Source: an uncultured Chloroflexia bacterium (GTDB taxonomy: Bacteria > Chloroflexota > Limnocylindria > Limnocylindrales > CSP1-4). Taken from it: 64,000 nt of DNA. Positions 1 to 64,000 of the stretch are shown here, in pieces. Position numbers and translations under genes: made by a program. The stretch is taken from assembly GCA_963778955.1 (NCBI GenBank), contig CAVZWI010000001.1, positions 147,980 to 211,979 on the forward strand, read 5' to 3'. The stretch's first letter is position 1, and the number at the start of each line of letters is the position of its first letter. The notes under the pieces are model-generated. The model was not told where the DNA came from and searched no databases. It saw only the letters and a program-made list of their open reading frames with translations.

Positions 1-270
1 GCCCATGAGCGCGTTGGCGAGCGTCGGCCCGATGACTTGGAGCGGCGGCGCCGGCGGTGGACCGCCCGCCGGTGCCACGGTGCGCGCCTCGATGACGCCC
101 AGCTCGTCCTCGACCCACAGCGTGAAGACCCACCAGTCGTCCTCCATCACCGACGGCTTGGTCATGCCCAGGCGGACGCGCGGTCCGAGCGCTCCACCAG
201 GTCCGCGCAGTCGAAGCGGTTCGGCGCGTGCGAACGAGGGACCCGGCGATGGCGTGCGCCCGGCGCTCAT
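1..270 (-). CDS. hypothetical protein, N-terminal part (gene runs off the window start)
   Basis: The minus-strand frame is open from the window edge. ATG at 270 (alternative ATG at 165). The translation contains MTKPSVMEDDWWVFTLWVEDELGVIEARTVAPAGG. It is absent from the ORF track because there is no stop in the window. No family recognised. Confidence 0.3.
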   Translation of the reverse strand, partial: MSAGRTPSPGPSFARAEPLRLRGPGGALGPRVRLGMTKPSVMEDDWWVFTLWVEDELGVIEARTVAPAGGPPPAPPLQVIGPTLANALMG

Positions 271-322
271 CGGGTGCGTCGGTCCGCTCGGTCGGCCTCG
301 TCGATGCGATGGCCCGTGGCGA

Positions 323-2125
323 TCATTCCCACTCGATCGTGGCCGGCGGCTTGCTGCTGATGTCGTAGACCACGCGATTGACGCCGGGCACCTCATTGAC
401 GATGCGCGAACTGATCTTGCCCAGTACGTGATAGGGCAGCTTGGCCCAGTCGGCCGTCATGCCGTCTTCACTGGTGACCGCCCGGATGGCGACGACGTTG
501 GCGTAGGTCCGGCCGTCGCCCATGACGCCTACGCTGCGGACCGGGGTGAGGATGGCGAACGACTGCCACACGTTGCGGTATAGGCCGGCCGCCTTGATCT
601 CGTCGATGACGATCCAGTCGGCCTCCCGCAGGGTGTCCAGCCGCTCGCGCGTGACCTCGCCGATGATGCGGATGGCCAAACCCGGACCGGGGAACGGCTG
701 GCGCATGACCATCTGTTCGGGAAGCTCGAGGGCCAGGCCGACCTTGCGAACCTCATCCTTGAAGAGATAGCGCAGTGGCTCGATGAGCTGGAACCGCAGG
801 TCGGACGGCAGACCGCCCACGTTGTGGTGGGTCTTGATCTTCTGCGCTGCCTTGGTCTCCGGAGCGGTCGACTCGATGACATCAGGATAGAGCGTGCCCT
901 GGGTCAGGAAGTCGATACGGCCGAGCTTGGCTGCCTCTTCCTCGAATACACGGATGAACTCGTCGCCGATGATGCGGCGCTTCTCTTCGGGATCCTCGAC
1001 GCTTGCCAGCCGGGCCAGGAAACGCTCCCGCGCATCGACCATCACCAGCTTCATGCCCAGATTGGCCTCGAACGTGTCGCGCAGCAGCTCCGACTCGCGC
1101 TTGCGCATGAGACCGTGATCGACGTAGATGCAGGTCAGGCGGTCACCCACCGCGCGGTGGACCAGGGCCGCTGCGACCGAGGAGTCGACGCCGCCCGACA
1201 GCGCGCAGATGACCTTGCCATCCGAGCCGGTCGCGGCGGCATGGGCATCGACACGCTCGCGGATGCGCTCCACGGTGGACTCGATGAAGTTGGCGCTGGT
1301 CCAGTTCGATTCGGCCCCGGCGATACCGTGCACGAAATTGGCCAGCACGTCCTTGCCGCGCGGCGTGTGCACGACCTCGGGATGGAACTGGATGCCGTAG
1401 AGCCTGCGAACAGGGTCGGCCAAGCCGGCGTAGGGGGTGGAATCGGTCTGCGCGGTGGCCTCGAAGCCGCTGGGCAGCCGGGTGATCGAATCGCCGTGGC
1501 TCATCCACACGGGTTGCTCCGAGCCCAGGCCCGTGAGCAGCGCATCGGCGGCGTCGGTGATGGCGATGGACGCGGGGCCGTACTCGCGATGGTCGCTGGG
1601 CAGCACGTCGCCACCCAGCTCCAGCGCCATCAGTTGTGCGCCGTAGCAGATGCCCAGCACTGGGATGCGACCCGACCATATGGCAGGATCGGGCCGAGGC
1701 GCGCCCTCGTCGTAGACGGACATGGGGCCGCCACTGAGGATCACGCCCTTGACCTCGCGACGTTCGAGTTCTGCCAGCGGCGTGTCGAACGGGAGCAGCT
1801 CCGCGTACACGTCAAGCTCGCGCACACGGCGGGCGATGAGCTGGGCGAACTGGCTGCCGAAGTCGAGCACCACGACGCTGTCGGGCGGCTCCGGCGGACG
1901 GCTGATGGTGGGACGATCGTCCTCCGGCGGGCGCTGCGGGGCGGGGGCGTCGAGGGCGACCTCCAGGTAGGCCTCCACCTCGGCGTCATCAGACGTGAGG
2001 ACGCGGTGACCCGCGTTGGCTTCCTCGCCGTGGACGGTCTTGCCGCGCTCCTTCCTGGGCGCTGCCGTGGTCTCGCCGGGCGCGTCTGTCATGCACTCCT
2101 CGTCTCTTGGCCTGGGTCCTGTCAC
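323..2125 (-). CDS. guaA: GMP synthase (glutamine-hydrolysing)
   Basis: 600-aa ORF. GATase-1 part ([27 protein letters not shown]), ATP-pyrophosphatase motif SGGVDSS, and a typical C-terminus ending KPPATIEWE. There is an acidic/Pro-rich N-terminal extension of about 85 aa. Alternative ATG at 2092. Confidence 0.95.
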
Positions 2126-2193
2126 TGACGTCCTGTCGCTGAGCCGAGTCTATCGGAGCCTTGAGGCCGCCGGACGTGGGCGAGGCGGGGCTG

Positions 2194-2317
2194 GTGTCGG
2201 CCTCGTGCGGATTCGGCCGTGTCGGCCGTGTCGGCCGTGTCGGCCCAACGGCCGTGTCGGCCTCGTGCGGATTCGGCCGTGTCGGCCGTGTCGGCCCAAC
2301 GGCCGTGTCGGCCCAAC
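2194..2317. repeat. tandem repeat: units of 60 and 51 bp plus a partial third, built from 9-bp CGGCCGTGT sub-repeats
   Basis: GTGTCGGCCTCGTGCGGATTCGGCCGTGTCGGCC... restarts at 2194 and 2254. A truncated copy starts at 2305. Confidence 0.85.
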
Positions 2318-2323
2318 TTGCAC

Positions 2324-2545
2324 GAATCCCACATAGAGCGAACGCAACCACCCGATCGGAGGCAGTCGGCGAGGCGGTCGAGCTGATGGCACCCGGTGAG
2401 CATGCCGGATCATGCCCTCGGGGGCATGGAAGCGGCCACCTCTGAGCGGCGCATCAACAGCGATGGCTGCATTGCGGGCGTGGCGCGCTGGGCCACGAGA
2501 CGCGGCGGCCCAGCGCGCCGATCTTGTTCGCTCTATGTGGGATTC
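2324..2545. repeat. perfect 20-bp inverted repeat pair enclosing 182 bp
   Basis: GAATCCCACATAGAGCGAAC at 2324-2343 is the exact reverse complement of GTTCGCTCTATGTGGGATTC at 2526-2545. I saw no flanking target-site duplication. Confidence 0.9.
2482..2519. other. GC-rich stem-loop (13-bp perfect stem, 12-nt loop)
   Basis: GGCGCGCTGGGCC (2482-2494) pairs with GGCCCAGCGCGCC (2507-2519). It lies about 60 nt downstream of the stop of the minus-strand gene at 2581 and has no clear U-tract. Confidence 0.8.
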
Positions 2546-2580
2546 CGGACAGATGGACGAGCATCTCGGGGCGCAGCGAA

Positions 2581-3446
2581 CTAGGTCCCAGCCGATGGCG
2601 GCCCGCCGGACCCCTGCGCGGCCGCCCGTGCCGCTGCCTCCGCGTAGCCGCGAACTCTCGGCTTGACCCCCGCGAGCGCTGCGTCGAGCCCGACGAGTGC
2701 CTTCTGCCTACCCGCCGCGAACGGATCCAGCAACATCAGCGTTCGCACCGACCCGGAAGGCGGCGGCTGACCATGGAGCCACGCAAGCAGCGCGTTGGGA
2801 GGGTCAGGGCACAGTGCCCGGAAGGTCGCGCTTCGGAGCCGGATGGCGTGGAGCACCTCAGCCGACCACAGGGCGATGATCGCGTGGCACTGCGACCTGA
2901 ACGGAGGATCTCCATCTGTCGCGCCAGGACCGGGGCCAGGTACTGGCACTTGGCGTTGAAACTGCCCGCAGCCTCCTGGATATCAGGGAAGAGGGTGCGG
3001 TTCTCGATGTGAAGCAAAGCCCGTGCGGAAGCCGACCATGCCAAGACGTCTGCTCGGCCGGCGAACTGGTAGTGCTGGTAGGGATGGTCGATGGCCACTC
3101 GATAGTCGTGCGGCGAGAGCCGACGCGCCTCGAACTCGCCCATCGCCGCATGCACCAGGTCGACGTCCCGGCGCCCGTGAGTGCGCCGCCGATCACCGAT
3201 CACGAGATCCAACGACAGGCCGAGGGCGGTCGTCGTTCGTGCGTAGACATCGAGCGAGACCCGCCGGCCCGCCTCGACGGCATCGACCGAGGCGGGCGAG
3301 AGGCGAGCACGGCGGGCCAACTCGCGCGTCGTCATCGCGCGGCGACGGCGCTCTTCGCGGACCGCCGAGCCGATGCTGGTGGCCAACCGGTTGGCGAGTG
3401 CTGTGGCTGCGGGCGTGGGCGGCGCGGTCGCGCGTCTAGGGGACAT
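2581..3446 (-). CDS. XRE-family helix-turn-helix protein with uncharacterised C-terminal domain (frame break near 2907-2910)
   Basis: N-terminal HTH (MTTRELARRARLSPASVDAVEAGRR). ORF 2736..3446 reads plausibly up to ...YLAPVLARQME. Protein-like sequence then continues in ORF 2581..2949 (PPFRSQCHAIIALWSAEVLHAIRL...). One missing nucleotide at GAGATCC joins the two. Confidence 0.6.
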
Positions 3447-3508
3447 CGTCCGCGTATCGAAGCAGAGGCCACTTATCTGCGACTTGTGCCACTTGGCCGC
3501 GAGTGGTT

Positions 3509-4672
3509 TCAGCCGCGGTCGCGCCGCCAGATCTCGACCAGGCGGTCAAGGGGGAGCCGGTGGGCGACGTGGCCGCTCTGGCCGCTCATCGTCTGGGCCG
3601 CTATGAGGGCATTCACGATGGCCTCCTCGGTGGACTCGATGGCCGCCCAGAAGAGCGGACTGATCCAGGTGTCATCAAGCACGCGCACTTCCCGAGTGAA
3701 GGGTCGGCCGGCCGTCTCGTCGGCTGCCACCAGACCGCGGTTGCCGGTGGCGAAGGCGATGAACAGGTCGCCGCTGGAATGCTCCCCTGCCCCGCCGGTC
3801 CGGGCCACGCCAAGGCCGGCGCGTTGGGCCAGTCGCTCACACTGGTGCGGCAGCAGCGGCGCATCGGTGGCAAGCACGACGATGATCGATCCCGAATCGG
3901 GGCCGGCGGAGCTGGCGGCGTCCTGGCGGTCGGAGTCGGCCGAGCCCGGGGCCACGTCATCGCGGTCGGAGGGCACTTCGTCGAAGCCGATCTCACGCCC
4001 GACCTGGACCCCGTCGATGGCCAGGCGTTCGCGGCGTCCGTAGTTGGCTTGCACCAGCGCCCCCACCGTGAAGCCGCCCTCAGCGTCAGGCAGGCGACGC
4101 GAAGCGGTGCCGATGCCACCCTTGAAGCGGTGGCAGATCATGCCGGTCCCGCCGCCCACGTTGCCCTCGGCCACCGCTCCCCCGTCGGCCGAGGCAAGCG
4201 CCGCATCCAGGTGCTCCGCGCGAACGTGCTGGCCGTCGATGTCATTGAGCCAGCCGTCCCACGTCTCGCCGACCACCGGCAGTGACCAGGCCGAGTCGGC
4301 ATGCGTCGCGCTCCGAGTCGCGGCAGCCACGATGGCGTCACGCACCACCCCCACCGAATGCGTGTTGGTGATGCCGATAGGCCCGGCCAGCAACCCCGCC
4401 TCGCGGATCCACTCCAGGCCGGTGAGTTCGCCGTTGCCGTTGAGCCGGTGCGCACCCGCATAGACGGACTCGGCGAAGGGATCACCCTCGGTGGGTACCA
4501 CCACGGTGAGACCGGTGCGGACCGGCCCCCGCCCGACCACGCGCGGACCAGCCGCGCCCGAGATGAGCGTGGTGTGCCCGACGCGGACGCCGGCCACATC
4601 GGTGATGGCGTTGAGTGGCCCGGGTGTCATCAGCCCGATGGTGATACCGAGATCACGAGCGCGTGTCGTCAT
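3509..4672 (-). CDS. P1/S58 family peptidase (DmpA-like L-aminopeptidase/D-esterase)
   Basis: 387-aa ORF. The N-terminus LGITIGLMTPGPLNAITDVAGVRVGHTT and the GxTN/GGTG-type segments are typical of DmpA/ornithine acetyltransferase-fold peptidases. Confidence 0.85.
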   Translation of the reverse strand: MTTRARDLGITIGLMTPGPLNAITDVAGVRVGHTTLISGAAGPRVVGRGPVRTGLTVVVPTEGDPFAESVYAGAHRLNGNGELTGLEWIREAGLLAGPIGITNTHSVGVVRDAIVAAATRSATHADSAWSLPVVGETWDGWLNDIDGQHVRAEHLDAALASADGGAVAEGNVGGGTGMICHRFKGGIGTASRRLPDAEGGFTVGALVQANYGRRERLAIDGVQVGREIGFDEVPSDRDDVAPGSADSDRQDAASSAGPDSGSIIVVLATDAPLLPHQCERLAQRAGLGVARTGGAGEHSSGDLFIAFATGNRGLVAADETAGRPFTREVRVLDDTWISPLFWAAIESTEEAIVNALIAAQTMSGQSGHVAHRLPLDRLVEIWRRDRG

Positions 4673-4688
4673 CGACGCTGGCGCACCG

Positions 4689-5954
4689 CTATCGCAGGCG
4701 AGTGGTGAAGATGTTTCGTGGTGTGCCGTCGAGCTGGCCCGACTGGACCGCGATGGTGAGACTCTTGCCGTTGGCGGCCACGTTCGGCGCCATGCGCAGC
4801 AGCGACTGCCGCTTCGCGACGGTCCTGGGGCGATTCCACGAGCGTCCGTCGTCCGGACTGAACCGCGACACGACCATGGTGCTGATAAGGCGCCGGTTCT
4901 TGATGCGTTCGTCGATGTAGGTCATGAACGCCTTCTTGTTCGGCAGCAAGGTGATGTCGGCTGCGCTCAGGCTGTGCCCCTTGGCGGGCTTGAGCAAACG
5001 GTCGCGCCAGGCCTTCCCGTTGCGGCCGGAACGCGCCACGATGACCCCGCCAGTGGGTGATTGAACCGTGGCCACCACGGTCTTGCCGCGCGAGTCGAGC
5101 TCCGGCCAACCGTAGTTGAGACGCTTGGTGATGGTGCGTCGGGATCCCCAGGACTTGCCCCGGTCGAGCGAGCTTCGGACCTTGATGCCCTTCGCCAGGC
5201 ACTGCCGTGTGGGGGCATGTGACCAGGCCACGTGGACGGCACGATCGTTGATGGCCAGACCCACCAGCCCGTCGGTCAGACGCTTCTGGCAGTCGATCGA
5301 CAGGCTCGTCTGACCCAGCGTGCGTGCCGCCTGGAACGTGCGTCCATCGTCGCGGCTGGTCCGGATCTTGATCTTGCCGTTGGCACGATTGGTCCAGGCG
5401 ACCGCGACCACATCGTCCCCAACCGCGACGGCCGGCACACCGACGCCGTGGCTCCTGGAGGTCGAGAAGATCTCGCGCTTGCCGGCGAACGAACTGCCAC
5501 CGTCACGGCTGACCCGCACGAACAGGGCGTTGCCGGCCGGTCCGTTCACGCGCCACGCGACAGCGACCATGTTGTCCTTGGCGGCGATGGCCAGGTTGGG
5601 GATGACGTTGCGGCGCTGCAGGGATGCCGAGAACAACGTGCGCTCCTTCGTCCACGAGGCGCCGTCGTTCGTCGAACGCTGATAGACGACTCGGTCGTCG
5701 ATGGCGCTGGGACCGATGCGTGGGTGGACCAGGTGCAGCTTGCCGCGATCAGCCGCCAGTTGATGCAGCGAATCGAGGCGCGAGCCACCGTTGGCGCTGA
5801 CTCGGCTCAAGGGAGTCCAGTCGGCGCCGAGCACGAGGGTCGGGAGCAGGAACAGGGCAAGCACGGCGGCAGCGAAACCAGTGAGTGGCGCACGACTGCC
5901 GACCCCGCGGTCCAAGGTCGTCACGGCCACATTGTCGCCGGTGCGCCCGAGCAC
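4689..5954 (-). CDS. BNR/Asp-box repeat (sialidase-fold) exported protein
   Basis: Hydrophobic N-terminal segment, then five Asp-boxes: [32 protein letters not shown] and SPDDGRSW. Confidence 0.8.
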
Positions 5955-5994
5955 CGGGAATGGCCACAGGGTACGTGCGTACGCATGTGACTTT

Positions 5995-6303
5995 CAGCGG
6001 TCGTGCAGACGATGACGATGTCGAAGAAGACGCCCAGCTCGGCTTCCTATGCTGCCACCTCGCGCACCCCGTTGGCGAAGCCCATGCCGCCGAGCGGATG
6101 GTCGGAAGCCCCGGCCGGGATCGCGTACGGCACCCCGCCGGCCGGCTCCACTGACTCCAGCGCAACGCGATGCCGGAGTTGCAGTCCTCGCGCTTGGCCC
6201 AGATCCCGACCTCGCCACCGAGCGCCTCGGAGAGACGCGGCAGCCGATGGATGGGAGACAGGCCGAAGAGCAGGGGCAGGCGGGGATAGTCGTCGAGGTT
6301 CAT
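5995..6303 (-). pseudogene. relic of ACC deaminase / D-cysteine desulfhydrase family gene
   Basis: From ATG at 6303 the translation is [46 protein letters not shown], which matches the family N-terminus. It then jumps to another frame reading [53 protein letters not shown]. About 100 residues are missing, there is an in-frame TAG, and there is no C-terminal half. Confidence 0.7.
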
Positions 6304-6349
6304 CGTTCTCCCCGTTCTGGTGAACGGCCGGCCGTTCAGCGTGATCGGC

Positions 6350-7558
6350 TCAGCGGCGCTGTTGCCAGGACTTGCCCTCGACAGCGACCGAGGGGGCGTA
6401 GACGATCTCGACCTGCTGCATGGCGCGGATGTCCGGCGCGCCCAAGGCCGCCATCGACTGACGCAGCGCACCCACCAGGTTCTCCGTGCCATCGGTAACG
6501 CGCGAGGGGCCGAAGAGGATGCGCTCCATCGGCCCGACGGTGCCCACTTGGATGCGAGTGCCGCGCGGCAGCGTGGGCGACGGGGCGGCCATACCCCAGT
6601 TTGTGCCGTGGCCGGGTGCCTCTTCCGCCCGCGCCAGGGGTGAGCCGAGCATCAGCGCATCGGCGCCGGCAGCGATGGCCTTGGCCATCTCGCCACCACG
6701 TCGCATACCGCCATCGCCGATGACCGGCACGTAGCGGCCGGTCCGCACCAGGTGCTCCTCGCGCGCCGCGGCGACGTCCGCGATGGCCGACACCTGCGGC
6801 ACACCGATACCCAGGACCTCCCGCGTGGTGCACGCCGCACCCGGACCCACACCCACGAAGATGGCCGCGATGCCCTGCTCCATCAGCGCCGCGGCGGCCT
6901 CGTACGAGGTCGTGTTGCCGACCGCCACGGGGATGCCCATGAGGCGTGTGAACTCAGCCAGCTCCAGCGGTTCATAGCCACTGGCGAGGTGCTGTGGCGA
7001 GGAGACCTGTGACTGCACCAGGAAGACGTCTGCGCCGAGCTCGGCGCAGATCGGCCCCCACTGGCGTGCCGCGGCCGGCGTGGCGGAGATGACCGCGGGT
7101 GAACCGGCCGCGTGCAGCTCGCGGATGCGTTGCGCGACGAGCTCCTGTGAGATCGGCGGTTCGTACGCGGCCGAGAGGACCTCCTGGACCTCATCCGCAG
7201 CCGCCGTGGCGATGTGGCGAAGCACGGTCGCGGGGTCCTCGTAGCGCGCCTGCACACCCTCGAGGTTCATCACGGCAAGACCGCCCAGCCCGGCCAGGAT
7301 GCCGGCGCAGCGGACATCGACGACCGCGTCCATCGAAGCCGCCAGCACCGGGATGCCCAGTGGCAGGCCGGCGAACTCGACCGAGAGGTCGACATCGTCG
7401 GGCTCGACCGTGCGTGTGCCGGGCGCCAGCGAGACGTCGTCGAACCCGTAGGCGTGGCGGAGGTTCGCGACCTTGGAGGCTCGGCGGCCCGGAGCGGAGG
7501 TGATAGCGGGGGCGGTCTCGTTGACCTGGTCCTGTGTACTGCCGCCCCTGATGGTCAC
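6350..7558 (-). CDS. IMP dehydrogenase family protein (GuaB3-like, no CBS pair)
   Basis: C-terminal part of ORF 6350..8395, with motifs [34 protein letters not shown] and [17 protein letters not shown] take the GTG at 7558 as start. The rest of the 681-aa ORF is antisense to the next gene. Confidence 0.85.
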
Positions 7559-7609
7559 GATCGATGGACTCCTCCTGCACGGCACCCGCGGTGGCGGCAG
7601 TATACCGAG

Positions 7610-8644
7610 GTGACCACCTTCCAGAACGAGCCCGCCCAGGTGACGCTGGCCGATGTCCAGGCTGCGGCCGATGTCCTGACCGGCGTGGCCCTGCGTACGC
7701 CGCTGCTGGCCTTCGGGCCTATCGACGACGACATCGGTGCGCCGCGTGTCTGGCTCAAGCCCGAGAACCTGCAGCCCATCGGCGCCTTCAAGATCCGCGG
7801 TGCCTATAACGCCCTCGCCTCGCTGTCGGCCGAAGAGCGGGCGCGCGGCGTGGTCACCCACTCCAGCGGCAACCATGCCCAGGGCATCGCCCGGGCCGCC
7901 CGCATGCTGGGGATGCACGCGGTCATCGTGATGCCCAGCGATGCCCCAGCCATCAAGGTCGCCGGCGTCCTCGCCGACGGTGCCGAGATCGACTTCGTCG
8001 GGTCGGACAACGAAGAGCGCATCCGACGCGCCGATGCGCTGGCGGCCGAACGAGACCTGGTGCTCATCCCCTCCTTCGATGACGCTCGCATCGTGGCCGG
8101 CCAGGGCACCATCGGGTTGGAGATCGTGGAGCAGCTTGCCGAGATGGGGCGGGCCAACGAACCGCTGACGGTGCTGGTGCCCATCGGTGGTGGTGGCCTT
8201 TCGTCGGGCGTCTGCGTGGCCGTCAAGGGTCTGCGGCCGGACGCCACGGTCATCGGTGTGGAGCCGGAACTGGCTGCCGATGCTGCCGAGTCCATCCGTG
8301 AGGACCGCATCGTGCGCTGGGCACCGGAACTCACCGGCCGCACCATCGCCGACGGCGTCCGAACCAGCGCGCTCGGCCGCATCCCCTTCTCCCACCTGCG
8401 GCGGCTCATCGACGACGTGGTCACCGTCAGCGAGGACGACATCAGACGCGCCATGGCGGAGGCCGCCACTCGAGCGCGCATCGTAGCCGAGCCATCCGGC
8501 GCGGTCTCGATCGCGGCGTGGCTGCGCTACGGCGACGAGCTACCTAACGCCGACGCCGCCGACACCGTCATGATCGTCAGCGGCGGCAACGTGGATCCGG
8601 GGGTGTATCAGTCACTGCTGGCCGAGGCCGCCACGCTCGGCTGA
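7610..8644 (+). CDS. PLP-dependent threonine/serine dehydratase family protein
   Basis: Motifs ENLQPIGAFKIRGAYN (PLP lysine) and HSSGNHAQGIA. In-frame GTG at 7610. The upstream part of ORF 7214..8644 overlaps the divergent gene and is discounted. Confidence 0.85.
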   Translation: MTTFQNEPAQVTLADVQAAADVLTGVALRTPLLAFGPIDDDIGAPRVWLKPENLQPIGAFKIRGAYNALASLSAEERARGVVTHSSGNHAQGIARAARMLGMHAVIVMPSDAPAIKVAGVLADGAEIDFVGSDNEERIRRADALAAERDLVLIPSFDDARIVAGQGTIGLEIVEQLAEMGRANEPLTVLVPIGGGGLSSGVCVAVKGLRPDATVIGVEPELAADAAESIREDRIVRWAPELTGRTIADGVRTSALGRIPFSHLRRLIDDVVTVSEDDIRRAMAEAATRARIVAEPSGAVSIAAWLRYGDELPNADAADTVMIVSGGNVDPGVYQSLLAEAATLG

Positions 8645-8749
8645 CTCTGGCCTGCCAGGATCCAAAAGCGGTGCGCGGACGCGCCACCGGGACGGTGGTG
8701 GACTTCGACGACCGGGGGCGAAGTGGACGCTGCGACTATCATCGCCAGC

Positions 8750-9811
8750 ATGTCCGAGCGACCCGTGCCCTTCAGCCTTCTTGACGCCGCCAGAGTGGTG
8801 GCTCGCGGAGGCACCTTCGAAAGCAAGCTGGCCGCTCTGTCAGCCCAGGCCCAGACCGTCACCGACGCGGATGCCGTCGGCATCCTGCTGCGGGACCCGG
8901 ATGCTGATGTGCTGCTCTCACTCGACGGAGAGTTGGCGCTGCCGATCAGTGCTGCCGGCTCACACATCACCGAGGCCGTGTCCGACCGTCAAACGGTACT
9001 GGCCGAGGGCGTGCCCAAGGCGCTCGCGGCGATCCTGCCCGGCGCACGCTCGTGCCTCTTGACGCCGCTACTCATCGAGGACGAGGACGGGACCTTCGTC
9101 GAGGGTCTGCTGGCGGTGGGATGGACCGCGCCGAAGACACCCATCGAGGACGCGCCGGACGCCATCCTCGCCATCGCCGACCTGGCCGCGGTCACCGTCC
9201 GCCAGGCGCGGTTGCGCAACTCAGCCTGGGAGTCCTCCGATCACGCCGACCGCCTCTCCCACACCGATCGGCTCACCGGTCTCGCCAATCGCGTCACCTT
9301 CGAGCGCATGCTGGAGTTGGAGATCGCCCGTGCCACGCGCCAGGGATCACCGCTGGCGGTGGCCGTGCTCGACGTGGACGGCCTGACGGATATCGGAGAG
9401 CGCAAGGGCGCGCGAGTGGCCGATGAGGTGCTGCGCCACGTAGCCAGCGCCATCGCCGACCGTGTCCGCCTGCTGGACACCGTGGCTCGCTTCGGCGAGG
9501 ACGAGTTCGTGGTAATCGCACCCGGTGATGCCGGCGGACTGGTGGCGCTGCGACTGCGCGACGCCATCGCCGACCTGCCACCCATCGGTGACACAGCGAT
9601 CTCCGTCAGCGCTGCCGTCGTGCACCATCCTGCCGACGGCGCCACCGGCGCGGAGTTGGTGGCGGCATCGGAGGCCGCCCTGGCCGAGGCCAAGGCGAAC
9701 GGCCCCGGGACGATCTTGGCGTGCATGAGGCGCACGCGTAGGTCAGCTGGCCGTTGCCCAAGTCGGCTGGCCGCTGCCCAGCGCAGGTGGACGTGCGGCC
9801 CAGTCAGATAG
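8750..9811 (+). CDS. GGDEF-domain protein with degenerate GEDEF signature and N-terminal sensory (GAF-like) region
   Basis: Contains DRLTGLANRVTFERML, RLLDTVARFGEDEFVVIAPG and EAKANGPG. ATG at 8750 (alternative GTG at 8723). Confidence 0.75.
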   Translation: MSERPVPFSLLDAARVVARGGTFESKLAALSAQAQTVTDADAVGILLRDPDADVLLSLDGELALPISAAGSHITEAVSDRQTVLAEGVPKALAAILPGARSCLLTPLLIEDEDGTFVEGLLAVGWTAPKTPIEDAPDAILAIADLAAVTVRQARLRNSAWESSDHADRLSHTDRLTGLANRVTFERMLELEIARATRQGSPLAVAVLDVDGLTDIGERKGARVADEVLRHVASAIADRVRLLDTVARFGEDEFVVIAPGDAGGLVALRLRDAIADLPPIGDTAISVSAAVVHHPADGATGAELVAASEAALAEAKANGPGTILACMRRTRRSAGRCPSRLAAAQRRWTCGPVR

Positions 9812-9879
9812 CGAACGACGGGCGGTCATCCTGATTGGGGATATTCGAAGGGACTCTTGGGGCTCGGGAGCATCGGGTC

Positions 9880-10052
9880 CGCCTGGGTCAAGCCATGCGG
9901 CCCTTGACCCTCTGACCGGGTCGCCGGCCCAGGCGCGTGCCCACCACACCGCGACGGTCCTGCCCGACGGTCGCGTCCTCGTGGTCGGGGGCGATGATGG
10001 CGACGACGGCTTCTTCGCCTCAGCGGAATTCCGGGAGCCCGCCGACCGATAA
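9880..10052 (+). pseudogene. single Kelch-blade fragment
   Basis: A frame ending at TAA 10050-10052 reads ...ALDPLTGSPAQARAHHTATVLPDGRVLVVGGDDGDDGFFASAEFREP, one Kelch-type blade. There is no start codon and no further blades. Confidence 0.3.
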
Positions 10053-10175
10053 GAGAGGGCCACATCGGGTCTGGTCGAGTATTCGAAGTCGCATCGAGCG
10101 GCTGGCCGCCGCTTGGTCGCGCCGTCGTAACGGATGCACCGATATACCGGTCGCTGGCAGCGAGAGACCTGCTAC

Positions 10176-10851
10176 CTACGGGCCGGTCCGCTCCAGGAGG
10201 TCGTCCACGGTGCGACCGACCTCTGCCGCCACCGCATCCACCCCGAGGCTGCCATCGAGCAACATCCAGCGCTCGGGGTCGGCCGCGGCCATCTCGTGGT
10301 AGCCCGCGCGCACCCGCTCGTGGAAGGCCAGGTCGTGTCGAGCCGCATCCTCGAACCGCGTCAGCTCGTCGGCATGTCCCTGGTCCCGCCGGGCCAGGCC
10401 CACCTCCACCGGCACGTCCAGTACCAGCACCAGGTCCGGCTGCAGGCCGCGCGTCGATAGCTCGGCGATGACGCTGAGCATCCCGCGGTCCACGCCGCTG
10501 CCGTAGCCCTGGTAGGCCATGCTGGAGGTGGCGTAGCGGTCAAGCACCACGGTCTCGCCGCGGGCCAGGGCCGGCAGGATGACGTCCGCCACCAGCTGGG
10601 AGCGGGCGGCGTTGAACAGCAGCGCGTCGGCCACGGGTCCGCGTGGCACATCCGCGGGATCCAGCAGGATGTGACGGATCTGCTCGCCCAGCGGCGTGCC
10701 ACCAGGTTCGCGCGTCTCGGTCACCGTCATGCCGAGGGCCCGCAGGTGCTCGGCCAACAAGCGTGCTTGTACCGACTTGCCGGCACCATCGGGACCTTCG
10801 AGGACGATGAACAGGCCGGATCCCGGCCTCGCGCGCCCCCTCTAGCGCCAT
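10176..10851 (-). CDS. tmk: dTMP (thymidylate) kinase, frame break at 10819-10822
   Basis: P-loop [15 protein letters not shown] and DRY motifs. The main frame has no ATG/GTG/TTG upstream of the P-loop. ATG at 10851 ([11 protein letters not shown]) joins [15 protein letters not shown] if one nucleotide is removed at GGATCC. Confidence 0.85.
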
Positions 10852-12962
10852 GCCCGAACCTTCTCCGGGTAGAGCCGGACCCGCCGGAACGGCTCGCGAC
10901 CGCGAGAACGCGAGACGACGTTGGCAGCCTCAGCCGCCCGGTGCTGGAGCTTGCGCAGATACGCATTCTGAGGAGAGAGCTCCACCGGCCGCGACTCGGT
11001 GCGCACCAGGCCGATGGCGTCCTCCAGCTCACGCATGGCCACGTCCTGGGGGTCACTGTCGAGCGCGTACAGGCTGGTCAGGATCGTCTGCATCTGCTCG
11101 ATCGTGTTCGACTTGAGCACGTAGATGGGGATGCCACGGGCCTCTGCCTCGCGGATCAACGGCGACTTCTGCTTGTAGCTGCTGCGCAGGGTGATGACCA
11201 CGTCGGCCTCGTCAGGCTCACGCACCACCACCACCGGCAGCTGCAGATCCCTGACGGCTTGCTCCAGGCGCTTGCGGCTGATGGCGTAGCCAAGCACATT
11301 GAGCGGCTGCAGCTGGACGATGGCTCCATCGCGGTCGGACAGCCGGATGAGCGATCTCTCCTCCTCGCGCGTGCCTGCAGGGACCTCAGCATCGACGTCT
11401 ACGGAGGGGTCGGTCTCCGGGGCGGTCTCGTCCGCCAGATCCTGCGCCTCCATCTCATCGGCCATCAGCTCGGTCATGGCACGATCGGCCGAAGCTCGCC
11501 ACTCAGCCTGGCGTTCCAGTTCGCGGGCATCGCGGGCGCGCTGGTCTGGCTCCTGCGAGCCACGTTCCATGGGGCCCCGATCAGCGATGGCTCCGGCGCG
11601 GAAGACGGAAGCGGGAACCGGAGCGGCACCGGCGCCGGTGCGGCCACGAGATGCATCGCCCGGCCAGCCCTCCGTGCCACGGCGACCACGGCCTCGGCCG
11701 CGAGGCGCGGCCCCGGACCGCCCCAAGGCGTCAAGATCGGTGGCACCTCGGCCAGGAAGCCCCGGACCACCAGCGAAGCCACCAAGACCGCTGCCGACGA
11801 GGCCACCAAAGCGCTCACCCGGCATGCGCTCGCGAGGTCCGGGACGTGGTCGCGCCTGTGAACGGTGCACGCCGCCCTCGTCACGCCAGCGCATCTCCGG
11901 CGCCAACGCGTCACCGCGCAGCATGGCATCGATGGTCTCGGCGACGTCGGCGTGCACCGCCACGCGGTCACGGTCCTGGATCTCCACCACCACATCGAAG
12001 GTGGGCGGCGCCTTGCGCTCCAGCACGGACTTCTGGGTGCGGCGCCGGCGCGCCTCGTCGTCACCCAGGGTGACCGTCTGGATGCCGCCGATGAGGTCTG
12101 ACAGCGTGGGGTTCAGCATCAGGTTGTCAAGGTTGTTGCCGTGCGCGGTACCGATGAGCTGCACACCACGTTCGGCGATGGTGCGGGCCGCCAGCGCCTC
12201 CAGCTCCGTGCCGATCTCATCGATGACGATGACCTCCGGCATGTGGTTCTCGACCGCCTCGATCATGACCGCGTGCTGCAGATCGGGCGTCTTGACCTGC
12301 ATGCGGCGGGCGCGGCCGATGCCGGGGTGCGGGATATCTCCGTCGCCGGCGATCTCATTGCTGGTATCGACGATGACGACGCGCTTGTCGAGGTCGTCAG
12401 CCAGCACACGCGCCGCTTCGCGCAGCATGGTGGTCTTGCCGATGCCGGGGCGGCCCATGATGAGGATCGACTGACCCGATTCGACCAGGTCGTCGACGAT
12501 CTCGATGGTGCCGAAGACGGCGCGGCCGACACGACACGTCAGACCCACGATCTTGCCGTTGCGGTTGCGGATGGCGCTGATGCGGTGCAGCGTCCGCTCG
12601 ATGCCGGCGCGATTGTCCTCACCGAAGGAGCCCACGTGCTCGACCACGTACTGGATGTCGTCGGGCCCGATCTCGCGCTCCAGCAGGACCTCCTCGCCGC
12701 CACCGCCGAAGCGCGCCTCAGGCTTGCGACCCAGGTCCATGACTACCTCGATGATCGAACTCACCTGCTTGAGCGACCGCATGCGCTCGCCGATCTCCGG
12801 CGGGAGCGCGTCGAGTAGCGCGTCGAGGTCGTCGGTGACCACGGGATGGATGTGGCCCCGGGGTTCGGACTGGGCGGCCGGCGGGATCCTCGTGCTCAGG
12901 GACCCCTCCACGGACATGGGTTCCTCGGCGGACATGTGTTCCTCCGATGGCGGCGTAGTCAT
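10842..12962 (-). CDS. Ycf45/SpoIIIAA-like AAA ATPase with C-terminal R3H domain
   Basis: 706-aa ORF. Walker [10 protein letters not shown], Walker [10 protein letters not shown], and GTAHG. A Gly/Arg/Pro-rich low-complexity linker precedes the C-terminal R3H-like segment ([16 protein letters not shown]...). Confidence 0.85.
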
Positions 12963-14057
12963 CAGACGGCCGGCACCAGCGACGGTTCAGCGACCCGCAC
13001 CAGCGCCTCCTTGACCAGCAGGGAGACCGTGGCGATGGCCTGCATGCCGTGGTCCTCGAGTCGACGGTCGATCGGTGATTTCATAGGTCCGCACGCAGGC
13101 CATGACCCCGTGCTGGTGGGCGGGACTGGCGGAGCGGCCGACGGCTCCGCTGCGCTTGCCGATGACACCCAGTCCGTAGCGGATGAGGGTCGCGGTATCG
13201 TGCTCCGGCAGCGCCATCAGCCGCATGTAGTGCGGTTGCTGCTCCTTGGCCACGCCCAGCTGCAGCATCGCGGCCAGGCCCCGGCCGTCGCTCGACTCCT
13301 GGACATAGGCCTCCATGTCGGCAAAGCGAAGTAGCGGCGTGAGTGAGGTGCGTGGCACCGACGACCGACTTGGCAGGTGCTCCCAGTCGGGCAGGCGGTA
13401 ACTCTCCAGGCGCGCCACCGGGGCCGGGGTGACGCGTTTGTACAGCGCCGCCAGATCGACCGAATCGAGCGGCGTGGCCGGTCGGATGTGCTGGCTGCTC
13501 GCGTCGAGGCTGCGCAAGCTGGGGAAACGTCGGCGTGGTTCACGGAAGAGGATGGTCTCCTCGCCGTAGCGGGCGAAACCAGCCTGCATGAAGAGTTCCA
13601 CGTTGCCGCCTCGGTCTGCGCAGGCGACATGGAAGCGGACGGCCCCGCGGCGCGAGCCGTCACGCAGGAGGTGCTGGACCATCCGGTATCGGATGTCTCC
13701 GGCCGCGCCCTGGTCCACCGCGTCGAGCTCGACGATGGTCCACTCGTCACGATTGGCGTCACGTTCGACGCGCGCCAGGCCCGCCAAGCGACCATCCTCC
13801 TCGTAGACGTACATCTGGTCGTTGGGCCGGAACGCACCCAGCGGCATGCGGAAAAGGCTGAAGACCGAGACGTGGCTGGCCGTCACCGGCAGCCCCAGCG
13901 AACGCATGGAGCGCACTGGCTGGTCGGGAGGCGCAGCGCCACCGTCCCGGCCCATCTCGATGCTGGGGTGAGCCAGGCGCGACAACTCCCCGACCGCAGC
14001 CAGGTCTGTCAGCCGGGCCGCCCTGACGTGGCCCGAGCGAGGCAGCGCCGGCATCAA
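12962..14057 (-). CDS. GNAT-family acetyltransferase-like protein (probable frame break 13070-13081)
   Basis: GNAT core: [18 protein letters not shown]...[24 protein letters not shown]...[12 protein letters not shown]. After ...VRTYE a better C-terminus ([32 protein letters not shown]) lies in the frame of ORF 12962..13168. Confidence 0.7.
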
Positions 14058-14085
14058 TGGCCATCCGTCGTGCTATGTGCGAGGG

Positions 14086-14695
14086 TCATCTGACCGCCTC
14101 TGGTAGCCCCCTGCTCGCGGGGTATGCGGCAGCCATGGCGGTCAGGAGCCGATGGAACCGCGTCTCACCGGCCAACTCGGGATGGAAGGCGGTGGCGATG
14201 ATGTTGCGCTGGCGCACGGCCACCACGCTACCGTCTTCGAGCCGCGCCAGCACGTCCACCTCGTCGCCCACCCGCTCGACGACGGGGGCCCGGATGAAGA
14301 TGGCGTGGACCGGTGCGTCACCCAGGTCGGGCACTGCCAGGTCCGCCTCGAACGAGTCAAGCTGCCGTCCGAAGGCGTTGCGCTTGACCGAGATGTCGAG
14401 CAGCGGGAATACGGGCTCGTCGCCATCGACGATGTCTTGCGCCAGGACGATCATGCCGGCGCAGGTACCCAGCAGCGGCAGACCATCTCGGGCCACGTCC
14501 AGGATGGGCGCGCGCAAGCCCCAGCGGTCGATGAGCTTACGCATGGTGGTGGACTCGCCGCCGGGCAGGATCAGGCCGGCCAAGCCTTCGAGATGCTCCG
14601 GCAGACGCACGGGGACGGCCTCCACGCCGAGGCCACGAAGTAGTACTTCATGTTCGGCGAAGGCGCCCTGGACCCTGAGGACACCGATCCTCACG
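14086..14695 (-). CDS. pdxT: pyridoxal 5'-phosphate synthase, glutaminase subunit
   Basis: Motifs RIGVLRVQGAF, LILPGGESTT, GTCAGMI and FHPEL. GTG at 14695 with GGAGG 6 nt upstream. Confidence 0.92.
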
Positions 14696-14728
14696 ATGGG
14701 CCTCCGTGCAAACCCTGATGTCATGGGC

Positions 14729-15616
14729 CTACCAGCCGCGGGCCGCGAGACGCTCCTCCTGCGGGACCGAAGCGGCATGGATGCCGCGCATCGGCTCGCC
14801 CAGGCCGCGAGAGACCTCGGCGATGATCCTGGGATCGTCGAAATGAGTGGTGGCCTGCACGATGGCGTTGGCCGTGGTGGCGGGGTCCTCGGACTTGAAG
14901 ATACCCGAGCCCACGAACACGCCCTCCGCACCCAGCTGCATCGCCAGTGCCGCATCCGACGGCGTGGCGATGCCACCGGCCACGAAGTTCACCACCGGCA
15001 AGCGCCCTGCGGCAGCCACGTCCCTCACCAGATCGTACGGCGCTCCTAGTTCCTTGGCAGCAGCGAAGAGCTCATCCTCGCGCAGGCTGGCAAGCCGCCG
15101 GATGCCGGCACTGACGGCCCGGATATGACGGACGGCCTCGACGATGTCGCCGGTGCCGGCCTCACCCTTGGTACGCATCATGGCGGCACCCTCGCTGATG
15201 CGGCGCAGCGCCTCGCCCAGGTCGCGAGCCCCACACACGAACGGCACCTTGAACTGATGCTTGTCGATGTGGTTGTCCTCGTCGGCCGGCGTCAGCACTT
15301 CCGACTCATCGATGTAGTCGACGCCCAGTGCTTCGAGCACCTGCGCTTCCACGAAGTGGCCTATGCGCGCCTTGGCCATCACCGGGATGGTGACGGCGTC
15401 CATGATGCCGCTCACCAGGGCGGGATCGCTCATGCGGGCGACGCCGCCGGTGGCGCGGATGTCAGCCGGCACGCGCTCCAGCGCCATGACCGCGACGGCA
15501 CCGGCTTCCTCGGCGATGCGCGCCTGATCTGGGGTGACGACGTCCATGATGACGCCGCCCTTGAGCATCTGGGCCAGGCCTTTCTTGGTCGCCCAGGTGG
15601 ACGTATCGACGTTCAC
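14729..15616 (-). CDS. pdxS: pyridoxal 5'-phosphate synthase, lyase subunit
   Basis: Motifs [43 protein letters not shown] and the C-terminus RGW. GTG at 15616. The longer ORF extension has no homology-like sequence. Confidence 0.95.
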
Positions 15617-15907
15617 GACATGCCTCGATCGAAGTTGGGTTCTGGTGGCGCTTGCCAGTGGCTCGGCGGCGGGGTCGTCGCCCGCACGGAGCCGGTTGGT
15701 TGCCACGACGGTGAGGTCGATTATCGCACGCGCTCCTGATGACCCCGCAGTGGGGACTCGATAGCCCACGACTCGGCGCAAGCTTGGCGCGGCGCGGGCT
15801 TGATGGCGGATGGTCCATTGGAGGGGGGTGTGGTACTGATGGCCCCGGTGCTGGGGGGCACCACAGTAGGGAGGGCCACCACGCACGGACCTGTTAGCGT
15901 GCCCGAT

Positions 15908-16717
15908 ATGCCGGAACGCCAACGGACCAAACGTCCCCCCATCGACCTTGCCGTGGAGCTCGAACGAGCCGTCGAGCACAACGAGTTCGGACTCGAGTAC
16001 CAGCCCATCATCGACCTGGTCTCAGGGTCGATCGCTGCGGTCGAAGCGCTGCTGCGCTGGCGACATCCACTGATGGGCACCATCGCTCCGGCCGACTATC
16101 TGCCGCTGGCCGAGGAGACCGGGCTCATCGTGCCCATCGGTGAACGCGTGCTGGATGCCGCGACTCGCCAGCTGCGCACGTGGCACCTGGGCTTCGCGCG
16201 GATGCAATCGCTGCGGATGAACATCAACATCTCCCCGCGTCAGCTCAGCCACCCCGACCTGCTGGGCCAGATCCAGACCGTGTTGCAGCGATCGGACCTG
16301 GATCCGGCATCGCTGACGCTGGAGCTGGGTACCGGCTGTGCGGGCTACCCCGACGAGATCGCCGCGTTGGCCGACGTCGGCGTGGGGCTGGCGCTCGAGG
16401 ACTTCGGTCAGGGCTCAGCACTCGACGACGTGCGCAGCATGCCCCTGACGATCGTGAAGCTCCACCCGAGCTTCGCCAACCTGGTGACCAGCAGCGACGA
16501 CGACGTGGCCTTCGCCGAGAGCGTCCTCGCGCTGTGCCGCGCACGCGGCCTGGCCACCATCGGCAAGGGCGTGGAGACGCGCGAGCAGGCTCGGCGTCTC
16601 GCCGTCGTCGGCTGTGACATGGCGCAGGGCTACCTGTACTCCAAGCCGCTGGGCTCGGAAGGCATCGGCACGCTCCTGGCGCGCGGTCGCGTCACCTCCC
16701 CCGCGACCGCCCGCTAG
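15908..16717 (+). CDS. stand-alone EAL-domain protein (partly degenerate active site)
   Basis: Motifs [47 protein letters not shown] and [12 protein letters not shown] at 15908. Confidence 0.8.
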
Positions 16718-16722
16718 ACCCC

Positions 16723-16760
16723 GCATCGTCCGCCAGCGCCCGGCATCGTCCGCCAGCGCC
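16723..16760. repeat. direct repeat 2 x 18 bp (GCATCGTCCGCCAGCGCC), period 20
   Basis: Copies at 16723-16740 and 16743-16760, immediately after the EAL stop codon. Confidence 0.8.
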
Positions 16761-16787
16761 CCGCGCGTCGTACAGCCCACATGACGA

Positions 16788-16818
16788 ACGGCCGGGAGGT
16801 CGAAGCCTCTCCGGCCGT
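16788..16818. terminator. hairpin between convergent genes
   Basis: ACGGCCGG (16788-16795) pairs with CCGGCCGT (16811-16818), with partial extension. It lies between the EAL gene (+) and the zinc-ribbon gene (-). No clear U-tract. Confidence 0.4.
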
Positions 16819-16893
16819 CTGTGCTCCGGGGCGCAGGTCCCGGAAGGCGGGCGCTGCCGCCTGATCGGTCGCCACCGCGACCGATGGTGAATC

Positions 16894-17184
16894 TCAGAAG
16901 ATGCCCATGGCGCCCATGGCGGCGCCGTAGAGCCCGATCGCGGCGACCAGGCCGACCAGCACGAAGGCGCGCCCTCGGGACACGCTGGTGGCGTCGTTGA
17001 AGGCCGCCTGATGCAGCGAGATGTCGTACTCGGTGCCGCGATACCGCTCGGTCAGCGACAACTGACGTTCATCGTCGGGCGCCTGGACCGACAGCGCGAC
17101 AGCGGTCGGGTCCCAGCGGCATGCGGGGCAGATGCCGGTGTTCTGATCGAGCTCGGTCTCGCACTCTGGGCAGTAGGCGTTCAT
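16894..17184 (-). CDS. zinc-ribbon protein with C-terminal transmembrane helix
   Basis: MNAYCPECETELDQNTGICPACRWDP (CxxC...CxxC), then the hydrophobic C-terminus AFVLVGLVAAIGLYGAAMGAMGIF. Confidence 0.55.
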   Translation of the reverse strand: MNAYCPECETELDQNTGICPACRWDPTAVALSVQAPDDERQLSLTERYRGTEYDISLHQAAFNDATSVSRGRAFVLVGLVAAIGLYGAAMGAMGIF

Positions 17185-17211
17185 GATCCGTCCTGTTCCT
17201 CACAGATGTCT

Positions 17212-17238
17212 TGGTGGCTTTGGTGGCTCTGGTGGCTG
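17212..17238. repeat. 3 x 9-bp tandem repeat TGGTGGCTN
   Basis: TGGTGGCTT, TGGTGGCTC and TGGTGGCTG in the spacer between the divergent zinc-ribbon and HNH genes. Confidence 0.85.
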
Positions 17239-17475
17239 ACTGCGCTCGGATCGATGACATGCCGAACCCTATCGGCCCCGACGGTCCTGTCTCCATCACC
17301 CGGTCGTCCCACGCTTCGGGCAGAGGCGTGTCGTCAGGTGTGGTCATGTGGGCACGCTGGGGACCACGCCCGATGGAGCATTGGTACTGCCTGCGGGGTG
17401 TCTGCGGTAGGGCATGGCCGAGGGTGCGTTAGGATGCGCGTGCAGCGTGTGGAACACGCCGGTCCGAGGTGCACG

Positions 17476-17988
17476 GTGGATAGCGTCGTCCTTCTGTTGA
17501 ACGCCGACTACGAGCCGCTCAACGTCTGCGACATCCGCAGGGCGTTCCGGCTCGTCTTCGGCGCGAAGGCGGAGGTGATCGAGTACGACCACACCGAGGT
17601 GCGCACTCCGACCAGGGTCCTGCGGGCGCCCTCGGTGATCAAGCTGCAGTACCGCGTCAAACGTCCGCGACCGCGCGTGCGACTGTCTCGACGTGAGGTC
17701 TTCGCCCGCGATGGCCACGTCTGCGTGTACTGCGGTGAGCGATCGCCCAAGCTGACGCTCGACCATGTCGTGCCCCGCCACCGTGGCGGCGGCCACAGCT
17801 GGGACAACCTCGTGGCGGCCTGCAGCTCCTGCAATCACCGCAAGGGAGGCCGTCTGCCGGAGGAAGCCGGGATGCGCCTTCGCCAGCCGCCTCGTGAGCC
17901 CCGCTGCGACATCTACTCGTTGTACTCGTCCTATCTGAGCGACCCCCGCAACGAAGCCTGGCGGGACTACCTCACCCTCAACCGCTGA
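17476..17988 (+). CDS. HNH endonuclease
   Basis: CVYCGERSPKLTLDHVVPRHRGGGHSWDNLVAACSSCNHRKG. GTG at 17476 with GAGG 6 nt upstream (alternative ATG at 17434). The first 140 codons of ORF 17011..17988 are antisense to the zinc-ribbon gene. Confidence 0.8.
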   Translation: MDSVVLLLNADYEPLNVCDIRRAFRLVFGAKAEVIEYDHTEVRTPTRVLRAPSVIKLQYRVKRPRPRVRLSRREVFARDGHVCVYCGERSPKLTLDHVVPRHRGGGHSWDNLVAACSSCNHRKGGRLPEEAGMRLRQPPREPRCDIYSLYSSYLSDPRNEAWRDYLTLNR

Positions 17989-18008
17989 GCGGCGGGCCGG
18001 GAGAGCCG

Positions 18009-19349
18009 GTGGCGTCGTACGACACGGGCGAGGGGCCGCCGTTCCCGGTCGATGCCGCGGCGATGTCAGTGCTGGCCAAACTGTGGCAAGAGGGTCACGC
18101 GGCCTATCTCGTGGGCGGTGGTGTGCGAGATGCCTTGCTGGGCCTCCGCGTCAGCGACTGGGACGTAGCGACTGATGCGCGGCCGGAGCGAATCCTGCGC
18201 GTCTTCCCCGGCAGCAGTTATCAGAACCGCTTTGGCACCGTCCTGGCGCGCGAGATCGAGATCACGACCTTCCGTCGCGATCACCGCTATGCCGACCATC
18301 GCCGACCCGACAGCGTCACCTTCAGCAGTGACATCTTCGAGGACCTGGCCCGCCGCGACCTCACCATCAATGCCATCGCCTGGGGCCGACGCGGTGCAGG
18401 GTCGGCAGCCCGCTTGATCGATCCGGCCGACGGTCAGGGCGACCTGGATGCCCGGTTGGTCCGTGCCGTGGGCGATCCGGAGCGGCGCTTCGACGAAGAT
18501 GCCCTGCGACTGTTGCGAGCGGTGCGCATCGCGGCACGCCTGGACTTCACCATCGAACCGGTCACCAAGCGCGCGATGCTCGACCACGCCGCTGACATCG
18601 AGTGGGTCTCGGAGGAGCGAGTCGGCAGCGAGATCTGCCGCATGCTGGCCGCGAGAGAACCCTCGCGGGCGGTCCGCCTGATGGCCGAGACCGGCATCCT
18701 GGCCACCACACTACCCGAGCTCCAGGCCTTGCCGGCAGCGACGCAGGACCGGACCCTCGCCACGCTTGACGCGGCGGCCGAGGCGGATCCGGGCAACAAG
18801 CGACTGGCGCTGGCGGCGCTCATCGGCGATATCGGTCCCGATACCGCCCGCACGATGCTGGCGCGCCTGCGGGTGGCCGGACGCGAGGCCGACGCGATCG
18901 CGTCGCTCATCGCCACTGCACCGACCGTGTACGAGACGGACTGGACCGACGCGGACGTGCGCCGCTACATGGGCCGGCTGCCTGCCGATCTGCTCGATGA
19001 CCTCCTGCTACTGCGGACGGCCCGGGTGGCCGACGACCAGTCTGCAGCGCGGGAGGCGCAGCTGGGCGACCGCATCGCCGGCCAGCGCGCTGCCGGATCT
19101 CCGCTGACGCTGGCCGACCTCGCCATCGACGGTCGCGACCTGCGCGAGACCCTGGGCGTTCCCGAAGGTCCGCGCATCGGCACGATCCTGGAGCGACTCC
19201 TCGCCGACGTCATCGAGGAGCCGGCCCTCAACGGGCGCGTGACCCTGCTGACGCGGGCCAGCCTCGTCCTCGATGACCTGATGCAGGCCGGCCGTGGCGA
19301 AGCCGACAGCGGTGTCGCGCGCGATGCCGCGCATCCACCCATCAGGTAG
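18009..19349 (+). CDS. cca: CCA tRNA nucleotidyltransferase / poly(A) polymerase family
   Basis: Contains LVGGGVRDALLG...DWDVATDARPE, FGTV and RRDLTINA. GTG start. Confidence 0.85.
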   Translation: MASYDTGEGPPFPVDAAAMSVLAKLWQEGHAAYLVGGGVRDALLGLRVSDWDVATDARPERILRVFPGSSYQNRFGTVLAREIEITTFRRDHRYADHRRPDSVTFSSDIFEDLARRDLTINAIAWGRRGAGSAARLIDPADGQGDLDARLVRAVGDPERRFDEDALRLLRAVRIAARLDFTIEPVTKRAMLDHAADIEWVSEERVGSEICRMLAAREPSRAVRLMAETGILATTLPELQALPAATQDRTLATLDAAAEADPGNKRLALAALIGDIGPDTARTMLARLRVAGREADAIASLIATAPTVYETDWTDADVRRYMGRLPADLLDDLLLLRTARVADDQSAAREAQLGDRIAGQRAAGSPLTLADLAIDGRDLRETLGVPEGPRIGTILERLLADVIEEPALNGRVTLLTRASLVLDDLMQAGRGEADSGVARDAAHPPIR

Positions 19350-19359
19350 TCTCGACAGC

Positions 19360-19752
19360 ATGATCGAGCAGATCCTCGAGGCCGACCGGAACCTGCAGGT
19401 CGACCAGGTCGCCAAGGCCAGGGACATCTACGGGCGGGTCGTGGAGTTGGATCCCGGCAACGCCATCGCTGTCGTCGGCCTGGCGCGGTGCGCATCGGCG
19501 GAGGGCGATGACCGGCAGGCCTATCGGCTCGCCTCACGCGCGCTCCAGATCGATCCCGAGAATGACATGGCACGCCGCATGGAAGCCCGCCTTTCGGAGG
19601 TGCTTGCCACTCGAGGTGAACCGGTCGAGCGGCCGGCCGTGGTCGCCACGCCGAGCTCCCACCAGATGCGAGCCGCCATGACCGACATCGTCACCCCCAC
19701 CAAGGAGTCTCCGTTGCGCAAGTCCCTCTTCGACCGACTGCTGGGTCGCTGA
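19360..19752 (+). CDS. TPR-like small protein
   Basis: MIEQILEADRNLQVDQVAKARDIYGRVVELDPGNAIAVVGLARC...ALQIDPEN. Its stop overlaps the galE ATG (TGATG). Confidence 0.55.
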   Translation: MIEQILEADRNLQVDQVAKARDIYGRVVELDPGNAIAVVGLARCASAEGDDRQAYRLASRALQIDPENDMARRMEARLSEVLATRGEPVERPAVVATPSSHQMRAAMTDIVTPTKESPLRKSLFDRLLGR

Positions 19753-20724
19753 TGCGCGTCCTCGTCACCGGTGGCGCCGGCTACATCGGCGCGGTCACCG
19801 TGGAGCAGCTCATCCTGGCCGGGCATGAGGTCGTGGTCCTGGACACGCTCGTGACCGGACATCGTGAATTTGTCGCGCCCGGCGCCGAGATGGCGGTGCA
19901 CTCGGTGTCGGACAAGGCGGCCGTGGTGGCCCTGCTCAAGCACCACCACATCGATGCCGTCCTGCACTGCGCCGCCCGGTCGCTGGTGGGCCAGTCCATG
20001 CAGGATCCGGGCCTCTACTTCAGCGAGAACGTGGTCGGGGGCATCGCCCTGCTGGACGCCCTTCGTGAGTCGGGTGTCGACCGCATCGTCTTCAGCTGCA
20101 CCGCAGCGGTCTACGGCGAGCCCGAGCGTGTGCCCATCCGCGAATCCGCGCCGACGCGTCCGGTGAACCCCTACGGCGCCTCCAAGCTGGCCTTCGAGAG
20201 TGCCATGGGCTGGTATTCCGCCTACGGCCTGCGCTCCGTATCGTTGCGCTACTTCAACGTGGCCGGAGCCAGCGAGCATTACGGCGAGCGGCATCATCCG
20301 GAGACGCACCTCATCCCCAACATCCTGGGCGCCGCACGGGGCGGTCCTGAGCTGACGGTCTTCGGGGCTGACTATCCCACCGCTGACGGCACGGCCATCC
20401 GCGACTACATCCACGTGCTCGACCTGGCCGAGGCACATATCGCGGCCCTGGAGCTCACCGGCCAGATGGAGGCGGGCCAGGAGATCTGCAATCTCGGCTC
20501 CGGCAGCGGCTTCAGCGTCAAGCAGGTGCTCGACGCCGCCAGCGCCATCGTCGGCGCCGAGATACCGCACCACTACGGGCCACGCCGCGCGGGTCGATCC
20601 GCCCGCGCTCATCGCATCCTACGACCGGGCGGCCGAACTGTTGGGCTGGGGACCGCAACGTGGCTCACTACGCGAGATGATCGGCTCGGCGTGGCGCCTG
20701 CTGGAGACCGGCCGGGCCGGCTAG
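19752..20724 (+). CDS. galE: UDP-glucose 4-epimerase (one extra nt at 20595)
   Basis: Motifs VTGGAGYIG and YGASK. After ...HHYGPRRAG the expected DPPALIASYDRAAELLGWGPQRGSLREMIGSAWRLLE followed by TAG (20722-20724) is in the +1 frame. The 591-aa ORF 19752..21527 is a read-through artefact. Confidence 0.9.
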
Positions 20725-20730
20725 CGCGTC

Positions 20731-21444
20731 ATGGCCGACCGCGAGCCCGGAGCCGTCCCCGACGACCCCCTCGACTGGGCGCCCATGCGCGCCTACCGCG
20801 GGCGTCGCGTGTTCGACATCCGCGACCCACTGCTGGAGCCGCTGTGGAGCGGCACGCGTGCCCTGGCACACCTGAGCACCGAGCCGGAGGCCGAGCCCCA
20901 GGTGACGGTGACGCTGATCGAGGAGATGGGCGCGGACGTGACGCCCGGTCTGCCGCTGCTGGCAGCAGCCCTGGGCGATGCCTTCATGGCCCTCGATGCC
21001 GTCGTGGATGGCGTCATCAGCCGGCAGGTGATGCTCGATGGGGTCGGCGCCGCGGCCATCCCCGAGGTCCACGGCCGTCCGACCCAGATGTTCGTGCGCA
21101 GCGGCATCGACTTCGACGTGACGGCGCGCAACGTCATCGACCAGCTCGGGGCGGACGCGGAGATGATCGATGGCTTCGTGGCCGTGGATCTGATGAGGCT
21201 GGACGGCGCCGACCTGCTGGACGTGCCGCTGCTGGAGCGCAAGCGGCTGCTGGAGAGCATCATCACGCCGGGTCCGCTGGTGCGTCTCTCGAGCCACGTT
21301 CGACCACCCATCGAGAGCTGGGTCGCCACCTGGAAGGCGATGGGCTTTCGCGGCGGCATCCTCAAGGCCGCCAACAGCCGCTACCACCCCAACGACGACA
21401 CCACCGAGTGGCGCATCGTGGACCGGATCAGCCAGCGCCGCTGA
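20731..21444 (+). CDS. ATP-dependent DNA ligase-like adenylation-domain protein, predicted inactive
   Basis: Ligase-like layout: EPLWSGTRALAHL in place of motif I EPKxDGxR, FVAVDLMRLDGADLLDVPLLERKRLLE (motif III region), and GFRGGILKAANSRYHP in place of the EGxxxK region. 237 aa with no OB domain. Confidence 0.6.
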   Translation: MADREPGAVPDDPLDWAPMRAYRGRRVFDIRDPLLEPLWSGTRALAHLSTEPEAEPQVTVTLIEEMGADVTPGLPLLAAALGDAFMALDAVVDGVISRQVMLDGVGAAAIPEVHGRPTQMFVRSGIDFDVTARNVIDQLGADAEMIDGFVAVDLMRLDGADLLDVPLLERKRLLESIITPGPLVRLSSHVRPPIESWVATWKAMGFRGGILKAANSRYHPNDDTTEWRIVDRISQRR

Positions 21445-21519
21445 GTGAGGGCGGGCAGCATCGGCCGTCGCCGGCCCGACTGGGGAACCGGCTCTTCCCT
21501 ATTGGGCTAGTCTCACCGC

Positions 21520-22921
21520 ATGCCTGAATCGAGCCCTCCCCGAAGCGCTGGCCGCAGAGGTCGAGCGACTTGGCCCCGCCGACATCATGGTCGGCATCCC
21601 CAGCTTCAAGAATGCCGCGACCATCGGCCATGTCACGCGCGCCGCGCAGGCCGGCCTGGTGCAGTACTTCCCCGACAGCAAGCCCGTCCTGGTCAATGCC
21701 GACGCCGGTTCGCCCGACGGCACCGGACGGGTCGTGGTCGAGACCCAGCCGCCCGACTACGTGGAGCGGATCCTGCTGGTACGACCACGCAACCGGCTGC
21801 AGCGACTCTCTTTGACCTACCCGGAGGTCGACGGTGTGGGCGGCAAGGGTGCGGCCTTGCGTACCATCTTCCAGATCGCCGAGGCACTCAAGGTGGAAGC
21901 GCTGGTGGTGGTCGACTCCGACCTGCGCTCCATCGTGCCCGAATGGATCGAGCTGCTGGCGGGGCCCATCCTGAAGGGTGGCTTCGACTACGTGACGCCG
22001 CTCTACCAGCGCTACAAGTACGACGGCACCATCACCAACACCGTCACCTATCCCTTCACGCGCGCCTTGTACGGACTCCGCATCCGCCAGCCCATCGGCG
22101 GCGACTTCGGCGTCAGCGGCGACCTCGTCACGCACTACCTTGACCAGGCCGACTGGACGCCGGACATCTCCAAATTCGGCGTCGACATCTGGATGACGAC
22201 CAAGGCCATCACCGGCGGCTTCGCGGTCAGCCAGACACGCCTGGGCGCCAAGATCCACGATCCCAAGGACCCCGGCGCCGACCTGGGCCCGATGTTCAGC
22301 CAGGTCGTCTCGACCATGCTGCGCCTGACCGTGCAGCATGCCCAGAGCTGGCTCGAGGTGCGCGGCTCCCACGCCGTGCCGACCTACGGCTTCGAGCGCT
22401 ACGCCGATCCGCCACCGCTGGAGGTCGATGTGACCCGCCTGCTGGGCGCCTTCGCCAGGGGACGTGTGACGGTCGGCGAGGCGTGGCAGACGCTGGTGTC
22501 ACCGTCGCGCATGGAGGCCTTGGACCTGCTGGCCACCGAGGCCGCGGAGGTGCTGGATGAGATCACCCGTGCCGACACGCCCACCTCCGCGGACGATGCC
22601 GAGTTCCACTTCAGCGACGACCTCTGGGCCCGCATCATCTACGACCTTGCGCTGGCGGCGCGTGGCGACAGCATGGACATGGATCACATGATCGCGGCGC
22701 TGGTACCCATCTACTTCGCGCGTGTCGCCAGTCTCGTCATCGAGGCCCGCGACATGACCACGCAGCAGGCCGAATTGCTGGTCGAGCGTCAGGCGCGAGC
22801 GTACGAGCAGGCCAAACCGGGCTTCGTGGAGCGCTGGCGGGCCGGTGAGGGCCTGAGCCCGCGCAAGGCCAAACGGCCAGCCAAGTCGCCCAGGTCGGCC
22901 AGCAAGGGGAAGAAGGCATGA
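21520..22921 (+). CDS. GT-A fold glycosyltransferase, mannosylglycerate/glucosylglycerate synthase-like (5' end uncertain)
   Basis: Contains VGIPSFKNAATIG, GKGAALRTIF, VVVDSDL (DxD) and IRQPIGGDFGVS. The frame stays open and protein-like upstream of ATG 21587 (ALPEALAAEVERLGPADI). ATG 21520 joins it if one nucleotide is removed at GAATC 21526-21530. Confidence 0.75.
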
Positions 22922-24861
22922 CCACCGACTCCGGGCTCCCCAAGTCCATCGTCATCCCGCTGGCCAACCCGCGCACCGCGTCGGACCTGGTGCGCATCGG
23001 CGCCGCACTGCTGCAGGAGGGCGGTGCCATCACGGCGCTCTCGGTGGTCGAGGTGCCTGAGGGCGTGCCGCTCTCGCAGGGCGCCACGCGTGCGCGCCAG
23101 GCTCGCCGGTTGTTGCAGCGGGTGCTGGAGTTCACGCCCGAAGGCATCGAGCTGCGCACGGTCGTTCGCATCGGCCGCCGTGCCGACGAAGGCGTGGTCG
23201 AGGTGGCGGCCGAGGAAGAGGCCGATCTCATCCTCTTCGGCTGGGGCGGACCGGACCGTCGCCACCACAGCGTCGCCGAGCGGGTCGCCGACCAGGAGGA
23301 GTTCCATCCGGTCTTCAGCCCCACCATCGACGAGGTCATCCGCGAACGTCCCTGTGACATCGCGGTGGTGAAACAGCGCGGCGTGGGCGACGTGCAGCGC
23401 ATCGTGGTCCCCATCCGCGGTGGCCCACATGCGGAGCTGGCACTGCGTTATGCGTCCGCGCTGAGCGAAGCCTTCGGGGCCGAATTGGACGTGCCCACCG
23501 TCATCGCCCCGGGCCTGGACCCCGCGCTCCGCGAGCGCTACCAGCGCAACCTGGGGCTCTTCGTCCAGCGCCACCACGGCGATGCGGCGGTGGCACGCGT
23601 GGTCGAGGGCGAGGATGTCACCCAGGCCATCCTGGCTGAGGCCAACAGCGCACAGCTGGTGATCATGGGTGCCACCGCATCCGCGCTCGACAGCCCCGGC
23701 GCGCCGCTCTTCGGCCAGCTCGTCGAGCACGTGGCACAGGAGGCCGAGCCCACCGTCATCGTGGTCAAGACCCGCGACGTGCCCACGCGCGCCACCTTCG
23801 TCGAGCGCGCCCTCGAGAACGAATCGCTGGAGGCGGCCGAGCAGGCCGCATCGGCGGTGCGCTCGCTGCCGGCCAGGGTCGATCGCTGGTTCGGCGAGTC
23901 GTCACGCGAGTACCGCGAGTTCTCCGACCTCAAACGGCTGGTGGAGCTCAAGGAGAAGCGGGGCCTGACCATCTCGGCCGTGCTGCCCACGCTCAACGAA
24001 GCCGAGACCATCGGGCCTATCGTGCGCGCGGCCCGCCGCGAGCTGATGAAGGTGGTGCCGCTCGTCGATGAGCTGCTCGTCATCGACTCCGATTCGAGCG
24101 ATGACACCCGCCGCATCGCCGAGGAGGAAGGCGCCCGCGTCGTCGTCCACCAACAGGTGCTGCCCAGGTATGGCGCGCACGAGGGCAAGGGCGAGGCGCT
24201 CTGGAAGAGCCTCTACGAGACCAGCGGTGACCTGGTGGCCTGGTGTGACACCGACGTGCGTGATTGGGACCCACGCTTCCTCTACGGCACGTTGGGCCCG
24301 CTGCTGACCGAGCCTCGGCTGGGCTATGTCAAGGCCTACTACCAGCGGCCCATCGTGGAGGCTGGTGTGCTTACCGAGGGCGGCGGCGGCCGGGTCACCG
24401 AGCTCGTCGCGCGACCACTGATCAACCTCTTCTTCCCCGAGCTGTCGGGCTACATCCAGCCCCTCTCGGGCGAGTACGCCGGCCGACGCGAGATCCTCGA
24501 GGACATCCCCTTCTTTGCTGGCTACGCGGTCGAGATCGGGCACCTCATCGACCTGGCCGACAAGATCGGCATCGACGGCCTGGGGCAGGTCGACCTGGAG
24601 ATCCGCCACCACCGCAACCAGGACCTGGAGGGCCTCTCCAGGATGGCCTTCGTCATCATGCAGGCGGTGATGAAGCGGCTCGAGACACGCGGCAAGACCC
24701 GGCTCATGGGTGAGCTGGGGACGTCGATGAAGCTGCCCCGCTCGGCCGGGCACCAGCTGTCGCTGGACGTGCTCGACCTGGCCGACATCGAACGGCCGCC
24801 GATGAACCAGATCCCCGAGTACCGACGCAAGCGCGGTCTGCCCGAAGACCCAGGTGGCTGA
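22918..24861 (+). CDS. gpgS: tandem universal-stress-protein domains fused to glucosyl-3-phosphoglycerate synthase (GT81-like)
   Basis: Two USP-like halves (SIVIPLANP...LILFGWGG and RIVVPIRGG...LVIMGAT), followed by ISAVLPTLNEAETIG, VIDSDSSDDT, GKGEALW, VAWCDTD and GYAVEIGHLID. ATGA overlap with the upstream gene. Confidence 0.85.
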   Translation: MTTDSGLPKSIVIPLANPRTASDLVRIGAALLQEGGAITALSVVEVPEGVPLSQGATRARQARRLLQRVLEFTPEGIELRTVVRIGRRADEGVVEVAAEEEADLILFGWGGPDRRHHSVAERVADQEEFHPVFSPTIDEVIRERPCDIAVVKQRGVGDVQRIVVPIRGGPHAELALRYASALSEAFGAELDVPTVIAPGLDPALRERYQRNLGLFVQRHHGDAAVARVVEGEDVTQAILAEANSAQLVIMGATASALDSPGAPLFGQLVEHVAQEAEPTVIVVKTRDVPTRATFVERALENESLEAAEQAASAVRSLPARVDRWFGESSREYREFSDLKRLVELKEKRGLTISAVLPTLNEAETIGPIVRAARRELMKVVPLVDELLVIDSDSSDDTRRIAEEEGARVVVHQQVLPRYGAHEGKGEALWKSLYETSGDLVAWCDTDVRDWDPRFLYGTLGPLLTEPRLGYVKAYYQRPIVEAGVLTEGGGGRVTELVARPLINLFFPELSGYIQPLSGEYAGRREILEDIPFFAGYAVEIGHLIDLADKIGIDGLGQVDLEIRHHRNQDLEGLSRMAFVIMQAVMKRLETRGKTRLMGELGTSMKLPRSAGHQLSLDVLDLADIERPPMNQIPEYRRKRGLPEDPGG

Positions 24862-26020
24862 GCGCTCGTTGCGCGTCCTGGTGGCGCCCGACTCCTTCAA
24901 GGGCACGTTCTCGTCGGTGGTCGTGGCCGACGCCCTCGCCTCGGGTTGGTCGGAGGTGCGGCCGGATGACGAGGTCTTTCTGACGCCGATGGCCGACGGC
25001 GGCGAGGGCACGCTCGATGCGGTCGAGGCCAGCGGCGGCTGGGACCGCCATCGGGTCGCGGCCAAGGACCCGCTGATGCGCACGCTGACGGCCTCCTTCC
25101 TGCGCGACGGCGATCGTGCCGTGGTGGAGATGGCTTCGGCATCGGGGCTCTCCTGTGTGCCCGATGAGGAGCGCGACGCCATGGCGGCGACGACCTTCGG
25201 CACCGGCCAGATCCTGGCTGCCGCCATCGGCCTGGGCTGCCGTGACATCGTCATCGGCCTGGGCGGGTCGGCCACCACCGATGGCGGTGCCGGGCTGCTC
25301 GAAGCGCTGGGTGCCCGCTTCCGCGATGCCGGCGGTGGCGACCTCGGTCCGGGCGGCGGTGCCCTGGGCAAGCTGGCCAGCGTCGATCTCACGGAGCTGT
25401 CGGAGGTGCTCGGCGAAGTGCATTTGACGGTGGCGTCCGATGTCACCAACCCCCTGCTGGGCGAGCGTGGCGCGGCCGCCACCTACGGCCCACAGAAGGG
25501 CGCCACGCCCGAGCAGGTCGCGGAGCTGGACCGCAACCTGCGCCGCTACGCGGACCTGCTCGAGGGCAGCGTGGGCCGGCCGTTGCGCTACGAATCCGGG
25601 ACCGGTGCGGCCGGTGGCACCACCTTCGGCCTGCTAGCCATCGCCGATCGTTTCGCCGCCTTCGAGGTGCGCCCCGGGGTCGACGTGGTCATGGAGCTGA
25701 CCGGTTTCGACGAGGCCGTCGCGTCAGCCGACCTGGTGTTGACCGGCGAAGGCATGGTCGATGGACAGACCGCCTACGGCAAGACCGCCATGGGCGTGGC
25801 CGAGCGGGCGCGTGCCGCCGGTGTCCGGGCGGTCTGCTTCGGCGGCGGTGTCATGCCCGACGGCGCCGAGTTCATGCACGCCAGGGGTGTGGTCACCATG
25901 CCCATCACGGAACGACCGATGAGCCTGGCCGAGGTCAGGTCGGCCGGCACGGCACCGATCGAGCGGGCTGCTCAGCGGGTGGCGGCGTTGGTCGATCTGG
26001 CGGGAGAGCTGGCGCGATGA
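24854..26020 (+). CDS. glycerate kinase
   Basis: VLVAPDSFKGTFS, GLGGSATTDGGAG, PLLGERGAAATYGPQKGA and VLTGEG. 8-nt overlap with gpgS. Confidence 0.9.
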   Translation: MAERSLRVLVAPDSFKGTFSSVVVADALASGWSEVRPDDEVFLTPMADGGEGTLDAVEASGGWDRHRVAAKDPLMRTLTASFLRDGDRAVVEMASASGLSCVPDEERDAMAATTFGTGQILAAAIGLGCRDIVIGLGGSATTDGGAGLLEALGARFRDAGGGDLGPGGGALGKLASVDLTELSEVLGEVHLTVASDVTNPLLGERGAAATYGPQKGATPEQVAELDRNLRRYADLLEGSVGRPLRYESGTGAAGGTTFGLLAIADRFAAFEVRPGVDVVMELTGFDEAVASADLVLTGEGMVDGQTAYGKTAMGVAERARAAGVRAVCFGGGVMPDGAEFMHARGVVTMPITERPMSLAEVRSAGTAPIERAAQRVAALVDLAGELAR

Positions 26021-26901
26021 GCGCGGGTACGGGTCGCAAGCCGACCGAACGGCGCAAGCCCGCCGAGCGGCGCAAGCCGGCAAAGCGGCGCAAACCGGCA
26101 AAGCGGCGCAAGGTCGACGCCATCAAGCCCTGGGCCAAGCGGCTGAGGCAGACCCGCCCGCAACTCGTGGAATACGTGCTCCAGGGCGTGCAATCGCTCT
26201 ACGGCGTGCCGGAATGGAAGCGCGTGCTGGATCCGACCTCGGAGCTGGTGCTCACCATCCTGACCCAGAACTCGGCTGACATCAATGCCGAGAAGGCCTT
26301 CGATGCGCTGCGCCGAACCTATCCTTCGGACGCGGCCTTCGTCGAAGCGGGAAGCACCCTGGACTATCGGCCCGGCTGGGGCGGCAGCGGCTGGTCCCGG
26401 CTGCCACCGCCTGACTGGATGCGTGTGGAGTCGGCGCCCATCGAGGAGCTCACCGATGTCATCCGCCCGGCGGGCCTGGCCAATCAGAAGGCGCCGCGCA
26501 TCCAGGCCTCGCTGGCGCGGGTGCGCGAGGCTCGCGGCGACCACTCGTTGGAGTTCCTCGGCGAGATGGAGCCGGCCGCGGCGCGCGACTGGCTCACGGG
26601 CATCGACGGCATCGGTGTCAAGACCGCCTCCGTGGTGCTGATGATGTCGTTCGGCATGCCGCTCATGCCGGTCGACCGCCACGTGGACCGCGTGTCCAAG
26701 CGCATCGGCTTGATACCGGCCAAGGTGTCGGCCGAAGATGCCCACGATCGCTACCTGGCGCTACTGGAGCCGGAGCAGTGCTATCCGCTGCACGTCGGGC
26801 TCATCACGCACGGTCGCCGGACCTGTCATGCGCGGCTGCCCGCTTGCGATGCCTGCCCTATCGCACCCCGCTGCCGTTTCGTCGACCGGCACGCGCCGTA
26901 G
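26017..26901 (+). CDS. endonuclease III-like HhH-GPD DNA glycosylase with Lys/Arg-rich N-terminal tail
   Basis: GIDGIGVKTASVVL (HhH plus Lys), VDRHVDRV (Asp), and the C-terminal 4-Cys cluster CHARLPACDACPIAPRC. ATGA overlap with the glycerate kinase gene. Confidence 0.85.
   Translation: MSAGTGRKPTERRKPAERRKPAKRRKPAKRRKVDAIKPWAKRLRQTRPQLVEYVLQGVQSLYGVPEWKRVLDPTSELVLTILTQNSADINAEKAFDALRRTYPSDAAFVEAGSTLDYRPGWGGSGWSRLPPPDWMRVESAPIEELTDVIRPAGLANQKAPRIQASLARVREARGDHSLEFLGEMEPAAARDWLTGIDGIGVKTASVVLMMSFGMPLMPVDRHVDRVSKRIGLIPAKVSAEDAHDRYLALLEPEQCYPLHVGLITHGRRTCHARLPACDACPIAPRCRFVDRHAP
26045..26122 (+). repeat. 18-bp in-frame tandem repeat, about 4.3 copies (CGCAAGCCNNCNNAGCGG)
   Basis: Units start at 26045, 26063, 26081 and 26099, with a partial unit at 26117. 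They encode RKPTER RKPAER RKPAKR RKPAKR RK. Confidence 0.9.
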
Positions 26902-26932
26902 GTCGCGGCGGTTGCACGCTGGGGGCCCGTGT

Positions 26933-27039
26933 GTCGGCCCGGTCCGGTGCGGTGCCTCGTGAGGCATCGGCTGGGGCACCTGAGGGTCGGCCCGATCCGG
27001 TGCAGTTCTTCGCCATTTGTCGGCTGGGGCACCGTAAGG
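26933..27039. repeat. imperfect tandem duplication of a unit of about 53 bp in an intergenic spacer
   Basis: GTCGGCCCGGTCCGGTGCGG...CATCGGCTGGGGCACCTGAGG is followed by GTCGGCCCGATCCGGTGCAG...TTGTCGGCTGGGGCACCGTAAGG. Confidence 0.75.
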
Positions 27040-27333
27040 CGAGGATCGTCGTCCGGCCGGCCCCACTGGCCGGTTCGCGATCCACGAGTGTGGGGAGATT
27101 TCTGAGCGTGGTAGGGCATAGTTCGGGCTGCGAGCCCAGCGACCATCGGATCCTGGCGGTCACATTCCGCCACGAACGGACGCAACACCGACGATCGACG
27201 AAGAACACGCGAAGTCAGCGACATGGCTTGCGAAGCGCTGCCGATGTCAGACGCTGCCTCGATGGCCCGCGAGTCGTCACGCTGATCCGCACTGTCTCTT
27301 GTCCGAGTGACAGTCTGAGGCGGAGGGCTCTTC

Positions 27334-27801
27334 GTGACTGAGATGCCAGCCGGACCGCGCACACCTCCGCGTTGGTCCATGCGTGCCTTCTGGATCGGCC
27401 ACCGGGCGGTGCTGCGCCTGACGCGCGGGCACGTCGGCCTGCGGCGAGCCAGACCCGATCGCTGGGGCATGCTCCGACTCCAGACGCTGGGCCGGCAGAG
27501 TGGCCAGGTCCGCAGCGCCATCCTGGGCTATCTCGAGGATGGCGAGGACCTGCTGCTGCTCGCCACCAACGGCATGGACGAGCGACCACCCGCCTGGTGG
27601 CTCAACCTGCAGACCACGCCCGACGCCATCGTCGACCTGCCCGATGGCCAGCGCGACGTGCGGGCGCGAGAGGCGGTCGGCGGGGAGCGGGAACGCTTCT
27701 GGGCGAGGTGGCTCGACCAGGGCGGCGGGCTGGAGCAAGACGCCGCGACGCTCGAACGTGAGATCCCGGTGATCGTCCTGGAGCCGCGCCCGCGGACGTG
27801 A
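27334..27801 (+). CDS. deazaflavin (F420)-dependent nitroreductase (DDN) family protein
   Basis: LQTLGRQSGQVRSAILGYLEDGEDLLLLATNGMDERPPAWWLNLQ...ERERFWARW, about 155 aa. GTG start preceded by GGCGGAGGG. Confidence 0.8.
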   Translation: MTEMPAGPRTPPRWSMRAFWIGHRAVLRLTRGHVGLRRARPDRWGMLRLQTLGRQSGQVRSAILGYLEDGEDLLLLATNGMDERPPAWWLNLQTTPDAIVDLPDGQRDVRAREAVGGERERFWARWLDQGGGLEQDAATLEREIPVIVLEPRPRT

Positions 27802-27836
27802 CGGATCCTCCGCTGGGATGTCTACCGTGGTGATAT

Positions 27837-28202
27837 CTACCGCAGGATGGCGACGACGGCGCTGACCACCAGCACCGCGATCACGGCGATGGCAAGTCCG
27901 ACCGAGCGGCGGTCACCCACGCTCGAATACTCCCACGCCGTCACGACCAGCCCGAGGAGCGGTGTCACCACCACCACGTAGACGCCCAGCGTCGCCCACG
28001 CCCACGGCGTGAACGCCAGCAGCCCATCGAAGACCGCGGTGATGTCGGTCATGCTGCCGCGTCCCGGCTCCGAGCCGGCGATCTCGAACGCCACGGCCAC
28101 CACGAAACAGGCTGCGGCCAGAAGCGCTCCGCCGCTCAGAGCAGCACTGGTGTAGCGACGCGGCGCGTGTCCTGCCGGATGTCCGGTCGGATGTCCGGTC
28201 AT
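27837..28202 (-). CDS. DUF1634-like small membrane protein
   Basis: 121 aa from ATG 28202, with two or three hydrophobic helices. It overlaps the stop of the upstream TauE gene by 4 nt. This pairing with TauE/SafE genes is common. Confidence 0.65.
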   Translation of the reverse strand: MTGHPTGHPAGHAPRRYTSAALSGGALLAAACFVVAVAFEIAGSEPGRGSMTDITAVFDGLLAFTPWAWATLGVYVVVVTPLLGLVVTAWEYSSVGDRRSVGLAIAVIAVLVVSAVVAILR

Positions 28203-29026
28203 GTGCCCAGGAACTCCGCGAACATGCTCACGGCGAACACCGCAGCCACGACCACGAAGGCCATCCGCAACACGTTCTGCGACAGCTGCATCGACAGGCG
28301 GGCACCCAGGCGGGCACCGACGATGACGCCCAGCGCTACCGGTGCCGCCAGCAGCGGATCCACCCGGCCTGAGACGGTGTAGACCGTGGCGCTGGCGGCC
28401 GCCGTGGCTGCCAACATGTAGGTGCTGGTGGTGGTCGCGACGCGGATGGGCACGTGCATGAGCACGTTCAGGGTGGGTACGTTGATGACACCACCGCCAA
28501 CGCCCAGCAAGCCACTGATGTTGCCGGACACGAAGGAGACCACGGTCCCGGGCACGATTCGCCGCGCCTGGTATTCGATCTCCTCGCCGCTGGTGGGCTC
28601 GACGTACGATGAGGCGAAGCCCGAACGATCGGCGTCGCCATCGACGGGAGGGTGGACGACCGGGTGGCGGACCTGCCACAGCATGCGCAAGGCCACGCCC
28701 GACAGGAGCAGCGCGAACAGCAGCGACAGGGTGCGACCATCCAGCCGTCCCGCGGTCAAGCCGCCGGCCAGGCCACCAAGCGCTGCGGCCACCAGCAACA
28801 ACAACCCCAGGCGGCGATCGGCGATGCCGCTGTGGATGTACCGGGGGCTGGCAGACAGGGACGTGGCGATGACACCGATGAGGCTGGCAGCGATGGCCGT
28901 CTTGAGGTCATAGCCAAGACCCACGCTGAGGACAGGCACGATGACGAGGCCCCCGCCGATCCCGACCAGGGAGCCGAAGCCACCCGCAGCGACGGACACG
29001 AGGAAAGCGAGGAGCGCTGCGCTCAC
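28199..29026 (-). CDS. sulfite exporter TauE/SafE family permease
   Basis: 275-aa polytopic membrane ORF with repeated G-rich helices (GGFGSLVGIGGGLVIVP, GLLGVGGGVINVP). Confidence 0.85.
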   Translation of the reverse strand: MSAALLAFLVSVAAGGFGSLVGIGGGLVIVPVLSVGLGYDLKTAIAASLIGVIATSLSASPRYIHSGIADRRLGLLLLVAAALGGLAGGLTAGRLDGRTLSLLFALLLSGVALRMLWQVRHPVVHPPVDGDADRSGFASSYVEPTSGEEIEYQARRIVPGTVVSFVSGNISGLLGVGGGVINVPTLNVLMHVPIRVATTTSTYMLAATAAASATVYTVSGRVDPLLAAPVALGVIVGARLGARLSMQLSQNVLRMAFVVVAAVFAVSMFAEFLGT

Positions 29027-29102
29027 GCTCGATCGCTCGCGGTCGCCTCGCTCGTTCCGACTGGTTGCACGCCATTCAGGATAGCCGGGCTACCATCAGG
29101 CC

Positions 29103-30299
29103 ATGACGATGTTCGCTGATCTCGAGCCCCGCGCACCGGACGCCATCCTGGGACTGATGGAGCGCTTCCGCGCTGACGACCGACCCGACAAGGTTTCGCT
29201 TGCCTCGGGCGTGTATGTCGATGAGACTGGCACGACCCCGGTGCTCGACACCGTTCGCGAGGCCGAGGCACGCATCCTGGCAGCTCAGACGACCAAGGTC
29301 TACAAGCCCATCGGTGGCGATCCTGCCTACATCGGGCCGGTGCGTGACCTGGTCTTTGGCGCCGACCATGCGGCCGTGATGGGCGGCCGAGTCGAGACCA
29401 TCCACACGCCCGGTGGCACCGGCGCCCTGCGCGTGGCGGGCGACCTGGTGGCCGCCATCGCACCCGGCGCCGCGGTGTGGCTCTCCACGCCGACCTGGCC
29501 CAACCATCCGCAGGTCTTCGAGGCCGCCGGCCTGCCCATCCGCAGCTACCCGTATCTCGGCGCGGACGGCGAGTTGGACGTCGAGACCATGCTCAGCGTG
29601 CTGCACGCCGTCCCCGCCGGAGACGTGGTGGTGCTGCACGGCTGCTGCCACAATCCCACCGGCATCGATCCGCAGCCTGCGCAGTGGGCGCGCATCGCCG
29701 ATACGCTCGCTGAGGCCGGCGCCTTGCCGCTGCTGGACTTCGCCTACCAGGGCTTCGCCGATGGCCTGGCCGAGGATGCGCGCGGCCTGATGACGCTGCT
29801 GGCACGCGAGCGCACGATGCTGGTGGCGAGCAGCTTCAGCAAGAACTTTGCGCTCTACGACGAGCGTGTGGGTGCCTTGAGCATCGTCGGGGCAGATGCG
29901 GCCGAGACCGCCACCTTGCTCTCGCACGCCAAGTCCGCGGTGCGAGCCAACTACTCCAACCCACCCGCCCACGGTGGAGAGATCGTGGCCACGGTGCTGG
30001 CCGATGAGGAGTTGCGCGCCCGCTGGATCGACGAGGTCGGCATGATGCGCGACCGCATCAACGGCAATCGGGCCAGGTTCGTGGCGGGGCTCGGGGCGGC
30101 CGCTGCGCCGGGCGACCATGAGGCGCTGCTGCGCCAGCGGGGCATGTTCTCACTGCTGCCGCTGGGGGAGGAGCGGGTGGCCAGGCTACGCGACGAGTTC
30201 GCTGTCTACGTGGTGGGCAAGGGCCGGGTCAACGTGGCCGGCATCACCGAGGCCAACCTGGAGCCGGTCTGCCGTGCCATCGCAGCGGTGACTGCCTGA
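29103..30299 (+). CDS. aromatic/aspartate aminotransferase (class I, AspC/TyrB type)
   Basis: DKVSLASGVYVDETG, GGTGALR, HNPTG and SFSKNFALYDERVG (PLP lysine). Confidence 0.9.
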   Translation: MTMFADLEPRAPDAILGLMERFRADDRPDKVSLASGVYVDETGTTPVLDTVREAEARILAAQTTKVYKPIGGDPAYIGPVRDLVFGADHAAVMGGRVETIHTPGGTGALRVAGDLVAAIAPGAAVWLSTPTWPNHPQVFEAAGLPIRSYPYLGADGELDVETMLSVLHAVPAGDVVVLHGCCHNPTGIDPQPAQWARIADTLAEAGALPLLDFAYQGFADGLAEDARGLMTLLARERTMLVASSFSKNFALYDERVGALSIVGADAAETATLLSHAKSAVRANYSNPPAHGGEIVATVLADEELRARWIDEVGMMRDRINGNRARFVAGLGAAAAPGDHEALLRQRGMFSLLPLGEERVARLRDEFAVYVVGKGRVNVAGITEANLEPVCRAIAAVTA

Positions 30300-30520
30300 G
30301 GACCAACGGTGGCCGCTGGTACTGGTGCCGCGATGCCTACAGGCCAAAGGTACGGGGTGGTCTGATGCGGTTGATGGAGGTACCCTCCAGACCCTGATGG
30401 GTCGATAGTACGGGCATGAACGTTGCCATCTCTCCCACCCCCGGTACGTCCGTCAGGTACCCGCCGAAGCCAGGCACCCGCCCGGCGCCGGCGCCCCAAG
30501 CGAGGCCTGCGAAACGAAGC

Positions 30521-31207
30521 ATGATCGCGACATTCGCTAGTATCAGCAACCGAATGCGACTCAGTTTCTTCTCCCGAGACTCCGGCCAGGAGCCCGCGCC
30601 GTCGAGCGCGACCCCATCCATCTCGGATGCGGTGAGGCCGCCTACCGGCAAGACCTTCCCGGCCGATGAAGTCGTCTGGGGCATCGTCATCCGCAACGGC
30701 TTCGATGAGCTGGACGATCCCTGGTATCACCGCGGGACCACACAACACGCCTACCTCGAAGGCAATGACAACGTCGCTATCTGCGGCTTCCGGCCCCCAC
30801 AGTCGGGTCCGCGAACGCGACGCCGTTCGCGCCTGGGTCTGCCCAGCGCGGGCGAGCACCCCATGTGCGGCATCTGTGCACGCATGGTGGTGGCACCGCG
30901 GCCGCGCGTGCCGGTGCCGGTCCAGGGTAGCCGCCCGCCGGTCCCCGTCCCCGTCGCTCGACCAGCACCCAGACCGCTCCAGCCGGCCCCGGTCGCCCAA
31001 CCGGTCCCTATCGCCCATGCGGGCCCCGGGCCGCAGATGGCTCCCATGCCGGTCCCGCCCAACGTGGCCGCGCCTACCTCGCCCTGGGTCCGCCAACGTT
31101 CCGGCGTCGAACCCCAGCCGCCCGGCCCTATGGCCGTCGAGCTCGGGACGCACCACGAGACCGGCCTTAGCGATCGCGGAGTCCGAACGGAGCGCAGCGA
31201 AGACTGA
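30521..31207 (+). CDS. hypothetical protein with Pro-rich C-terminus
   Basis: Only the middle part looks protein-like (FPADEVVWGIVIRNGFDELDDPWYHRGTTQHAYLEGNDNVAICGF...HPMCGICARMV). Start chosen at ATG 30521. No family recognised. Confidence 0.35.
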   Translation: MIATFASISNRMRLSFFSRDSGQEPAPSSATPSISDAVRPPTGKTFPADEVVWGIVIRNGFDELDDPWYHRGTTQHAYLEGNDNVAICGFRPPQSGPRTRRRSRLGLPSAGEHPMCGICARMVVAPRPRVPVPVQGSRPPVPVPVARPAPRPLQPAPVAQPVPIAHAGPGPQMAPMPVPPNVAAPTSPWVRQRSGVEPQPPGPMAVELGTHHETGLSDRGVRTERSED

Positions 31208-31285
31208 TACGCCGGCACCGCCGGCCGAGCATGGGAGAGGCCGCCCGACATCGAGGAGGTGTCGGGCGGTTGCTCGTTCTTGTCG

Positions 31286-32293
31286 CTACTCCGTCGGCTT
31301 GACGATGATCTTCAGGCCGTTGCGCGCGACCAGGTCGTCGAAGGCCTTGGCGGCCTCGCTCAGCGGGTAGGTGGCCGTGATCATGCCGTCGAGCGGCACG
31401 GTGCCGTGGTCCACCATCTCGATGGCGCGCAGCATGTGCGTCGCCTTCATGCGCCGCGACCAGGCCAGCGTGAGGCCCTTGCCGCGCGCCAGCTTGGCAG
31501 GGAACGAATGGCTGTTGGTGGGTGGGATGCCGACCACGACCACGCGGCCGCCCAGCTTGGCGGTGATGAGGGCCGACACGAGCGCGGCATCCTCGCCGGC
31601 GGCCTCGAAGCCCACGTCCACCTTGGGCACCGCGTCGATACCCTCCGGCTGGCCCTCGACCGTGGTCAGATAGGCTTCGTCGGCACCGGATGCCAGTGCC
31701 GCCTCCACGCGATGTGACTTGGCGTCGGTGGCGATGATGCGGCCCGCACCCATGGCCTTAAGGGCACGGATGATGAGCAGGCCGATGGGGCCGGCCCCGA
31801 AGACGCCGGCACTCATGCCGGGCTTGAAGTGACCCAGGTCGATGGCGTGAAGCCCGACACCGAGTGGCTCGAGCAGTGCGATGTCGTCGCCCTTGATGGT
31901 GTCAGGCGCCGGCAGCAGCAGGCGCTGCGGCCAGTTCATCAGCGAGCGCAGGCCCCCGTGGATGGGCGCGTGGCCGCAGAACTTGACGTCCAGGCAGAGG
32001 TTGGCGTTGCCGGCGCGACAGACGTCGCAATGGCCACAGGGGTTGGCCGGCTCCACGATGACGCGCTCACCCTCGCGGGGGCCGCCCATGATCACGCCGC
32101 CCATCTCGTGGCCCAGCACCAACGGCTCGACGACGACCGATTTGCCGATGCCGCCGTCCTCGTACCAATGGAGGTCGGAGCCACAGAGGCCGACGGCGGT
32201 GATGCGGACCAGCTCTTCGCCGGGGGCGACGAGCGGCTCTGGTTCCTGGTGGATACGAACGTCTTTGGCGCCGTGTAGGCGAAGCACTTCCAT
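31286..32293 (-). CDS. zinc-dependent MDR alcohol/polyol dehydrogenase
   Basis: ITAVGLCGSDLHWYEDG, GHEMGG, CGHCDVCRAG and GVFGAGPIG. ATG at 32293. Confidence 0.88.
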   Translation of the reverse strand: MEVLRLHGAKDVRIHQEPEPLVAPGEELVRITAVGLCGSDLHWYEDGGIGKSVVVEPLVLGHEMGGVIMGGPREGERVIVEPANPCGHCDVCRAGNANLCLDVKFCGHAPIHGGLRSLMNWPQRLLLPAPDTIKGDDIALLEPLGVGLHAIDLGHFKPGMSAGVFGAGPIGLLIIRALKAMGAGRIIATDAKSHRVEAALASGADEAYLTTVEGQPEGIDAVPKVDVGFEAAGEDAALVSALITAKLGGRVVVVGIPPTNSHSFPAKLARGKGLTLAWSRRMKATHMLRAIEMVDHGTVPLDGMITATYPLSEAAKAFDDLVARNGLKIIVKPTE

Positions 32294-32529
32294 GCCGCCA
32301 ACGATAGCGCGCCGGGCGGTCCTCGCCTCGGGCGGTTCGGCACTTCGACAGCGGCGCATCGGCACCGTGCAGAGCAGCTCGATAGCCCTCGGTCGAAGGC
32401 AGCAGAAACAACTCGGTGGTGCGTTCGGTCAACTGTCGACTTGGTCCGGTCGCGTATGCTTCAGAGGTGGCCGATGGTGCGTGCCGTGCGCGCTTTCGGA
32501 CCACATCTTCGAGGAGCATCTATCGCCTG

Positions 32530-33192
32530 ATGGCCGCTGAGCATGTGCACGTGCCCGCGCACGCTTCGGACTGGGTGACGCCGACTGCCGCACCGCCCGA
32601 ATGGGCCTCGGTCAGCGTGTCCGCGAAAGCGCGCACGCCCGTCGACGAGGGCCTCATCAAGGTCGTCTCCGGGATGACGCCGGGCAAGGCGCTCGACCTC
32701 GGTTGTGGTGAAGGCCAGAACAGCATCTGGCTGGCGCAGCGGGGCTGGATCGTGAACGCCGTGGACATCTCGTCGAGCGCCATCGCCGAGGCTCGCGAGA
32801 TGGCGGCGGCGGCCGGGGTCGATCGCACCGTCGTGTTCAAGGTCGCCGACATCGGCGAATGGGGGCCGCTGTCTCGCTACGACCTCGTCTTTTGCACCTT
32901 CGCCCTGCCGGCGCGCGGCATGGGACGTAGTCGCATGCTGGAGACCGCCGCCAGAGCCGTGGCATCGGGCGGCACCATCCTGCTGAGTGACTTCGACACC
33001 TCGTTGCGCCGCGAGGGCTGGATGGCGGAGAAGTACCTGGTATCGCTCGAGGAGCTGGAGCGCCACCTGGATGGCTTCCGTATCGATCGCTCCAGCGTGT
33101 CGGTCGCACGGCATCGCCACGGCTACGAGGAGCGGCTGCTGCCGGTCGCCAGCGTCGTCGCCACCCGCCGCACGGACCTGCGAACCTTCTAG
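32530..33192 (+). CDS. class I SAM-dependent methyltransferase
   Basis: Motif I ALDLGCGEGQNSIWLA, then VNAVDIS and YDLVFCTF. ATG at 32530. Confidence 0.8.
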   Translation: MAAEHVHVPAHASDWVTPTAAPPEWASVSVSAKARTPVDEGLIKVVSGMTPGKALDLGCGEGQNSIWLAQRGWIVNAVDISSSAIAEAREMAAAAGVDRTVVFKVADIGEWGPLSRYDLVFCTFALPARGMGRSRMLETAARAVASGGTILLSDFDTSLRREGWMAEKYLVSLEELERHLDGFRIDRSSVSVARHRHGYEERLLPVASVVATRRTDLRTF

Positions 33193-33213
33193 CCCCGCGC
33201 CTATGCTCTGGCG

Positions 33214-34601
33214 GTGACGCTGACCGACCATCCCATCCTGGCGCAGTTGCGCGAGGCGCTGCCAGGGATGCGCGTGCTGAGCCAGCCTGCAGATGTAGAG
33301 CCGTTCCGCCGCGACGAGACCGAGTTCGTGCCCGACGGAGCGCCGATCGCCGTGGCCTTCCCCACCAGCACGGACGAGGTGGCCACGATCGTGCGGCATT
33401 GCGCGCACCACCGGGTAGCGGTCGTGGCCCGGGGTGGCGGTAGCGGGCTCACCGGTGGTGCCAACGCGGTCGAGGGTTGCATCGTATTGGTCACCACAGC
33501 CATGGACCGCATCGTCGAGATCGACGCCGACAACCTGCTCGTGGTCACCCAGCCGGGTGTCCTCACGGCCGACCTGGAGAAGGCGGTCGAAGCGCAGGGC
33601 CTCTTCTATCCGCCCGACCCCGCCTCGCATGAGATCAGCTGCATCGGCGGCAACATCGCCGAGAACGCCGGCGGCTTTCGCTGCGTCAAGTACGGCGTCA
33701 CGCGCGACTGGGTGATGGGCCTAGAGGTCGTCCTCGCTGACGGCGACGTCATCCGAACCGGCGGCCGCAATGTCAAGGACGTCATGGGCTACGACCTGAC
33801 GCGCCTCTTCGTGGGCTCCGAGGGCACGCTGGGCATCATCACCGAGGCCACACTTCGGCTGCGTCCCATGCCGTCGCCAAAGACGACCTTGCTGGCCTTC
33901 TTCCCCACTGTCCGGCACGCCGGGGACGCCGTCTCCCGCATCACCCGTGCCGGGCTCGTGCCGGCCACGCTCGAACTGCTCGACCGCCACGTCATCGCCG
34001 CCGTGGAGGCTGCGCTGGCGCTGGGCCTCGACACCGACGCCGGGGCGATGCTGATGATCGAATCGGATGCCGGCGGCGCGCTGGCTGAGGCCGAGCTGGA
34101 CGTCGCCTCGTCGGCATGCCAGTCAGCCGGCTCCACCACCCAGACCCGCGCCGCCGACACCGCCGAGGCTGACGCGCTGCGCCAGGCTCGCCGTCGTGCC
34201 CACTGGTCGATGGAGCAGGTGGGCCTGGCACGCTCCGAGGACATCAGCGTGCCGCGCAGCCGTATCGCCGACCTGATGGAGGCCATCGCCCGCGTGTCGG
34301 CGCGGCATGACATGGAGATCGGCGTACTCGGCCATGCCGGTGACGGCAACTTCCACCCCACCTACGTCACCGGCCACGATGCTCCCCGCGTCGAAGAGCG
34401 CACCGATGCCGTCCGGGCCGACCTCTATGCCGAGGTCCTGGCACTCGGCGGTAGCATCGCCGGTGAGCACGGCACGGGTCTGTCCAAGCGCGACTTCCTC
34501 GAGCTACAGGTCGGGGCCCGCAGTCTTGCCGCCATGCGCGCCATCAAGTCGGCGCTCGATCCCGACGGCATCCTGAACCCCGGCAAGATCTTCCCGACTG
34601 A
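33214..34601 (+). CDS. FAD-linked oxidase (GlcD / D-lactate dehydrogenase family), 3' end uncertain
   Basis: VVARGGGSGLTGGA, GGNIAENAGG, GHAGDGNFHP, GEHGTGLSKR and LNPGKIF. Homologues end just after NPGKIF, but the ORF runs to 35139 through the convergent gene. A TGA at 34599-34601 becomes in-frame with a 1-nt correction near GATC 34587-34590. Confidence 0.8.
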
Positions 34602-34610
34602 CGGTTCCAA

Positions 34611-34634
34611 GCGGACTTCCGAAGAATCGTCCGC
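34611..34634. terminator. hairpin between convergent genes
   Basis: GCGGAC (34611-34616) pairs with GTCCGC (34629-34634), with an inner TTC/GAA pairing. It sits between the inferred GlcD stop and the stop of the minus-strand gene at 34635. Confidence 0.4.
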
Positions 34635-35983
34635 CTACGGCGTAAGGCTCCAGAGCTCGCGACCGTGCTCGCCATCGCTGGCGCTGAAGAGGAGTACCCC
34701 GCCGAGCTTCACCAGCTCCCGCGGGAACGACGAGCCCGACGGATCGATGTCCGCAGCCTCGACCGTTCCCGCGGTGGTCCCATCGCTCATCCAGAGCTCG
34801 TGGTCGAGCAGCCTCCAGTCCGTGCCATCGTCCTCGCCCGGACCGGCGGCGAACCAGAGCCGGCCGTCCAGCCCAACGCACCTCAGCGTGACCGCGGAGG
34901 TGAACCAGTCGGCCGTGCCGCCCTTGACGAGTTCCGTTCCGGCAGCGGTCGCGTCACTGACCCAGAGCTCGTCGCGAGAGGGCAGTGACCGCGAGGAACG
35001 TGTCATCCACAATCGGCCGAGGTGCTTCTGCATGCCGGGCAACGGACGGACGCGAGGCACGACCGCGCCGGTGCCCGACTTGGTGCCGCCGCTCCCGAAG
35101 AGCCGGAGCCGGATGCTGTCGGTCCAGCCGTTGAAATAGATGTCGTCACCAAGCACGGCGAACTCCCCGGTGGCGAAGATGCCGCTCACGGGCCTGGTGC
35201 CGGCTCGGCTGCCGTCGGACCACCACAGACGAGGCGGCTCCAGGCAGCCGTCGCCACCACCGCACCAGTCCGGCCCATGGTGCGCGCCGCCGACGAAGAA
35301 GATGCGCCCGCGGAACGGCGTCAAACCGCTGCTGTTCAGCCACCGGGGAGAGATGCGCTTGGTGCCGGTGCTCGTGGCATCGGTCACCCAGAGTGCGCCA
35401 CCAGCGTTGAAATACAAGCGTGATCGCATGACGGCCGACCCGACCAGGTCGATGTCCGGGATGGCACGCACCAGCTGCGTGGACTTGCCCGTTCCGTCCG
35501 TGCGCCACAGGTCCTCGTAGCGGCGACTGAAGTAGGCCCGGCTGCCGAGCGCGGCGATCTGGAGATCGCCGGAGCCCTTGCTGCCCGGCGCCAGGTCCCG
35601 CACCAGGCGGGTGCCCTTGCGCGTGCCGTCGCTGATCCACAGTTCGCGGCCGTGGCTGCCATCGTCGGCACTGAAGTACAGCCGATCCCGACACGCGTCA
35701 GGGAGCGCGGCGCAGAGCCACCAGAGCCGGGGCGGATGTCGCGGACCAGGCGGGTGCCAACGGGAGTGCCGTCAGTGGCCCACAGCTCTCGGCCGTTGGT
35801 GCCATCGGTGGCGCTGAAGAACACCGTCTTGCCGACGACGGTGAGCGACTCCGGCCCGGATCCCGACCAAGGATGGATGTCAGCGACGAGCGTGGCAGAC
35901 GGAGCTGCGGCCACGCCGACTGGAGGGATGAGCAGGACCGCGGCGATGACGATCACGACGGCCCAGGTGACGACGGCGCGCAT
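34635..35983 (-). CDS. ELWxxDGT-repeat exported protein (frame break at 35684-35689)
   Basis: Signal peptide MRAVVTWAVVIVIAAVLLIPPVGVAAA. Repeats: RELWATDGTPVGT, (RELWISDGTRKGT across the break), DLWRTDGTGKST, ELWVSDATAAGT and ELWMSDGTTAGT. ORFs 35384..36214 and 34635..35603 join if one G is added at GGGATCGG. Confidence 0.8.
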
Positions 35984-36114
35984 GGCCAATGTCTCCCGAT
36001 GGGTCCCGCGTTGACCCGGGATAGGGCTGCCATCGCGCAGGACCCAGCAGTCTGACGTTACGCCCACCACCTTCGGCATCAAGGTGCCGAAGGTCACCTC
36101 GATGGACAGATGGT

Positions 36115-37019
36115 TCAGTCGCCCTCGGAGCCGTCGAGTCGAGCGAGGATCTGGAGTGAAAGGCGAGCGGCCTCGACCGGGTCCGAGCCGAGCACCTGGC
36201 GGTAGTAGTCCCACGATTCGAACTCCACGGTCAGGTAGCCCTCGTAGCCGATGTCGTCGAGCGCTGCGAAGAAGTCCGCCCAGGGTACGACCCCCTCCCC
36301 CAGCAGCGGGAAGACGAACGTGTCGCCGAACATGCCCGGTCGGCCGACCGCGTCCTTGAGGTGGACGTGGCGGATGCGGGAGCCGAGTTGGCGGATGACC
36401 CAGGGGATGTCATTGCCGACGAGCACGCCGTGCGATGGGTCGAGATTGATACCGAGCGCCGGTGAGTCGTAGTGGCGCAGCAGCTCCAGCGTGGTGTAGT
36501 AGTCGTGGACGAGGTGGCCGAAGACGCCTTCGACGGCCAACTGCACGCCGGCGTCCTGCGCCACCGGCACGAGTCGGTCGAAGGCGTGCACGCACCATGC
36601 CCCACGCCGCTCCCTCGCGGAGGTCCCTGCCGAGCCCAGGTGCCAGATGGGTCCCACGGGGCCGGGCCGGTGAAGAGATTGACCGGCGCGACGATCGACT
36701 GCCCGCTCATGTCCAGCTCGGCCACGGCTCGGATCGCGGCGATGGCGAGGTCGATGCGCTGGTCGCGCACAGCGTCGTCGGGATGCACGAAGTCGAGCTG
36801 CACGATCCATTCACTCACCGCCAACCCGGCAGCCTGCGTGTCGGCCAGCAGCGCGCGGCGATCGGCATCGGTCCGATGGTCGGGGTCGATGCGGGCGAAC
36901 GGCCAGGAGACCGCAGCATAGCCCAGGCCGGCGAGCGAATCGGCCACCTCCGCGGCAGGTCGATCGACGAAGTCGAGTGCCGCGAGGAACCCATGTAAGC
37001 GCCCGTTTCGCGGGCTCAC
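36115..37019 (-). CDS. sugar phosphate isomerase/epimerase (xylose isomerase-like TIM barrel), disrupted
   Basis: The N-terminal half is in ORF 36231..37187 (from GTG 37019, a GTGA overlap with the upstream gene). The C-terminal half is in ORF 36115..36810 (AFDRLVPVAQDAGVQLAVEG...HVHLKD...GYLTVEFE). The junction around 36590-36650 probably needs two corrections. Confidence 0.7.
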
Positions 37020-38035
37020 GCGTGGTCGGCCAGGACGATCCGTTGACCCCGCTCGGCCGATACATACGCGGCACGGATGATGCGCAGTGCCAAGCGGGCG
37101 TCGTGTGGCGTGACCAGGAAGGGCCGGTCGTGTGCGATGGCATCGAGCGCATGGGCCAAGCCTCGCCTTACTGACCAGGGCCACCACTCGGGGTCGTGTT
37201 CCACGTGCTGGGGGACCAGTTCGTGATCGTCCCAGACCGCCATCGGGTCGCTGTCTTCGAGGCGCACGTGGATGGCGCCCGTCTCACCCCAGATGGAGCG
37301 CGTCTCGCTCCAGGGCTGACCGCCCGACGCGTACCCGACCAGCAGCGAGACCAGGAGGTGCGGGTACTCGAGGATGAGCGCTGCGGTGTCGTCGGCCTTG
37401 TCCGGCGACTCGATGACGAGACGAGCGAGGTGACACTGGAGCGCTGTCGGCACGCCGAACCAGTGGAGCGCGAGATCGACGAGGTGCGTGCCGCTGTCGG
37501 CGAGAGCACCTCCGCCGGCGCGATCCCAGGTGCCCTTCCAGTGACCCGGCAGGCCCATGCGTGGGCGCTCGTCGCCCGCGACGGTCAGGGTCGCCAGCGA
37601 GATGCGGTCGATGAAGCCGTCGTCCAGCAGATCGCTGGTGCGCTGGTGGCAGGGCAGGAAGCGCTGATTGAGGGCGACGTAGAAGCGCCGGCCGGCATCC
37701 TCCGCGGCGGCGATCATCTCATCGGCTTCGGCGAGCGTGTTGGCGATGGGCTTATCGAGGATGACGTGCTTGCCGGCCGCCAGGGCTTCGAGCACGACCG
37801 GGTGGTGGAGGTCGTGCGGGAGGCAGATGTCGATGACATCGATGCCGGGGTCATCGAGCAGGGCGCGGTAGTCGGCCACGGCGCGCGCGATGTCGTAGTC
37901 GCGGCTGATGCGCTCGAGCTGGTGAGGGTCGCTGTCGGCGACCGAGACGCGGTCGACATCATGGTGGGACAGCATCTCCTCGACATGGACGGTCCCGGCG
38001 ACCCCGCCGCCGATGACCCCGACATACAGTCCCAT
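37016..38035 (-). CDS. Gfo/Idh/MocA family oxidoreductase
   Basis: MGLYVGVIGGGVAGTVH Rossmann N-terminus, ICLPHDLH and EKP-like DKPIA. ATG 38035 preceded by AGGAGG. Confidence 0.88.
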   Translation of the reverse strand: MGLYVGVIGGGVAGTVHVEEMLSHHDVDRVSVADSDPHQLERISRDYDIARAVADYRALLDDPGIDVIDICLPHDLHHPVVLEALAAGKHVILDKPIANTLAEADEMIAAAEDAGRRFYVALNQRFLPCHQRTSDLLDDGFIDRISLATLTVAGDERPRMGLPGHWKGTWDRAGGGALADSGTHLVDLALHWFGVPTALQCHLARLVIESPDKADDTAALILEYPHLLVSLLVGYASGGQPWSETRSIWGETGAIHVRLEDSDPMAVWDDHELVPQHVEHDPEWWPWSVRRGLAHALDAIAHDRPFLVTPHDARLALRIIRAAYVSAERGQRIVLADHA

Positions 38036-38247
38036 CCTGGCCCTCCTGCGCCTCCGAGCGTTCGCCACCAGCGTACGCCTCCGGTGCTGCCATGTGAGCG
38101 CCGGGATGCCGTGCTCAGGGGAGAGCGCTGGCGACGCTGGATGCTCGCGCACGAGCCACCTACGATCGTGTCGTTGTGGCCGTTCGGTTCCGGGGCAGAC
38201 GCGTACTCCTCGACCCGTCATCCTGACCCGCTAGAATGACGCCCGAG

Positions 38248-38445
38248 GCCGACATAGCTCAGTGGTAGAGCACTTCACAAGGTCTGTGAAGTGAACGAGA
38301 AACTTCACAGGAGGAACGGGTTCCAGGATGAAACTCCACGCTCAGGAAGGGCGACAAGTCGCCACTCGGGACGATCGGGACCTCAACGAGGCAGAGCTTG
38401 TTCGTAAACAGCAGGTCCTCGGTTCAAATCCGAGTGTCGGCTCCA
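38248..38445 (+). tRNA. tRNA-Thr(CGU)-like gene interrupted by about 123 nt (possible intervening sequence or inactivated gene)
   Basis: 5' half at 38248-38272: GCCGACA TA GCTC AGTGGTA GAGC A. 3' half at 38401-38445: TTCGTAA ACAGC AGGTC CTCGG TTCAAAT CCGAG TGTCGGC T CCA. The acceptor strands pair 7/7 and the T arm is canonical. The only candidate 5' anticodon-stem strand, GCTTG (38396-38400), pairs at 3 of 5 positions. Confidence 0.55.
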
Positions 38446-38458
38446 CTTCCCAAGCGCT

Positions 38459-38722
38459 AAGGGCGAGAACGCGGGCACCCTCGTGCTCGATGGCTCCAGT
38501 TCCATCCGCGGCAACACCGCGGGCACCGGTGGCGGTCTGGTCAACCTCGGGTCCGCCACCCTCGTCATGCACGACTCCAGCTCCATCCAAGGCAACACCG
38601 CGACATATAGAGGTGGTGGTGGGGTCTGGAACCACGCCGGCATCCTCGACGGTGTCGTCTGCGACGGAACGGACGCCAACGTCTACGACAACACGCCCGA
38701 CAACTGCGGTAGCGAGTCCTAG
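38459..38722 (+). pseudogene. C-terminal fragment of a beta-helix (GNTA/GGG repeat) surface protein
   Basis: The frame reads GENAGTLVLDGSSSIRGNTAGTGGGLVNLGSATLVMHDSSSIQGNTATYRGGGGVWN...NVYDNTPDNCGSES followed by a stop. It begins directly after the tRNA CCA, with no N-terminal part and no start context. Confidence 0.5.
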
Positions 38723-39073
38723 GGCGGAGGTCGCTGGTCTGTGGTCGGGCGTTCGCGCCGCGCGCGTCGCGGGTCACGGGTCGAGTACGAGGCAACCCGC
38801 AGGCAGCCAGCATGGGTGGGCGGACACGATGCGTGCCACCCTCGCAGTCGTGATGGATGCTCATGGTCGCTGGAGTGCGGGGCGCGCCGTGGTCGATGAC
38901 GCCCGACGTGCTGGTTGAGATCAGACGCGTTGACCCGGGCTACCCACATGGCGGCGAGCGGCGAGCTGAGCATGGGAGGGCCGTCCCGCTGACCCACGGA
39001 GGTGAAAGGGCATGCTCGGCGACGTGCCGGCCGGCATCGGCAAGCAGCTTTCGCAGTAGCCTCGCGAGCCGCT

Positions 39074-41655
39074 ATGGTGGAGCCCGTGCTTCTGGAACGG
39101 GACGCAGAACTGGATGTCCTGGAAGGGCTCGTCGCCGGCCTCGATCCGAGCGGCGGCAAGGTCGTGCTCATCCGCGGCGAGGCCGGCATCGGCAAGAGTG
39201 CCCTCGTCGCCCGCTTCGCCGAGCTTCGATCCCGCGAGGCGCACGTTCTCATCGGTGCCTGTGACGACCTGTTCATCCCGCAGCCGCTGGGGCCGTTCTG
39301 GGACATCGCTCGCGCGGAAGCGCGGCTGAGAGGACCACTCGAGATCGGTGATCGCCCACATTTGCTCGAGGCCGTGCTGAGCCTCCTGTCACATCCCACG
39401 CGTCCAACCATCCTGGTCATCGAGGACACACACTGGGCCGACGAGGCCACGCTCGACGCCATCCGATACATCGGCCGGACGATCGCCCGGACCAACGGCA
39501 TCCTGCTCCTCACGTACCGCGACGGTGACGTCGACGACGATCACCCACTGCGCGGGGTGATCGGTGACATCCCGGCCGGGGATGTCGTCCGCATCCAGCT
39601 CCACGGTCTCTCGATGGACGCGGTGACGTCGATGGTGGCTGACTCGGGCCTGGATCCGGCCGCGGTCCTGGCTGCCACGCGTGGCAATCCCTTCCTGGTG
39701 ACCGAGATGGCCTCTGGGCCAAGCGACGGTGTCGCTTCCTCACTGGAGGAATCGGTGATGGCGAGGGTGCACAAGCTCTCGGTCGGGGCGCGACAGACGC
39801 TCGATGCCCTCGCCGTCATCCCGGAGGCCATACCGCAGCGCGACGCGTTGTCGCTGGCCGGGGTGGATGAGAGCCGCTTGCGCGAGTGCGAGCAGCGTGG
39901 GCTGCTGGAGTCACGTGCCGGGATGGTGGCGTTCCGCCACGAGCTCATCCGCCAGACGATCGAGTCGGCGATGACCGCCGGCGAGCAGGTGGCCCGGCAC
40001 CGTGCGGTGCTCGATCAACTCTCAGACGAGACCCACTCGAGCCTGCTCATCCACTGCGCCGTCGAGGTCGATGACATCGACCGTCTCCTCGAGCTCGCGC
40101 CACGGTCCGCTCGCTATGCTGCGGCCACTGGTAGTCACATCCAGGCAGTCGAGGACTTCAGAGAGGTAGGACCGTACCTCGACCGCTTCGGCCCGGAGGC
40201 CCTGGGGCCGTTGCTCGACGACTGGGCACGCGAGGAGGACCTCGTGGACGACGCTGCCGAGGCCATCCGCCTCAATGCGCTGGCCCGAGATCGACTACCG
40301 AGCGCTGGGAGACCGCAGCTCGGAGTCGCGCGCCCTCACCAAGGCGGCGCAGTACTACGAGAACCACGGGCAACGCGACCAGGCAGTGGAACTCGCCCGT
40401 GAAGCCCTTGATGTGCTCGGCGCAGACCCTGATGGCTCGGACCTGGCCCGAGCCCTCGAGGCCAACGTGTATCTGCAGATGATGGCCGGCAAGGTCTCTG
40501 CGGTAACCGAGCTGGTCCAGCGGACGATCGATGCCGGTGGAACGAACCTCGACGAAAAGGTACCTCATCCGGATCCTTTGCCACCGTGGGACCATGGCCA
40601 ATGTCACCAGCTACCCTGAGGGACGAGCCAGTCTCGACGAGGCTAGAGCGCGCGCGGAGGCTGCCGGGGAATGGTTCGAGGAGTGTCGCGCGTCGGTCAA
40701 TCACGCCTGGGCAGCCGCGGAGTTCCGGGATTTCCCAGTCGCGTCCGACTACGCGCAGCGCGCCATCGCTTCAGCCGCACGACACGCACTCTTGGGTATC
40801 GAGGCCTACGCCAAGGCGATACATGCGAGGGTCCTGGACTTCGAAGGCAGGTGGGACGACGCCACCGACCTGGCGCGAGATCTATCCGAGGCTGGCGCAA
40901 TGGCCCAGATGGTCGTCCTCCCCATCCTCGGGGTGATCGAGGCAAGAAGAGGCCGAACGTCCGCCCCGACGGTGTTGGCACAGGCCTGGCAGATGGCCTC
41001 TGCCACCCATGAATTCCAGCGGCTGGCCCCAGCGGCCTCGGCGAGCGCCGAACACGCCTGGATCTTGGGGAGTGGCGGTATCACCGTCGCTGAGCTCACG
41101 GGCGTGATGAACGCCGGCCTTGACCAGGGTTTCGAGTGGTCGCCTGGGTCGATCGCCTTCTGGCTCTGGGAACTCGGGGAGTTGTCAGTGCCCCCTGAGG
41201 GCATCGCTGAACCATATCGGCTGACGATCGAGGGCCGGACCGACGAAGCAGCGGCCATCTGGGAAGCACGGGGGCTCCCCTACGAGCGTGCGCTGGCGCT
41301 CATGCACGGTAGTCTGGCCGATCAGCTAGAGGCGCTCGAGGCATTCGAGACGCTCGGCGCGTCCGCGGTGGCGGCCAGGTTCAGGAAGAGGTTGCGGGAG
41401 CAGGGCGTAGCCGTTCCGCGCGGCAAGGGTCGCGAGACGAGGCGACACATCGCCGGGCTGACCGCACGACAGGCAGAGGTCCTGCGACTCCTGGATGAGG
41501 GTCTCTCCAACACCGAGATCGCCGACCGGCTCTTCGTCTCGCTTCGCACGGTCGAGAGCCATGTCTCCGCGGTGCTCGACAAGCTGGATGTCTCCACTCG
41601 GGAGGAAGCCGTGTCCCGGGCGCGCACCGAGGGGCTCCTGGGGGCTGCCAGCTAG
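39074..41655 (+). CDS. LAL-type (large ATP-binding LuxR family) transcriptional regulator, read in three frames
   Basis: Walker A IRGEAGIGKSAL. A TPR-like middle region. C-terminal LuxR HTH LTARQAEVLRLLDEGLSNTEIADRLFVSLRTVESHV. ORFs 39002..40402, 40275..40619 and 40531..41655 form one protein with +1 corrections near 40280-40292 and 40555-40558. Confidence 0.8.
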
Positions 41656-41924
41656 ACCACGACGCCGTTTCGATCGGTCCTCGAGCAAGGCCCCCCGCAA
41701 ATCTCGGTGGTCGAACGTCGATACATCGGTGGCCCTCCCCGATGACCGACGGGGACCGCCTGCGTATGTTCGATGCCTCCCCCGTCGATGGACCAGGAGG
41801 GGCATCTATCGCAGACCGTGGGCGCTCACGGCGTCGAGGCGCTGTTCCGTCACCGGCGCTGCGGAAGCCCGCCTCGTCGCCATCGACCCCGCAGCAGTCC
41901 CGATGGACAGAACAGGAGAGAGCG

Positions 41925-42524
41925 ATGAAGCGAGCCTCAGCAGCAGCCATGACCGCTTTGGCAGTCCTGATGACGGCAGTGCCAGCCGCGGCCGACGTAG
42001 ACACGGGCATCGGGTTCCCGGTGCCCCAGCCGGGAACCGATACCGATCGTGTGCGGAATGGCCTGGAGGAAGTCCGTGCCGCCACAAGCCAGTTCCGCGA
42101 AATCGCCGATGCCATCGATGCCGGGTTCGTGCCTTTCGCCCTTGATGGCGGCGACACCCCGACCTGTTTCGACAGCGACAGCGGAGGCATGGGTGTGCAC
42201 TACGTCAGGAACGTCGATGACATCACGGACCCGCTGGATCCCGAGGCCCTGGTCTATGAGCTGGCAGAAGACGGCCAGACCAGTCTGGTAGCGGTGGAAT
42301 ATGTGGTTCCGCAGGAGTTCGTCGAGGACGAGACCGGCAACGTCGTGGCACTGCCCGAGCTCCACGGTCAGCCGTTCCACAAGCACGCCTCGCTGCCGCT
42401 GTACATCCTCCATGCCTGGATCTGGCAGGAGAACCCCGAGGGCATGTTCGCGGACTTCAATCCCGCGGTGCTTGCCTGCCCGAGCCTGGACGTAGCAGCA
42501 GGGATCGCCGGCCGGTCGCAGTAG
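41925..42524 (+). CDS. secreted hypothetical protein
   Basis: Signal peptide MKRASAAAMTALAVLMTAVPAAA. RBS GGAGAG upstream of ATG 41925. No family recognised. Confidence 0.6.
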   Translation: MKRASAAAMTALAVLMTAVPAAADVDTGIGFPVPQPGTDTDRVRNGLEEVRAATSQFREIADAIDAGFVPFALDGGDTPTCFDSDSGGMGVHYVRNVDDITDPLDPEALVYELAEDGQTSLVAVEYVVPQEFVEDETGNVVALPELHGQPFHKHASLPLYILHAWIWQENPEGMFADFNPAVLACPSLDVAAGIAGRSQ

Positions 42525-42538
42525 TCTGACGCAGAGAT

Positions 42539-42569
42539 GGATGGAGCCGCTCTCTCCGGGCGGCTCCAT
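42539..42569 (+). terminator. 11-bp stem hairpin after the secreted-protein gene
   Basis: GATGGAGCCGC (42539-42549) pairs with GCGGCTCCATC (42559-42569), 15 nt after the stop. Weak U-tract. Confidence 0.5.
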
Positions 42570-42939
42570 CGTCGTGTGGCACACAAGGTGTCAAACAGGC
42601 TGTGTGAGAAGACCTTGACCGGGGTGCCGCGAGAACGGCCAGAACCTCGTCACCTCGGCGATGTGCAACGCTTTTCATGGCAGGGCCACGAGCCGGGCAA
42701 GACCACCTCAGCGGCCCGCGGTCGGTCGTTGCATCGTGACCGCACCCGCGAGGCACTACTATGGACGCTTGGGATTCCGAGGAGATGCCAGCGCGCCTCG
42801 AGCGCGAGCGCCCGGCCTGCACCGCCCCGATCCGAGACGAGTGCAGGCGCAGGGCCCCCGCAGCCATGAACGCGCGCTGGACCCGAGCCGCTGAAGGGTC
42901 GGCGTCGCGCAGGCGAGCCTGCCTCACGAGGGGCCACGG

Positions 42940-43846
42940 ATGAGCGACGACCAAATCCACAGCTCCGCTCAGCGGGACCGCCGCTCGCTCGCCCTCGTCT
43001 TCGGTATCGGCGTGGTCGTCCTGCTCGTGGAGTTGGTCGGCGGATTGGCGGCCGACAGCCTGGCACTCCTGGCCGACGCCGGCCATGTGTTCACGGACGT
43101 GGCGGGAATCGCCCTCGCCCTCGGAGCCATCTGGCTGGCGGGACGACCAGCCTCCCATGCGCGCACCTTCGGCTGGTACCGGGCCGAGATCCTGGCCGCC
43201 GCCATCAACGCCGTCATCCTGCTGGCGATCGCGGCCTTCATCCTGTGGCAGGCATGGCAACGCTGGAATGAGCCGCCCGAGGTCGCCGGCGGTCTCATGC
43301 TCGCGGTGGCGGTCGTGGGCGGTGTGGCCAATCTCATCGCCATGCTGCTCCTGCGTGGCCCACAGGGCCGCAGCCTCAACATGCGGGGCGCCTACCTTGA
43401 GGTCCTCGGCGACCTGCTGGGCTCCGTGGCGGTCGTGGTGGCCGCGATCGTCATCACCCTCACCGGATTCACGCAGGCTGACGCCATCGCCTCGGCGGTC
43501 ATCGGGCTGATCGATCCTGCCGCGCACCTGGGGGCTCCTGCGCGACGCGGTCGATGTCCTGCTGGAAGCCACCCCCAAGGACGTGGATGTCGAAGAGGTG
43601 CGTCGCCACATCCTCGAGGCACCTGGCGTGGAGGACGTTCATGACCTCCACGCCTGGACGATCACCAGCGGCATGAACATCGTCTCCGCGCACGTCGTGC
43701 TGGGCCCTGATGGCGACCCCGGTGGCCTGCTCGACCATCTCAGCGATTGCCTATCGGGGGACTTCGACATCGACCACTCCACCTTCCAGTTGGAGACCCC
43801 CGAACACGTGCTCTGGGAGGGTCGAGCCGACCGCATACGGCTATGA
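42940..43846 (+). CDS. cation diffusion facilitator (CzcD/ZitB-type) metal exporter, one extra nt at 43509-43516
   Basis: LLADAGHVFTDVAG, FGWYRAEIL and the C-terminal domain DVHDLHAWTITSG...HSTFQLE. ORFs 42940..43644 and 43583..43846 join as ...VIGLI-ILPRTWGLLRDAVDVLLEATP. Confidence 0.85.
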
Positions 43847-43869
43847 CCAGCCTGGGGGGCACATCACGG

Positions 43870-44614
43870 TCACATGGCCGTCATGGAGCCTCGGGTGCGG
43901 GACCGAAGACCATCGATCTCCGATGCCCCGGTGTTGCCGCCGCTCGAATGGTCGACGTCGAAGCGCAGGACCTGGGCGGTGATCGCGAGCAGAACCTCCT
44001 CCGAGGCGGGGAAAGGACCATGGGTCGTCGCGTCGGCCGTGACCGTGAACGTCTGCGTGATGGCACTTCCGTCGCTCATCGAACGCGTCCCGAAGACGAC
44101 CGAACCGATGTCCACCGGACGGCCCAGATCGATCGTGATGTAGGCCTCGTCGCCATCCCCCAGGGATGACCACTCGGTGGTGGGGTCTCCGTCGAATGCG
44201 TTGGAGGCCGCGAAGGCTGCCGAGAACTCCGAGCTCACCTCGACGATCCGCGCGCCGAGGGCGAGGTCGACCGGGGTGTCGCCGGATGGCAGGGGTGTCG
44301 TGAAGGAGAGCAGCTCGCTGCGGTAGAGACGACCGTCGATGCCACTGCCCTGGAGCCGGAAGAGATACGTGGCGGCCGGCTCGAGCCCACCAGGACACGT
44401 GGTGGTGCGGTGCGCGGCACCGCCCATTGGTGGTGGCCAGTCGGCCGAACGTCTCGTCCGGCCCGAAGACGACAGCGCAGGCGGCATCGATGATGGTGGT
44501 CACGTTGATGGTCACCACGGTCCCGGATGGGTCCAGATCGACGGCCAATGGGGACGCCAGGATGGCATCGAGATCTTCGGACCGCGTCCATGTCCTCGAC
44601 TGCCCCTGGGCCAA
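43870..44614 (-). CDS. discoidin (F5/8 type C) domain protein, disrupted, N-terminus unresolved
   Basis: ARIVEVSSEFSAAFAASNAFDGDPTTEWSSLGDGDEAYITIDLGRPVDIG. The upstream FN3/PhoD-N-like part (GLEPAATYLFRLQG) and an earlier segment lie in other frames (ORFs 43841..44614 and 44235..44732). Confidence 0.55.
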
Positions 44615-44767
44615 CGGCGACGACCCAATCGGTCAAAACGGTAGACTGGTCGCTGGCGACGGCATGCTCTCGTCGGCCCTGCAACCGCCTCTCACGACGT
44701 TCGATGCCGATCCAAGGCCGTGGAAGGAGCATGAGATGCTCGAGTTGATCGCGACGGTCGACGAAGG

Positions 44768-45712
44768 ATGAGCGTCACGTCAGCGACGCCGCGAGTCAGA
44801 GATGAGCCCCCGTCCGCTGACCGGGACATCGTCATCCGGACCCAGGGTCTGGTCAAGCACTATGGGTCATTCGAGGCGGTGCGCGGCATCGATCTCGAGG
44901 TCAGCCGCGGCGAGGTGTTCGGCTTCGTCGGTCCCAACGGTGCCGGCAAGAGCACGACGATCCGCTGCCTGCTCGACCTGCTTCGACCGACCGCGGGAAC
45001 GGTCGAGGTGCTTGGCCGCGACCCGCGGCGCGACGGCGTTGCGGTGCGAGCCCGGATCGGCTACGTTCCCGGCGAGCTCCGGCTGCCCGAGCGTGTGACC
45101 GCGCGGCAGCTCGTGGTATCGATCGCACGACTCCGTGGTGGCCTTGACCCGGTGCGCATGGCGAGCATCGCAGAGCGCCTCGAGATCGACCTGGACCGCC
45201 CCACGCGCGACCTCTCGAGCGGCAACCGTCGCAAGGTGGCATTGCTGATCGCCTTCGCTCCGCGACCCGATCTGCTGATCCTCGACGAGCCCACCAGCGG
45301 CCTCGATCCGCTCATGCAGCATGAGTTCCTGTCCATGGTGCGCGAGGCACGAGACGATGGAGCCGGCGTGTTCCTGTCCTCGCACGATCTCGGCGAGATC
45401 CAGCGCGCGGCTGATCGCGTCTCCGTCCTGCGGGCCGGCTTGGTCGTGGCCGAAGGCACGGTCGACCAGTTGCGGGGGCGCGCTCGTCAGCAGATCGAGG
45501 TCTGGTTCGCGGACGAGGTTCCCGAGGACGAATTGCGTGCGGTCGTCGAGCTGGTCGACCCCACCATCGAGGGCCTTCGGTTCGCAGCGACCATCTCGGG
45601 TCCCGTCGATCCGGTGCTGGCAGTCCTGGCGCGACACCGCGTGGCCAGTCTGGTCGTCCGTGAGCCTGACCTGGACGAGGCCTTCCTGGACCTGTACGCG
45701 GAGGCATCGTGA
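44768..45712 (+). CDS. ABC transporter ATP-binding protein (ABC-2 exporter type)
   Basis: GPNGAGKST, LSSGNRRKV and LLILDEPTSGLD. Confidence 0.9.
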   Translation: MSVTSATPRVRDEPPSADRDIVIRTQGLVKHYGSFEAVRGIDLEVSRGEVFGFVGPNGAGKSTTIRCLLDLLRPTAGTVEVLGRDPRRDGVAVRARIGYVPGELRLPERVTARQLVVSIARLRGGLDPVRMASIAERLEIDLDRPTRDLSSGNRRKVALLIAFAPRPDLLILDEPTSGLDPLMQHEFLSMVREARDDGAGVFLSSHDLGEIQRAADRVSVLRAGLVVAEGTVDQLRGRARQQIEVWFADEVPEDELRAVVELVDPTIEGLRFAATISGPVDPVLAVLARHRVASLVVREPDLDEAFLDLYAEAS

Positions 45713-46515
45713 GCCGCTTCAGTATCGAGCTGATCACCGGTCCGCTTCGCCAGATGCGTCGCTCGAGCATCGGCTGGGGCATCGGACTCAGTGCTCTCGT
45801 CGTTGTGACGGTCGCATTCTGGCCCGCCTTCAAGGGATCATCCGGGATCTCAGCAGCCATCGACCAGTTGCCGTCGGGGATCGTCGACGCGTTCGGCCTG
45901 GCCGGTTTCGGGACGCCGGCCGGCTTCCTGCGCGGCAATCTCTATGACTTCGTCGTGCCTCTGCTACTGGTCATCGCGGCCGTCGCGGTCGCCAACGGGT
46001 TGACATCGTCCGAGGAAGACTCCGGGCGGATGGAGATATACCTGAGTCAGCCGGTGTCACGCCGCTCGCTCTTCACGGGTCGGGCGATGGCATTGTCGAT
46101 CTGGCTGGTGGCGATGACCGTGCTGATCATGGTCGTCCAGTTCGTCAGCGACATCGCCGTCGGTCTTGACATCGACCCGGCCCGGGTCGTCGCGACCGTC
46201 ACCCTGTGCGGATTGCTGGCGTTCCTGTATGGGTCGCTAGCCTTGGCCATCGCCGGCTTCTACCCTCGACCATCGGCCGTCCTCTCGGTGGCCGTCGCGG
46301 CCGCCGTGGCGGGATACCTCATCTCCGCCCTGCTGCCCCTGAGTGATGTGCTCGAACCATTGAGCGCCATCTCGCCCTGGAAGTGGGCCTTCGGCGGCGA
46401 TCCGCTCGTCAACGCCACCGAACCGTGGCGCTACGTCCTCCTCGCCGTACCGGCCGTCGCGTTGGCCGTGGTCGGTATCGCGGCGTTCATGCGTCGCGAC
46501 ATCCGAGCCGCCTGA
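45709..46515 (+). CDS. ABC-2 type transporter permease
   Basis: 268-aa polytopic ORF with a 4-nt overlap with the ATPase gene. Confidence 0.8.
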   Translation: MSRFSIELITGPLRQMRRSSIGWGIGLSALVVVTVAFWPAFKGSSGISAAIDQLPSGIVDAFGLAGFGTPAGFLRGNLYDFVVPLLLVIAAVAVANGLTSSEEDSGRMEIYLSQPVSRRSLFTGRAMALSIWLVAMTVLIMVVQFVSDIAVGLDIDPARVVATVTLCGLLAFLYGSLALAIAGFYPRPSAVLSVAVAAAVAGYLISALLPLSDVLEPLSAISPWKWAFGGDPLVNATEPWRYVLLAVPAVALAVVGIAAFMRRDIRAA

Positions 46516-46539
46516 CGCGGGGACGGCCACCGCGTTGGA

Positions 46540-47877
46540 TCAAGCTCGCGCCAGACTGGGCAGCTTTCCGTGGGACAGCGAATCGACGCTCACCGCGGCC
46601 AACAAGACCAGACCGGTGACGATCAGCTGGTACTGGATGGGAAGCCCCAGCAGGTACAGGCCGTTGTAGATGGTGCCGATCACCAGCCCGCCGAGGAGCC
46701 CGTGGATGATCCGGCCATGGCCACCGAACAGGCTGGTGCCTCCGATGACGGCCGCGGCGACCGCGTAGAGGACGAGCTGGCCACCATTGATGTTCGTTGT
46801 CATCCCGCCCAGCCACGAGGTGTAGATGATGCCGGCCATCCCGGCGGTCATGCCACATAGGACGAACGCGATGGTGCGGACCCGGGGCACGTTGATGCCG
46901 GCCCGCCGAGCCGCCTCCTTGTTGCCGCCGGTCGCGTACATGTGGCGTCCATACTGCATCCGCTCGAGGAGCACGGTCCAGATCACCACGATGAGCAGGA
47001 CGATGGGGATGACGTAGGGAACACCGATGACCGGCAGGAACCTCCCGCGATCGATGTTGCAGATCGCCACGACGACGATCCCGGCGACCGCCACCATGGC
47101 GATCTTCGCGAACGTGAGGGCGGGCGGTGGAGCGACCAGCCCGCTACGTCGCCGGCTCCGGTCACGCCGGACCGTGATGAGCCCGAAGAGGATGACGACC
47201 ACCGCGAGGCCGATCCATGAGACCAGCGGGTCGATGTAGCCATACACGATGTTGTAGAGGGCTTGCTCATTGGCCCCGTTGCCAGTGATGCTCACGCCGC
47301 CGGCCGTCCCAAGGATGACGATCATGACGCCGAACAAGATGAGATAGCCGGCCAGGGTGACGACGAACGCGGGCATCCCGAGTCGGGTGATGATGGTTCC
47401 CTGCACACCACCGATCGCGGCACCGACGAGCAACCCGGCGGCGATGGCGATCCACCACGCCAGGTTCGGGCTCGGCTGGACCAGCTGAGCCGCGACGATG
47501 CCACCGATCGCGGCCGTGTAGCCGATGGACAGGTCGATCTCGCCCAGCAAGAGGACGAAGGCCTCACCGATCCCGAGCACGATGAACACGGCGCTCTGAT
47601 CGAACAGGTTCACCAGGTTGGCCGGCGTGAGGAAGACATGGTTCGGGCTGATGACGGTGAAGACCACCACGGCGGTGACGAGTGCCACGAGCACCGGCAG
47701 AACGCCGGCATCCCCGCCTCGGACCCTCGTCGTCCACGCCCGGAAGTACTGGGCCACGGTCTGGGAGGCGACCGGTGGCGTGACGCTGTCGACAGCGGCG
47801 GTCGGGTCGCCGCTGGGCTGCTGATCGCCGGCCGCGGGACCGGGGCCGCTCATTCGTCCGCGCTCGCCCTCAGACAT
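46540..47877 (-). CDS. sugar ABC transporter permease (CUT2/monosaccharide type)
   Basis: Polytopic membrane protein with GEIDLSIGY and GGNKEAARRAGINV motifs. ATG 47877 overlaps the ATPase stop (ATGTCTGA). Confidence 0.88.
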   Translation of the reverse strand: MSEGERGRMSGPGPAAGDQQPSGDPTAAVDSVTPPVASQTVAQYFRAWTTRVRGGDAGVLPVLVALVTAVVVFTVISPNHVFLTPANLVNLFDQSAVFIVLGIGEAFVLLLGEIDLSIGYTAAIGGIVAAQLVQPSPNLAWWIAIAAGLLVGAAIGGVQGTIITRLGMPAFVVTLAGYLILFGVMIVILGTAGGVSITGNGANEQALYNIVYGYIDPLVSWIGLAVVVILFGLITVRRDRSRRRSGLVAPPPALTFAKIAMVAVAGIVVVAICNIDRGRFLPVIGVPYVIPIVLLIVVIWTVLLERMQYGRHMYATGGNKEAARRAGINVPRVRTIAFVLCGMTAGMAGIIYTSWLGGMTTNINGGQLVLYAVAAAVIGGTSLFGGHGRIIHGLLGGLVIGTIYNGLYLLGLPIQYQLIVTGLVLLAAVSVDSLSHGKLPSLARA

Positions 47878-48787
47878 CGATCCGCTCCTCGTGTGTGTCA
47901 GCGCCGGACCCATCCACTTCGCGGTCCGATGCACCGGTCGTCATGTAGTCCACGACGCTCTGTCGATCGAAGGCGGAGATCCGATCCTGGGCGACCATCT
48001 GGCCGAGGTGGAGCACGGCGATCCGGTCGGCCACCTCGAACACGTCGTTGAGGTTGTGGGAGATGACCATGACGGCCAGGCCATGATCCTTGAGCTGCCT
48101 GACCAGGTCGAGGACCATCCGCGTCTGGGCCACACCGAGGGCGGCGGTAGGCTCATCGAGCATGACCAGCTTGGAGTTCCACATGACCGCCTTCGCGACC
48201 GCAACCGCCTGGCGCTGGCCGCCCGATAGCGTGGCGACGGTCTGCCGGATCGACCGCACCGTGGTCACGCGGAGGCCGGCCAGCGTCTTGGCAGCGGCCC
48301 GTTCCATGCCGTCCTCGTCGAGCAGAGCGTGGGAGAGTCGCTCGCGGCCAAGGAACATGTTCTGGACGATATCGAGGTTGTCTGCCAGGGCGAGGTCCTG
48401 ATAGACGGTCTCGATCCCGAGTGTCGAGGCGTCGTTCGGGGTACGGATCCGGACGGGCCGACCCTGCCACAGCATCTCACCGTGATCGGGTAGGTAGATG
48501 CCGGCGATGCACTTGGTCAGCACCGACTTGCCGGCGCCGTTGTCCCCGCAAAGGGCGGTCACCTGCGCACTGGGAAGATCGAGGTCCACGCGATCGAGCG
48601 CCTGGACGGCCCCGAAGGACTTGCTGATCCCCCGTAGCCGCAGCAGGGGCTCGACGCCATCCGGCGACTCACTGGTGGCCGTAGTGACGGCCGTTGTGGC
48701 GGTCGAGGAACCGTCGCTGGGTGTGTACTGCGCCGTCATCGCATCCATCTGCGTCTCCCTCAAGACAGTCGTTGTCTTCGCTTCCAT
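47870..48787 (-). CDS. sugar ABC transporter ATP-binding protein (single NBD)
   Basis: GDNGAGKSV, LSGGQRQAVAVA and LVMLDEPTAALG. The exact start is uncertain. Confidence 0.9.
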   Translation of the reverse strand: MEAKTTTVLRETQMDAMTAQYTPSDGSSTATTAVTTATSESPDGVEPLLRLRGISKSFGAVQALDRVDLDLPSAQVTALCGDNGAGKSVLTKCIAGIYLPDHGEMLWQGRPVRIRTPNDASTLGIETVYQDLALADNLDIVQNMFLGRERLSHALLDEDGMERAAAKTLAGLRVTTVRSIRQTVATLSGGQRQAVAVAKAVMWNSKLVMLDEPTAALGVAQTRMVLDLVRQLKDHGLAVMVISHNLNDVFEVADRIAVLHLGQMVAQDRISAFDRQSVVDYMTTGASDREVDGSGADTHEERIDV

Positions 48788-48927
48788 CCTGCGAAGCGAA
48801 CATGTCGGGCCCTGGACCGGGCCGCCGCGGCCGACGGAGTCGCACCTGCTTCAGACCGGTGCGACTCCGTGCGGTCTGTTTCCACCGGCTCAGCTACCGC
48901 TTTGGGCGTTGGCCGAGCCGTGCTGGT

Positions 48928-50181
48928 CTACTTGATCCCGGCGGCCTTGCAGACCTTTTCCGTGACGGCACTGCACAGGTCTGACTTGGAGATGAACTTG
49001 TCCTTGATGACCGTCTCAGCCATGTTCTTCTCGGTGACCCAGGTAGGAGTCAGGAGCGTGGCCGGCTGTGTCATCGTCGAGTCTGTTGGATCCGTGGTCG
49101 TCCCGTTGACGAGCTCAGCGGGCGGAACCTGTCCTGCGCGCAGGTAGCTCGCCAGGGCGACCGCAGCCTGTGCCTCGATGTAGATCGGCTTGTAGACCGA
49201 GCCGCACTGCCACCCCTGGAGGACGTACTCCATGCCCTGGATGGTCGCGTCCTGACCCGTGGTGGGGACCTTCTTGGCTGGCACGCCCGCGGCCTTGAGG
49301 ACGCTGATGACGGCGCTGGCCAGGCCATCGTTGGCCTCGACTGTGGCGTTGATGTTCGGATTGGCCGTGTAGGCCTGCTGGAAGATGGTGCCGCCTTGGG
49401 CATTGTCCCAACCTGGGGCGATCTGCTCACCCACCAGGGTCATGCCGTTGTTGGTGGCGCCGGGCGTGACCTGGGCCACCTGCTGGCCCCAGATCGCATC
49501 GTTGTAGCCCTTGGCGAAATCGATCGCGTTGGGGTCGGTGTCCTGCCCGCCGTCGAGCACGAACACCTGCGGGTCGGTGACGCCCCAGTCGGCCACGCAT
49601 TGGACGAATCCCTTGCCGATCAGTTCGCCGACCTGGACGTTGTCAAAGCTCACGTAGTAGGTGTCGGTGCCTTGGAACGTAGCCCGGTCGTAGCTGATCA
49701 TGGGGATTCCGGCGGCCGCGGCCGCGGCCTGGACGGCATTCCCGGTGTTGCTGTCGAGTGGGTCGACGACCAGGACCTTGGCGCCGGCGGCGATATCCGC
49801 TTGGGCCAGTGCCAGTTGCGAGGTCGCGGTACCCGCAGCGTTATCGATCTTGAAGTCGGACTCGCTGTAGCCGGCAGCTTTGAAGGCCTTCTTGAGATAC
49901 GGCAGGTCATAGCTCGTGTAGCGGGCCGATGTGGTCGTGTCAGGAAGGATCACGCCTACCAGACCGCTGCCGGCCGAGACCACTGGCTTAAGCTGCTTCA
50001 TGGCATCGAACGAGGCATCGAACGAGGACACGCTGAGCGAGGCGCCGGCGGCAGCTGATGGAGCCACCGAGGGCGCCGGCGACGCACTCGGGGACGCCGC
50101 CGCGGCGGCGGCGCCGCTGCTCGCGGCGGCCACCAACGCGAACACCACTGGACCCGTGACCGCAATGGTTCTCGATCTCAT
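48928..50181 (-). CDS. sugar ABC transporter substrate-binding protein
   Basis: Signal peptide followed by an Ala/Ser-rich linker. Periplasmic-binding-protein type I pattern (VGVILPDTTTSARY..., VLVVDPLDS). Confidence 0.88.
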   Translation of the reverse strand: MRSRTIAVTGPVVFALVAAASSGAAAAAASPSASPAPSVAPSAAAGASLSVSSFDASFDAMKQLKPVVSAGSGLVGVILPDTTTSARYTSYDLPYLKKAFKAAGYSESDFKIDNAAGTATSQLALAQADIAAGAKVLVVDPLDSNTGNAVQAAAAAAGIPMISYDRATFQGTDTYYVSFDNVQVGELIGKGFVQCVADWGVTDPQVFVLDGGQDTDPNAIDFAKGYNDAIWGQQVAQVTPGATNNGMTLVGEQIAPGWDNAQGGTIFQQAYTANPNINATVEANDGLASAVISVLKAAGVPAKKVPTTGQDATIQGMEYVLQGWQCGSVYKPIYIEAQAAVALASYLRAGQVPPAELVNGTTTDPTDSTMTQPATLLTPTWVTEKNMAETVIKDKFISKSDLCSAVTEKVCKAAGIK

Positions 50182-50219
50182 CGATCACACTCCTTCTTGG
50201 GATACCGCCGCCCATGTGC

Positions 50220-50746
50220 GGGGCACCCTGCTGTGTTGGCCGGACGAGCATGCGTCCGTCACACGGCCACGACATCGGTGCCAGCGCCCGATCCCCATGC
50301 CCGCTAGCGGCACAACGCGATCTCCCGCTGGCTGGAATGCGGACAGGGGCCCGCAGGTGGCATCCTCGAGCCATGCGCGTCCTGATCGTCGATGACAGTC
50401 CCGGTTTCCTCGACGCCGCCAGTCAGCTACTCCGACTGGAGGGTGTGGCGGTCGTCGGTGTCGCTTCGAGCGGGGAGGAAGCGCTCCACCTGGCCAGCGA
50501 ACTCCGTCCGGACGTCACGCTCATCGACATCGACCTCGGCGGCGATGACGGCATCGCCGTGGCACGCCGCCTAGCCGGGTCGGAGGGTCATCCCGCCGGA
50601 GACATCGTCCTCATCTCCACCCATGCCGAGGACGAGTTCGCGGAGCTCATCGAGGCCAGCCCTGCGATCGGGTTCATCCCCAAGCTGGCCCTCACCGCGG
50701 AGGCCATCGAGCGACTCGCTGGTCGGAAACCTCCCGAGGGGCGGTC
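50220..50746 (+). repeat. inverted repeat copy A (527 bp)
   Basis: Reverse complement of 54048-54574 with 2 mismatches by my base-by-base comparison (G/C at about 50243; T/C in AAGCTGGCC versus AAGCCGGCC). Confidence 0.95.
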
Positions 50747-50783
50747 TGACGGCCTATCGGTTGGGGATGTCAGCCTCCAGTAG
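50373..50783 (+). CDS. receiver-only response regulator (copy A)
   Basis: MRVLIVDDSPGF...VTLIDIDLGGDDG...LISTHAE...GFIPK. Its 3' end overlaps the convergent kinase gene by 30 nt. Confidence 0.8.
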   Translation: MRVLIVDDSPGFLDAASQLLRLEGVAVVGVASSGEEALHLASELRPDVTLIDIDLGGDDGIAVARRLAGSEGHPAGDIVLISTHAEDEFAELIEASPAIGFIPKLALTAEAIERLAGRKPPEGRSDGLSVGDVSLQ

Positions 50784-52660
50784 CGTCCCCTCGCCCGGTA
50801 CGCTGGTGATCTCAAGGTGTCCTCCGAGTGACTCCACGCGGTCGCGGAGTCCGGTGAGACCCGAACCGAGCGTCGGGTCTGCTCCGCCGATGCCATCGTC
50901 TCGAACCGCCACGTGCAGCGACCCATCCCGGTCCTCGAGTGTGACGTGCATCTCCCGGGCCGAGGCGTGCTTGGCGGCGTTGGTCATCGCCTCGGCGACG
51001 ACATAGTAGCCGGCCGCCTGGACGGGCTCGATCAACGGCACTTCCGTCCGGATGGCGAGCTGGACGGGGAGCGGAGAGCGCCGGGCCAGCGTGCGAATAG
51101 CGGCAGGCAGGCCACCGCGCGCCAGGGCGGCTGGGTAGATCCGCGCGAGATCTCGCGCAGCTCGTCGATCACCCTGGTGACATCCCCAGCGAGCTGCTCG
51201 ATCTGGGCTCGGAGCTCCGTCTGCTCAGGTGGGACGACCGCTGCGAGCGTACGGAGTCGGAGCCCCAGACTGACGAGGAGCTGCTGGGCCCCATCATGAA
51301 GATTGCGCTCGATCCGCCGCCTTGCATCGTCGGATGCCGCGACGATACGCAGGCGTGAGGCGGTGACCTCCGCACGCGCGTTCGCATTGGCGATCGCTGT
51401 CCCGACCAGCTCCGTGAACGCCGTCATCCACTCGTCGGCGTCATGCGCGAGCGGTTCCGTGCGTCGCGCGGCCTCCAGCACGCCCCACCGCTCACCCGCG
51501 ACGATGACCGGGCAGGCGATCGAGGACGTCATGCCCATCGCGTTTGATGGCCCTGCCGCGGGCCCGGTGAGCCTCGCGAGATCGTCGATGCGTGTCGTCA
51601 CCATCGATTGCCATGCTCGGTCCGCGATGCTGTCGCCAAGAGGTGTCAACGCGGCCACGTCTACCGGACCGTGACCTTGTTCCCACGCGGCGATCGAGAC
51701 GAAGCGTCCGTCCATCTCGTGCCGCCACAGGAAGGCCAGTTCGCTCGGCAGATGCTGCGCGAGCTCGCGAGCGACAGCTGCGAGGACCTCATCCGGCGCC
51801 CCGCCTTGGGCGACCAACGTGGCCACGCGCCGCAGTGCGGACTGCTGGTCGACGAGCCGGTGCTGCACCGCCTGGCTGTCCTCAAGCGATGCCGCGAGGC
51901 TGTTGAACGACCGCTCGAGCGTCCCGATCTCGGCCGTGCCCGTACCTGGCATGCGAACGGAAAGGTCGCCGGCAGCGAGACGGCCGGCCATGCGGGCAGC
52001 CTTGGTGATGGGTCGAACCATCATCCGGCCGAGATAGACGACGAATAGGGCGATCAGACCCACCGAGGCAGCGAAACCGACCGTGGCTGCTGCTGTCGCG
52101 CTGCGTGCGAGGCCACCCGCGGCCTCCTGACGAGAGATGTACGTCTCGCGCTCCGCCTCTGTGAACCCTTCGAGAAGCGATCGGAGCTCATCGATGCGCT
52201 GCTTCCCTGTCTCTGTCATCGTCACGCTCGCGGCGCTCGGGTCATTGCTCCGGACTGCTGCGATGAGCGGCAGGCCGTACTGCTCGATGTACGCGCTGCC
52301 GGCCCCGATGATCGCCTGGACACGCGCGGCCTGGGTGGGATCGTCGATGGAATCGGCGAGGGAGGACACCCTGCTCGGAAATGCTTGCCGTCCGGCATCC
52401 CACGGCTCGAGAAAGCGCTCGTCGTGCGTGATGACGAAGCCACGCAGGCCGGTCTCCATGTCGATCGCGAGTCGCTGCGCCTGGTCGGCTGATCGGAGGC
52501 GCTCCAGTGAGACCGTGACTTGATCGTCAGCCAGGTGCAGCTCTCTGACGGCAATGTTGAGGCTCAAGAAGCTGCCGCCGATCAGCAGCACGAGGATGGC
52601 GCCGGCCACGGTCATCCGCCCGGTCAGTCCGCTCAGCCGTGCGTCCATCGACCACCTCAC
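50754..52660 (-). CDS. sensor histidine kinase: CHASE3-HAMP-GAF-HisKA_3-HATPase (one nt missing at 51138-51141)
   Basis: The N-terminal TM helix and CHASE3-like region, then a GAF region. H-box RRIERNLHDGAQQ. After ELREISRG the expected IYPAALARGGLPAAIRTLARR...EVPLIEPVQAAGYYVVAEAMTNAAKH...GSGLTGLRDRVESLGG is in the frame of ORF 50754..51041. Confidence 0.85.
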
Positions 52661-53297
52661 ACTCGTGCCATGCCGAAGCGCCGACCCGGACCCAGCCGGA
52701 GCTGCCCTCGGCGATCCCGGCAGGGCGGTCGGAGATCAGGGCGTGTGGCGCCGGATCATCGCCCCCTCTTGTCCGATCACTCGAGCAGGCTATCAACTTC
52801 TCGTCGCCTCCATCGCCCGAGCGCGCCCTCGCGAGCGACTGCACTAGGAACGCATCCGCCTGGGAGTCCGCGCGGTCTTGGGGATCGATGCGGCCGGCCG
52901 TCGCCTCGAGCGACCGAGACGGGGCTGGGTGTCACGCCACTCAGTCGCGGAGCGCAACGACCAGTGTGCTGATCGAGGCATCGCCACCAGGTTGCTGAAT
53001 GCTCCGCGTACCCGTCGGTTCGCTTCTGCTCGCCTATGTTCACGACCGGGCCGATCTGGCTCAGCCGGATCATCGCCCGCAGCGGCATCGGCGCTGTCCG
53101 GGAGCGATCTTCGGCTTCGTAGCCTACTGGGCCAGCCGCAGCGAGCGCGACTTCGCGGCGACCAGTAGCCTCGCGATGATCTTGCCCACGACCTCGGCCC
53201 CTCGAGCCAGCACTCCTCACAACGCCGCAGTCAACTGCGATGGCCGCGCAGCTGCCCCAGCGACGATGGGGCCGAGACCCGTCGGATGGGCTTGGCG

Positions 53298-53990
53298 TTA
53301 GCGGCGGTCGAGGAACGTGACGACGGCGAGCACGCGGCGGTGGTCCTCGGCCGTCTCGGACACCCCGAGCTTCATCAGGATGCTTCGGACGTGCTTCTCG
53401 ATCGTGCCCTCGGTCACCCAGAGCTGATGGGCGATGCCGGCGTTCGACCGACCTTCGGCCATGAGCGCGAGGACCTCGCGCTCACGGGGTGACAGCGCGT
53501 CGAGCGGATCGTGCACACGCCTCGCTGCGACCAGCTCCTGCACAAGGCTCGGGTCAACGACCGCCGCCCCCTTGAGGACCCGGTCCAAGGTATCGATGAA
53601 GTCGTCGACGTCAGTGATCCGGCTCTTCAAGAGGTAGCCGGTCCGCTGGCCGCTCGCCAGCAGTTCGGCGGCCTGCTCCAACTCGACATGCGCGGACAGG
53701 ACGACGATGGCTGTCTCAGGGAGCTCCTCGCGGATCTGCTTGGCGGCGTCGAGCCCTTCGGTCGAGTGACTGGGCGGCATCCTGATGTCGACGATGACGA
53801 GGTCCGGGTGATGCTGGCGTGCATTCTCGAGCAGACTGGCGCCGTCACCAGCCTGGCCCACGACCTGTATGCCCGATCGCTCGAGGAGGCTGGCCAGGCC
53901 CTCGCGGAGCAGGACGTCGTCGTCGGCGATCACGGCTCGTGCGGGCGACTCAGCACGTCGGTCCGCATCGGCGCCCAGCGGCTCTGTCAT
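53298..53990 (-). CDS. NarL/FixJ-family response regulator (REC + LuxR HTH)
   Basis: VIADDDVLLREGL, LVIVDIRMP, and SPREREVLALMAEGRSNAGIAHQLWVTEGTIEKHV. ATG 53990 with AGGAG upstream. Confidence 0.9.
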   Translation of the reverse strand: MTEPLGADADRRAESPARAVIADDDVLLREGLASLLERSGIQVVGQAGDGASLLENARQHHPDLVIVDIRMPPSHSTEGLDAAKQIREELPETAIVVLSAHVELEQAAELLASGQRTGYLLKSRITDVDDFIDTLDRVLKGAAVVDPSLVQELVAARRVHDPLDALSPREREVLALMAEGRSNAGIAHQLWVTEGTIEKHVRSILMKLGVSETAEDHRRVLAVVTFLDRR

Positions 53991-54040
53991 GCTCACTCCT
54001 GACGACTCCAGGATAGTTAGGGGCCTCATCCTACGCGCTC

Positions 54041-54421
54041 TTACCCGGACCGCCCCTCGGGAGGTTTCCGACCAGCGAGTCGCTCGATGGCCTCCGCGGT
54101 GAGGGCCGGCTTGGGGATGAACCCGATCGCAGGGCTGGCCTCGATGAGCTCCGCGAACTCGTCCTCGGCATGGGTGGAGATGAGGACGATGTCTCCGGCG
54201 GGATGACCCTCCGACCCGGCTAGGCGGCGTGCCACGGCGATGCCGTCATCGCCGCCGAGGTCGATGTCGATGAGCGTGACGTCCGGACGGAGTTCGCTGG
54301 CCAGGTGGAGCGCTTCCTCCCCGCTCGAAGCGACACCGACGACCGCCACACCCTCCAGTCGGAGTAGCTGACTGGCGGCGTCGAGGAAACCGGGACTGTC
54401 ATCGACGATCAGGACGCGCAT
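54041..54421 (-). CDS. receiver-only response regulator (copy B)
   Basis: Identical to copy A except for one residue (L to P). The C-terminal tail differs after PPEGRS, where the repeat ends. It lies directly upstream of the NarL-type regulator on the same strand. Confidence 0.8.
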   Translation of the reverse strand: MRVLIVDDSPGFLDAASQLLRLEGVAVVGVASSGEEALHLASELRPDVTLIDIDLGGDDGIAVARRLAGSEGHPAGDIVLISTHAEDEFAELIEASPAIGFIPKPALTAEAIERLAGRKPPEGRSG

Positions 54422-54574
54422 GGCTCGAGGATGCCACCTGCGGGCCCCTGTCCGCATTCCAGCCAGCGGGAGATCGCGTTGTGCCGCTAGCGGGCATGGG
54501 GATCGGGCGCTGGCACCGATGTCGTGGCCGTGTGACGGACGCATGCTCGTCGGGCCAACACAGCAGGGTGCCCC
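54048..54574 (-). repeat. inverted repeat copy B (527 bp)
   Basis: See copy A. It includes 153 bp upstream of the receiver ATG. Confidence 0.95.
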
Positions 54575-54811
54575 AGGGTATCCAGTCCGCCAGGAGAGGT
54601 CGGTGCCGATGCATGCAACCACGGAGCGAGGCGCGCGATCGGGTGCTATGGCCCGGACGACTGTCGTGCGACGATCGGGTGTGCGCGACAGGTCCGAGGC
54701 CCCTCAACCTCACTTTCGTCGCCCATTCGCGCGGCCGGCCTCGGTCACCCGACCCGCGGACAGTGCACCAGTCCCCAGCTCTCGACAGTTGGATCGCCCA
54801 CAAGGAGCGTC

Positions 54812-56083
54812 GTGATCGCGCGCACGGCCTTCGTCGCCACCTCCCTACCCCAACGTTGCGGGATCGCCACGTTCACGCACGACCTGGCGTTGTCGACAGG
54901 CAATGGCGAGATCGTCGCACTGCATCCGCCCGGCCCGGCCCATCCGTATCCGCGCAGCGTCCACCATCGGATCAGACGAGACGAGCGCGAGGACTACGGG
55001 CGCGTCGCGCGATCGCTGGATCGGTGCAGCGATGTAGTCTCGGTCCAACACGAATACGGGATCTGGGGCGGACAGGACGGCGCGTACGTCCTCGACTTCG
55101 TCCGCGCTCTTCGACTGCCGTCCGTCGCCACGCTCCACACTGTGCTACGGAATCCAACGGCGAGACAGCGGGCGATACTCTTGGAGTTGATCGCCCTCGT
55201 GGATGCCACCGTGGTGATGTCTTCATCGGCCGCAGCGCTGTTGGCGAGTGCCTACGGCGTGGACGCTGCGCGGGTCAAGATCATCCCGCACGGCGTGCCC
55301 GACTTGCCGCTCGTCGCTGCCGACTCGGTGAAGCCGGCGCTCGGTCTCGAGGGGCGCAAGGTCATCCTGAGCTTCGGCCTGCTGGGTCCCGGTAAGGGCT
55401 ACGCCCACGCCATCGAAGCGATGCCCGAGGTTGTGGCGGCGCACCCGTCGGCGCTGTACGTGATGGTGGGTGCCACCCACCCGGACGTCCTTATCCACGA
55501 GGGTGAGGCCTACCGCGAGGGGTTAGTCGCCCAGGTTCGGCGGCTGGAGATGGAGGATCACGCTCGGTTCGTCGACAGCTTCGTCGGACCCGCCGAGCTG
55601 GCGCGCTGGCTCGAGGCGGCGGACGTCGTCGTCACGCCCTATCCGCAGCTCGACCAGATCGTCTCCGGGACACTGTCCTACGCGATGGGCGCCGGCCGTG
55701 CCATCATCTCGACGCCCTATACCTATGCAAGGGAGCTGCTGGCCGACGGTCGAGGCATGCTCGTGCCCCCGGGGTCGGCATCGGATCTCGCGGCAGCGCT
55801 TACCAACGTGCTCGGAGACGACAGCCTCCGGGCCGCCCTGGGCCGTCGCGCCTATGCGTACGGTCGCGGGATGGTCTGGTCCGCTGTCGGTGCTGAGTAC
55901 CGTCGTCTGCTCGAGCGGGTGACAAGGGCTGCTCGGCCGGGTCCGCTCTTGGCGTTGGCACCAGTGAGTGGCGAGGACGCCAACGTTCCGGCGGCCCAGC
56001 CGGCGCTGCACCATCGAGCCGAGTGTAGCCGCGCAGCGCGACGCGGCGAGTCCAGCGCTGCGATGGAAGAGACGACAGCATGA
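54812..56083 (+). CDS. GT4-family (group 1) glycosyltransferase
   Basis: 423-aa ORF with GTG start after AAGGAG. GT-B pattern: N-terminal half with QHEYGIWGG, C-terminal half with PYPQLDQIVSGTLSYAMGAGRAIISTP. Confidence 0.85.
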   Translation: MIARTAFVATSLPQRCGIATFTHDLALSTGNGEIVALHPPGPAHPYPRSVHHRIRRDEREDYGRVARSLDRCSDVVSVQHEYGIWGGQDGAYVLDFVRALRLPSVATLHTVLRNPTARQRAILLELIALVDATVVMSSSAAALLASAYGVDAARVKIIPHGVPDLPLVAADSVKPALGLEGRKVILSFGLLGPGKGYAHAIEAMPEVVAAHPSALYVMVGATHPDVLIHEGEAYREGLVAQVRRLEMEDHARFVDSFVGPAELARWLEAADVVVTPYPQLDQIVSGTLSYAMGAGRAIISTPYTYARELLADGRGMLVPPGSASDLAAALTNVLGDDSLRAALGRRAYAYGRGMVWSAVGAEYRRLLERVTRAARPGPLLALAPVSGEDANVPAAQPALHHRAECSRAARRGESSAAMEETTA

Positions 56084-57093
56084 CGGCAGAGCCGCATCCC
56101 CTCGCGCAGACGCCGCTCTACCCCCTGCGCTTCGAGCCGATCTACGAGTATCGCCTCTGGGGCGGACGCCGGTTGTCCAAGCTGCTGAGCGCACCGCTCC
56201 CGGGCGACGATCCGATCGGCGAAGCGTGGCTCTTGAGCGACCGAACCGATCATCCGAGCCGGGTGGCCAATGGACCGCTCCAAGGGCGGACCTTCCGTGC
56301 GTTGCTCGAGCAGTCACCGGAGCTCATGCTCGGAGCGTTCGCCGCGCGCTTCAGTCGCTTCCCGCTGCTGCTCAAGTTCCTCGACGTGCGCGAGATGCTC
56401 TCGCTCCAGGTGCATCCCGCGGACGACCGTTTGGACCTGCTGCCGGCCGGCGAGACCGGGAAGACCGAGGCGTGGGTGGTGCTCGAAGCGGGGTCGCGCA
56501 GCCGCATCCATGCAGGACTGAAGCCGGGTACCACAGAGGACGACCTCCGGCGGGCGGTCGCGAACGGCATGGCGGCGGACCTTGTCGAATCATTCGTTCC
56601 TAGACCCGGCGAGGCCGTTCTCCTGCCGGCCGGGTCGGTTCACGCTCTCGGCGGCGACATGGTGGTGTTCGAGGTGCAGGAGAACAGCGACGTCACCTTT
56701 CGCCTGTTCGACTGGGGTCGTCTCGACCCGAAGACAGGTCGGGCTCGGGCGCTCCAGGTCGATCGCGCGCTCAGCTGCATCGACTTTGAACAAGGTGCCC
56801 TTGCCCCGGTGTCGCCGGTGGTGGAGGAGAGGACGCCCGTCGAGCGCGAGCGACTCTTGGACTGCGACCACTTCCGCCTGTGGCGCGTGCGCGGCTCGGC
56901 GCTCTTTCCGATCGGTGTAGCGGACGTGCCTCGGGTCCTGGTCTGCGTCGAGGGCACGGGGCACCTCGAGCACGGCGGGGAGAGCTACTCCGTGCGCAGG
57001 GGAGACGTCTGGCTCCTGCCGGCAGTGGTCGGGGTCTGTGCGTTTCGGCCAAGCGGCATAGTGGGCTTGCTGGAAGTCGCGGTGCCGGAATGA
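56080..57093 (+). CDS. class I mannose-6-phosphate isomerase
   Basis: YEYRLWGG, LLLKFLD, LSLQVHP, GKTEAWVVL and GSVHALG. ATGA overlap with the GT4 gene. Confidence 0.85.
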   Translation: MTAEPHPLAQTPLYPLRFEPIYEYRLWGGRRLSKLLSAPLPGDDPIGEAWLLSDRTDHPSRVANGPLQGRTFRALLEQSPELMLGAFAARFSRFPLLLKFLDVREMLSLQVHPADDRLDLLPAGETGKTEAWVVLEAGSRSRIHAGLKPGTTEDDLRRAVANGMAADLVESFVPRPGEAVLLPAGSVHALGGDMVVFEVQENSDVTFRLFDWGRLDPKTGRARALQVDRALSCIDFEQGALAPVSPVVEERTPVERERLLDCDHFRLWRVRGSALFPIGVADVPRVLVCVEGTGHLEHGGESYSVRRGDVWLLPAVVGVCAFRPSGIVGLLEVAVPE

Positions 57094-57857
57094 AGCAGCT
57101 GATCATCTTCGACCTCGACGGCACGCTCGCCGAGAGCAAGTCGGCACTGGATGCCGAGATGTCGGGCCTGCTGTATCACCTGCTCGGCTTCGTCAAGGTT
57201 GCGGTGATCTCCGGCGGCGATTGGGAGCAGTTTCAGACCCAACTCCTGTCCCATCTTCCGAACGACCAACGTCTCGCGAACCTGTCGTTGCTGCCCACGT
57301 GCGGAACGAAGTTCTATCGCTATGCGGGCGACTGGACCAAGGTCTACTCGGAGGACTTCAGCGCCGACGAGCGAGCCCGGATCATCGCGGCGCTGGAGAC
57401 GGCGACCGCCGAGGGCGGCTTCAAGGTGCGGAGACTCTGGGGAGACCAGATCGAAGATCGGGGGAGCCAGATCACCTTCTCGGCCCTCGGCCAGCATGCG
57501 CCCCTGGACGAAAAGGAGGTGTGGGATCCCGACATCGCCAAGCGCAGGAAGATCAAGGCGATCCTCGACCCTCTCCTGCCCGGGTTCTCGGTCAACATCG
57601 GCGGGGCGACGTCCATCGATGTGACCAAGCCCGGCATCGACAAGGCATACGGGATCAGGAAGCTGCGAGACCGCCTCGGCATCCCGCTGAAGCACATGAT
57701 CTTCATCGGCGACGCCTTGTTCGTGGGAGGGAACGACTACCCCGCCGAGGAAGCGGGCGTCACCTCGATCCCCGTGCGCACGCCGGACGAGACCAAACGG
57801 GTGACCGAAGGCCTCATCGCCTGTCTGGATCCGGCAGAAGGATTCGTGATCTCGTGA
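57090..57857 (+). CDS. HAD-IIB hydrolase, phosphomannomutase-like
   Basis: IIFDLDGTLAES, VAVISGGDWEQFQTQL (compare eukaryotic PMM GVVGGSDFEK), DKAYG and FIGDAL..GGNDY. ATGA overlap with the PMI gene. Confidence 0.8.
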   Translation: MKQLIIFDLDGTLAESKSALDAEMSGLLYHLLGFVKVAVISGGDWEQFQTQLLSHLPNDQRLANLSLLPTCGTKFYRYAGDWTKVYSEDFSADERARIIAALETATAEGGFKVRRLWGDQIEDRGSQITFSALGQHAPLDEKEVWDPDIAKRRKIKAILDPLLPGFSVNIGGATSIDVTKPGIDKAYGIRKLRDRLGIPLKHMIFIGDALFVGGNDYPAEEAGVTSIPVRTPDETKRVTEGLIACLDPAEGFVIS

Positions 57858-58969
57858 ACAGCGCGGCGTCCGGCTTCACCTTGCAGCGCTTGGGGACGCT
57901 GATGGAGCCCCAGCCCGGGGATTCCAACGAGATCGAGGGCGTGCTCAATCCGGCAGCCGCTCGCGGCCCTGACGGCGACCTGTACCTGTTCCCACGGCTC
58001 GTCGCCCGGGGCAACTACTCGCGCATCGGCATCGCACGTGTCCACTTCGATGACGCCGGCGATCCGGCTGGTGTCGAGCGGCTGGGCATCGCACTGGAAC
58101 CGGAAGCCGACTACGAGCTCCGATCCGACGGTAGCGGTGGCTGCGAGGATCCTCGCATCACGTTCGTCGAGCCGCTCGATCGCTACGTGATGAGCTACAC
58201 GGCATTCTCACCCCGTGGCCCGCGGATCGCGCTCGCGGTGTCTGAGGACCTCTTCGCTTGGCAGCGTCTCGGCCTGGCGTCCTTCGGTCCGTACGACCGG
58301 ATCGAGTTCGACGATGTCGACGACAAGGATGCGAGTCTCTTCCCGGTCGCCATCCCCGATCCATCCGGTCATCCGGAGCTGGCCATCCTTCATCGACCGC
58401 TGTTCCCCGGCACTCTCCCCGAGGAGACTGTCCGCCACCCACCATCCCGCCACGTGGATCTCCATCGCGAGAGCATCTGGATCTCCTACTGCCACATGAG
58501 TGGGGAGGCCGGACGGCCTGTCGGCTTCGGCCGGTTCACCTCGCATCACAGGCTGGCGGCACCGGTGGCGCCGTGGGAGCGGCTCAAGATCGGCGGCGGG
58601 ACACCTCCCATCCTGACCAGGCATGGCTGGCTGATCGTGTACCACGGGGTGTCCGACGAGCGCGAGCGGGGAAGCAGCCGTCTGTGCTACTCGGCCGGCG
58701 TGATGGTGCTCTCGAGGGAGCACCCGCAGAGGATCCTCCATCGATCGGCCGAGGCGGTGTTGACGCCGACGTTGCCAGGGGAACGGCATGGGACCGTCGC
58801 CAACGTCGTGTTCCCCACCGGGATCGACCGACGCGATGACCTCGGTACCCCGGATCGTTTCGACGTCTATTACGGCATGGCCGACGACCGCATCGGCGTC
58901 GCCCGCCTGGACCTGCCGGAGCTTCTGCCTCCCGCAGGAGTGGCCGACCCGCCGGGGGCGACGGTGTAA
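57854..58969 (+). CDS. GH130-family glycoside phosphorylase/hydrolase
   Basis: GVLNPAAARGPDGDLYLFPR, CEDPRITFV, YTAFS, DKDASLFP, GGGTPPI, GWLIVYHGV and YYGMADDRIGVARL. GTGA overlap with the HAD gene. The upstream part of ORF 57221..58969 is discounted. Confidence 0.85.
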   Translation: MNSAASGFTLQRLGTLMEPQPGDSNEIEGVLNPAAARGPDGDLYLFPRLVARGNYSRIGIARVHFDDAGDPAGVERLGIALEPEADYELRSDGSGGCEDPRITFVEPLDRYVMSYTAFSPRGPRIALAVSEDLFAWQRLGLASFGPYDRIEFDDVDDKDASLFPVAIPDPSGHPELAILHRPLFPGTLPEETVRHPPSRHVDLHRESIWISYCHMSGEAGRPVGFGRFTSHHRLAAPVAPWERLKIGGGTPPILTRHGWLIVYHGVSDERERGSSRLCYSAGVMVLSREHPQRILHRSAEAVLTPTLPGERHGTVANVVFPTGIDRRDDLGTPDRFDVYYGMADDRIGVARLDLPELLPPAGVADPPGATV

Positions 58970-58995
58970 CGACAGGAAGTGAGGGGAGGCAGCAC

Positions 58996-61536
58996 ATGAC
59001 ATCGAGCCCGCGAAAACCCCAGATGAAACCCTCTACCCATCCGGAAGCGAAGGGCGATACCGAAGCCAAGGACGACCTGAAATCGCTGCCCATGACGGAC
59101 GTGCTTGGGAAGCTGGGGTCGTCAGCGGACGGCCTGACCGCGGCCGAGGCGCAAAGAAGGCTGACCCAGTACGGGCCCAACGAGATCGAGGAGAAGGCAG
59201 CTAATCCGCTGCTTCAGTTCCTCACCTACTTCTGGGGCCCCATCCCGTGGATGATCGAGATCGCCGCCGTGCTCTCTGCGGTTGCCCAGCACTGGCCGGA
59301 CTTCTTCATCATCCTGGCCCTGCTCCTCGCCAACGCGGGGGTCGGATTCTGGGAGGAACACCAGGCGGGCAACGCCATCGCCGCGCTCAAGGCCAAGCTG
59401 GCGATCGGGGCCAAGGTCAAGCGCGACGGCAAGTGGGTAACCGGGCCGGCCCGTGAACTGGTGCCCGGCGACGTGATCCGCGTGCGCCTGGGCGACATCG
59501 TTCCGGCCGACGCGCGCCTGCTCGAGGGGGACTCGATCGAGGTCGATGAGTCCGCCCTGACGGGCGAGTCGCTGCCCGCCACGCGAAAGCCGGGCGAGGC
59601 CGTGTTCTCGGGGTCGATCGTGCGGCGGGGCGAGATCGACGCGATGGTCTATGCCACCGGCGCGAACACGTACTTCGGCAAGACGGCGCAACTCGTCCAG
59701 GAAGCGCAGACCGTCAGCCACTTCCAGCGCGCGGTGCTCAAGATCGGGGACTACCTGATCGTCCTGGCGGTGTCACTGGTGGCGGTGATCATCGCCGCCT
59801 CGATCGTCCGCGGCGACCCCATCCTGACCACGTTGCAGTTCGCCCTGGTCCTGACGGTGGCGGCGATCCCCGTCGCGATGCCGACGGTGCTGTCGGTGAC
59901 GATGGCGGTCGGGGCACGCCTGCTGGCCAAGCGGGAGGCGATCGTGACCCGCCTGGCGGCCATCGAGGAGCTGGCGGGCGTGGACGTGCTGTGCTCGGAC
60001 AAGACCGGCACCCTGACCCAGAACAAGCTCACGCTCGGCGATCCGTTCAGCGTCGAGGGCGTCGAGGCCAACGAGCTCATCCGCTGCGCCGCGCTGGCTT
60101 CGCGTGCGGAGGACAAGGACACCATCGACTTCGCAGTACTGGGTGGCCTGAAGGACGACCAGGCCCTGGAGGGCGACGAGGTCGTCCACTTCCAGCCGTT
60201 CGACCCGGTGCACAAGCGCACCGAGGCCACTGTCAAGGGCGCGGACGGCAAGGAGTTCCGGGTGACCAAGGGCGCGCCGCAGGTGATCCTCGAGATGTCC
60301 GCGAATGCCGAGAAGGTGAAGGCGGCCGTCGACGAGGCGGTCAACGACTTCGCGGCGCGAGGGTTCCGCTCCTTGGGCGTCGCCCGCGCAGACGGCAAAG
60401 GAAAGTGGCGGTTCCTCGGCGTGCTGCCCCTGTTCGACCCGCCGCGGGACGATGCCAAGGCGACGATCGCGACCGCCGGGCAGATGGGGGTGATAGTCAA
60501 GATGGTGACGGGCGATGCACTGGCCATCGCCCAGGAGACGGCCAAGAAGCTGGGCATGGGGACGAACATCCTCGATGCCGGCGGCTTCGGCGACACGAAT
60601 CACGAGACGGGGCAGCTGGCGGCGTCCATCGAGAGCGCGGATGGATTCGCCCAGGTGTTCCCCGAGCACAAGTTCCACATCGTGGACGTCCTGCAGCAGC
60701 AGGGCCACATCGTGGGCATGACGGGCGACGGGGTGAACGATGCTCCCGCGCTCAAGAAGGCCGACTGCGGGATCGCCGTGTCGGACGCTACCGATGCGGC
60801 CCGCGCGGCGGCGTCGATCGTCCTGCTGACGCCGGGCCTCTCTGTGATCATCGACGCGATCAAGGAGAGCCGCCGCATCTTCGAGCGCATGAACAGCTAC
60901 GCGATGTATCGCATCGCCGAGACGCTGCGCGTGCTCCTGTTCATGACGCTCTCGATCCTGGTCTTCAACTTCTATCCCGTTACCGCGGTGATGATCGTGA
61001 TGCTGGCGCTGCTCAATGACGGCGCCATCCTCTCCATCGCCTATGACAACGTGCGTTACGGGGATAAGCCTGAGGCCTGGGACATGCGGCTGGTCCTGGG
61101 GATCGCCACGGTGCTCGGCGTCATCGGGCCCGTCGCCGCATTTGGCCTCTTCTACTATGGCGACCAGGTCTTGCATCTCGGCCACCCGCAGCTCCAGACG
61201 CTGATGTACCTGATGCTGTCGGTGGCCGGGCACCTGACCATCTTCCTCACACGGACTCGCGGCCGATTCTGGTCGACGCCACACCCCTCGCGGGTGCTGG
61301 TGGTGGCCGTGTTCGGCACACAAGCCGTGGCGACGCTGATCGCGGTCTTTGGGGTGTTCATGACGCCCCTGGGTTGGGGTCTGGCACTGCTCGTGTGGGG
61401 CTACGCGCTAGCGTGGTTCCTCGTGAATGACCAGTTGAAGCTGCTGGCATATCGGATCCTGGATTCCAACGGCGCGCCGTTGCTCGGTACGAAGTCCCGG
61501 GACCGTGGGCCAGCGGAACACCGCACGGGCCTGTGA
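58996..61536 (+). CDS. P3A-type (plasma-membrane proton-efflux type) P-type ATPase
   Basis: 846 aa. GLTAAEAQRRLTQYGPNEIEE, DIVPADARLLEGD, TGESLP, CSDKTGTLT, MVTGD and GMTGDGVNDAPALKKAD. The overall N-terminal pattern closely follows plant AHA and fungal PMA1. Confidence 0.92.
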   Translation: MTSSPRKPQMKPSTHPEAKGDTEAKDDLKSLPMTDVLGKLGSSADGLTAAEAQRRLTQYGPNEIEEKAANPLLQFLTYFWGPIPWMIEIAAVLSAVAQHWPDFFIILALLLANAGVGFWEEHQAGNAIAALKAKLAIGAKVKRDGKWVTGPARELVPGDVIRVRLGDIVPADARLLEGDSIEVDESALTGESLPATRKPGEAVFSGSIVRRGEIDAMVYATGANTYFGKTAQLVQEAQTVSHFQRAVLKIGDYLIVLAVSLVAVIIAASIVRGDPILTTLQFALVLTVAAIPVAMPTVLSVTMAVGARLLAKREAIVTRLAAIEELAGVDVLCSDKTGTLTQNKLTLGDPFSVEGVEANELIRCAALASRAEDKDTIDFAVLGGLKDDQALEGDEVVHFQPFDPVHKRTEATVKGADGKEFRVTKGAPQVILEMSANAEKVKAAVDEAVNDFAARGFRSLGVARADGKGKWRFLGVLPLFDPPRDDAKATIATAGQMGVIVKMVTGDALAIAQETAKKLGMGTNILDAGGFGDTNHETGQLAASIESADGFAQVFPEHKFHIVDVLQQQGHIVGMTGDGVNDAPALKKADCGIAVSDATDAARAAASIVLLTPGLSVIIDAIKESRRIFERMNSYAMYRIAETLRVLLFMTLSILVFNFYPVTAVMIVMLALLNDGAILSIAYDNVRYGDKPEAWDMRLVLGIATVLGVIGPVAAFGLFYYGDQVLHLGHPQLQTLMYLMLSVAGHLTIFLTRTRGRFWSTPHPSRVLVVAVFGTQAVATLIAVFGVFMTPLGWGLALLVWGYALAWFLVNDQLKLLAYRILDSNGAPLLGTKSRDRGPAEHRTGL

Positions 61537-61689
61537 GCTCTACGAGCGGCGAGTCTGCGGCCAGGGCGGGAGACTCGAGACTGGCAGGAGGCGGAGCGCA
61601 AGAACCAGCAGGAGGAGACCGCGGCCAAGCCCGCATCTGACCCCAGCGAAGACGATCCATGTCCTGATCAGGAGGCGGTACCGAACGAC

Positions 61690-62572
61690 ATGACCGAAGG
61701 AGACAGAATGCCGATCCGATCCGATGACTTCCGCGTCCACCCCGGACTCACGGTCGACCTTGAAACGTGGCCCACAAAAGTAGAACCCGCCTACGCGTCG
61801 AAGAAGCGGTATCGGAAGCTCCTGCGGTCCCACGTCGAGGCGCTCAGTTCGCTGCAGCACCTGCACTACGCGTCCAACCGCTACGCGCTCTTGCTGATCT
61901 TCCAGGGTATGGACGCCGCCGGCAAGGACGGCGCCATCCGGCATGTCATGTCGGGCGTGAACCCGCAGGGCTGCGAGGTCTCGAGCTTCAAGCAGCCCAC
62001 CCCTGACGAGCTCGAGCACGACTTCCTCTGGCGCACTGAGCGTCGGCTGCCCGAACGGGGGCGGATTCGGCATATTCAATCGTTCCTACTATGAGGACGT
62101 GCTGGTCGTTCGCGTACACCCGGAGCTGCTCGAAGGTCAACGGCTTCCCGCCGGGTTGATCGACCCGAAGACCATCTGGCAGGACCGTTATCGGTCCATC
62201 TTGGACCTCGAGGCACACCTCCACCGGAACGGCACCCGCATCATCAAGGTGTTCCTGCACCTCTCGAAGGACGAGCAGCGCCAGCGTTTCCTGGCACGCA
62301 TCGATGAGCCCGACAAGAACTGGAAGTTCAGCCTGGCGGACGCCCGCGAGCGGAAGTACTGGAAGCAGTACAGCGAGGCGTACGAGGAGTGCCTGAGCGC
62401 GACCAATACGCGTCACGCACCCTGGTACGTGGTCCCGGCCGATGACAAGAAGAACGCGCGGCTCATCGTCTCCCAGATCGTCCTTGACGCGTTCAGTGAG
62501 CTCAACATGGCGTATCCCAAGGTCACCCCGCGCCGACGGAAGGAACTAGAGGCCATCGGCAAGGCGCTCTGA
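61690..62572 (+). CDS. ppk2: polyphosphate kinase 2 (one extra nt at 62064-62068)
   Basis: [11 protein letters not shown]. ...RLPERGRI then [21 protein letters not shown] continues in the +1 frame (ORF 62099..62572). Later motifs are [11 protein letters not shown] and [10 protein letters not shown]. Confidence 0.88.
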
Positions 62573-62730
62573 TCCGTTCACCGTCGGAGGCTCGCGAGTC
62601 GACGCCCTCCTTGCGTGGGTCGAACCCGAAGACATCGACGCGGCCTGCGGTCGGTCGCACACCCTCACCGTCGTCCAGTTGCACGCTGCGGTCGGCGAGC
62701 ACCAGCGCGGCCAGGGACATCAGCGGCGTC

Positions 62731-63733
62731 TCACCCGCCTCCTGTCACCAGCACGGCGGTACCTTCCAGGGTTCCGCTTGACAGGAGGCTGATGGCACTC
62801 CCAGCGTCATCGAGGGGGAAGGTCTGGGTGGATGTCCGCAGGGGGATGTCCGCGGCCAGTTCGAGGAACTCCCGGGCGTCCGCCCGGGTGAAGTTGGCGA
62901 CGCTGCGGATGGCCCGCTCGGGCCACAGGATGTCGTAGGAGAATGCCGGGATCCGGTCGAGGTGGATGGCGTTGATCGCCAATGTCGCGCCGGGGGCGAG
63001 GCTTCGAAGGGCCGTCACCACCACGTCGCCACTCGGCGCGAACGTCACCGCCGCATCCAGCGCCGGCGCAGATTCATCGTACGAGCCGACGCTCGCCGCG
63101 CCCATGGCCGCAGCCTGCTCCTGGCCGTGGCGCGAGCGTGTGCGGACGTGGATCTCGCAACCCCGATAGTCAGCCACCTGGAACGCCAGTAGCGCCGAGG
63201 CACCGAAGCCGTAGAGCCCCAGACGACCCCCGGGCTGGATGCCGCTGACCTTGAGGGAGCGATAGCCGATGACACCGCCACACAGCAAGGGTGCCGCGGC
63301 CAAGTCGCTGAAGCGTTCGGGCAGGCGCAAGGCGAAGTCCGCGCGGACCACGAGCCGGGTGGCGTAGCCGCCATCGCGATCCCAGCCGGTGAAGCGGGCC
63401 TCCAGACAGAGGTTCTCGCGTCCGCTCGTGCAGAACCGGCAACGCCCGCAGGTCGAAGCCAGCCACGCCACCCCCGCCCGGTCGCCCTCAGCCCAGTCGT
63501 TGACGTCAGGGCCGACGGCCAAGACTCGACCCACGGCCTGGTGGCCAGGGATGATGGGCATGCGACGTGCGGCGAGATCGCCCTCGATCGATCTGGAGGT
63601 CGGTGCGGCACACCGCGCACGCTGCGACATCGAGCAGGAGTTCGCCGCGCCCCGGCACGGGGTCAGGCAACTCGAGGCTCTGCAGGGGGAACGTCTCGGC
63701 CGGAGCCGGGTCCGAGAGTCGGAGAGCGCGCAT
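62731..63733 (-). CDS. zinc-dependent MDR alcohol dehydrogenase (one extra nt at 63586-63593)
   Basis: MRALRL...VAACAVCRTDLQI (ORF 63506..63787) joins IEGDLAARRMPIIPGHQAVGRV...CGRCRFCTSG...LYGFGASA (ORF 62731..63630). GGAGG lies upstream of ATG 63733. Confidence 0.85.
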
Positions 63734-64000
63734 CTGATCCTCCAGTTCCGGTCGCCGACGGCCGGACTCAGCGGGCATCTCTGTCAAGCGTGGACCATGG
63801 TCGCATACCCGCGGCGCTGGTTGGGGCGCAACGGCGCGGGGGTGATCTCAACGCCAGAGCCGCTTCCAGAAAACTACCGGGCTGGACGACTGATAGACCC
63901 AGCCCACGAGCGGAGCGACAGCCAGGATCGTCAGCGCGGCGGACGGACGGATGCGCCCGGTCGTGGCGCCGAGAAGTGCCACCGGACCTGCCAGCGCCAT

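Follow-up and report, generated by a model that had tools for sequence, protein, structure and literature searches.

Genes in the 64 kb stretch of DNA analysed here (the window) are interrupted by one-base frame breaks, and the question is whether they are real pseudogenes or products of the assembly. The window comes from the genome under study (G000), an uncultured Limnocylindrales CSP1-4 MAG assembled in 4 contigs with 84% completeness. Comparison genomes were labelled G001, G004, G005, G009, G010, and G011. Judged from sequence comparison, the broken window genes are almost certainly no real pseudogenes but reflect errors in the consensus of a metagenome assembled from long reads alone.

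Frame breaks in the window

The window contained approximately 18-20 one-base frame breaks. A preliminary description had claimed at least 15, and these were recovered in place or close by, while the breaks at 9716 and 36111, and possibly those at 36018 and 38060, were additional. Between 38 and 64 kb there was no synteny with close relatives, and breaks were located from motif continuity, split Pfam hits and HMM only; elsewhere they were compared with up to 8 relatives by alignment. About half of the breaks were at GATC and GANTC words, and 7 of them lay firmly on GATC or a corrupted GATC.

The galE gene (20593-20599, plus strand) had an extra base giving TCGATC, a class 1 signature, where 5 relatives had TGATC or CGATC. 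The ELWxxDGT gene (35684-35689, minus strand) lacked one C, reading GATCCC for the GATCCCC of G010, with an HMM switch at 35680/35681 (shift -1). The CDF transporter (43509-43516, plus strand) had an extra base, also of class 1 (GATCGATC; CAT-GATC in G001 and G009). The CHASE3-HAMP-GAF histidine kinase (51138-51141, minus strand) lacked one G before GATC (GGGATC to GGATC); three-frame reading showed continuity from REISRG into IYPAAL, the HMM shift was -1, and in Pfam HisKA_3 ended at about 51139 with HATPase_c in the other frame. The zinc ADH (63586-63593, minus strand) carried a class 1 extra base, GATCA to GATCGA (GATCGATC), with continuity from CRTDLQI into IEGDL, an HMM switch at 63587/63588, and ADH_N in the main frame without its first 22 profile positions. 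The earlier placement on GATC stood for these five genes.

Two further breaks had been read as lying on GAATC or GATTC. Their positions were right and the motif was not, both being corrupted GATC that carries no evidence for GANTC. The glycosyltransferase (21526-21530, plus strand) had an extra A at codon 3, giving GAATC where 4 relatives had GATC. In PPK2 (62064-62068, plus strand), an extra T gave GATTC. This site is regarded as a corrupted GATC since removal of one T restored the reading frame and regained a 13-residue protein stretch; PPK2 profile positions 2-91 and 85-223 were split over two frames.

Placement on GATC was less exact in two other genes. The XRE-like/peptidase-like gene (2901-2910, minus strand) lacked one base at the GATC at 2907 or up to 6 nt before it. 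Against G004, G005 and G011, blastn showed a 1-nt gap at 2901-2907 and the HMM coding start was at 2904; as identity was only about 70%, the break was placed to within 6 nt. In tmk (10816-10849, minus strand), three-frame reading put one extra base between the start codon and a 15-residue stretch. This 33-nt interval contained both GGATCC (10818-10823) and a G5 run, and the relatives were too divergent for placement on GATC as previously proposed. The GNAT break, earlier put near the GATC at 13070, was in fact an extra T at 13077-13082 (minus strand) that turned GATTC, present in 8 relatives, into GATTTC, a true GANTC site with an HMM switch at 13080/13081.

Other breaks lay near GATC or away from it. 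One base was missing at 9716 (9712-9718, plus strand), at a gene end after GATCTT (GATCTTGG), where 4 relatives had GATCTT(T/C)GG or an equivalent. The 3' end of GlcD (34587-34597, plus strand) had one base less than G001, the sole comparable relative, 6 nt after GATC and two codons before the stop, and this difference may be real variation. At 36111 (minus strand), one base was missing relative to G010, which has GAGTC, and the HMM switch was at 36118/36119. The LAL regulator had AAA_16 and GerE in separate frames (Pfam) and contained two breaks on the plus strand, namely one extra base at 40277-40292, in a CCC run or at the GATC at 40289 (HMM switch 40286, shift +1, in agreement with three-frame reading), and an extra A in an A run at 40554-40558 (AAA to AAAA at 40557), placed by three-frame reading and the HMM. 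The isomerase-like gene (36587-36648, minus strand) had two separate extra bases, at 36587 and 36648, with HMM switches at 36592 and 36660 and an alignment with G010 only. The discoidin-like gene (44413-44441, minus strand) changed frame with no GATC within reach (HMM switch 44426/44427), and its fragments had no Pfam match. As described before, the isomerase pair, the LAL A run and the discoidin break were off both motifs.

Genome-wide distribution of indels

G010 showed 86% DNA identity to G000 over 745 kb aligned. Isolated 1-nt indels in this alignment numbered 305, against 36 of 3 nt. The enrichment check proposed in the preliminary description was run genome-wide and was positive: 106 of the 305 1-nt indels (35%) touched GATC versus 6.1% under the null (p ~2e-50), with no enrichment for CATG, GTAC, ACGT, AGCT, CCGG, GGCC, GCGC, or CGCG. 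Homopolymer runs of at least 3 accounted for 16% of events versus 12% under the null.

Each indel was counted as an error of the genome whose third-codon-position G+C phase did not carry through it, in gap-free alignment blocks. This attributed 172 events (71 confident) to G000 and 81 (24 confident) to G010. Among confident G000 errors, 49% fell on GATC, and the share rose to 61% when a distance of up to 2 nt was allowed. The direction of the G000 indels was 133 extra versus 39 missing, and fixed signatures recurred (TGATC to TCGATC; GATC to GAATC or GATTC; GATCCCC to GATCCC). A call based on the longest spanning ORF and GC3 in fixed windows was dropped as too noisy. A site-centred GC3 phase test had a 10% background and weak contrast, and HMM segmentation was used instead.

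The relative-free HMM detected 533 frameshift-like phase switches in G000 (164 per Mb). G010 and three genomes of family f2 gave a baseline of 62-73 per Mb; the f2 genomes were at the method baseline (62 per Mb) with too few errors for a GATC-linkage comparison. A GATC lay within 5 nt of 28% of the 533 switches versus 9% expected (p 2e-37), rising to 35% when GAWTC was counted in. Chance placement on GATC is excluded by the 106 of 305 indels genome-wide versus 6.1% together with this HMM result. The per-site error rate was 1.00% for GATC and 0.99% for GANTC versus 0.17% for CATG and 0.23% for CANTG. GANTC was enriched 4- to 10-fold, with position 13079 as one clear true-GANTC case. Overall, 1-nt indels occurred about once every 4 kb, which amounts to several hundred in G000.

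Essential genes, nonsense codons and related assemblies

NCBIfam profiles showed rpoB, tuf, rpsE, a clpB/C-like gene and ppdK to be broken in G000 and intact in G010, as was rpoC, which was recognised by eye. A first count of 112 nonsense candidates was mostly antisense shadow ORFs. After filtering, 43 remained among 135,609 compared codons, 41,441 of them differing; for none of the 27 well-aligned candidates did local codon phase support the frame in which it lay. The pattern of genome decay, with nonsense mutations mixed among frameshifts, later decay and sparing of essential genes, was thus absent.

The relatives nearest to G000, namely G001, G005, and G010, are MFD-LR MAGs from Microflora Danica, for which the published pipeline uses Flye nano-hq and one Medaka 1.8.0 round without short-read polishing (PMC12313526). 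G001 and G010 each bore their own GATC-linked indels with the signature seen in G000. The G000 assembly is probably of Nanopore origin as well. Relatives in hundreds of contigs, which are probably short-read assemblies, were uninterrupted at every checked site.

Methylase genes

The 'Dam-type' GATC methylation suggested earlier was not borne out by a search for Dam- and CcrM-like methyltransferases. Profile search of G000, an 84% complete genome in which absence is not proven, gave no match to the D12-class methylase (PF02086), which 4 of 31 genus genomes possess. The candidate methylase genes of G000 were two PF01555 (N6/N4) and one PF00145 (C5). These three genes lie at C1:1388732-1389532, C2:462943-463791 (after correction) and C1:1412477-1413670. 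Against the NCBIfam CcrM equivalog, the PF01555 proteins scored 48.4 and 51.2 bits, far below the cut-off of 830, and they qualify only as members of the PF01555 superfamily. One of them had motif I before motif IV (permuted order), and this methylase occurred in 29 of 30 sampled genus genomes, at a fixed distance from a C5 methylase. The G010 assembly had no PF02086, PF01555 or PF00145 gene, an absence that is uninformative because the whole methylase region is missing there.

We consider it possible, at somewhat under an even chance, that GATC and GANTC are modified genome-wide in this lineage without a Dam-type enzyme, the two PF01555 methylases being the likely enzymes. If true, the error pattern would be an accidental methylome readout of an uncultured Limnocylindrales (Chloroflexota), and it would point to an orphan adenine methylase that belongs to the core gene set of a lineage outside Proteobacteria and may have a regulatory role.

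Origin of the frame breaks

The frame breaks are very probably consensus errors of a Nanopore-only MAG and not mutations, with modified GATC and GANTC palindromes as their most likely cause. Base modification on these palindromes would distort the signal from the pore, leading basecaller and polisher to add or drop one base in a stereotyped way, so that TGATC becomes TCGATC, GATC becomes GAATC or GATTC, or a flanking G or C is lost. At modest coverage, the systematic miscall would outvote the true base at about 1% of sites. GATC accounts for roughly half of the 1-nt indels and GANTC for some more; the other half would be ordinary low-coverage indel errors.

The breaks are not regarded as biological because essential genes were broken in G000 yet intact in G010, convincing nonsense codons were lacking and the signatures were fixed. 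Along with the 305 versus 36 indels, this strongly supports the earlier view that most of the pseudogenes are artefacts concentrated on GATC. Real frameshifts, either from massive recent decay or from a GATC indel hotspot (nicking by a GATC endonuclease and error-prone repair), would accord with a site-specific enzyme in their motif specificity; however, they would require loss of rpoB, rpoC, tuf, and rpsE and a decay in which not one of 41,441 differing codons was a credible nonsense codon. Downstream of the breaks, the frames retained an identity of about 86%. Sister MAGs from other samples had different breaks with a common signature, and the many-contig relatives were uninterrupted at the same sites. 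Real frameshifts are therefore highly improbable. Programmed ribosomal frameshifting or other recoding would explain why translation goes on in a neighbouring frame, which is the sole point for it. It is put at a negligible probability, as the sites ran into the hundreds and included +1 as well as -1 shifts, the orthologues compared (up to 8 relatives) were single-frame at the matching codons, and a slippery motif common to the sites was not found, in keeping with the lack of slippery heptamers noted before.

A closer alternative accepts the artefacts and ascribes their link to GATC and GANTC to sequence context alone, with which the basecaller, polisher or assembler would have difficulty whether or not the DNA is modified; nothing about the methylome would then follow. 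The G010 genome would fit this, showing the TGATC to TCGATC signature with no PF02086, PF01555 or PF00145 gene found, but the missing block deprives that absence of weight. No more than about 1% of sites were affected, and the errors were insertions, whereas published methylation-linked errors are mainly substitutions, usually C-to-T and G-to-A. Against it, two unrelated palindromes of the adenine-methylase type were affected and eight other palindromes were spared. In addition, R10.4-type isolate assemblies are reported to be near-finished without polishing (PMC9262707), which would be hard to square with an intrinsic 1% failure at every GATC. A pure context error is accordingly considered unlikely, and base modification is the cause we infer for the Nanopore consensus errors.

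Consequences for annotation

The breaks represent an assembly quality problem rather than biology and serve mainly as a warning for annotation. In G000 and its sister MAGs, several hundred false frameshifts distort gene calls, pseudogene counts and completeness (84%), and likewise any 'novel fusion' or 'split gene' that is read from them. Because the signatures are fixed, a motif-aware correction could build on them (TCGATC back to TGATC; GAATC or GATTC back to GATC). The pattern is also an indirect hint, of modest interest, that the lineage modifies both motifs by means other than a Dam-type enzyme.

Comparison with known systems

E. coli Dam recognises GATC and Caulobacter CcrM recognises GANTC, and both sites were error-prone here. 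Dam is a D12 enzyme (PF02086), a class with no match in G000, while CcrM is a beta-class enzyme (PF01555), and the G000 PF01555 pair scored only 48-51 bits. GATC and GANTC are not mentioned in the Nanomotif preprint. Long-read MAGs with homopolymer indels share with G000 the many 1-nt frameshifts, lower completeness and split essential genes, but differ in cause, as homopolymers explained little here.

Consensus errors at methylation motifs have been described in Nanopore assemblies for Dcm CCWGG (Wick et al. 2019, PMC6591954) and, with R10.4.1 data, for GATC and other motifs (Genome Res 2024, PMC11610603). The G000 errors resemble them in surviving consensus at a short palindromic methylase-type motif, in leaving control motifs unaffected and, as far as the sister MAGs are concerned, in occurring in Nanopore-only, Medaka-polished assemblies. 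They differ from the Dcm CCWGG and GATC errors in being 1-nt indels, strongly biased towards insertion and with fixed signatures, rather than mainly substitutions, and in the apparent involvement of two motifs (GATC and GANTC), on which the modification is putative.

Frame breaks in the window

Single-nucleotide indels in the studied genome (G000) were stereotyped and fell into three classes. In class 1, T/GATC became TC/GATC (reverse complement, GATC/A to GATCG/A); in class 2, GATC became GAATC or GATTC; and in class 3 a flanking C or G was dropped (GATCCCC to GATCCC, GGGATC to GGATC). The genome assembly, estimated to be 84% complete, totals 3.25 Mb (68% G+C) over 4 contigs. The window holds 467 GATC sites and the whole genome 19,948 (6.1 per kb), so that a random position has only about a 3-6% chance of touching one. 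About 86% DNA identity was shared with the closest relatives, G001 and G010, with synteny limited to window positions 1 to about 38,100.

Breaks in the alignable part of the window were located by multiple alignment against as many as eight relatives. The galE break lay at 20595 (window GGTCGATCC vs GG-TGATCC or GG-CGATCC in relatives), the glycosyltransferase break at 21527 (window CTGAATCGAG vs CTG-ATCGAG in four relatives), a 1-nt loss at 35686 (GATCCC vs GATCCCC in G010), and the CDF transporter break at 43512 (window GATCGATCC vs CAT-GATCC in G001 and the relative G009). The GAATC at 21527 is thus GATC into which an A was inserted. One base was missing at 2901-2907, where about 70% identity allowed placement only to within 6 nt, and the tmk break fell within a 33-nt interval containing both GGATCC and a G5 run. 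Two extra bases, at 36587 and 36648, were not on a motif. The GNAT break was placed by the alignment at 13077-13082 (GATTTC vs GATTC in 8/8 relatives) and not at GATC 13070, and breaks at 9716 (GATCTT-GG vs GATCTTYGG) and 36111 were added to the list of the preliminary description. The GlcD difference, two codons short of the stop, may be genuine. At 15713 the window also has one A more than G001 and G010, in apparently non-coding sequence just upstream of a GATTATCGCAC block kept across the genus.

No syntenic counterpart of positions 38100-64000 was found in the five closest relatives. This part, with a slightly lower G+C (0.664-0.676 vs about 0.69), looks like a variable island with regulators, the CDF transporter, PPK2 and ADH. 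Its breaks were judged by conserved motifs, Pfam and a codon-position Markov HMM, which placed phase switches no more than a few bases from most of the junctions. Continuity was broken at CAGATCGATCGAG in ADH (CRTDLQI/IEGDL) and at GCGGATC, where GGGATC was expected, in the histidine kinase (REISRG/IYPAAL); in the latter, HisKA_3 ended at about 51139 with HATPase_c in a different frame. In PPK2, continuity after GRI was broken at GGATTCGG, and the match to Pfam PPK2 was split over two frames (profile positions 2-91 and 85-223); the GATTC is likewise a corrupted GATC. The LAL regulator changed frame at 40286 (CCC run or GATC, ambiguous) and again at an A run (40557), and the discoidin-like gene at 44427 with no GATC nearby. 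Inverted repeats of 527 bp (50220-50746 and 54048-54574) flank the histidine kinase gene and differ at exactly two sites, 50242 (G/C) and 50686 (T/C), neither at GATC.

Genome-wide distribution of indels

The proposal that reading frames break at GATC was borne out by alignments, motifs and the HMM, and it was extended genome-wide. Alignment of 1.19 Mb of G010 to G000 gave 745 kb in 123 blocks, in which isolated indels (flanked on both sides by 30 or more gap-free columns) were of 1 nt in 305 cases, 2 nt in 17 and 3 nt in 36; of the 305, G000 had an extra base in 203 and lacked one in 102. Selection on coding sequence yields the opposite pattern to this excess of 1-nt over 3-nt indels. With alignment ambiguity allowed, 106 of the 305 1-nt indels touched GATC in either genome vs 6.1% of simulated indels (p = 2e-50), while CATG, GTAC, ACGT, AGCT, CCGG, GGCC, GCGC and CGCG were not enriched. 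When the genome losing third-codon-position G+C phase across the indel was taken as the broken one, 172 events were assigned to G000 (71 confident), 81 to G010 (24 confident) and 52 to neither. Of the confident G000 events, 49% were on GATC and 61% within 2 nt of it. Among all 172 events assigned to G000, insertions outnumbered losses (133 vs 39).

A relative-free test, by Viterbi segmentation of the whole G000 genome, gave 533 same-strand phase switches with both frames open for more than 30 nt (164 per Mb; 364 of +1 and 169 of -1). With the same caller the rate was 73 per Mb in G010 and, in three family f2 genomes, 62 per Mb; this is roughly its false-positive floor. Switches within 5 nt of GATC amounted to 28% vs 9% expected (p = 2e-37), rising to 35% with GAWTC added; CATG, GTAC and CCGG were flat. 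After subtraction of the floor, the GATC-derived share of real breaks was about half, in agreement with the alignment test.

GANTC as a probable second motif

Many GAWTC sites of G000 aligned to GATC or diverged GATC in G010; these arise from the error itself and do not represent a second motif. With G010 taken as proxy for the true sequence, GANTC was touched by 9-11% of G000 errors vs 1.6% under the null, including GACTC and GAGTC, neither of which A/T duplication can yield. Among switches with no GATC within 15 nt, GASTC was enriched 2.8-fold (p = 8e-5, relative-free), and CANTG, GTNAC, CTNAG and TCNGA were flat. The error rate per site was 1.00% for GATC and 0.99% for GANTC vs 0.17-0.23% for CATG/CANTG. 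On this enrichment and per-site rate, the earlier suggestion of GANTC is probably right, although the two sites cited for it do not support it.

Origin of the frame breaks

Genes broken in G000 and intact in G010 (NCBIfam) included rpoB, tuf, rpsE, a clpB/C-like chaperone and ppdK; rpoC, recognised by eye, was also broken. Genome decay would leave nonsense mutations and relaxed constraint along with frameshifts. Across 135,609 codons compared in the confident frames of G010, 41,441 differed and only 43 were stops in G000 only; none of the 27 well-aligned candidates (0/27) was in a frame backed by local codon phase, these being shadow ORFs or upstream of start codons. Conservation downstream of each break was equal to that upstream. 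Decay was rejected because frameshifts numbered in the hundreds while credible nonsense mutations were absent and purifying selection was intact; programmed frameshifting was excluded because the orthologues are uninterrupted. An assembly artefact, as first read from the sequence, is strongly supported by the broken essential genes and the lack of credible nonsense codons.

Granted an artefact, a link to base modification is likely, and the putative modification could be 6mA, 4mC or 5mC. The description of the methylation as Dam-type was unsupported, since D12-class Dam (PF02086) was not found in G000 and no specificity could be assigned to its candidate methylases. One candidate, a PF01555 N6/N4 methylase fused to Mrr_cat (C2:462943-463791, L131), was fragmented in the assembly, with an in-frame TGA and its N-terminal part in a separate ORF, probably through the same errors. 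Another PF01555 methylase (C1:1388732-1389532, L132, at 1.389 Mb) was permuted, motif I (DPFAGVGGT) preceding motif IV (DPPY). It was present in 29/30 sampled genomes of the genus, about 25 kb from a C5 methylase in G000 and about 22-30 kb in at least seven genomes, and is a candidate core orphan methylase. This PF00145 C5 methylase (C1:1412477-1413670) adjoins a nuclease with AspBHI N-terminal and Mrr_cat domains (L134:3174-4058), an odd neighbour because AspBHI-type nucleases cleave 5mC-modified DNA. All three candidates were missing from G010, but so was the whole region from its assembly.

Comparison with long-read assemblies

G010, G001 and the relative G005 are 'MFD...bin' MAGs, assigned in their labels to uncultured Chloroflexia or Candidatus Limnocylindrales. 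For the Microflora Danica long-read catalogue, only Nanopore reads were assembled, by Flye (nano-hq) followed by a single round of Medaka 1.8.0, and its authors report Nanopore-associated errors in low-coverage MAGs (PMC12313526). From contiguity, genus and error profile, we infer that G000 came from the same Nanopore-only catalogue as G010. Private indels in the sister MAGs differed from those of G000, and several were at GATC (AAGATC; GGATGCC to GGATCC): G001 carried AAGATC at window 20482, and G010 carried 1-nt indels at 31530, 31223 and 32513 and several TCGATC/GATCGA cases. Long-read MAGs of the genus therefore share the artefact. It belongs to a known, ordinary type of assembly error, here with a signature that is unusually clean, and its practical value lies in caution and in a basis for motif-aware correction. 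Consensus errors at methylation motifs are well documented and are mostly substitutions (PMC6591954, PMC11610603), and an insertion dominance like that of G000 is unusual for Nanopore consensus errors.

Follow-up and report, generated by a model that had tools for sequence, protein, structure and literature searches.

Group I introns in bacterial tRNA genes lie in the anticodon loop and are about 200 nt long or more. The locus described here resembles such introns, for example that of cyanobacterial tRNA-Leu(UAA), in that other sequence is found between recognisable 5' and 3' parts of a tRNA, but the break is between nt 25 and 26, the inserted sequence is too short, there is no match to the group I model RF00028, removal of the insert does not restore the tRNA, and the insert is not conserved. 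In tmRNA, including the two-piece forms, an acceptor stem and a T arm enclose a long segment, as they do at our locus, where an SD-like AGGAGG and an ATG are also found inside that segment. Unlike tmRNA, the locus has a full D arm and an anticodon loop, it has no tag reading frame with a stop, and neither ARAGORN nor Rfam calls it as a tmRNA.

Genomic islands regenerate their target tRNA gene and leave a displaced fragment of it behind (PMC4383910). The window (the whole 64-kb stretch of DNA that was analysed) contains a tRNA 3' half that agrees with the displaced att fragments of tyrosine-integrase islands and prophages: it extends from the anticodon loop through CCA into the trailer, copies in relatives and in a candidate viral attP next to an integrase have the same boundary, and the gene order breaks at the tRNA. 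It differs from them in that the partner copy is not intact and consists of nt 1-25 only, that the window holds neither an integrase nor an element body, and that the two pieces are just 123-128 nt apart. There is also a likeness to CIME-like or decayed islets that lack an integrase, which are short foreign stretches with tRNA-derived repeats and no recombinase (1.4-1.8 kb in two of the relatives, L007 and L008). Compared to these the remnant in the window is far smaller, one of its att copies would have been deleted, and no site-specific excision is possible.

The locus is a tRNA pseudogene that is real as a sequence feature, and it is an ordinary genomic scar and not a new kind of intervening sequence. 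We consider it likely that it is a tRNA-Thr(CGU) gene at the attachment site of a tyrosine integrase, inactivated by the formation of a short array and a subsequent deletion of about 50 bp. The features of the locus are the following, where L002-L008 are related loci and L001 is a contig from a conspecific strain:

37016-38035, - strand: Gfo/Idh/MocA oxidoreductase gene, the left anchor of the shared gene order (Pfam PF01408, PF22725, PF02894)
38210-38237, + strand: promoter-like site TCGACC-16 nt-TAGAAT, upstream of the tRNA remnant (consensus scan)
38248-38272, + strand: tRNA-Thr(CGU) nt 1-25, chromosomal 5' remnant (identical to L002-L007; L001 has the same upstream flank)
38271-38309, no strand: ACTTCACA motif in three copies, as a 9-bp palindrome CACTTCACA-AGGTC-TGTGAAGTG and a third, direct copy (repeat search)
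38273-38395, + strand: intervening DNA, 123 nt, G+C 56% (composition, excision test, anchored alignment)
38396-38400, + strand: GCTTG, in the place of GCTGT, the 5' strand of the anticodon stem, of which it is a degenerate version (interpreted as the arm on the element side, beside the crossover)
38401-38445, + strand: tRNA-Thr(CGU) nt 31-75, interpreted as a 3' fragment that was displaced (att core, attR-like; the relatives' tRNA has the identical sequence)
38446-38456, + strand: tRNA trailer CTTCCCAAGCG, common to the relatives, the likeness to whose trailers stops at 38456
38457-38722, + strand: ORF fragment of a beta-helix-like repeat protein, abutting the trailer (from the translation; called as a 79-aa ORF at 38483-38722)

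The 5' piece (38248-38272, + strand, GCCGACATAGCTCAGTGGTAGAGCA) contains the acceptor 5' strand, the D arm and nt 25, and can be parsed as GCCGACA-TA-GCTC-AGTGGTA-GAGC-A. The 3' piece (38401-38445, + strand, TTCGTAAACAGCAGGTCCTCGGTTCAAATCCGAGTGTCGGCTCCA) runs from the anticodon loop with its CGT through CCA and is parsed as TTCGTAA-ACAGC-AGGTC-CTCGG-TTCAAAT-CCGAG-TGTCGGC-T-CCA, that is, anticodon loop, 3' stem strand, variable loop AGGTC, T arm, acceptor 3' strand and CCA. Between the two acceptor strands 7 bp form without a mismatch, and the pieces match their respective parts of the relatives' intact tRNA-Thr(CGU), nt 1-25 and nt 31-75, at 100%, so they are not chance likenesses. What the locus lacks of the 75-nt tRNA is nt 26-30 (GCTGT). 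Each piece is found once in the 64-kb window, with no second copy even at three mismatches, and short-word BLAST finds no further tRNA fragment there. ARAGORN with default settings gives zero tRNAs across the whole window. Rfam has no match for the locus at gathering score, and at E<=10 there is no tRNA, intron, ribozyme or tmRNA in 38100-38600, just two weak matches to unrelated small RNAs downstream. The intact orthologue in L002, used as a positive control, scores 74.2 bits on RF00005. The tRNA models (ARAGORN and Rfam) thus fail here while seven orthologues are intact, as is the case for a tRNA pseudogene.

The spacer is 128 nt long between the perfect pieces, or 123 nt if GCTTG (38396-38400) is taken to be part of the stem. 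With 56% as a whole, and 48% over its first 60 nt, it is poorer in G+C than the flanks, which have 68%. In the place where all seven relatives have GCTGT, GCTTG can form 3/5 pairs with ACAGC, and AGAGC is found at 38267-38271 and again at 38393-38397. A 9-bp hairpin (CACTTCACA/TGTGAAGTG) is located at 38271-38293, the third ACTTCACA at 38302-38309 adjoins AGGAGG (38309-38314), and a GGCGAC/GTCGCC hairpin is present at 38350-38363. No other copies of ACTTCACA exist in the 64-kb window, and three copies are reached by 2/100 shuffles. To judge from their sequence, these repeats and the other small palindromes may be protein-binding sites, the ACTTCACA repeats either of the integrase arm type or an operator. 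The sequence-only reading had already described a tRNA-Thr(CGU)-like gene in two parts, a spacer of about 123 nt with low G+C that is lowest early on, the 9-bp hairpin with an extra ACTTCACA by AGGAGG, small GC hairpins, the 3/5 pairing of GCTTG and the AGAGC at both junctions, and all of this was recovered here.

Related loci were fetched with the oxidoreductase as query and with one genome per species. This gave seven orthologous loci (L002-L008) from uncultured Chloroflexia MAGs, with an amino-acid identity of 64-92% for the oxidoreductase, and in 7/7 of them an uninterrupted 75-nt tRNA-Thr(CGU) (GCCGACATAGCTCAGTGGTAGAGCAGCTGTTTCGTAAACAGCAGGTCCTCGGTTCAAATCCGAGTGTCGGCTCCA) is located upstream of the oxidoreductase gene. 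It is identical across six of the relatives and has one D-loop change in L008. The Logan contig L001 (run ERR11571143) encodes an identical oxidoreductase and is 99.2% identical to the window over 2352 nt, of which the last 539 nt are identical. It reads ...GGTAGAGCAGCTGT where the window has ...GGTAGAGCACTTCA, and so continues with the correct anticodon-stem strand GCTGT, and it stops exactly at tRNA nt 30. This end is presumably an assembly-graph branch at k=31, as the tRNA is common to several species. The GCTGT at the break point indicates that a conspecific strain carries the intact allele and that the event in the window is recent. The insert is absent from the seven relatives and from the conspecific strain.

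It is very improbable that the junction at 38272/38273 was made during assembly or polishing of the long-read metagenome and is present in no cell. In favour of such an artefact, the window has single-base indels and split ORFs in comparison to L001, every window protein that was looked up is on one large contig (1.75 Mb) with only the oxidoreductase additionally on L001, and the tRNA is identical across co-occurring species; the frameshifts relative to L001 and the fact that the junction is seen in the assembly only also count against the scar model. The junction is on the other hand outside any repeat able to mislead an assembler, and a loss of 50 nt or a gain of 123 nt is unlike an error of the homopolymer type. 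The spacer does not, to our knowledge, resemble the adapters or barcode flanks of nanopore sequencing, and the junction is unlike a typical assembly error.

The headline of the sequence-only reading, a new kind of small intervening element, had to be given up: the gene is uninterrupted in the relatives and in the conspecific strain, no excision restores the tRNA, and no RNA family matches. The break comes after nt 25, at the boundary between D stem and anticodon stem, and is thus outside the anticodon loop. When all contiguous deletions of the 198-nt stretch were made exhaustively, none gave the tRNA of the relatives; the best one, of 123 nt, leaves GCTTG for GCTGT and differs at nt 29-30, which breaks two loop-adjacent pairs of a stem that is invariant in seven species. 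A group I intron was rejected, as neither RF00028 nor any other intron family matches at E<=10 in 38100-38600 and the insert is 123-128 nt long. With regard to an archaeal-type (bulge-helix-bulge) tRNA intron, general folding was used, and neither the MFE nor the centroid fold brings the two junctions together in a helix. All that ARAGORN offers in its intron mode is a tRNA-Glu(ctc), a contrived model in which the intron has 102 nt and the variable arm 26 nt, and it was rejected. A tmRNA was rejected as well, since the ARAGORN tmRNA search is empty at a relaxed threshold and there is no Rfam tmRNA. The internal ORF of the 198-nt stretch has no stop for 196 codons and extends beyond the RNA, and this 196-aa ORF, which passes through the spacer with its SD and ATG, was dismissed as a gene: it belongs to no Pfam family, and its frame is not that of the coding signal downstream.

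That the interrupted tRNA functions, with 123-128 nt removed from the transcript, where D arm and anticodon stem meet, by some novel bacterial activity or with the 198-nt RNA itself being tRNA-like, is so improbable that it can nearly be disregarded, and the same applies to a tRNA-like regulatory RNA in which the internal segment carries protein- or ribosome-binding sites. A functional interrupted tRNA would agree with the conservation of the promoter-like site, with the intact acceptor, D and T elements and the encoded CCA, and with the folding of the 198-nt RNA, which is better than that of shuffles (z = -2.6); also, the sequence with 123 nt deleted is still a tRNA-Thr(cgt) to ARAGORN. It is contradicted by the position of the break at nt 25/26 and not in the anticodon loop, by the two mismatches that are left after the best excision in an otherwise invariant stem, by the lack of an intron, ribozyme or tmRNA family at E<=10 together with the empty ARAGORN tmRNA search, by the missing insert in seven relatives and the conspecific strain, and by the contrived tRNA-Glu with its 26-nt variable arm as the sole ARAGORN intron model. 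The promoter-like site was the 1 site found in a consensus scan where 0.1 was expected. The motif CCCGCTAGAATG is also found in front of the intact tRNA of L002-L004, while L005-L007 have variants of it, and the CTAGAAT portion of the site is conserved in the relatives. From its sequence and position the site would drive the tRNA remnant, and a 198-nt transcript that is unable to mature into a canonical tRNA is plausible.

Copies that consist of the 3' half only are found in L002 (2180-2230), L007 (7965-8020), L008 (5697-5743) and the viral contig L098. In the three relatives they are in direct orientation to the intact tRNA, from which they are separated by 7.4 kb in L002, 1.8 kb in L007 and 1.4 kb in L008. 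In all four copies the identity to the tRNA sets in at nt 30-33, where the anticodon loop has its 5' edge, and it continues through CCA into the trailer. The 3' piece of the window has the same boundary as those in L002, L007, L008 and L098, with identity from nt 31, the first base of the anticodon loop, to nt 86, and query nt 31-86 (3' piece and trailer) are matched at 100%. It is a partial copy from the canonical sublocation through the 3' end, and the shared gene order also breaks at the tRNA: in tblastx against L002-L008, window positions 28000-38035 are collinear, this order ends at the tRNA, and there are no collinear matches beyond 38446. An intact, regenerated tRNA partner is found in L002, L007 and L008, whereas the window has nt 1-25 only, and no homologue of the L098 integrase is found in the window and no integrase among its ORFs.

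The contig L098, a free or proviral element, encodes a tyrosine integrase of 395 aa (PF00589, 69 bits) whose end is about 30 nt away from the 3'-half copy, a layout that is usual for an attP beside its integrase. The shared boundary of the 3' halves, this layout and the break in gene order make 38401-38456 look like a displaced att fragment, and the tRNA like an integration hot spot. The option of an insertion-inactivated tRNA or a recombination scar, which had also been put forward from the sequence, gains support from these att-boundary copies, the intact orthologues and the gene-order break. The candidate attP with its integrase covers L098 5056-6322 (IMG/VR UViG_3300045968_000086), with GGCAACAGA-type repeats in both arms, and the relatives of the integrase in viral contigs are L098 itself and one weak match of 45 residues at 44% identity in L101.

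Between the tRNA and the 3'-half direct repeat, L007 (8020-9792) and L008 (5743-7130) have a stretch of 1.4-1.8 kb with one Fic gene (403-430 aa, HPFxDGNGRxGR) and without an integrase. Decayed arrays therefore exist at the tRNA-Thr site. This minimal att-flanked Fic islet is common to two species. In L002, ARAGORN calls an 84-nt "tRNA-Pro(cgg)" at 2186-2269 that is the displaced tRNA-Thr 3' half together with unrelated sequence, and shows that att fragments yield false tRNA calls.

Both ends of the spacer resemble parts of the tRNA region. The first ~25 nt are like the 3' trailer of tRNA-Thr(CGU), and in an alignment with the junction as anchor the left end, CTTCACAAGGTCTGTGAAGTG..., matches both the trailer of the window itself, CTTCCCAAGCG..., and the trailers of the relatives' copies. 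In the anchored alignment to 12 trailers, 0/300 shuffles reach the score, be it for the own trailer, for L008b or for the sum over 12, in a test that was chosen after the repeat had been noticed. A free local alignment of the spacer with the right flank is not significant, as 73/500 and 82/1000 shuffles reach the observed score. The anchored test is what speaks, well but not conclusively, for homology between the spacer start and the trailer. At the other end the last ~8 nt, GGCAGAGC, resemble tRNA nt 17-24, and GGCAGAGC-TTG is an imperfect copy of nt 17-30 that abuts the perfect nt 31-75. Identity to the tRNA starts only at 38401, with the two bases before it mismatched and the next 56 nt perfect, and such a sharp switch from diverged to perfect at the putative crossover has the look of an attR junction. 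The two pieces are probably not halves of a single gene parted by an insert, and the trailer-like start of the spacer suggests that the 5' piece most likely lost its own 3' partner by deletion.

Our model is that tyrosine-integrase elements in this Chloroflexia clade would recombine at the anticodon loop of tRNA-Thr(CGU) and bring their own copy of nt 31-75, which would regenerate the gene, while the chromosomal 3' half would end up displaced at the far end of the element. The stretch 38401-38456 may be such a displaced fragment, and GCTTG with the preceding GGCAGAGC may be the element's imperfect likeness of the tRNA next to the crossover. What is left of the inserted DNA could then be the 123-nt spacer, whose start once was the trailer behind the CCA of the regenerated tRNA. 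The earlier layout would have been an intact tRNA, a remnant of ~123 nt starting with the trailer, and the displaced 3' half, that is, a very small version of the Fic islets in L007 and L008. A deletion of ~50 bp, from the CA of GAGCA (nt 24-25) to the CA of CCA (nt 74-75), could thereafter have taken nt 26-75, which would have joined nt 25 directly to the trailer and inactivated the gene. The pseudogene may still be transcribed from the conserved promoter, without a normal tRNA product. The observations that the model builds on are the intact orthologues and allele, the shared boundary of the 3' halves, the attP with its integrase, the trailer-like start and the lack of a clean excision; the order and number of the events are what we infer.

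Some observations go against the scar model. The 64-kb window has no integrase and no second copy of a tRNA piece, at least two events are needed after integration, unless the short array was already old, and the source of the 123 nt was found nowhere among the sequences searched. The spacer has no copy elsewhere in the window or in 100 fetched loci (BLAST), and it is unmatched in phage, plasmid and viral collections. When 38230-38470 is compared by BLAST to phages and plasmids the 3' half of tRNA-Thr matches and the insert does not, and exact scans of viral contigs for the hairpin, both junctions, an internal 23-mer and the join of CCA and spacer give no matches. A metagenome scan with CACTTCACAN5TGTGAAGTG gave 16 matches among those listed, all of them unrelated chance palindromes. 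As no source has turned up in these searches, the 123 nt can only putatively be ascribed to an element.

A sub-variant of the scar model is its main alternative. A complete element would have integrated at the anticodon loop, and a single illegitimate deletion would have extended from nt 26 to 128 nt before attR, which we find unlikely. On this alternative the P arm of the element would end in the 128 nt of the spacer, with the ACTTCACA repeats as arm-type integrase sites, which is unlikely to the same degree. It shares the att-boundary evidence, and just one event is needed after integration. The CA microhomology at the junction fits the palindrome that reaches into C24-A25 of the tRNA. The repeats are ~90-130 nt from the core, a position at which a lambda-type attP has its arm sites. 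The trailer-like start of the spacer is however left unexplained, and no P arm homologous to the spacer is found in L098 or in the attR copies of the relatives. The outcome is in either case a pseudogene.

To the right of the trailer, the ORF fragment at 38457-38722 has probably lost its 5' end. The small protein that it encodes combines a GGGxxN / SSIxGNTA repeat with a DANVYDNTPDNC motif at the C terminus and belongs to no Pfam family. The only protein identical to the 79-aa ORF, P0001, is on the source contig, while P0002 (35% identity) and P0003 (52% identity) are longer and have the C-terminal motif in common with it. The homologues of the 38457-38722 protein are solely proteins of 124-136 aa from Limnocylindrales-type MAGs. 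The truncated ORF points to a second, older breakpoint at ~38456/38457. The 79-aa and 196-aa ORFs, and a downstream one of 199 aa, are not on record in other samples. The LuxR/AAA_16 gene has no relative with more than 67% identity, and the context of that relative is unrelated. The first 8 kb to the right of the tRNA have no close relatives, and the shared order resumes at the xylose-ABC operon, at ~46.5 kb.

A rearrangement, or an integration at a 5' sublocation, could also be thought of here. The 5' fragment 38248-38272 would then be the displaced one, with the right side coming from a large island or an inversion, and this is improbable; it is no more probable that the rest of the tRNA, or a regenerated copy, is located outside the window. 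The G+C of the right side is slightly lower (~0.665 vs 0.69), gene order is not shared with relatives for ~8 kb, integration at a D-loop sublocation has been reported in the literature, and the loss of a tRNA that reads 43% of the Thr codons would be avoided. Within 25.5 kb downstream there is however no copy of nt 1-25 or of GCTGT..., and from 46.5 kb the gene order matches an ordinary xylose-ABC and two-component region of a relative, with no tRNA nearby. There is also no integrase to be seen in the window, and a 3' fragment only 128 nt away would be left without explanation.

The scar model has to account for the loss of a cognate tRNA, as ACG makes up 43% of the Thr codons in the 11 confident genes of the window. 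Such a loss should be costly unless another copy exists. One of three things should hold: a second tRNA-Thr(CGU) is present elsewhere, ACG is read by tRNA-Thr(UGU) with some loss, or few cells of the population have the allele. Should the allele be real and a second gene be lacking, 43% of the strain's Thr codons would be without their cognate tRNA, which would be of some small interest for wobble decoding. A displaced att fragment beside a truncated tRNA gene can mimic a tRNA that contains an intron, and scans for introns should filter for it. The tRNA-Thr(CGU) gene looks like an integration hot spot in an uncultured, Limnocylindria-like clade of Chloroflexia, and beyond annotation the significance of the locus is slight.

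Several genes in the window are split into overlapping ORFs in different frames, at 34635-36214 (an ELWxxDG-repeat protein), 36115-37187 (sugar-phosphate isomerase-like), 39002-41655 (an AAA_16/LuxR regulator), 42895-43846 (a cation-diffusion transporter) and 61537-62572 (PPK2-like). The isomerase-like gene is one ORF in L001, from which the window differs by three single-base indels, and this suggests that the split ORFs are long-read indel errors and not real decay. A perfect inverted repeat of 527 nt, at 50220-50746 and 54048-54574, duplicates a response-regulator gene, and its copies bracket 3.3 kb in which a histidine kinase and a response regulator of the LuxR type are encoded. The segment may be invertible, the duplication may be recent, or the assembly may be at fault. 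At 2213-2313 there is a tandem array with a 9-nt unit, TCGGCCGTG, in ~11.7 copies with 69% matches, and it also has a 26-nt period.

Follow-up and report, generated by a model that had tools for sequence, protein, structure and literature searches.

The window analyzed here, a 64-kb stretch of DNA, contains a signaling locus in which two receiver-only genes (REC-A and REC-B) bracket a histidine kinase gene and the gene of a NarL-type response regulator (Table 1). The locus is flanked on the left by the gene of a sugar ABC substrate-binding protein (SBP) and on the right by that of a GT4 glycosyltransferase. Each receiver gene is carried by one arm of a long inverted repeat. An inverted-repeat search delimited two arms of 527 nt that are reverse complements of each other and lie 3301 nt apart; as this pair is the only inverted repeat of at least 40 nt in the 64-kb window, chance is ruled out as its source. 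Base-by-base comparison of the arms revealed exactly two mismatches (99.6% identity), a non-coding one at 50242/54552 (G in arm A vs. C in arm B) and a coding one at 50686/54108 (T vs. C), and identity breaks off sharply at either edge. Each arm comprises 153 nt upstream of the start codon and 374 nt of a gene that encodes a Response_reg domain only, and both genes point inward. The repeat with its two mismatches, the upstream region and nearly complete receiver gene in each copy, and the inward reading around 3301 bp had all been described in a first-pass annotation of this DNA and are borne out, as is the 30-nt convergent overlap between the REC-A tail and the 3′ end of the kinase gene (stop at 50754).

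Table 1 Features of the locus, in coordinates of the window
Feature	Position	Strand	Description
SBP gene	48928..50181	-	Sugar ABC substrate-binding protein; divergent from REC-A; left flank, 39 nt from arm A
Arm A	50220..50746	+	REC-A codons 1-124, preceded by 153 nt that make up most of the divergent SBP-REC intergenic region
Conserved cis-element, arm A copy	50245..50352	+	Core ACATCGGTGCCAGC-N3-CGATC; imperfect palindrome GGTGCCAGC-N17-GCTRGCNNC
REC-A	50373..50783	+	Single-domain response regulator, 136 aa; Pfam PF00072, E=5e-19; source annotation P0122
Histidine kinase	50754..52660	-	CHASE3-HAMP-GAF-HisKA_3-HATPase_c; frame broken
Orphan spacer	52661..53297		637 nt, regulator stop to kinase start; ~63 nt there in relatives
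NarL/LuxR-type response regulator	53298..53990	-	REC and GerE domains; orthologous to the relatives' regulator
Junction filler	54037..54047	-	11 nt, CGGGTAAGAGC on the minus strand
REC-B	54421..54041	-	Single-domain response regulator, 126 aa; Pfam PF00072, E=2e-20; source annotation P0121
Arm B	54048..54574	-	Derived copy in inverted orientation, inserted 5′ of the NarL-type regulator gene; absent from relatives
Conserved cis-element, arm B copy	54442..54549	-	REC-type sequence; takes the position that the regulator's element has in relatives
GT4 glycosyltransferase	54812..56083	+	Opens a mannose-related cluster; right flank, 238 nt from arm B

The only Pfam domain in either receiver protein is PF00072, and no output domain accompanies it. 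Homologues of the receiver-only protein are numerous (1776 at E ≤ 1e-10) and mostly 120–132 aa long. An acidic pocket (D7, D8), a phospho-acceptor aspartate (D52, in an LID motif) and the conserved lysine K104 can be read from the sequence. The residue following this lysine is the one affected by the coding mismatch between the arms, being Leu105 in REC-A and Pro105 in REC-B; the first-pass annotation, in which the proteins diverged only in their last residues, needs correction on this point, and users of the annotation should be aware that the two receiver proteins are non-identical. The stop codon of REC-B falls within the junction filler, 51 nt 5′ of the regulator ATG.

The HisKA_3 and HATPase_c domains of the kinase and the REC and GerE domains of the regulator identify the pair as a NarL-type two-component system, with HATPase_c out of frame. 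A 1-nt deletion near 51141 breaks the kinase reading frame into an ORF of 542 aa and a separate HATPase_c ORF of 95 aa, and the latter carries its own source annotation (P0123). This frameshift had been missed in the first-pass annotation, and annotation should allow for a kinase that may be inactive. A large LuxR-family regulator in the window is also split by an apparent frameshift, at ~40560. The start of the NarL-type regulator had been placed at 54029, whereas homology and the depositor's annotation agree on 53990. Between regulator and kinase, the previously reported gap of 637 bp is present, but its absence from relatives had gone unrecognized. This spacer has no similar sequence in the relatives, elsewhere in the window, or among 84 loci, and searches of it for Pfam domains, Rfam families, terminal inverted repeats, and terminators found none.

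Three relatives (L082, L084, and L087), with ~75–78% nucleotide identity to the window, are collinear with it over the whole interval between the ABC permease and the regulator, REC and kinase included, and keep the synteny on the SBP side. They retain the ancestral order of sugar-ABC operon (minus strand), REC (plus), kinase (minus), and NarL regulator (minus), the last two converging on REC; receiver, kinase, and DNA-binding regulator form a conserved three-gene module in these genomes. Each relative has one REC, in a position orthologous to arm A, and nothing separates its regulator from the upstream region. As the single receiver gene of the relatives occupies the copy-A position, copy B is the derived copy, and its absence at 75–78% identity indicates that the duplication is not ancient. 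Comparison of synteny had been suggested in the first-pass annotation, and it is this comparison that establishes copy A as ancestral in position and copy B as missing from the three relatives. Homologues of the GT4 gene at 92% identity (L089, L090) share only positions 54760–55970 with the window and have different neighbors, and are therefore uninformative on the arm B junction; a scan for the kinase in species-representative genomes, a set without the source species and its close relatives, returned paralogues only (34–49% identity). An origin from a mobile element (IS or composite transposon) was rejected, as the arms encode the receiver gene only, have no further copy in the window, and, in the case of arm A, are orthologous to the chromosomal locus of the relatives.

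The position of copy B points to how it arose. In the relatives, an element of ~110 nt is found upstream of both REC and regulator in inverted orientation, and the two elements constitute a pre-existing short, imperfect inverted repeat. They are only ~75% identical there, with exact runs of ~14–22 nt, a similarity that suffices for microhomology-type priming but is poor for classical RecA pairing. In the window the core of this element occurs exactly twice, once in each arm and nowhere outside arm B, and the arm sequence fits the REC-type variants (GAGCATGCGTC, CATGCC, ATGCGG) and not the regulator-type variants. Copy B separates the NarL-type regulator from what used to be its upstream element. 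On its inner side, the filler spans the interval from the edge of arm B to the resumption of homology to the ancestral regulator leader (GCGTAGGATG...), which picks up 11 nt past the edge. On the outer side, the ancestral similarity between the REC-upstream and regulator-upstream regions is recognizable from ~50245, 25 nt inside the arm edge at 50220. Since the outer edge thus approximates the limit of the element and each arm contains one element, the structure fits homology-primed copying, sealed by the 11-nt filler.

We consider it likely, taking the evidence together, that the locus records a genuine and recent inverted segmental duplication that formed in place by homology-primed copying, and that it does not represent a programmed switch. 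In the lineage of this genome, a DNA end that had broken or stalled within the upstream element of the regulator would have paired with the element upstream of REC; copying would then have run outward-to-inward across the 29-nt leader and nearly all of REC; and rejoining without homology just 5′ of the regulator leader would have left the filler. Both this repair mechanism and any effect on expression are what we infer. The end state is a second REC gene whose REC-type control element heads the regulator(-kinase) transcription unit. An RNA structure in the shared element was also considered and dropped, with an RNAalifold covariation term of ~0. In a metagenome scan, the exact 32-nt arm pattern gave no match, and the 70 matches to the element-core pattern all came without the rest of the element and are thus chance matches.

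In Helicobacter pylori, DNA duplication associated with inversion is reported to enclose a segment between one of its ends and an inverted duplicate of that end, with a new paralogue as by-product of the rearrangement (Furuta et al. 2011, as cited in PMC4671568). Such an origin from staggered breaks or replicative inversion would leave exactly the footprint seen here, and the new arms would readily permit a second, homologous inversion that restored the orientation. That second event would be needed, however, because the segment between the arms keeps the ancestral orientation from ABC operon to regulator and its interior is collinear with all three relatives, so that two events are required in place of one. 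The coincidence of the repeat edge with the shared element and the missing regulator element would also be left unexplained. Compared with the H. pylori case as summarized in that article, the locus thus differs in the orientation of its segment and in having one repeat edge that matches a pre-existing homologous element, and the latter argues for homology-primed copying rather than inversion breakpoints. We regard an inversion followed by re-inversion as distinctly improbable.

Evidence from other strains was obtained from Logan contigs of two independent short-read datasets, L001 from SRR27973969 and L085 from SRR28002843. Both contigs contain arm B together with both of its unique junctions at 99% identity (9 mismatches in 1009 nt between L001 and the window), and the orientation at arm B is identical in all three samples. 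Four differences from the window in the flanks are common to L001 and L085, and the three strains, including the source, differ by about 0.7–0.9%. The duplication thus predates the split of the three strains. A very recent duplication was one of the options put forward in the first-pass annotation; it is supported and can be refined in that copy B is derived and the event dates back at least to the common ancestor of these strains. Copy A was not recovered from the other samples. For Logan contigs that cross both arm B edges, generated with a k=31 de Bruijn assembler, the copy-A flank paths are absent or were pruned (PMC12424806); since the L001 and L085 contigs run through both edges, copy A may be absent, diverged, or under-sampled in these strains. 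A protein search with the kinase C-terminus returned no near-identical sequence in other strains, nor did one with the SBP N-terminus among the 120 proteins listed, from which the source's own SBP was likewise absent.

The same contigs bear on the option that the assembly is at fault, i.e., that assembly or polishing created the second copy, or made the two copies look nearly identical, when the organism has no such feature. Signs of indel errors are present, in that the kinase and the large LuxR-family regulator are split by apparent frameshifts, and the missing recovery of copy A from other samples could be read in the same way. However, both arm B junctions recur in two unrelated short-read assemblies, copy A has orthologous flanks on either side and occupies the position conserved from the ancestor, and long reads, as implied by a contig of 1.75 Mb, easily bridge a repeat of 527 nt. 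An artefact is thereby effectively excluded.

An older duplication could also have been kept near-identical by ongoing RecA-dependent gene conversion, i.e., concerted evolution, and its interior could have inverted occasionally. The precedent is the tufA/tufB pair of Salmonella and E. coli, inversely oriented duplicates whose sequences evolve together through gene conversion and between which the DNA can be inverted (PMC5485169; PMC6735719); in Salmonella, about half of selected tuf conversions were accompanied by inversion (PMC5485169). As at tufA/tufB, near-identical inverse copies lie on one chromosome and no dedicated recombinase is involved, and homologous recombination can transfer sequence or invert the interval, for which 527 nt at 99.6% identity are an ample substrate. 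The two cases differ in scale (527 nt and 3.3 kb apart here vs. 1185 nt and 762 kb for tuf), and the repeat at our locus includes the control region and ends just short of the gene end; moreover, the duplication is lineage-specific and recent here and conversion is weakly indicated. Among the four arm sequences seven sites are variable, and copy B has two differences from its paralogue A, compared with five and four from the L001 and L085 orthologues. At 50714, a synonymous site, both window copies have A, unlike L001, L085, and both outgroups, which have G. These counts are tiny, however, and 50714 is the one polarized site. As L001 and L085 are sister strains, their states at 50714 and 50723 may simply have arisen by ordinary substitution on the branch that they share, together with one reversal to the favored CGG codon, and back-mutation on that branch could also explain the conversion signal. 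Homogenization is also not required, since the divergence between A and B (0.38%) is of the same order as that between strains (about 0.6–0.9%). Of the first-pass suggestion of ongoing conversion, what stands is a weak indication from this single site, and an old duplication maintained by conversion seems rather unlikely to us. The near-identity of the arms mainly reflects the recency of the duplication, to which occasional RecA-type gene conversion may add.

At 527 nt, the arms would suffice for homologous recombination to flip the putative 3.3-kb invertible segment. The geometry is as the first-pass annotation had described it, the flipped state having the same gene order on the other strand; with a control region inside each arm, both orientations yield the same gene arrangement. 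Site-specific switches such as fimS/FimBE, hin/hix, and the Bacteroides invertons have repeats of ~10–40 bp, a recombinase encoded nearby, and an asymmetric interior whose direction alters expression. Our locus resembles them in that inverted repeats surround DNA carrying regulatory information, but it has none of these three features. Phase variation, with a functional invertible switch turning the kinase/regulator cassette around between the two sugar operons at its flanks, would be suggested by a regulatory cassette bracketed by inverted repeats between two sugar-related operons and is physically possible through homologous recombination. Against it, recombinase, integrase, and transposase domains were absent from the ORFs tested at 37–64 kb, with no site-specific recombinase among those within ~13 kb; the arms are unlike the short sites of known switches; promoter-gene and promoter-flank relations are equal in both orientations; arm B has a single orientation in three independent samples; and the structure is wholly absent from relatives. 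The lack of a nearby recombinase and the equivalence of the orientations make a programmed switch very unlikely, and we give it hardly any weight.

The duplication reveals no new mechanism, and its value is illustrative. It offers a clean and datable case of the rewiring of a bacterial signaling module, in which a receiver-only gene was apparently copied via an element that it shares with its partner regulator, the new copy landing at the head of that regulator's operon. Paralogue birth, operon remodeling, and the creation of a new substrate for later conversion or inversion are thus illustrated at one locus. A far bolder generalization, to which we attach little credence, would be that regulon control elements act as recombination seeds that paste a co-regulated gene at the head of another operon, generating a RecA-flippable cassette whose coexisting orientations affect the flanking sugar operons differently; if true, such effects might arise, e.g., by read-through or transcriptional interference.

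Two-component systems with an accessory single-domain receiver, e.g., CheY-like phosphate sinks, are familiar. The present locus is similar in that kinase, DNA-binding regulator, and receiver-only protein are encoded together, but the dosage of the receiver gene is doubled; the receivers could act as sink, competitor, or connector. In genome L086, an order of receiver then regulator occurs as a stable architecture.

A repeat search of the window recovered two 527-nt arms in inverted orientation with 3301 nt in between (arms A and B), the sole inverted repeat of at least 40 nt in the 64 kb. Base-by-base comparison found two mismatches (99.6% identity), and identity drops away directly beyond both edges. 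Each arm comprises a 153-nt upstream region followed by 374 nt from the start of a receiver-only gene (copies A and B); on its inner side, arm A ends 8 nt before the kinase stop codon. The repeat and arm content in the first-pass annotation thus stand, with the same coordinates and mismatch count, and its interior (kinase, 637-bp gap, NarL-type regulator) and flanking operons are borne out by Pfam domains and coordinates. The encoded proteins, REC-A and REC-B, were said to diverge in their last residues only; their tails do differ, but so does residue 105 (Leu in REC-A, Pro in REC-B), which directly follows the conserved Lys104.

Features of the inverted repeat, its interior and flanks, and of the shared upstream element in the window and three relatives
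Feature	Position	Strand	Description
Arm A	50220-50746
Arm B	54048-54574
Arm mismatch 1	50242/54552		G vs C, 131 nt upstream of start codon
Arm mismatch 2	50686/54108		T vs C
REC-A	50373-50783	+	136 aa, Pfam Response_reg, no further domain
REC-B	54421-54041	-	126 aa, Pfam Response_reg, no further domain
Kinase		-	CHASE3-HAMP-GAF-HisKA_3-HATPase_c, between arms
Regulator		-	REC-GerE, NarL-type, between arms
Spacer	52661-53297		637 nt, regulator stop to kinase start
Left flank			Sugar ABC operon
Right flank			GT4 / phosphomannose isomerase / GH130 cluster
Element, window	50245-50352 and 54442-54549
Element, L082	~9866-9972 and ~13110-13235
Element, L084	~7540-7650 and ~10850-10970
Element, L087	~7870-7985 and ~11165-11290

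Both receiver genes are annotated on a single 1.75-Mb contig of the public assembly. Arm B with both unique flanks also occurs in two Logan contigs, assembled from short reads of separate runs and belonging to other strains, L001 (SRR27973969; 9 mismatches to the window over 1009 nt) and L085 (SRR28002843; similar), which independently reproduces the placement of copy B, in unchanged orientation. Their outer flank is sequence from the glycosyltransferase (GT4) side, and their inner flank runs through the junction filler into the leader and start of the regulator. In Logan, contigs come from a k=31 de Bruijn graph and hold each 31-mer once (PMC12424806); as L001 and L085 cross both edges of arm B, paths through the copy A flanks must be absent or pruned in those datasets, and copy A junctions were not recovered from any other sample. 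Synteny, a check proposed in the first-pass annotation, places the single REC gene of three relatives (L082, L084 and L087; ~75–78% nucleotide identity) at the position of copy A, and the window and L082 are collinear along 6.1 kb, extending from the ABC permease past REC into the kinase, and once more across the regulator. Because arm B junctions recur and copy A sits where relatives carry REC, the assembly problem raised earlier is very unlikely.

Gene order in the relatives is ABC(-), REC(+), kinase(-), regulator(-). Since no REC lies upstream of their regulator and their single REC is at the copy A position, copy B is the new copy. The duplication is also older than the common ancestor of the three strains (window, L001, L085), as their B junctions are identical. 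Among four arm sequences (window A and B, and arm B of L001 and L085), 7 of 527 nt vary: the window arms differ at 2 positions, window B differs from L001 at 5 and from L085 at 4, and L001 differs from L085 at 3. Flank differences from the window number 4 in 482 positions for L001 and 6 in 399 for L085. The window arms have diverged by 0.38%, a level comparable to that between strains; this agrees with the recent duplication suggested earlier, and recency suffices to account for the arm similarity. Gene conversion, also suggested, might have homogenized the arms in the window lineage, and is expected to give the pattern at the adjacent synonymous sites 50714 and 50723, where the window arms agree and L001 and L085 share another base. 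Yet L001 and L085, which have four flank differences in common, are sister strains, and substitutions on their shared branch, one back to the favored CGG codon, explain the sites equally well, so conversion is possible, with weak support. At 50714, both outgroups match L001 and L085.

In 3/3 relatives, a conserved element of ~110 nt lies upstream of REC and of the regulator, with the core ACATCGGTGCCAGC-N3-CGATC ... GCTGGCGCCATATCGCGATC ... GGGATGCGG and an imperfect palindrome, GGTGCCAGC-N17-GCTGGCRCC. Because REC and the regulator converge, the two copies are inverted, ~3 kb apart, and a short inverted repeat (~75% identical) therefore predates the duplication. On the REC side, and in L084 and L087 on the regulator side, the element occupies a divergent intergenic region adjoining a sugar-related operon; it is probably the system's common operator. 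Covariation gave no support for an RNA structure in the element. Its core occurs exactly twice in the window, once per arm, both as REC-type variants, with no further copy outside arm B. The outer arm edge is at 50220, and ancestral similarity between the two upstream regions becomes recognizable 25 nt further in, from ~50245. Arm B is followed on its inner side by an 11-nt filler, CGGGTAAGAGC, which provides the REC-B stop codon; beyond it the sequence is again homologous to the leader of the regulator in the relatives (GCGTAGGATG...). The simplest reading, we infer, is homology-primed copying from the shared element: a DNA end within the regulator's upstream element could have paired with the REC-upstream element, synthesis from it would have copied the REC leader and gene, replacing the regulator's own element, and the copied end would have been rejoined without homology beside the regulator leader. 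Inversion-coupled duplication followed by re-inversion would yield the same product, but is less simple, requiring two events and leaving the coincidence with the element unexplained.

The arms are a good substrate for homologous recombination, and inversion accompanies about half of selected conversions between inverse tufA/tufB copies (PMC5485169), so the 3.3-kb interior may plausibly flip as a rare event. Inversion would, as proposed in the first-pass annotation, recreate the same gene order on the other strand; since the control region lies within the arms, arm-to-flank relations would also persist, leaving the base at 50242 and the chromosomal strand as the sole changes. This equivalence argues against a programmed switch, as do repeats far longer than in known switches, the absence of the structure from relatives, the one orientation common to three samples, and the failure to find a recombinase or transposase domain in ORFs tested from 37 to 64 kb.

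A 1-nt deletion at ~51141 (51135-51145, minus strand; GG- ATC against GGC ATC in two relatives), missed in the first-pass annotation, disrupts the kinase reading frame. It leaves an ORF of 542 aa and one of 95 aa, which encodes HATPase_c and is also a separate entry in the depositor's annotation (P0123); elsewhere the kinase has only in-frame differences. Either the kinase became a pseudogene very recently or the consensus is in error. A real frameshift would mean an inactive sensor and perhaps a decaying locus. A second broken gene, encoding an ATPase-LuxR-type regulator (AAA_16 ... GerE; 39002-41655), forms two ORFs (39002-40402 and 40531-41655) with an apparent frameshift near 40560, which points to assembly indel errors or to genuine decay. 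Given this gene and those broken in related long-contig assemblies (kinase in L087, regulator in L082), consensus indel errors are a serious alternative to real frameshifts in the window. Also missed was the regulator start, which homology and the depositor's 230-aa protein place most likely at 53990 (MTEPLGADA...). The regulator lies ~63 nt upstream of the kinase in relatives, and the 637-nt spacer of the window, absent from them, may uncouple kinase from regulator; no homology, domain, RNA family, terminal repeats or terminator was found in this spacer.

Copy B would double REC dosage. As REC-B ends 51 nt upstream of the regulator ATG and no terminator-like site was detected, transcription from the REC-type element is likely to read through into the regulator. 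The resulting REC-then-regulator tandem is native elsewhere: in another genome (L086 5652-9145), a kinase, a YflT-like gene and a receiver-only gene are followed by a NarL regulator 87 nt downstream. The event is of a known type, either an inverse-orientation gene duplicate as in tufA/tufB or the footprint of a 'duplication associated with inversion', and the example is new. The latter footprint is alike, but the interior between the arms lacks the inversion that defines the class. The window repeat also differs from invertons and from IS-derived repeats in the defining features tested. The duplication is genuine and tidy, yet ordinary; its modest distinguishing aspect is that the copy was apparently seeded by a shared regulatory element.

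GT4 homologues with 92% nucleotide identity to window positions 54760-55970 occur in another assembly (GCA_038251965.1) and a Logan run (L089 312-1522, L090 42-1252). They match over a 1.2-kb block only and have different neighbors (MFS sugar transporter upstream), and the 3' end of the window GT4 is different: it extends 36 codons further and overlaps the isomerase gene. Among relatives, the right flank of the cassette varies. A repeat scan of the window also found short direct repeats at 2194-2296, 26921-27026 and 35463-35823, in families of 43-nt units with GTGTCGGCC motifs, a 53-nt tandem pair and three 86-nt copies spaced 132-143 nt.
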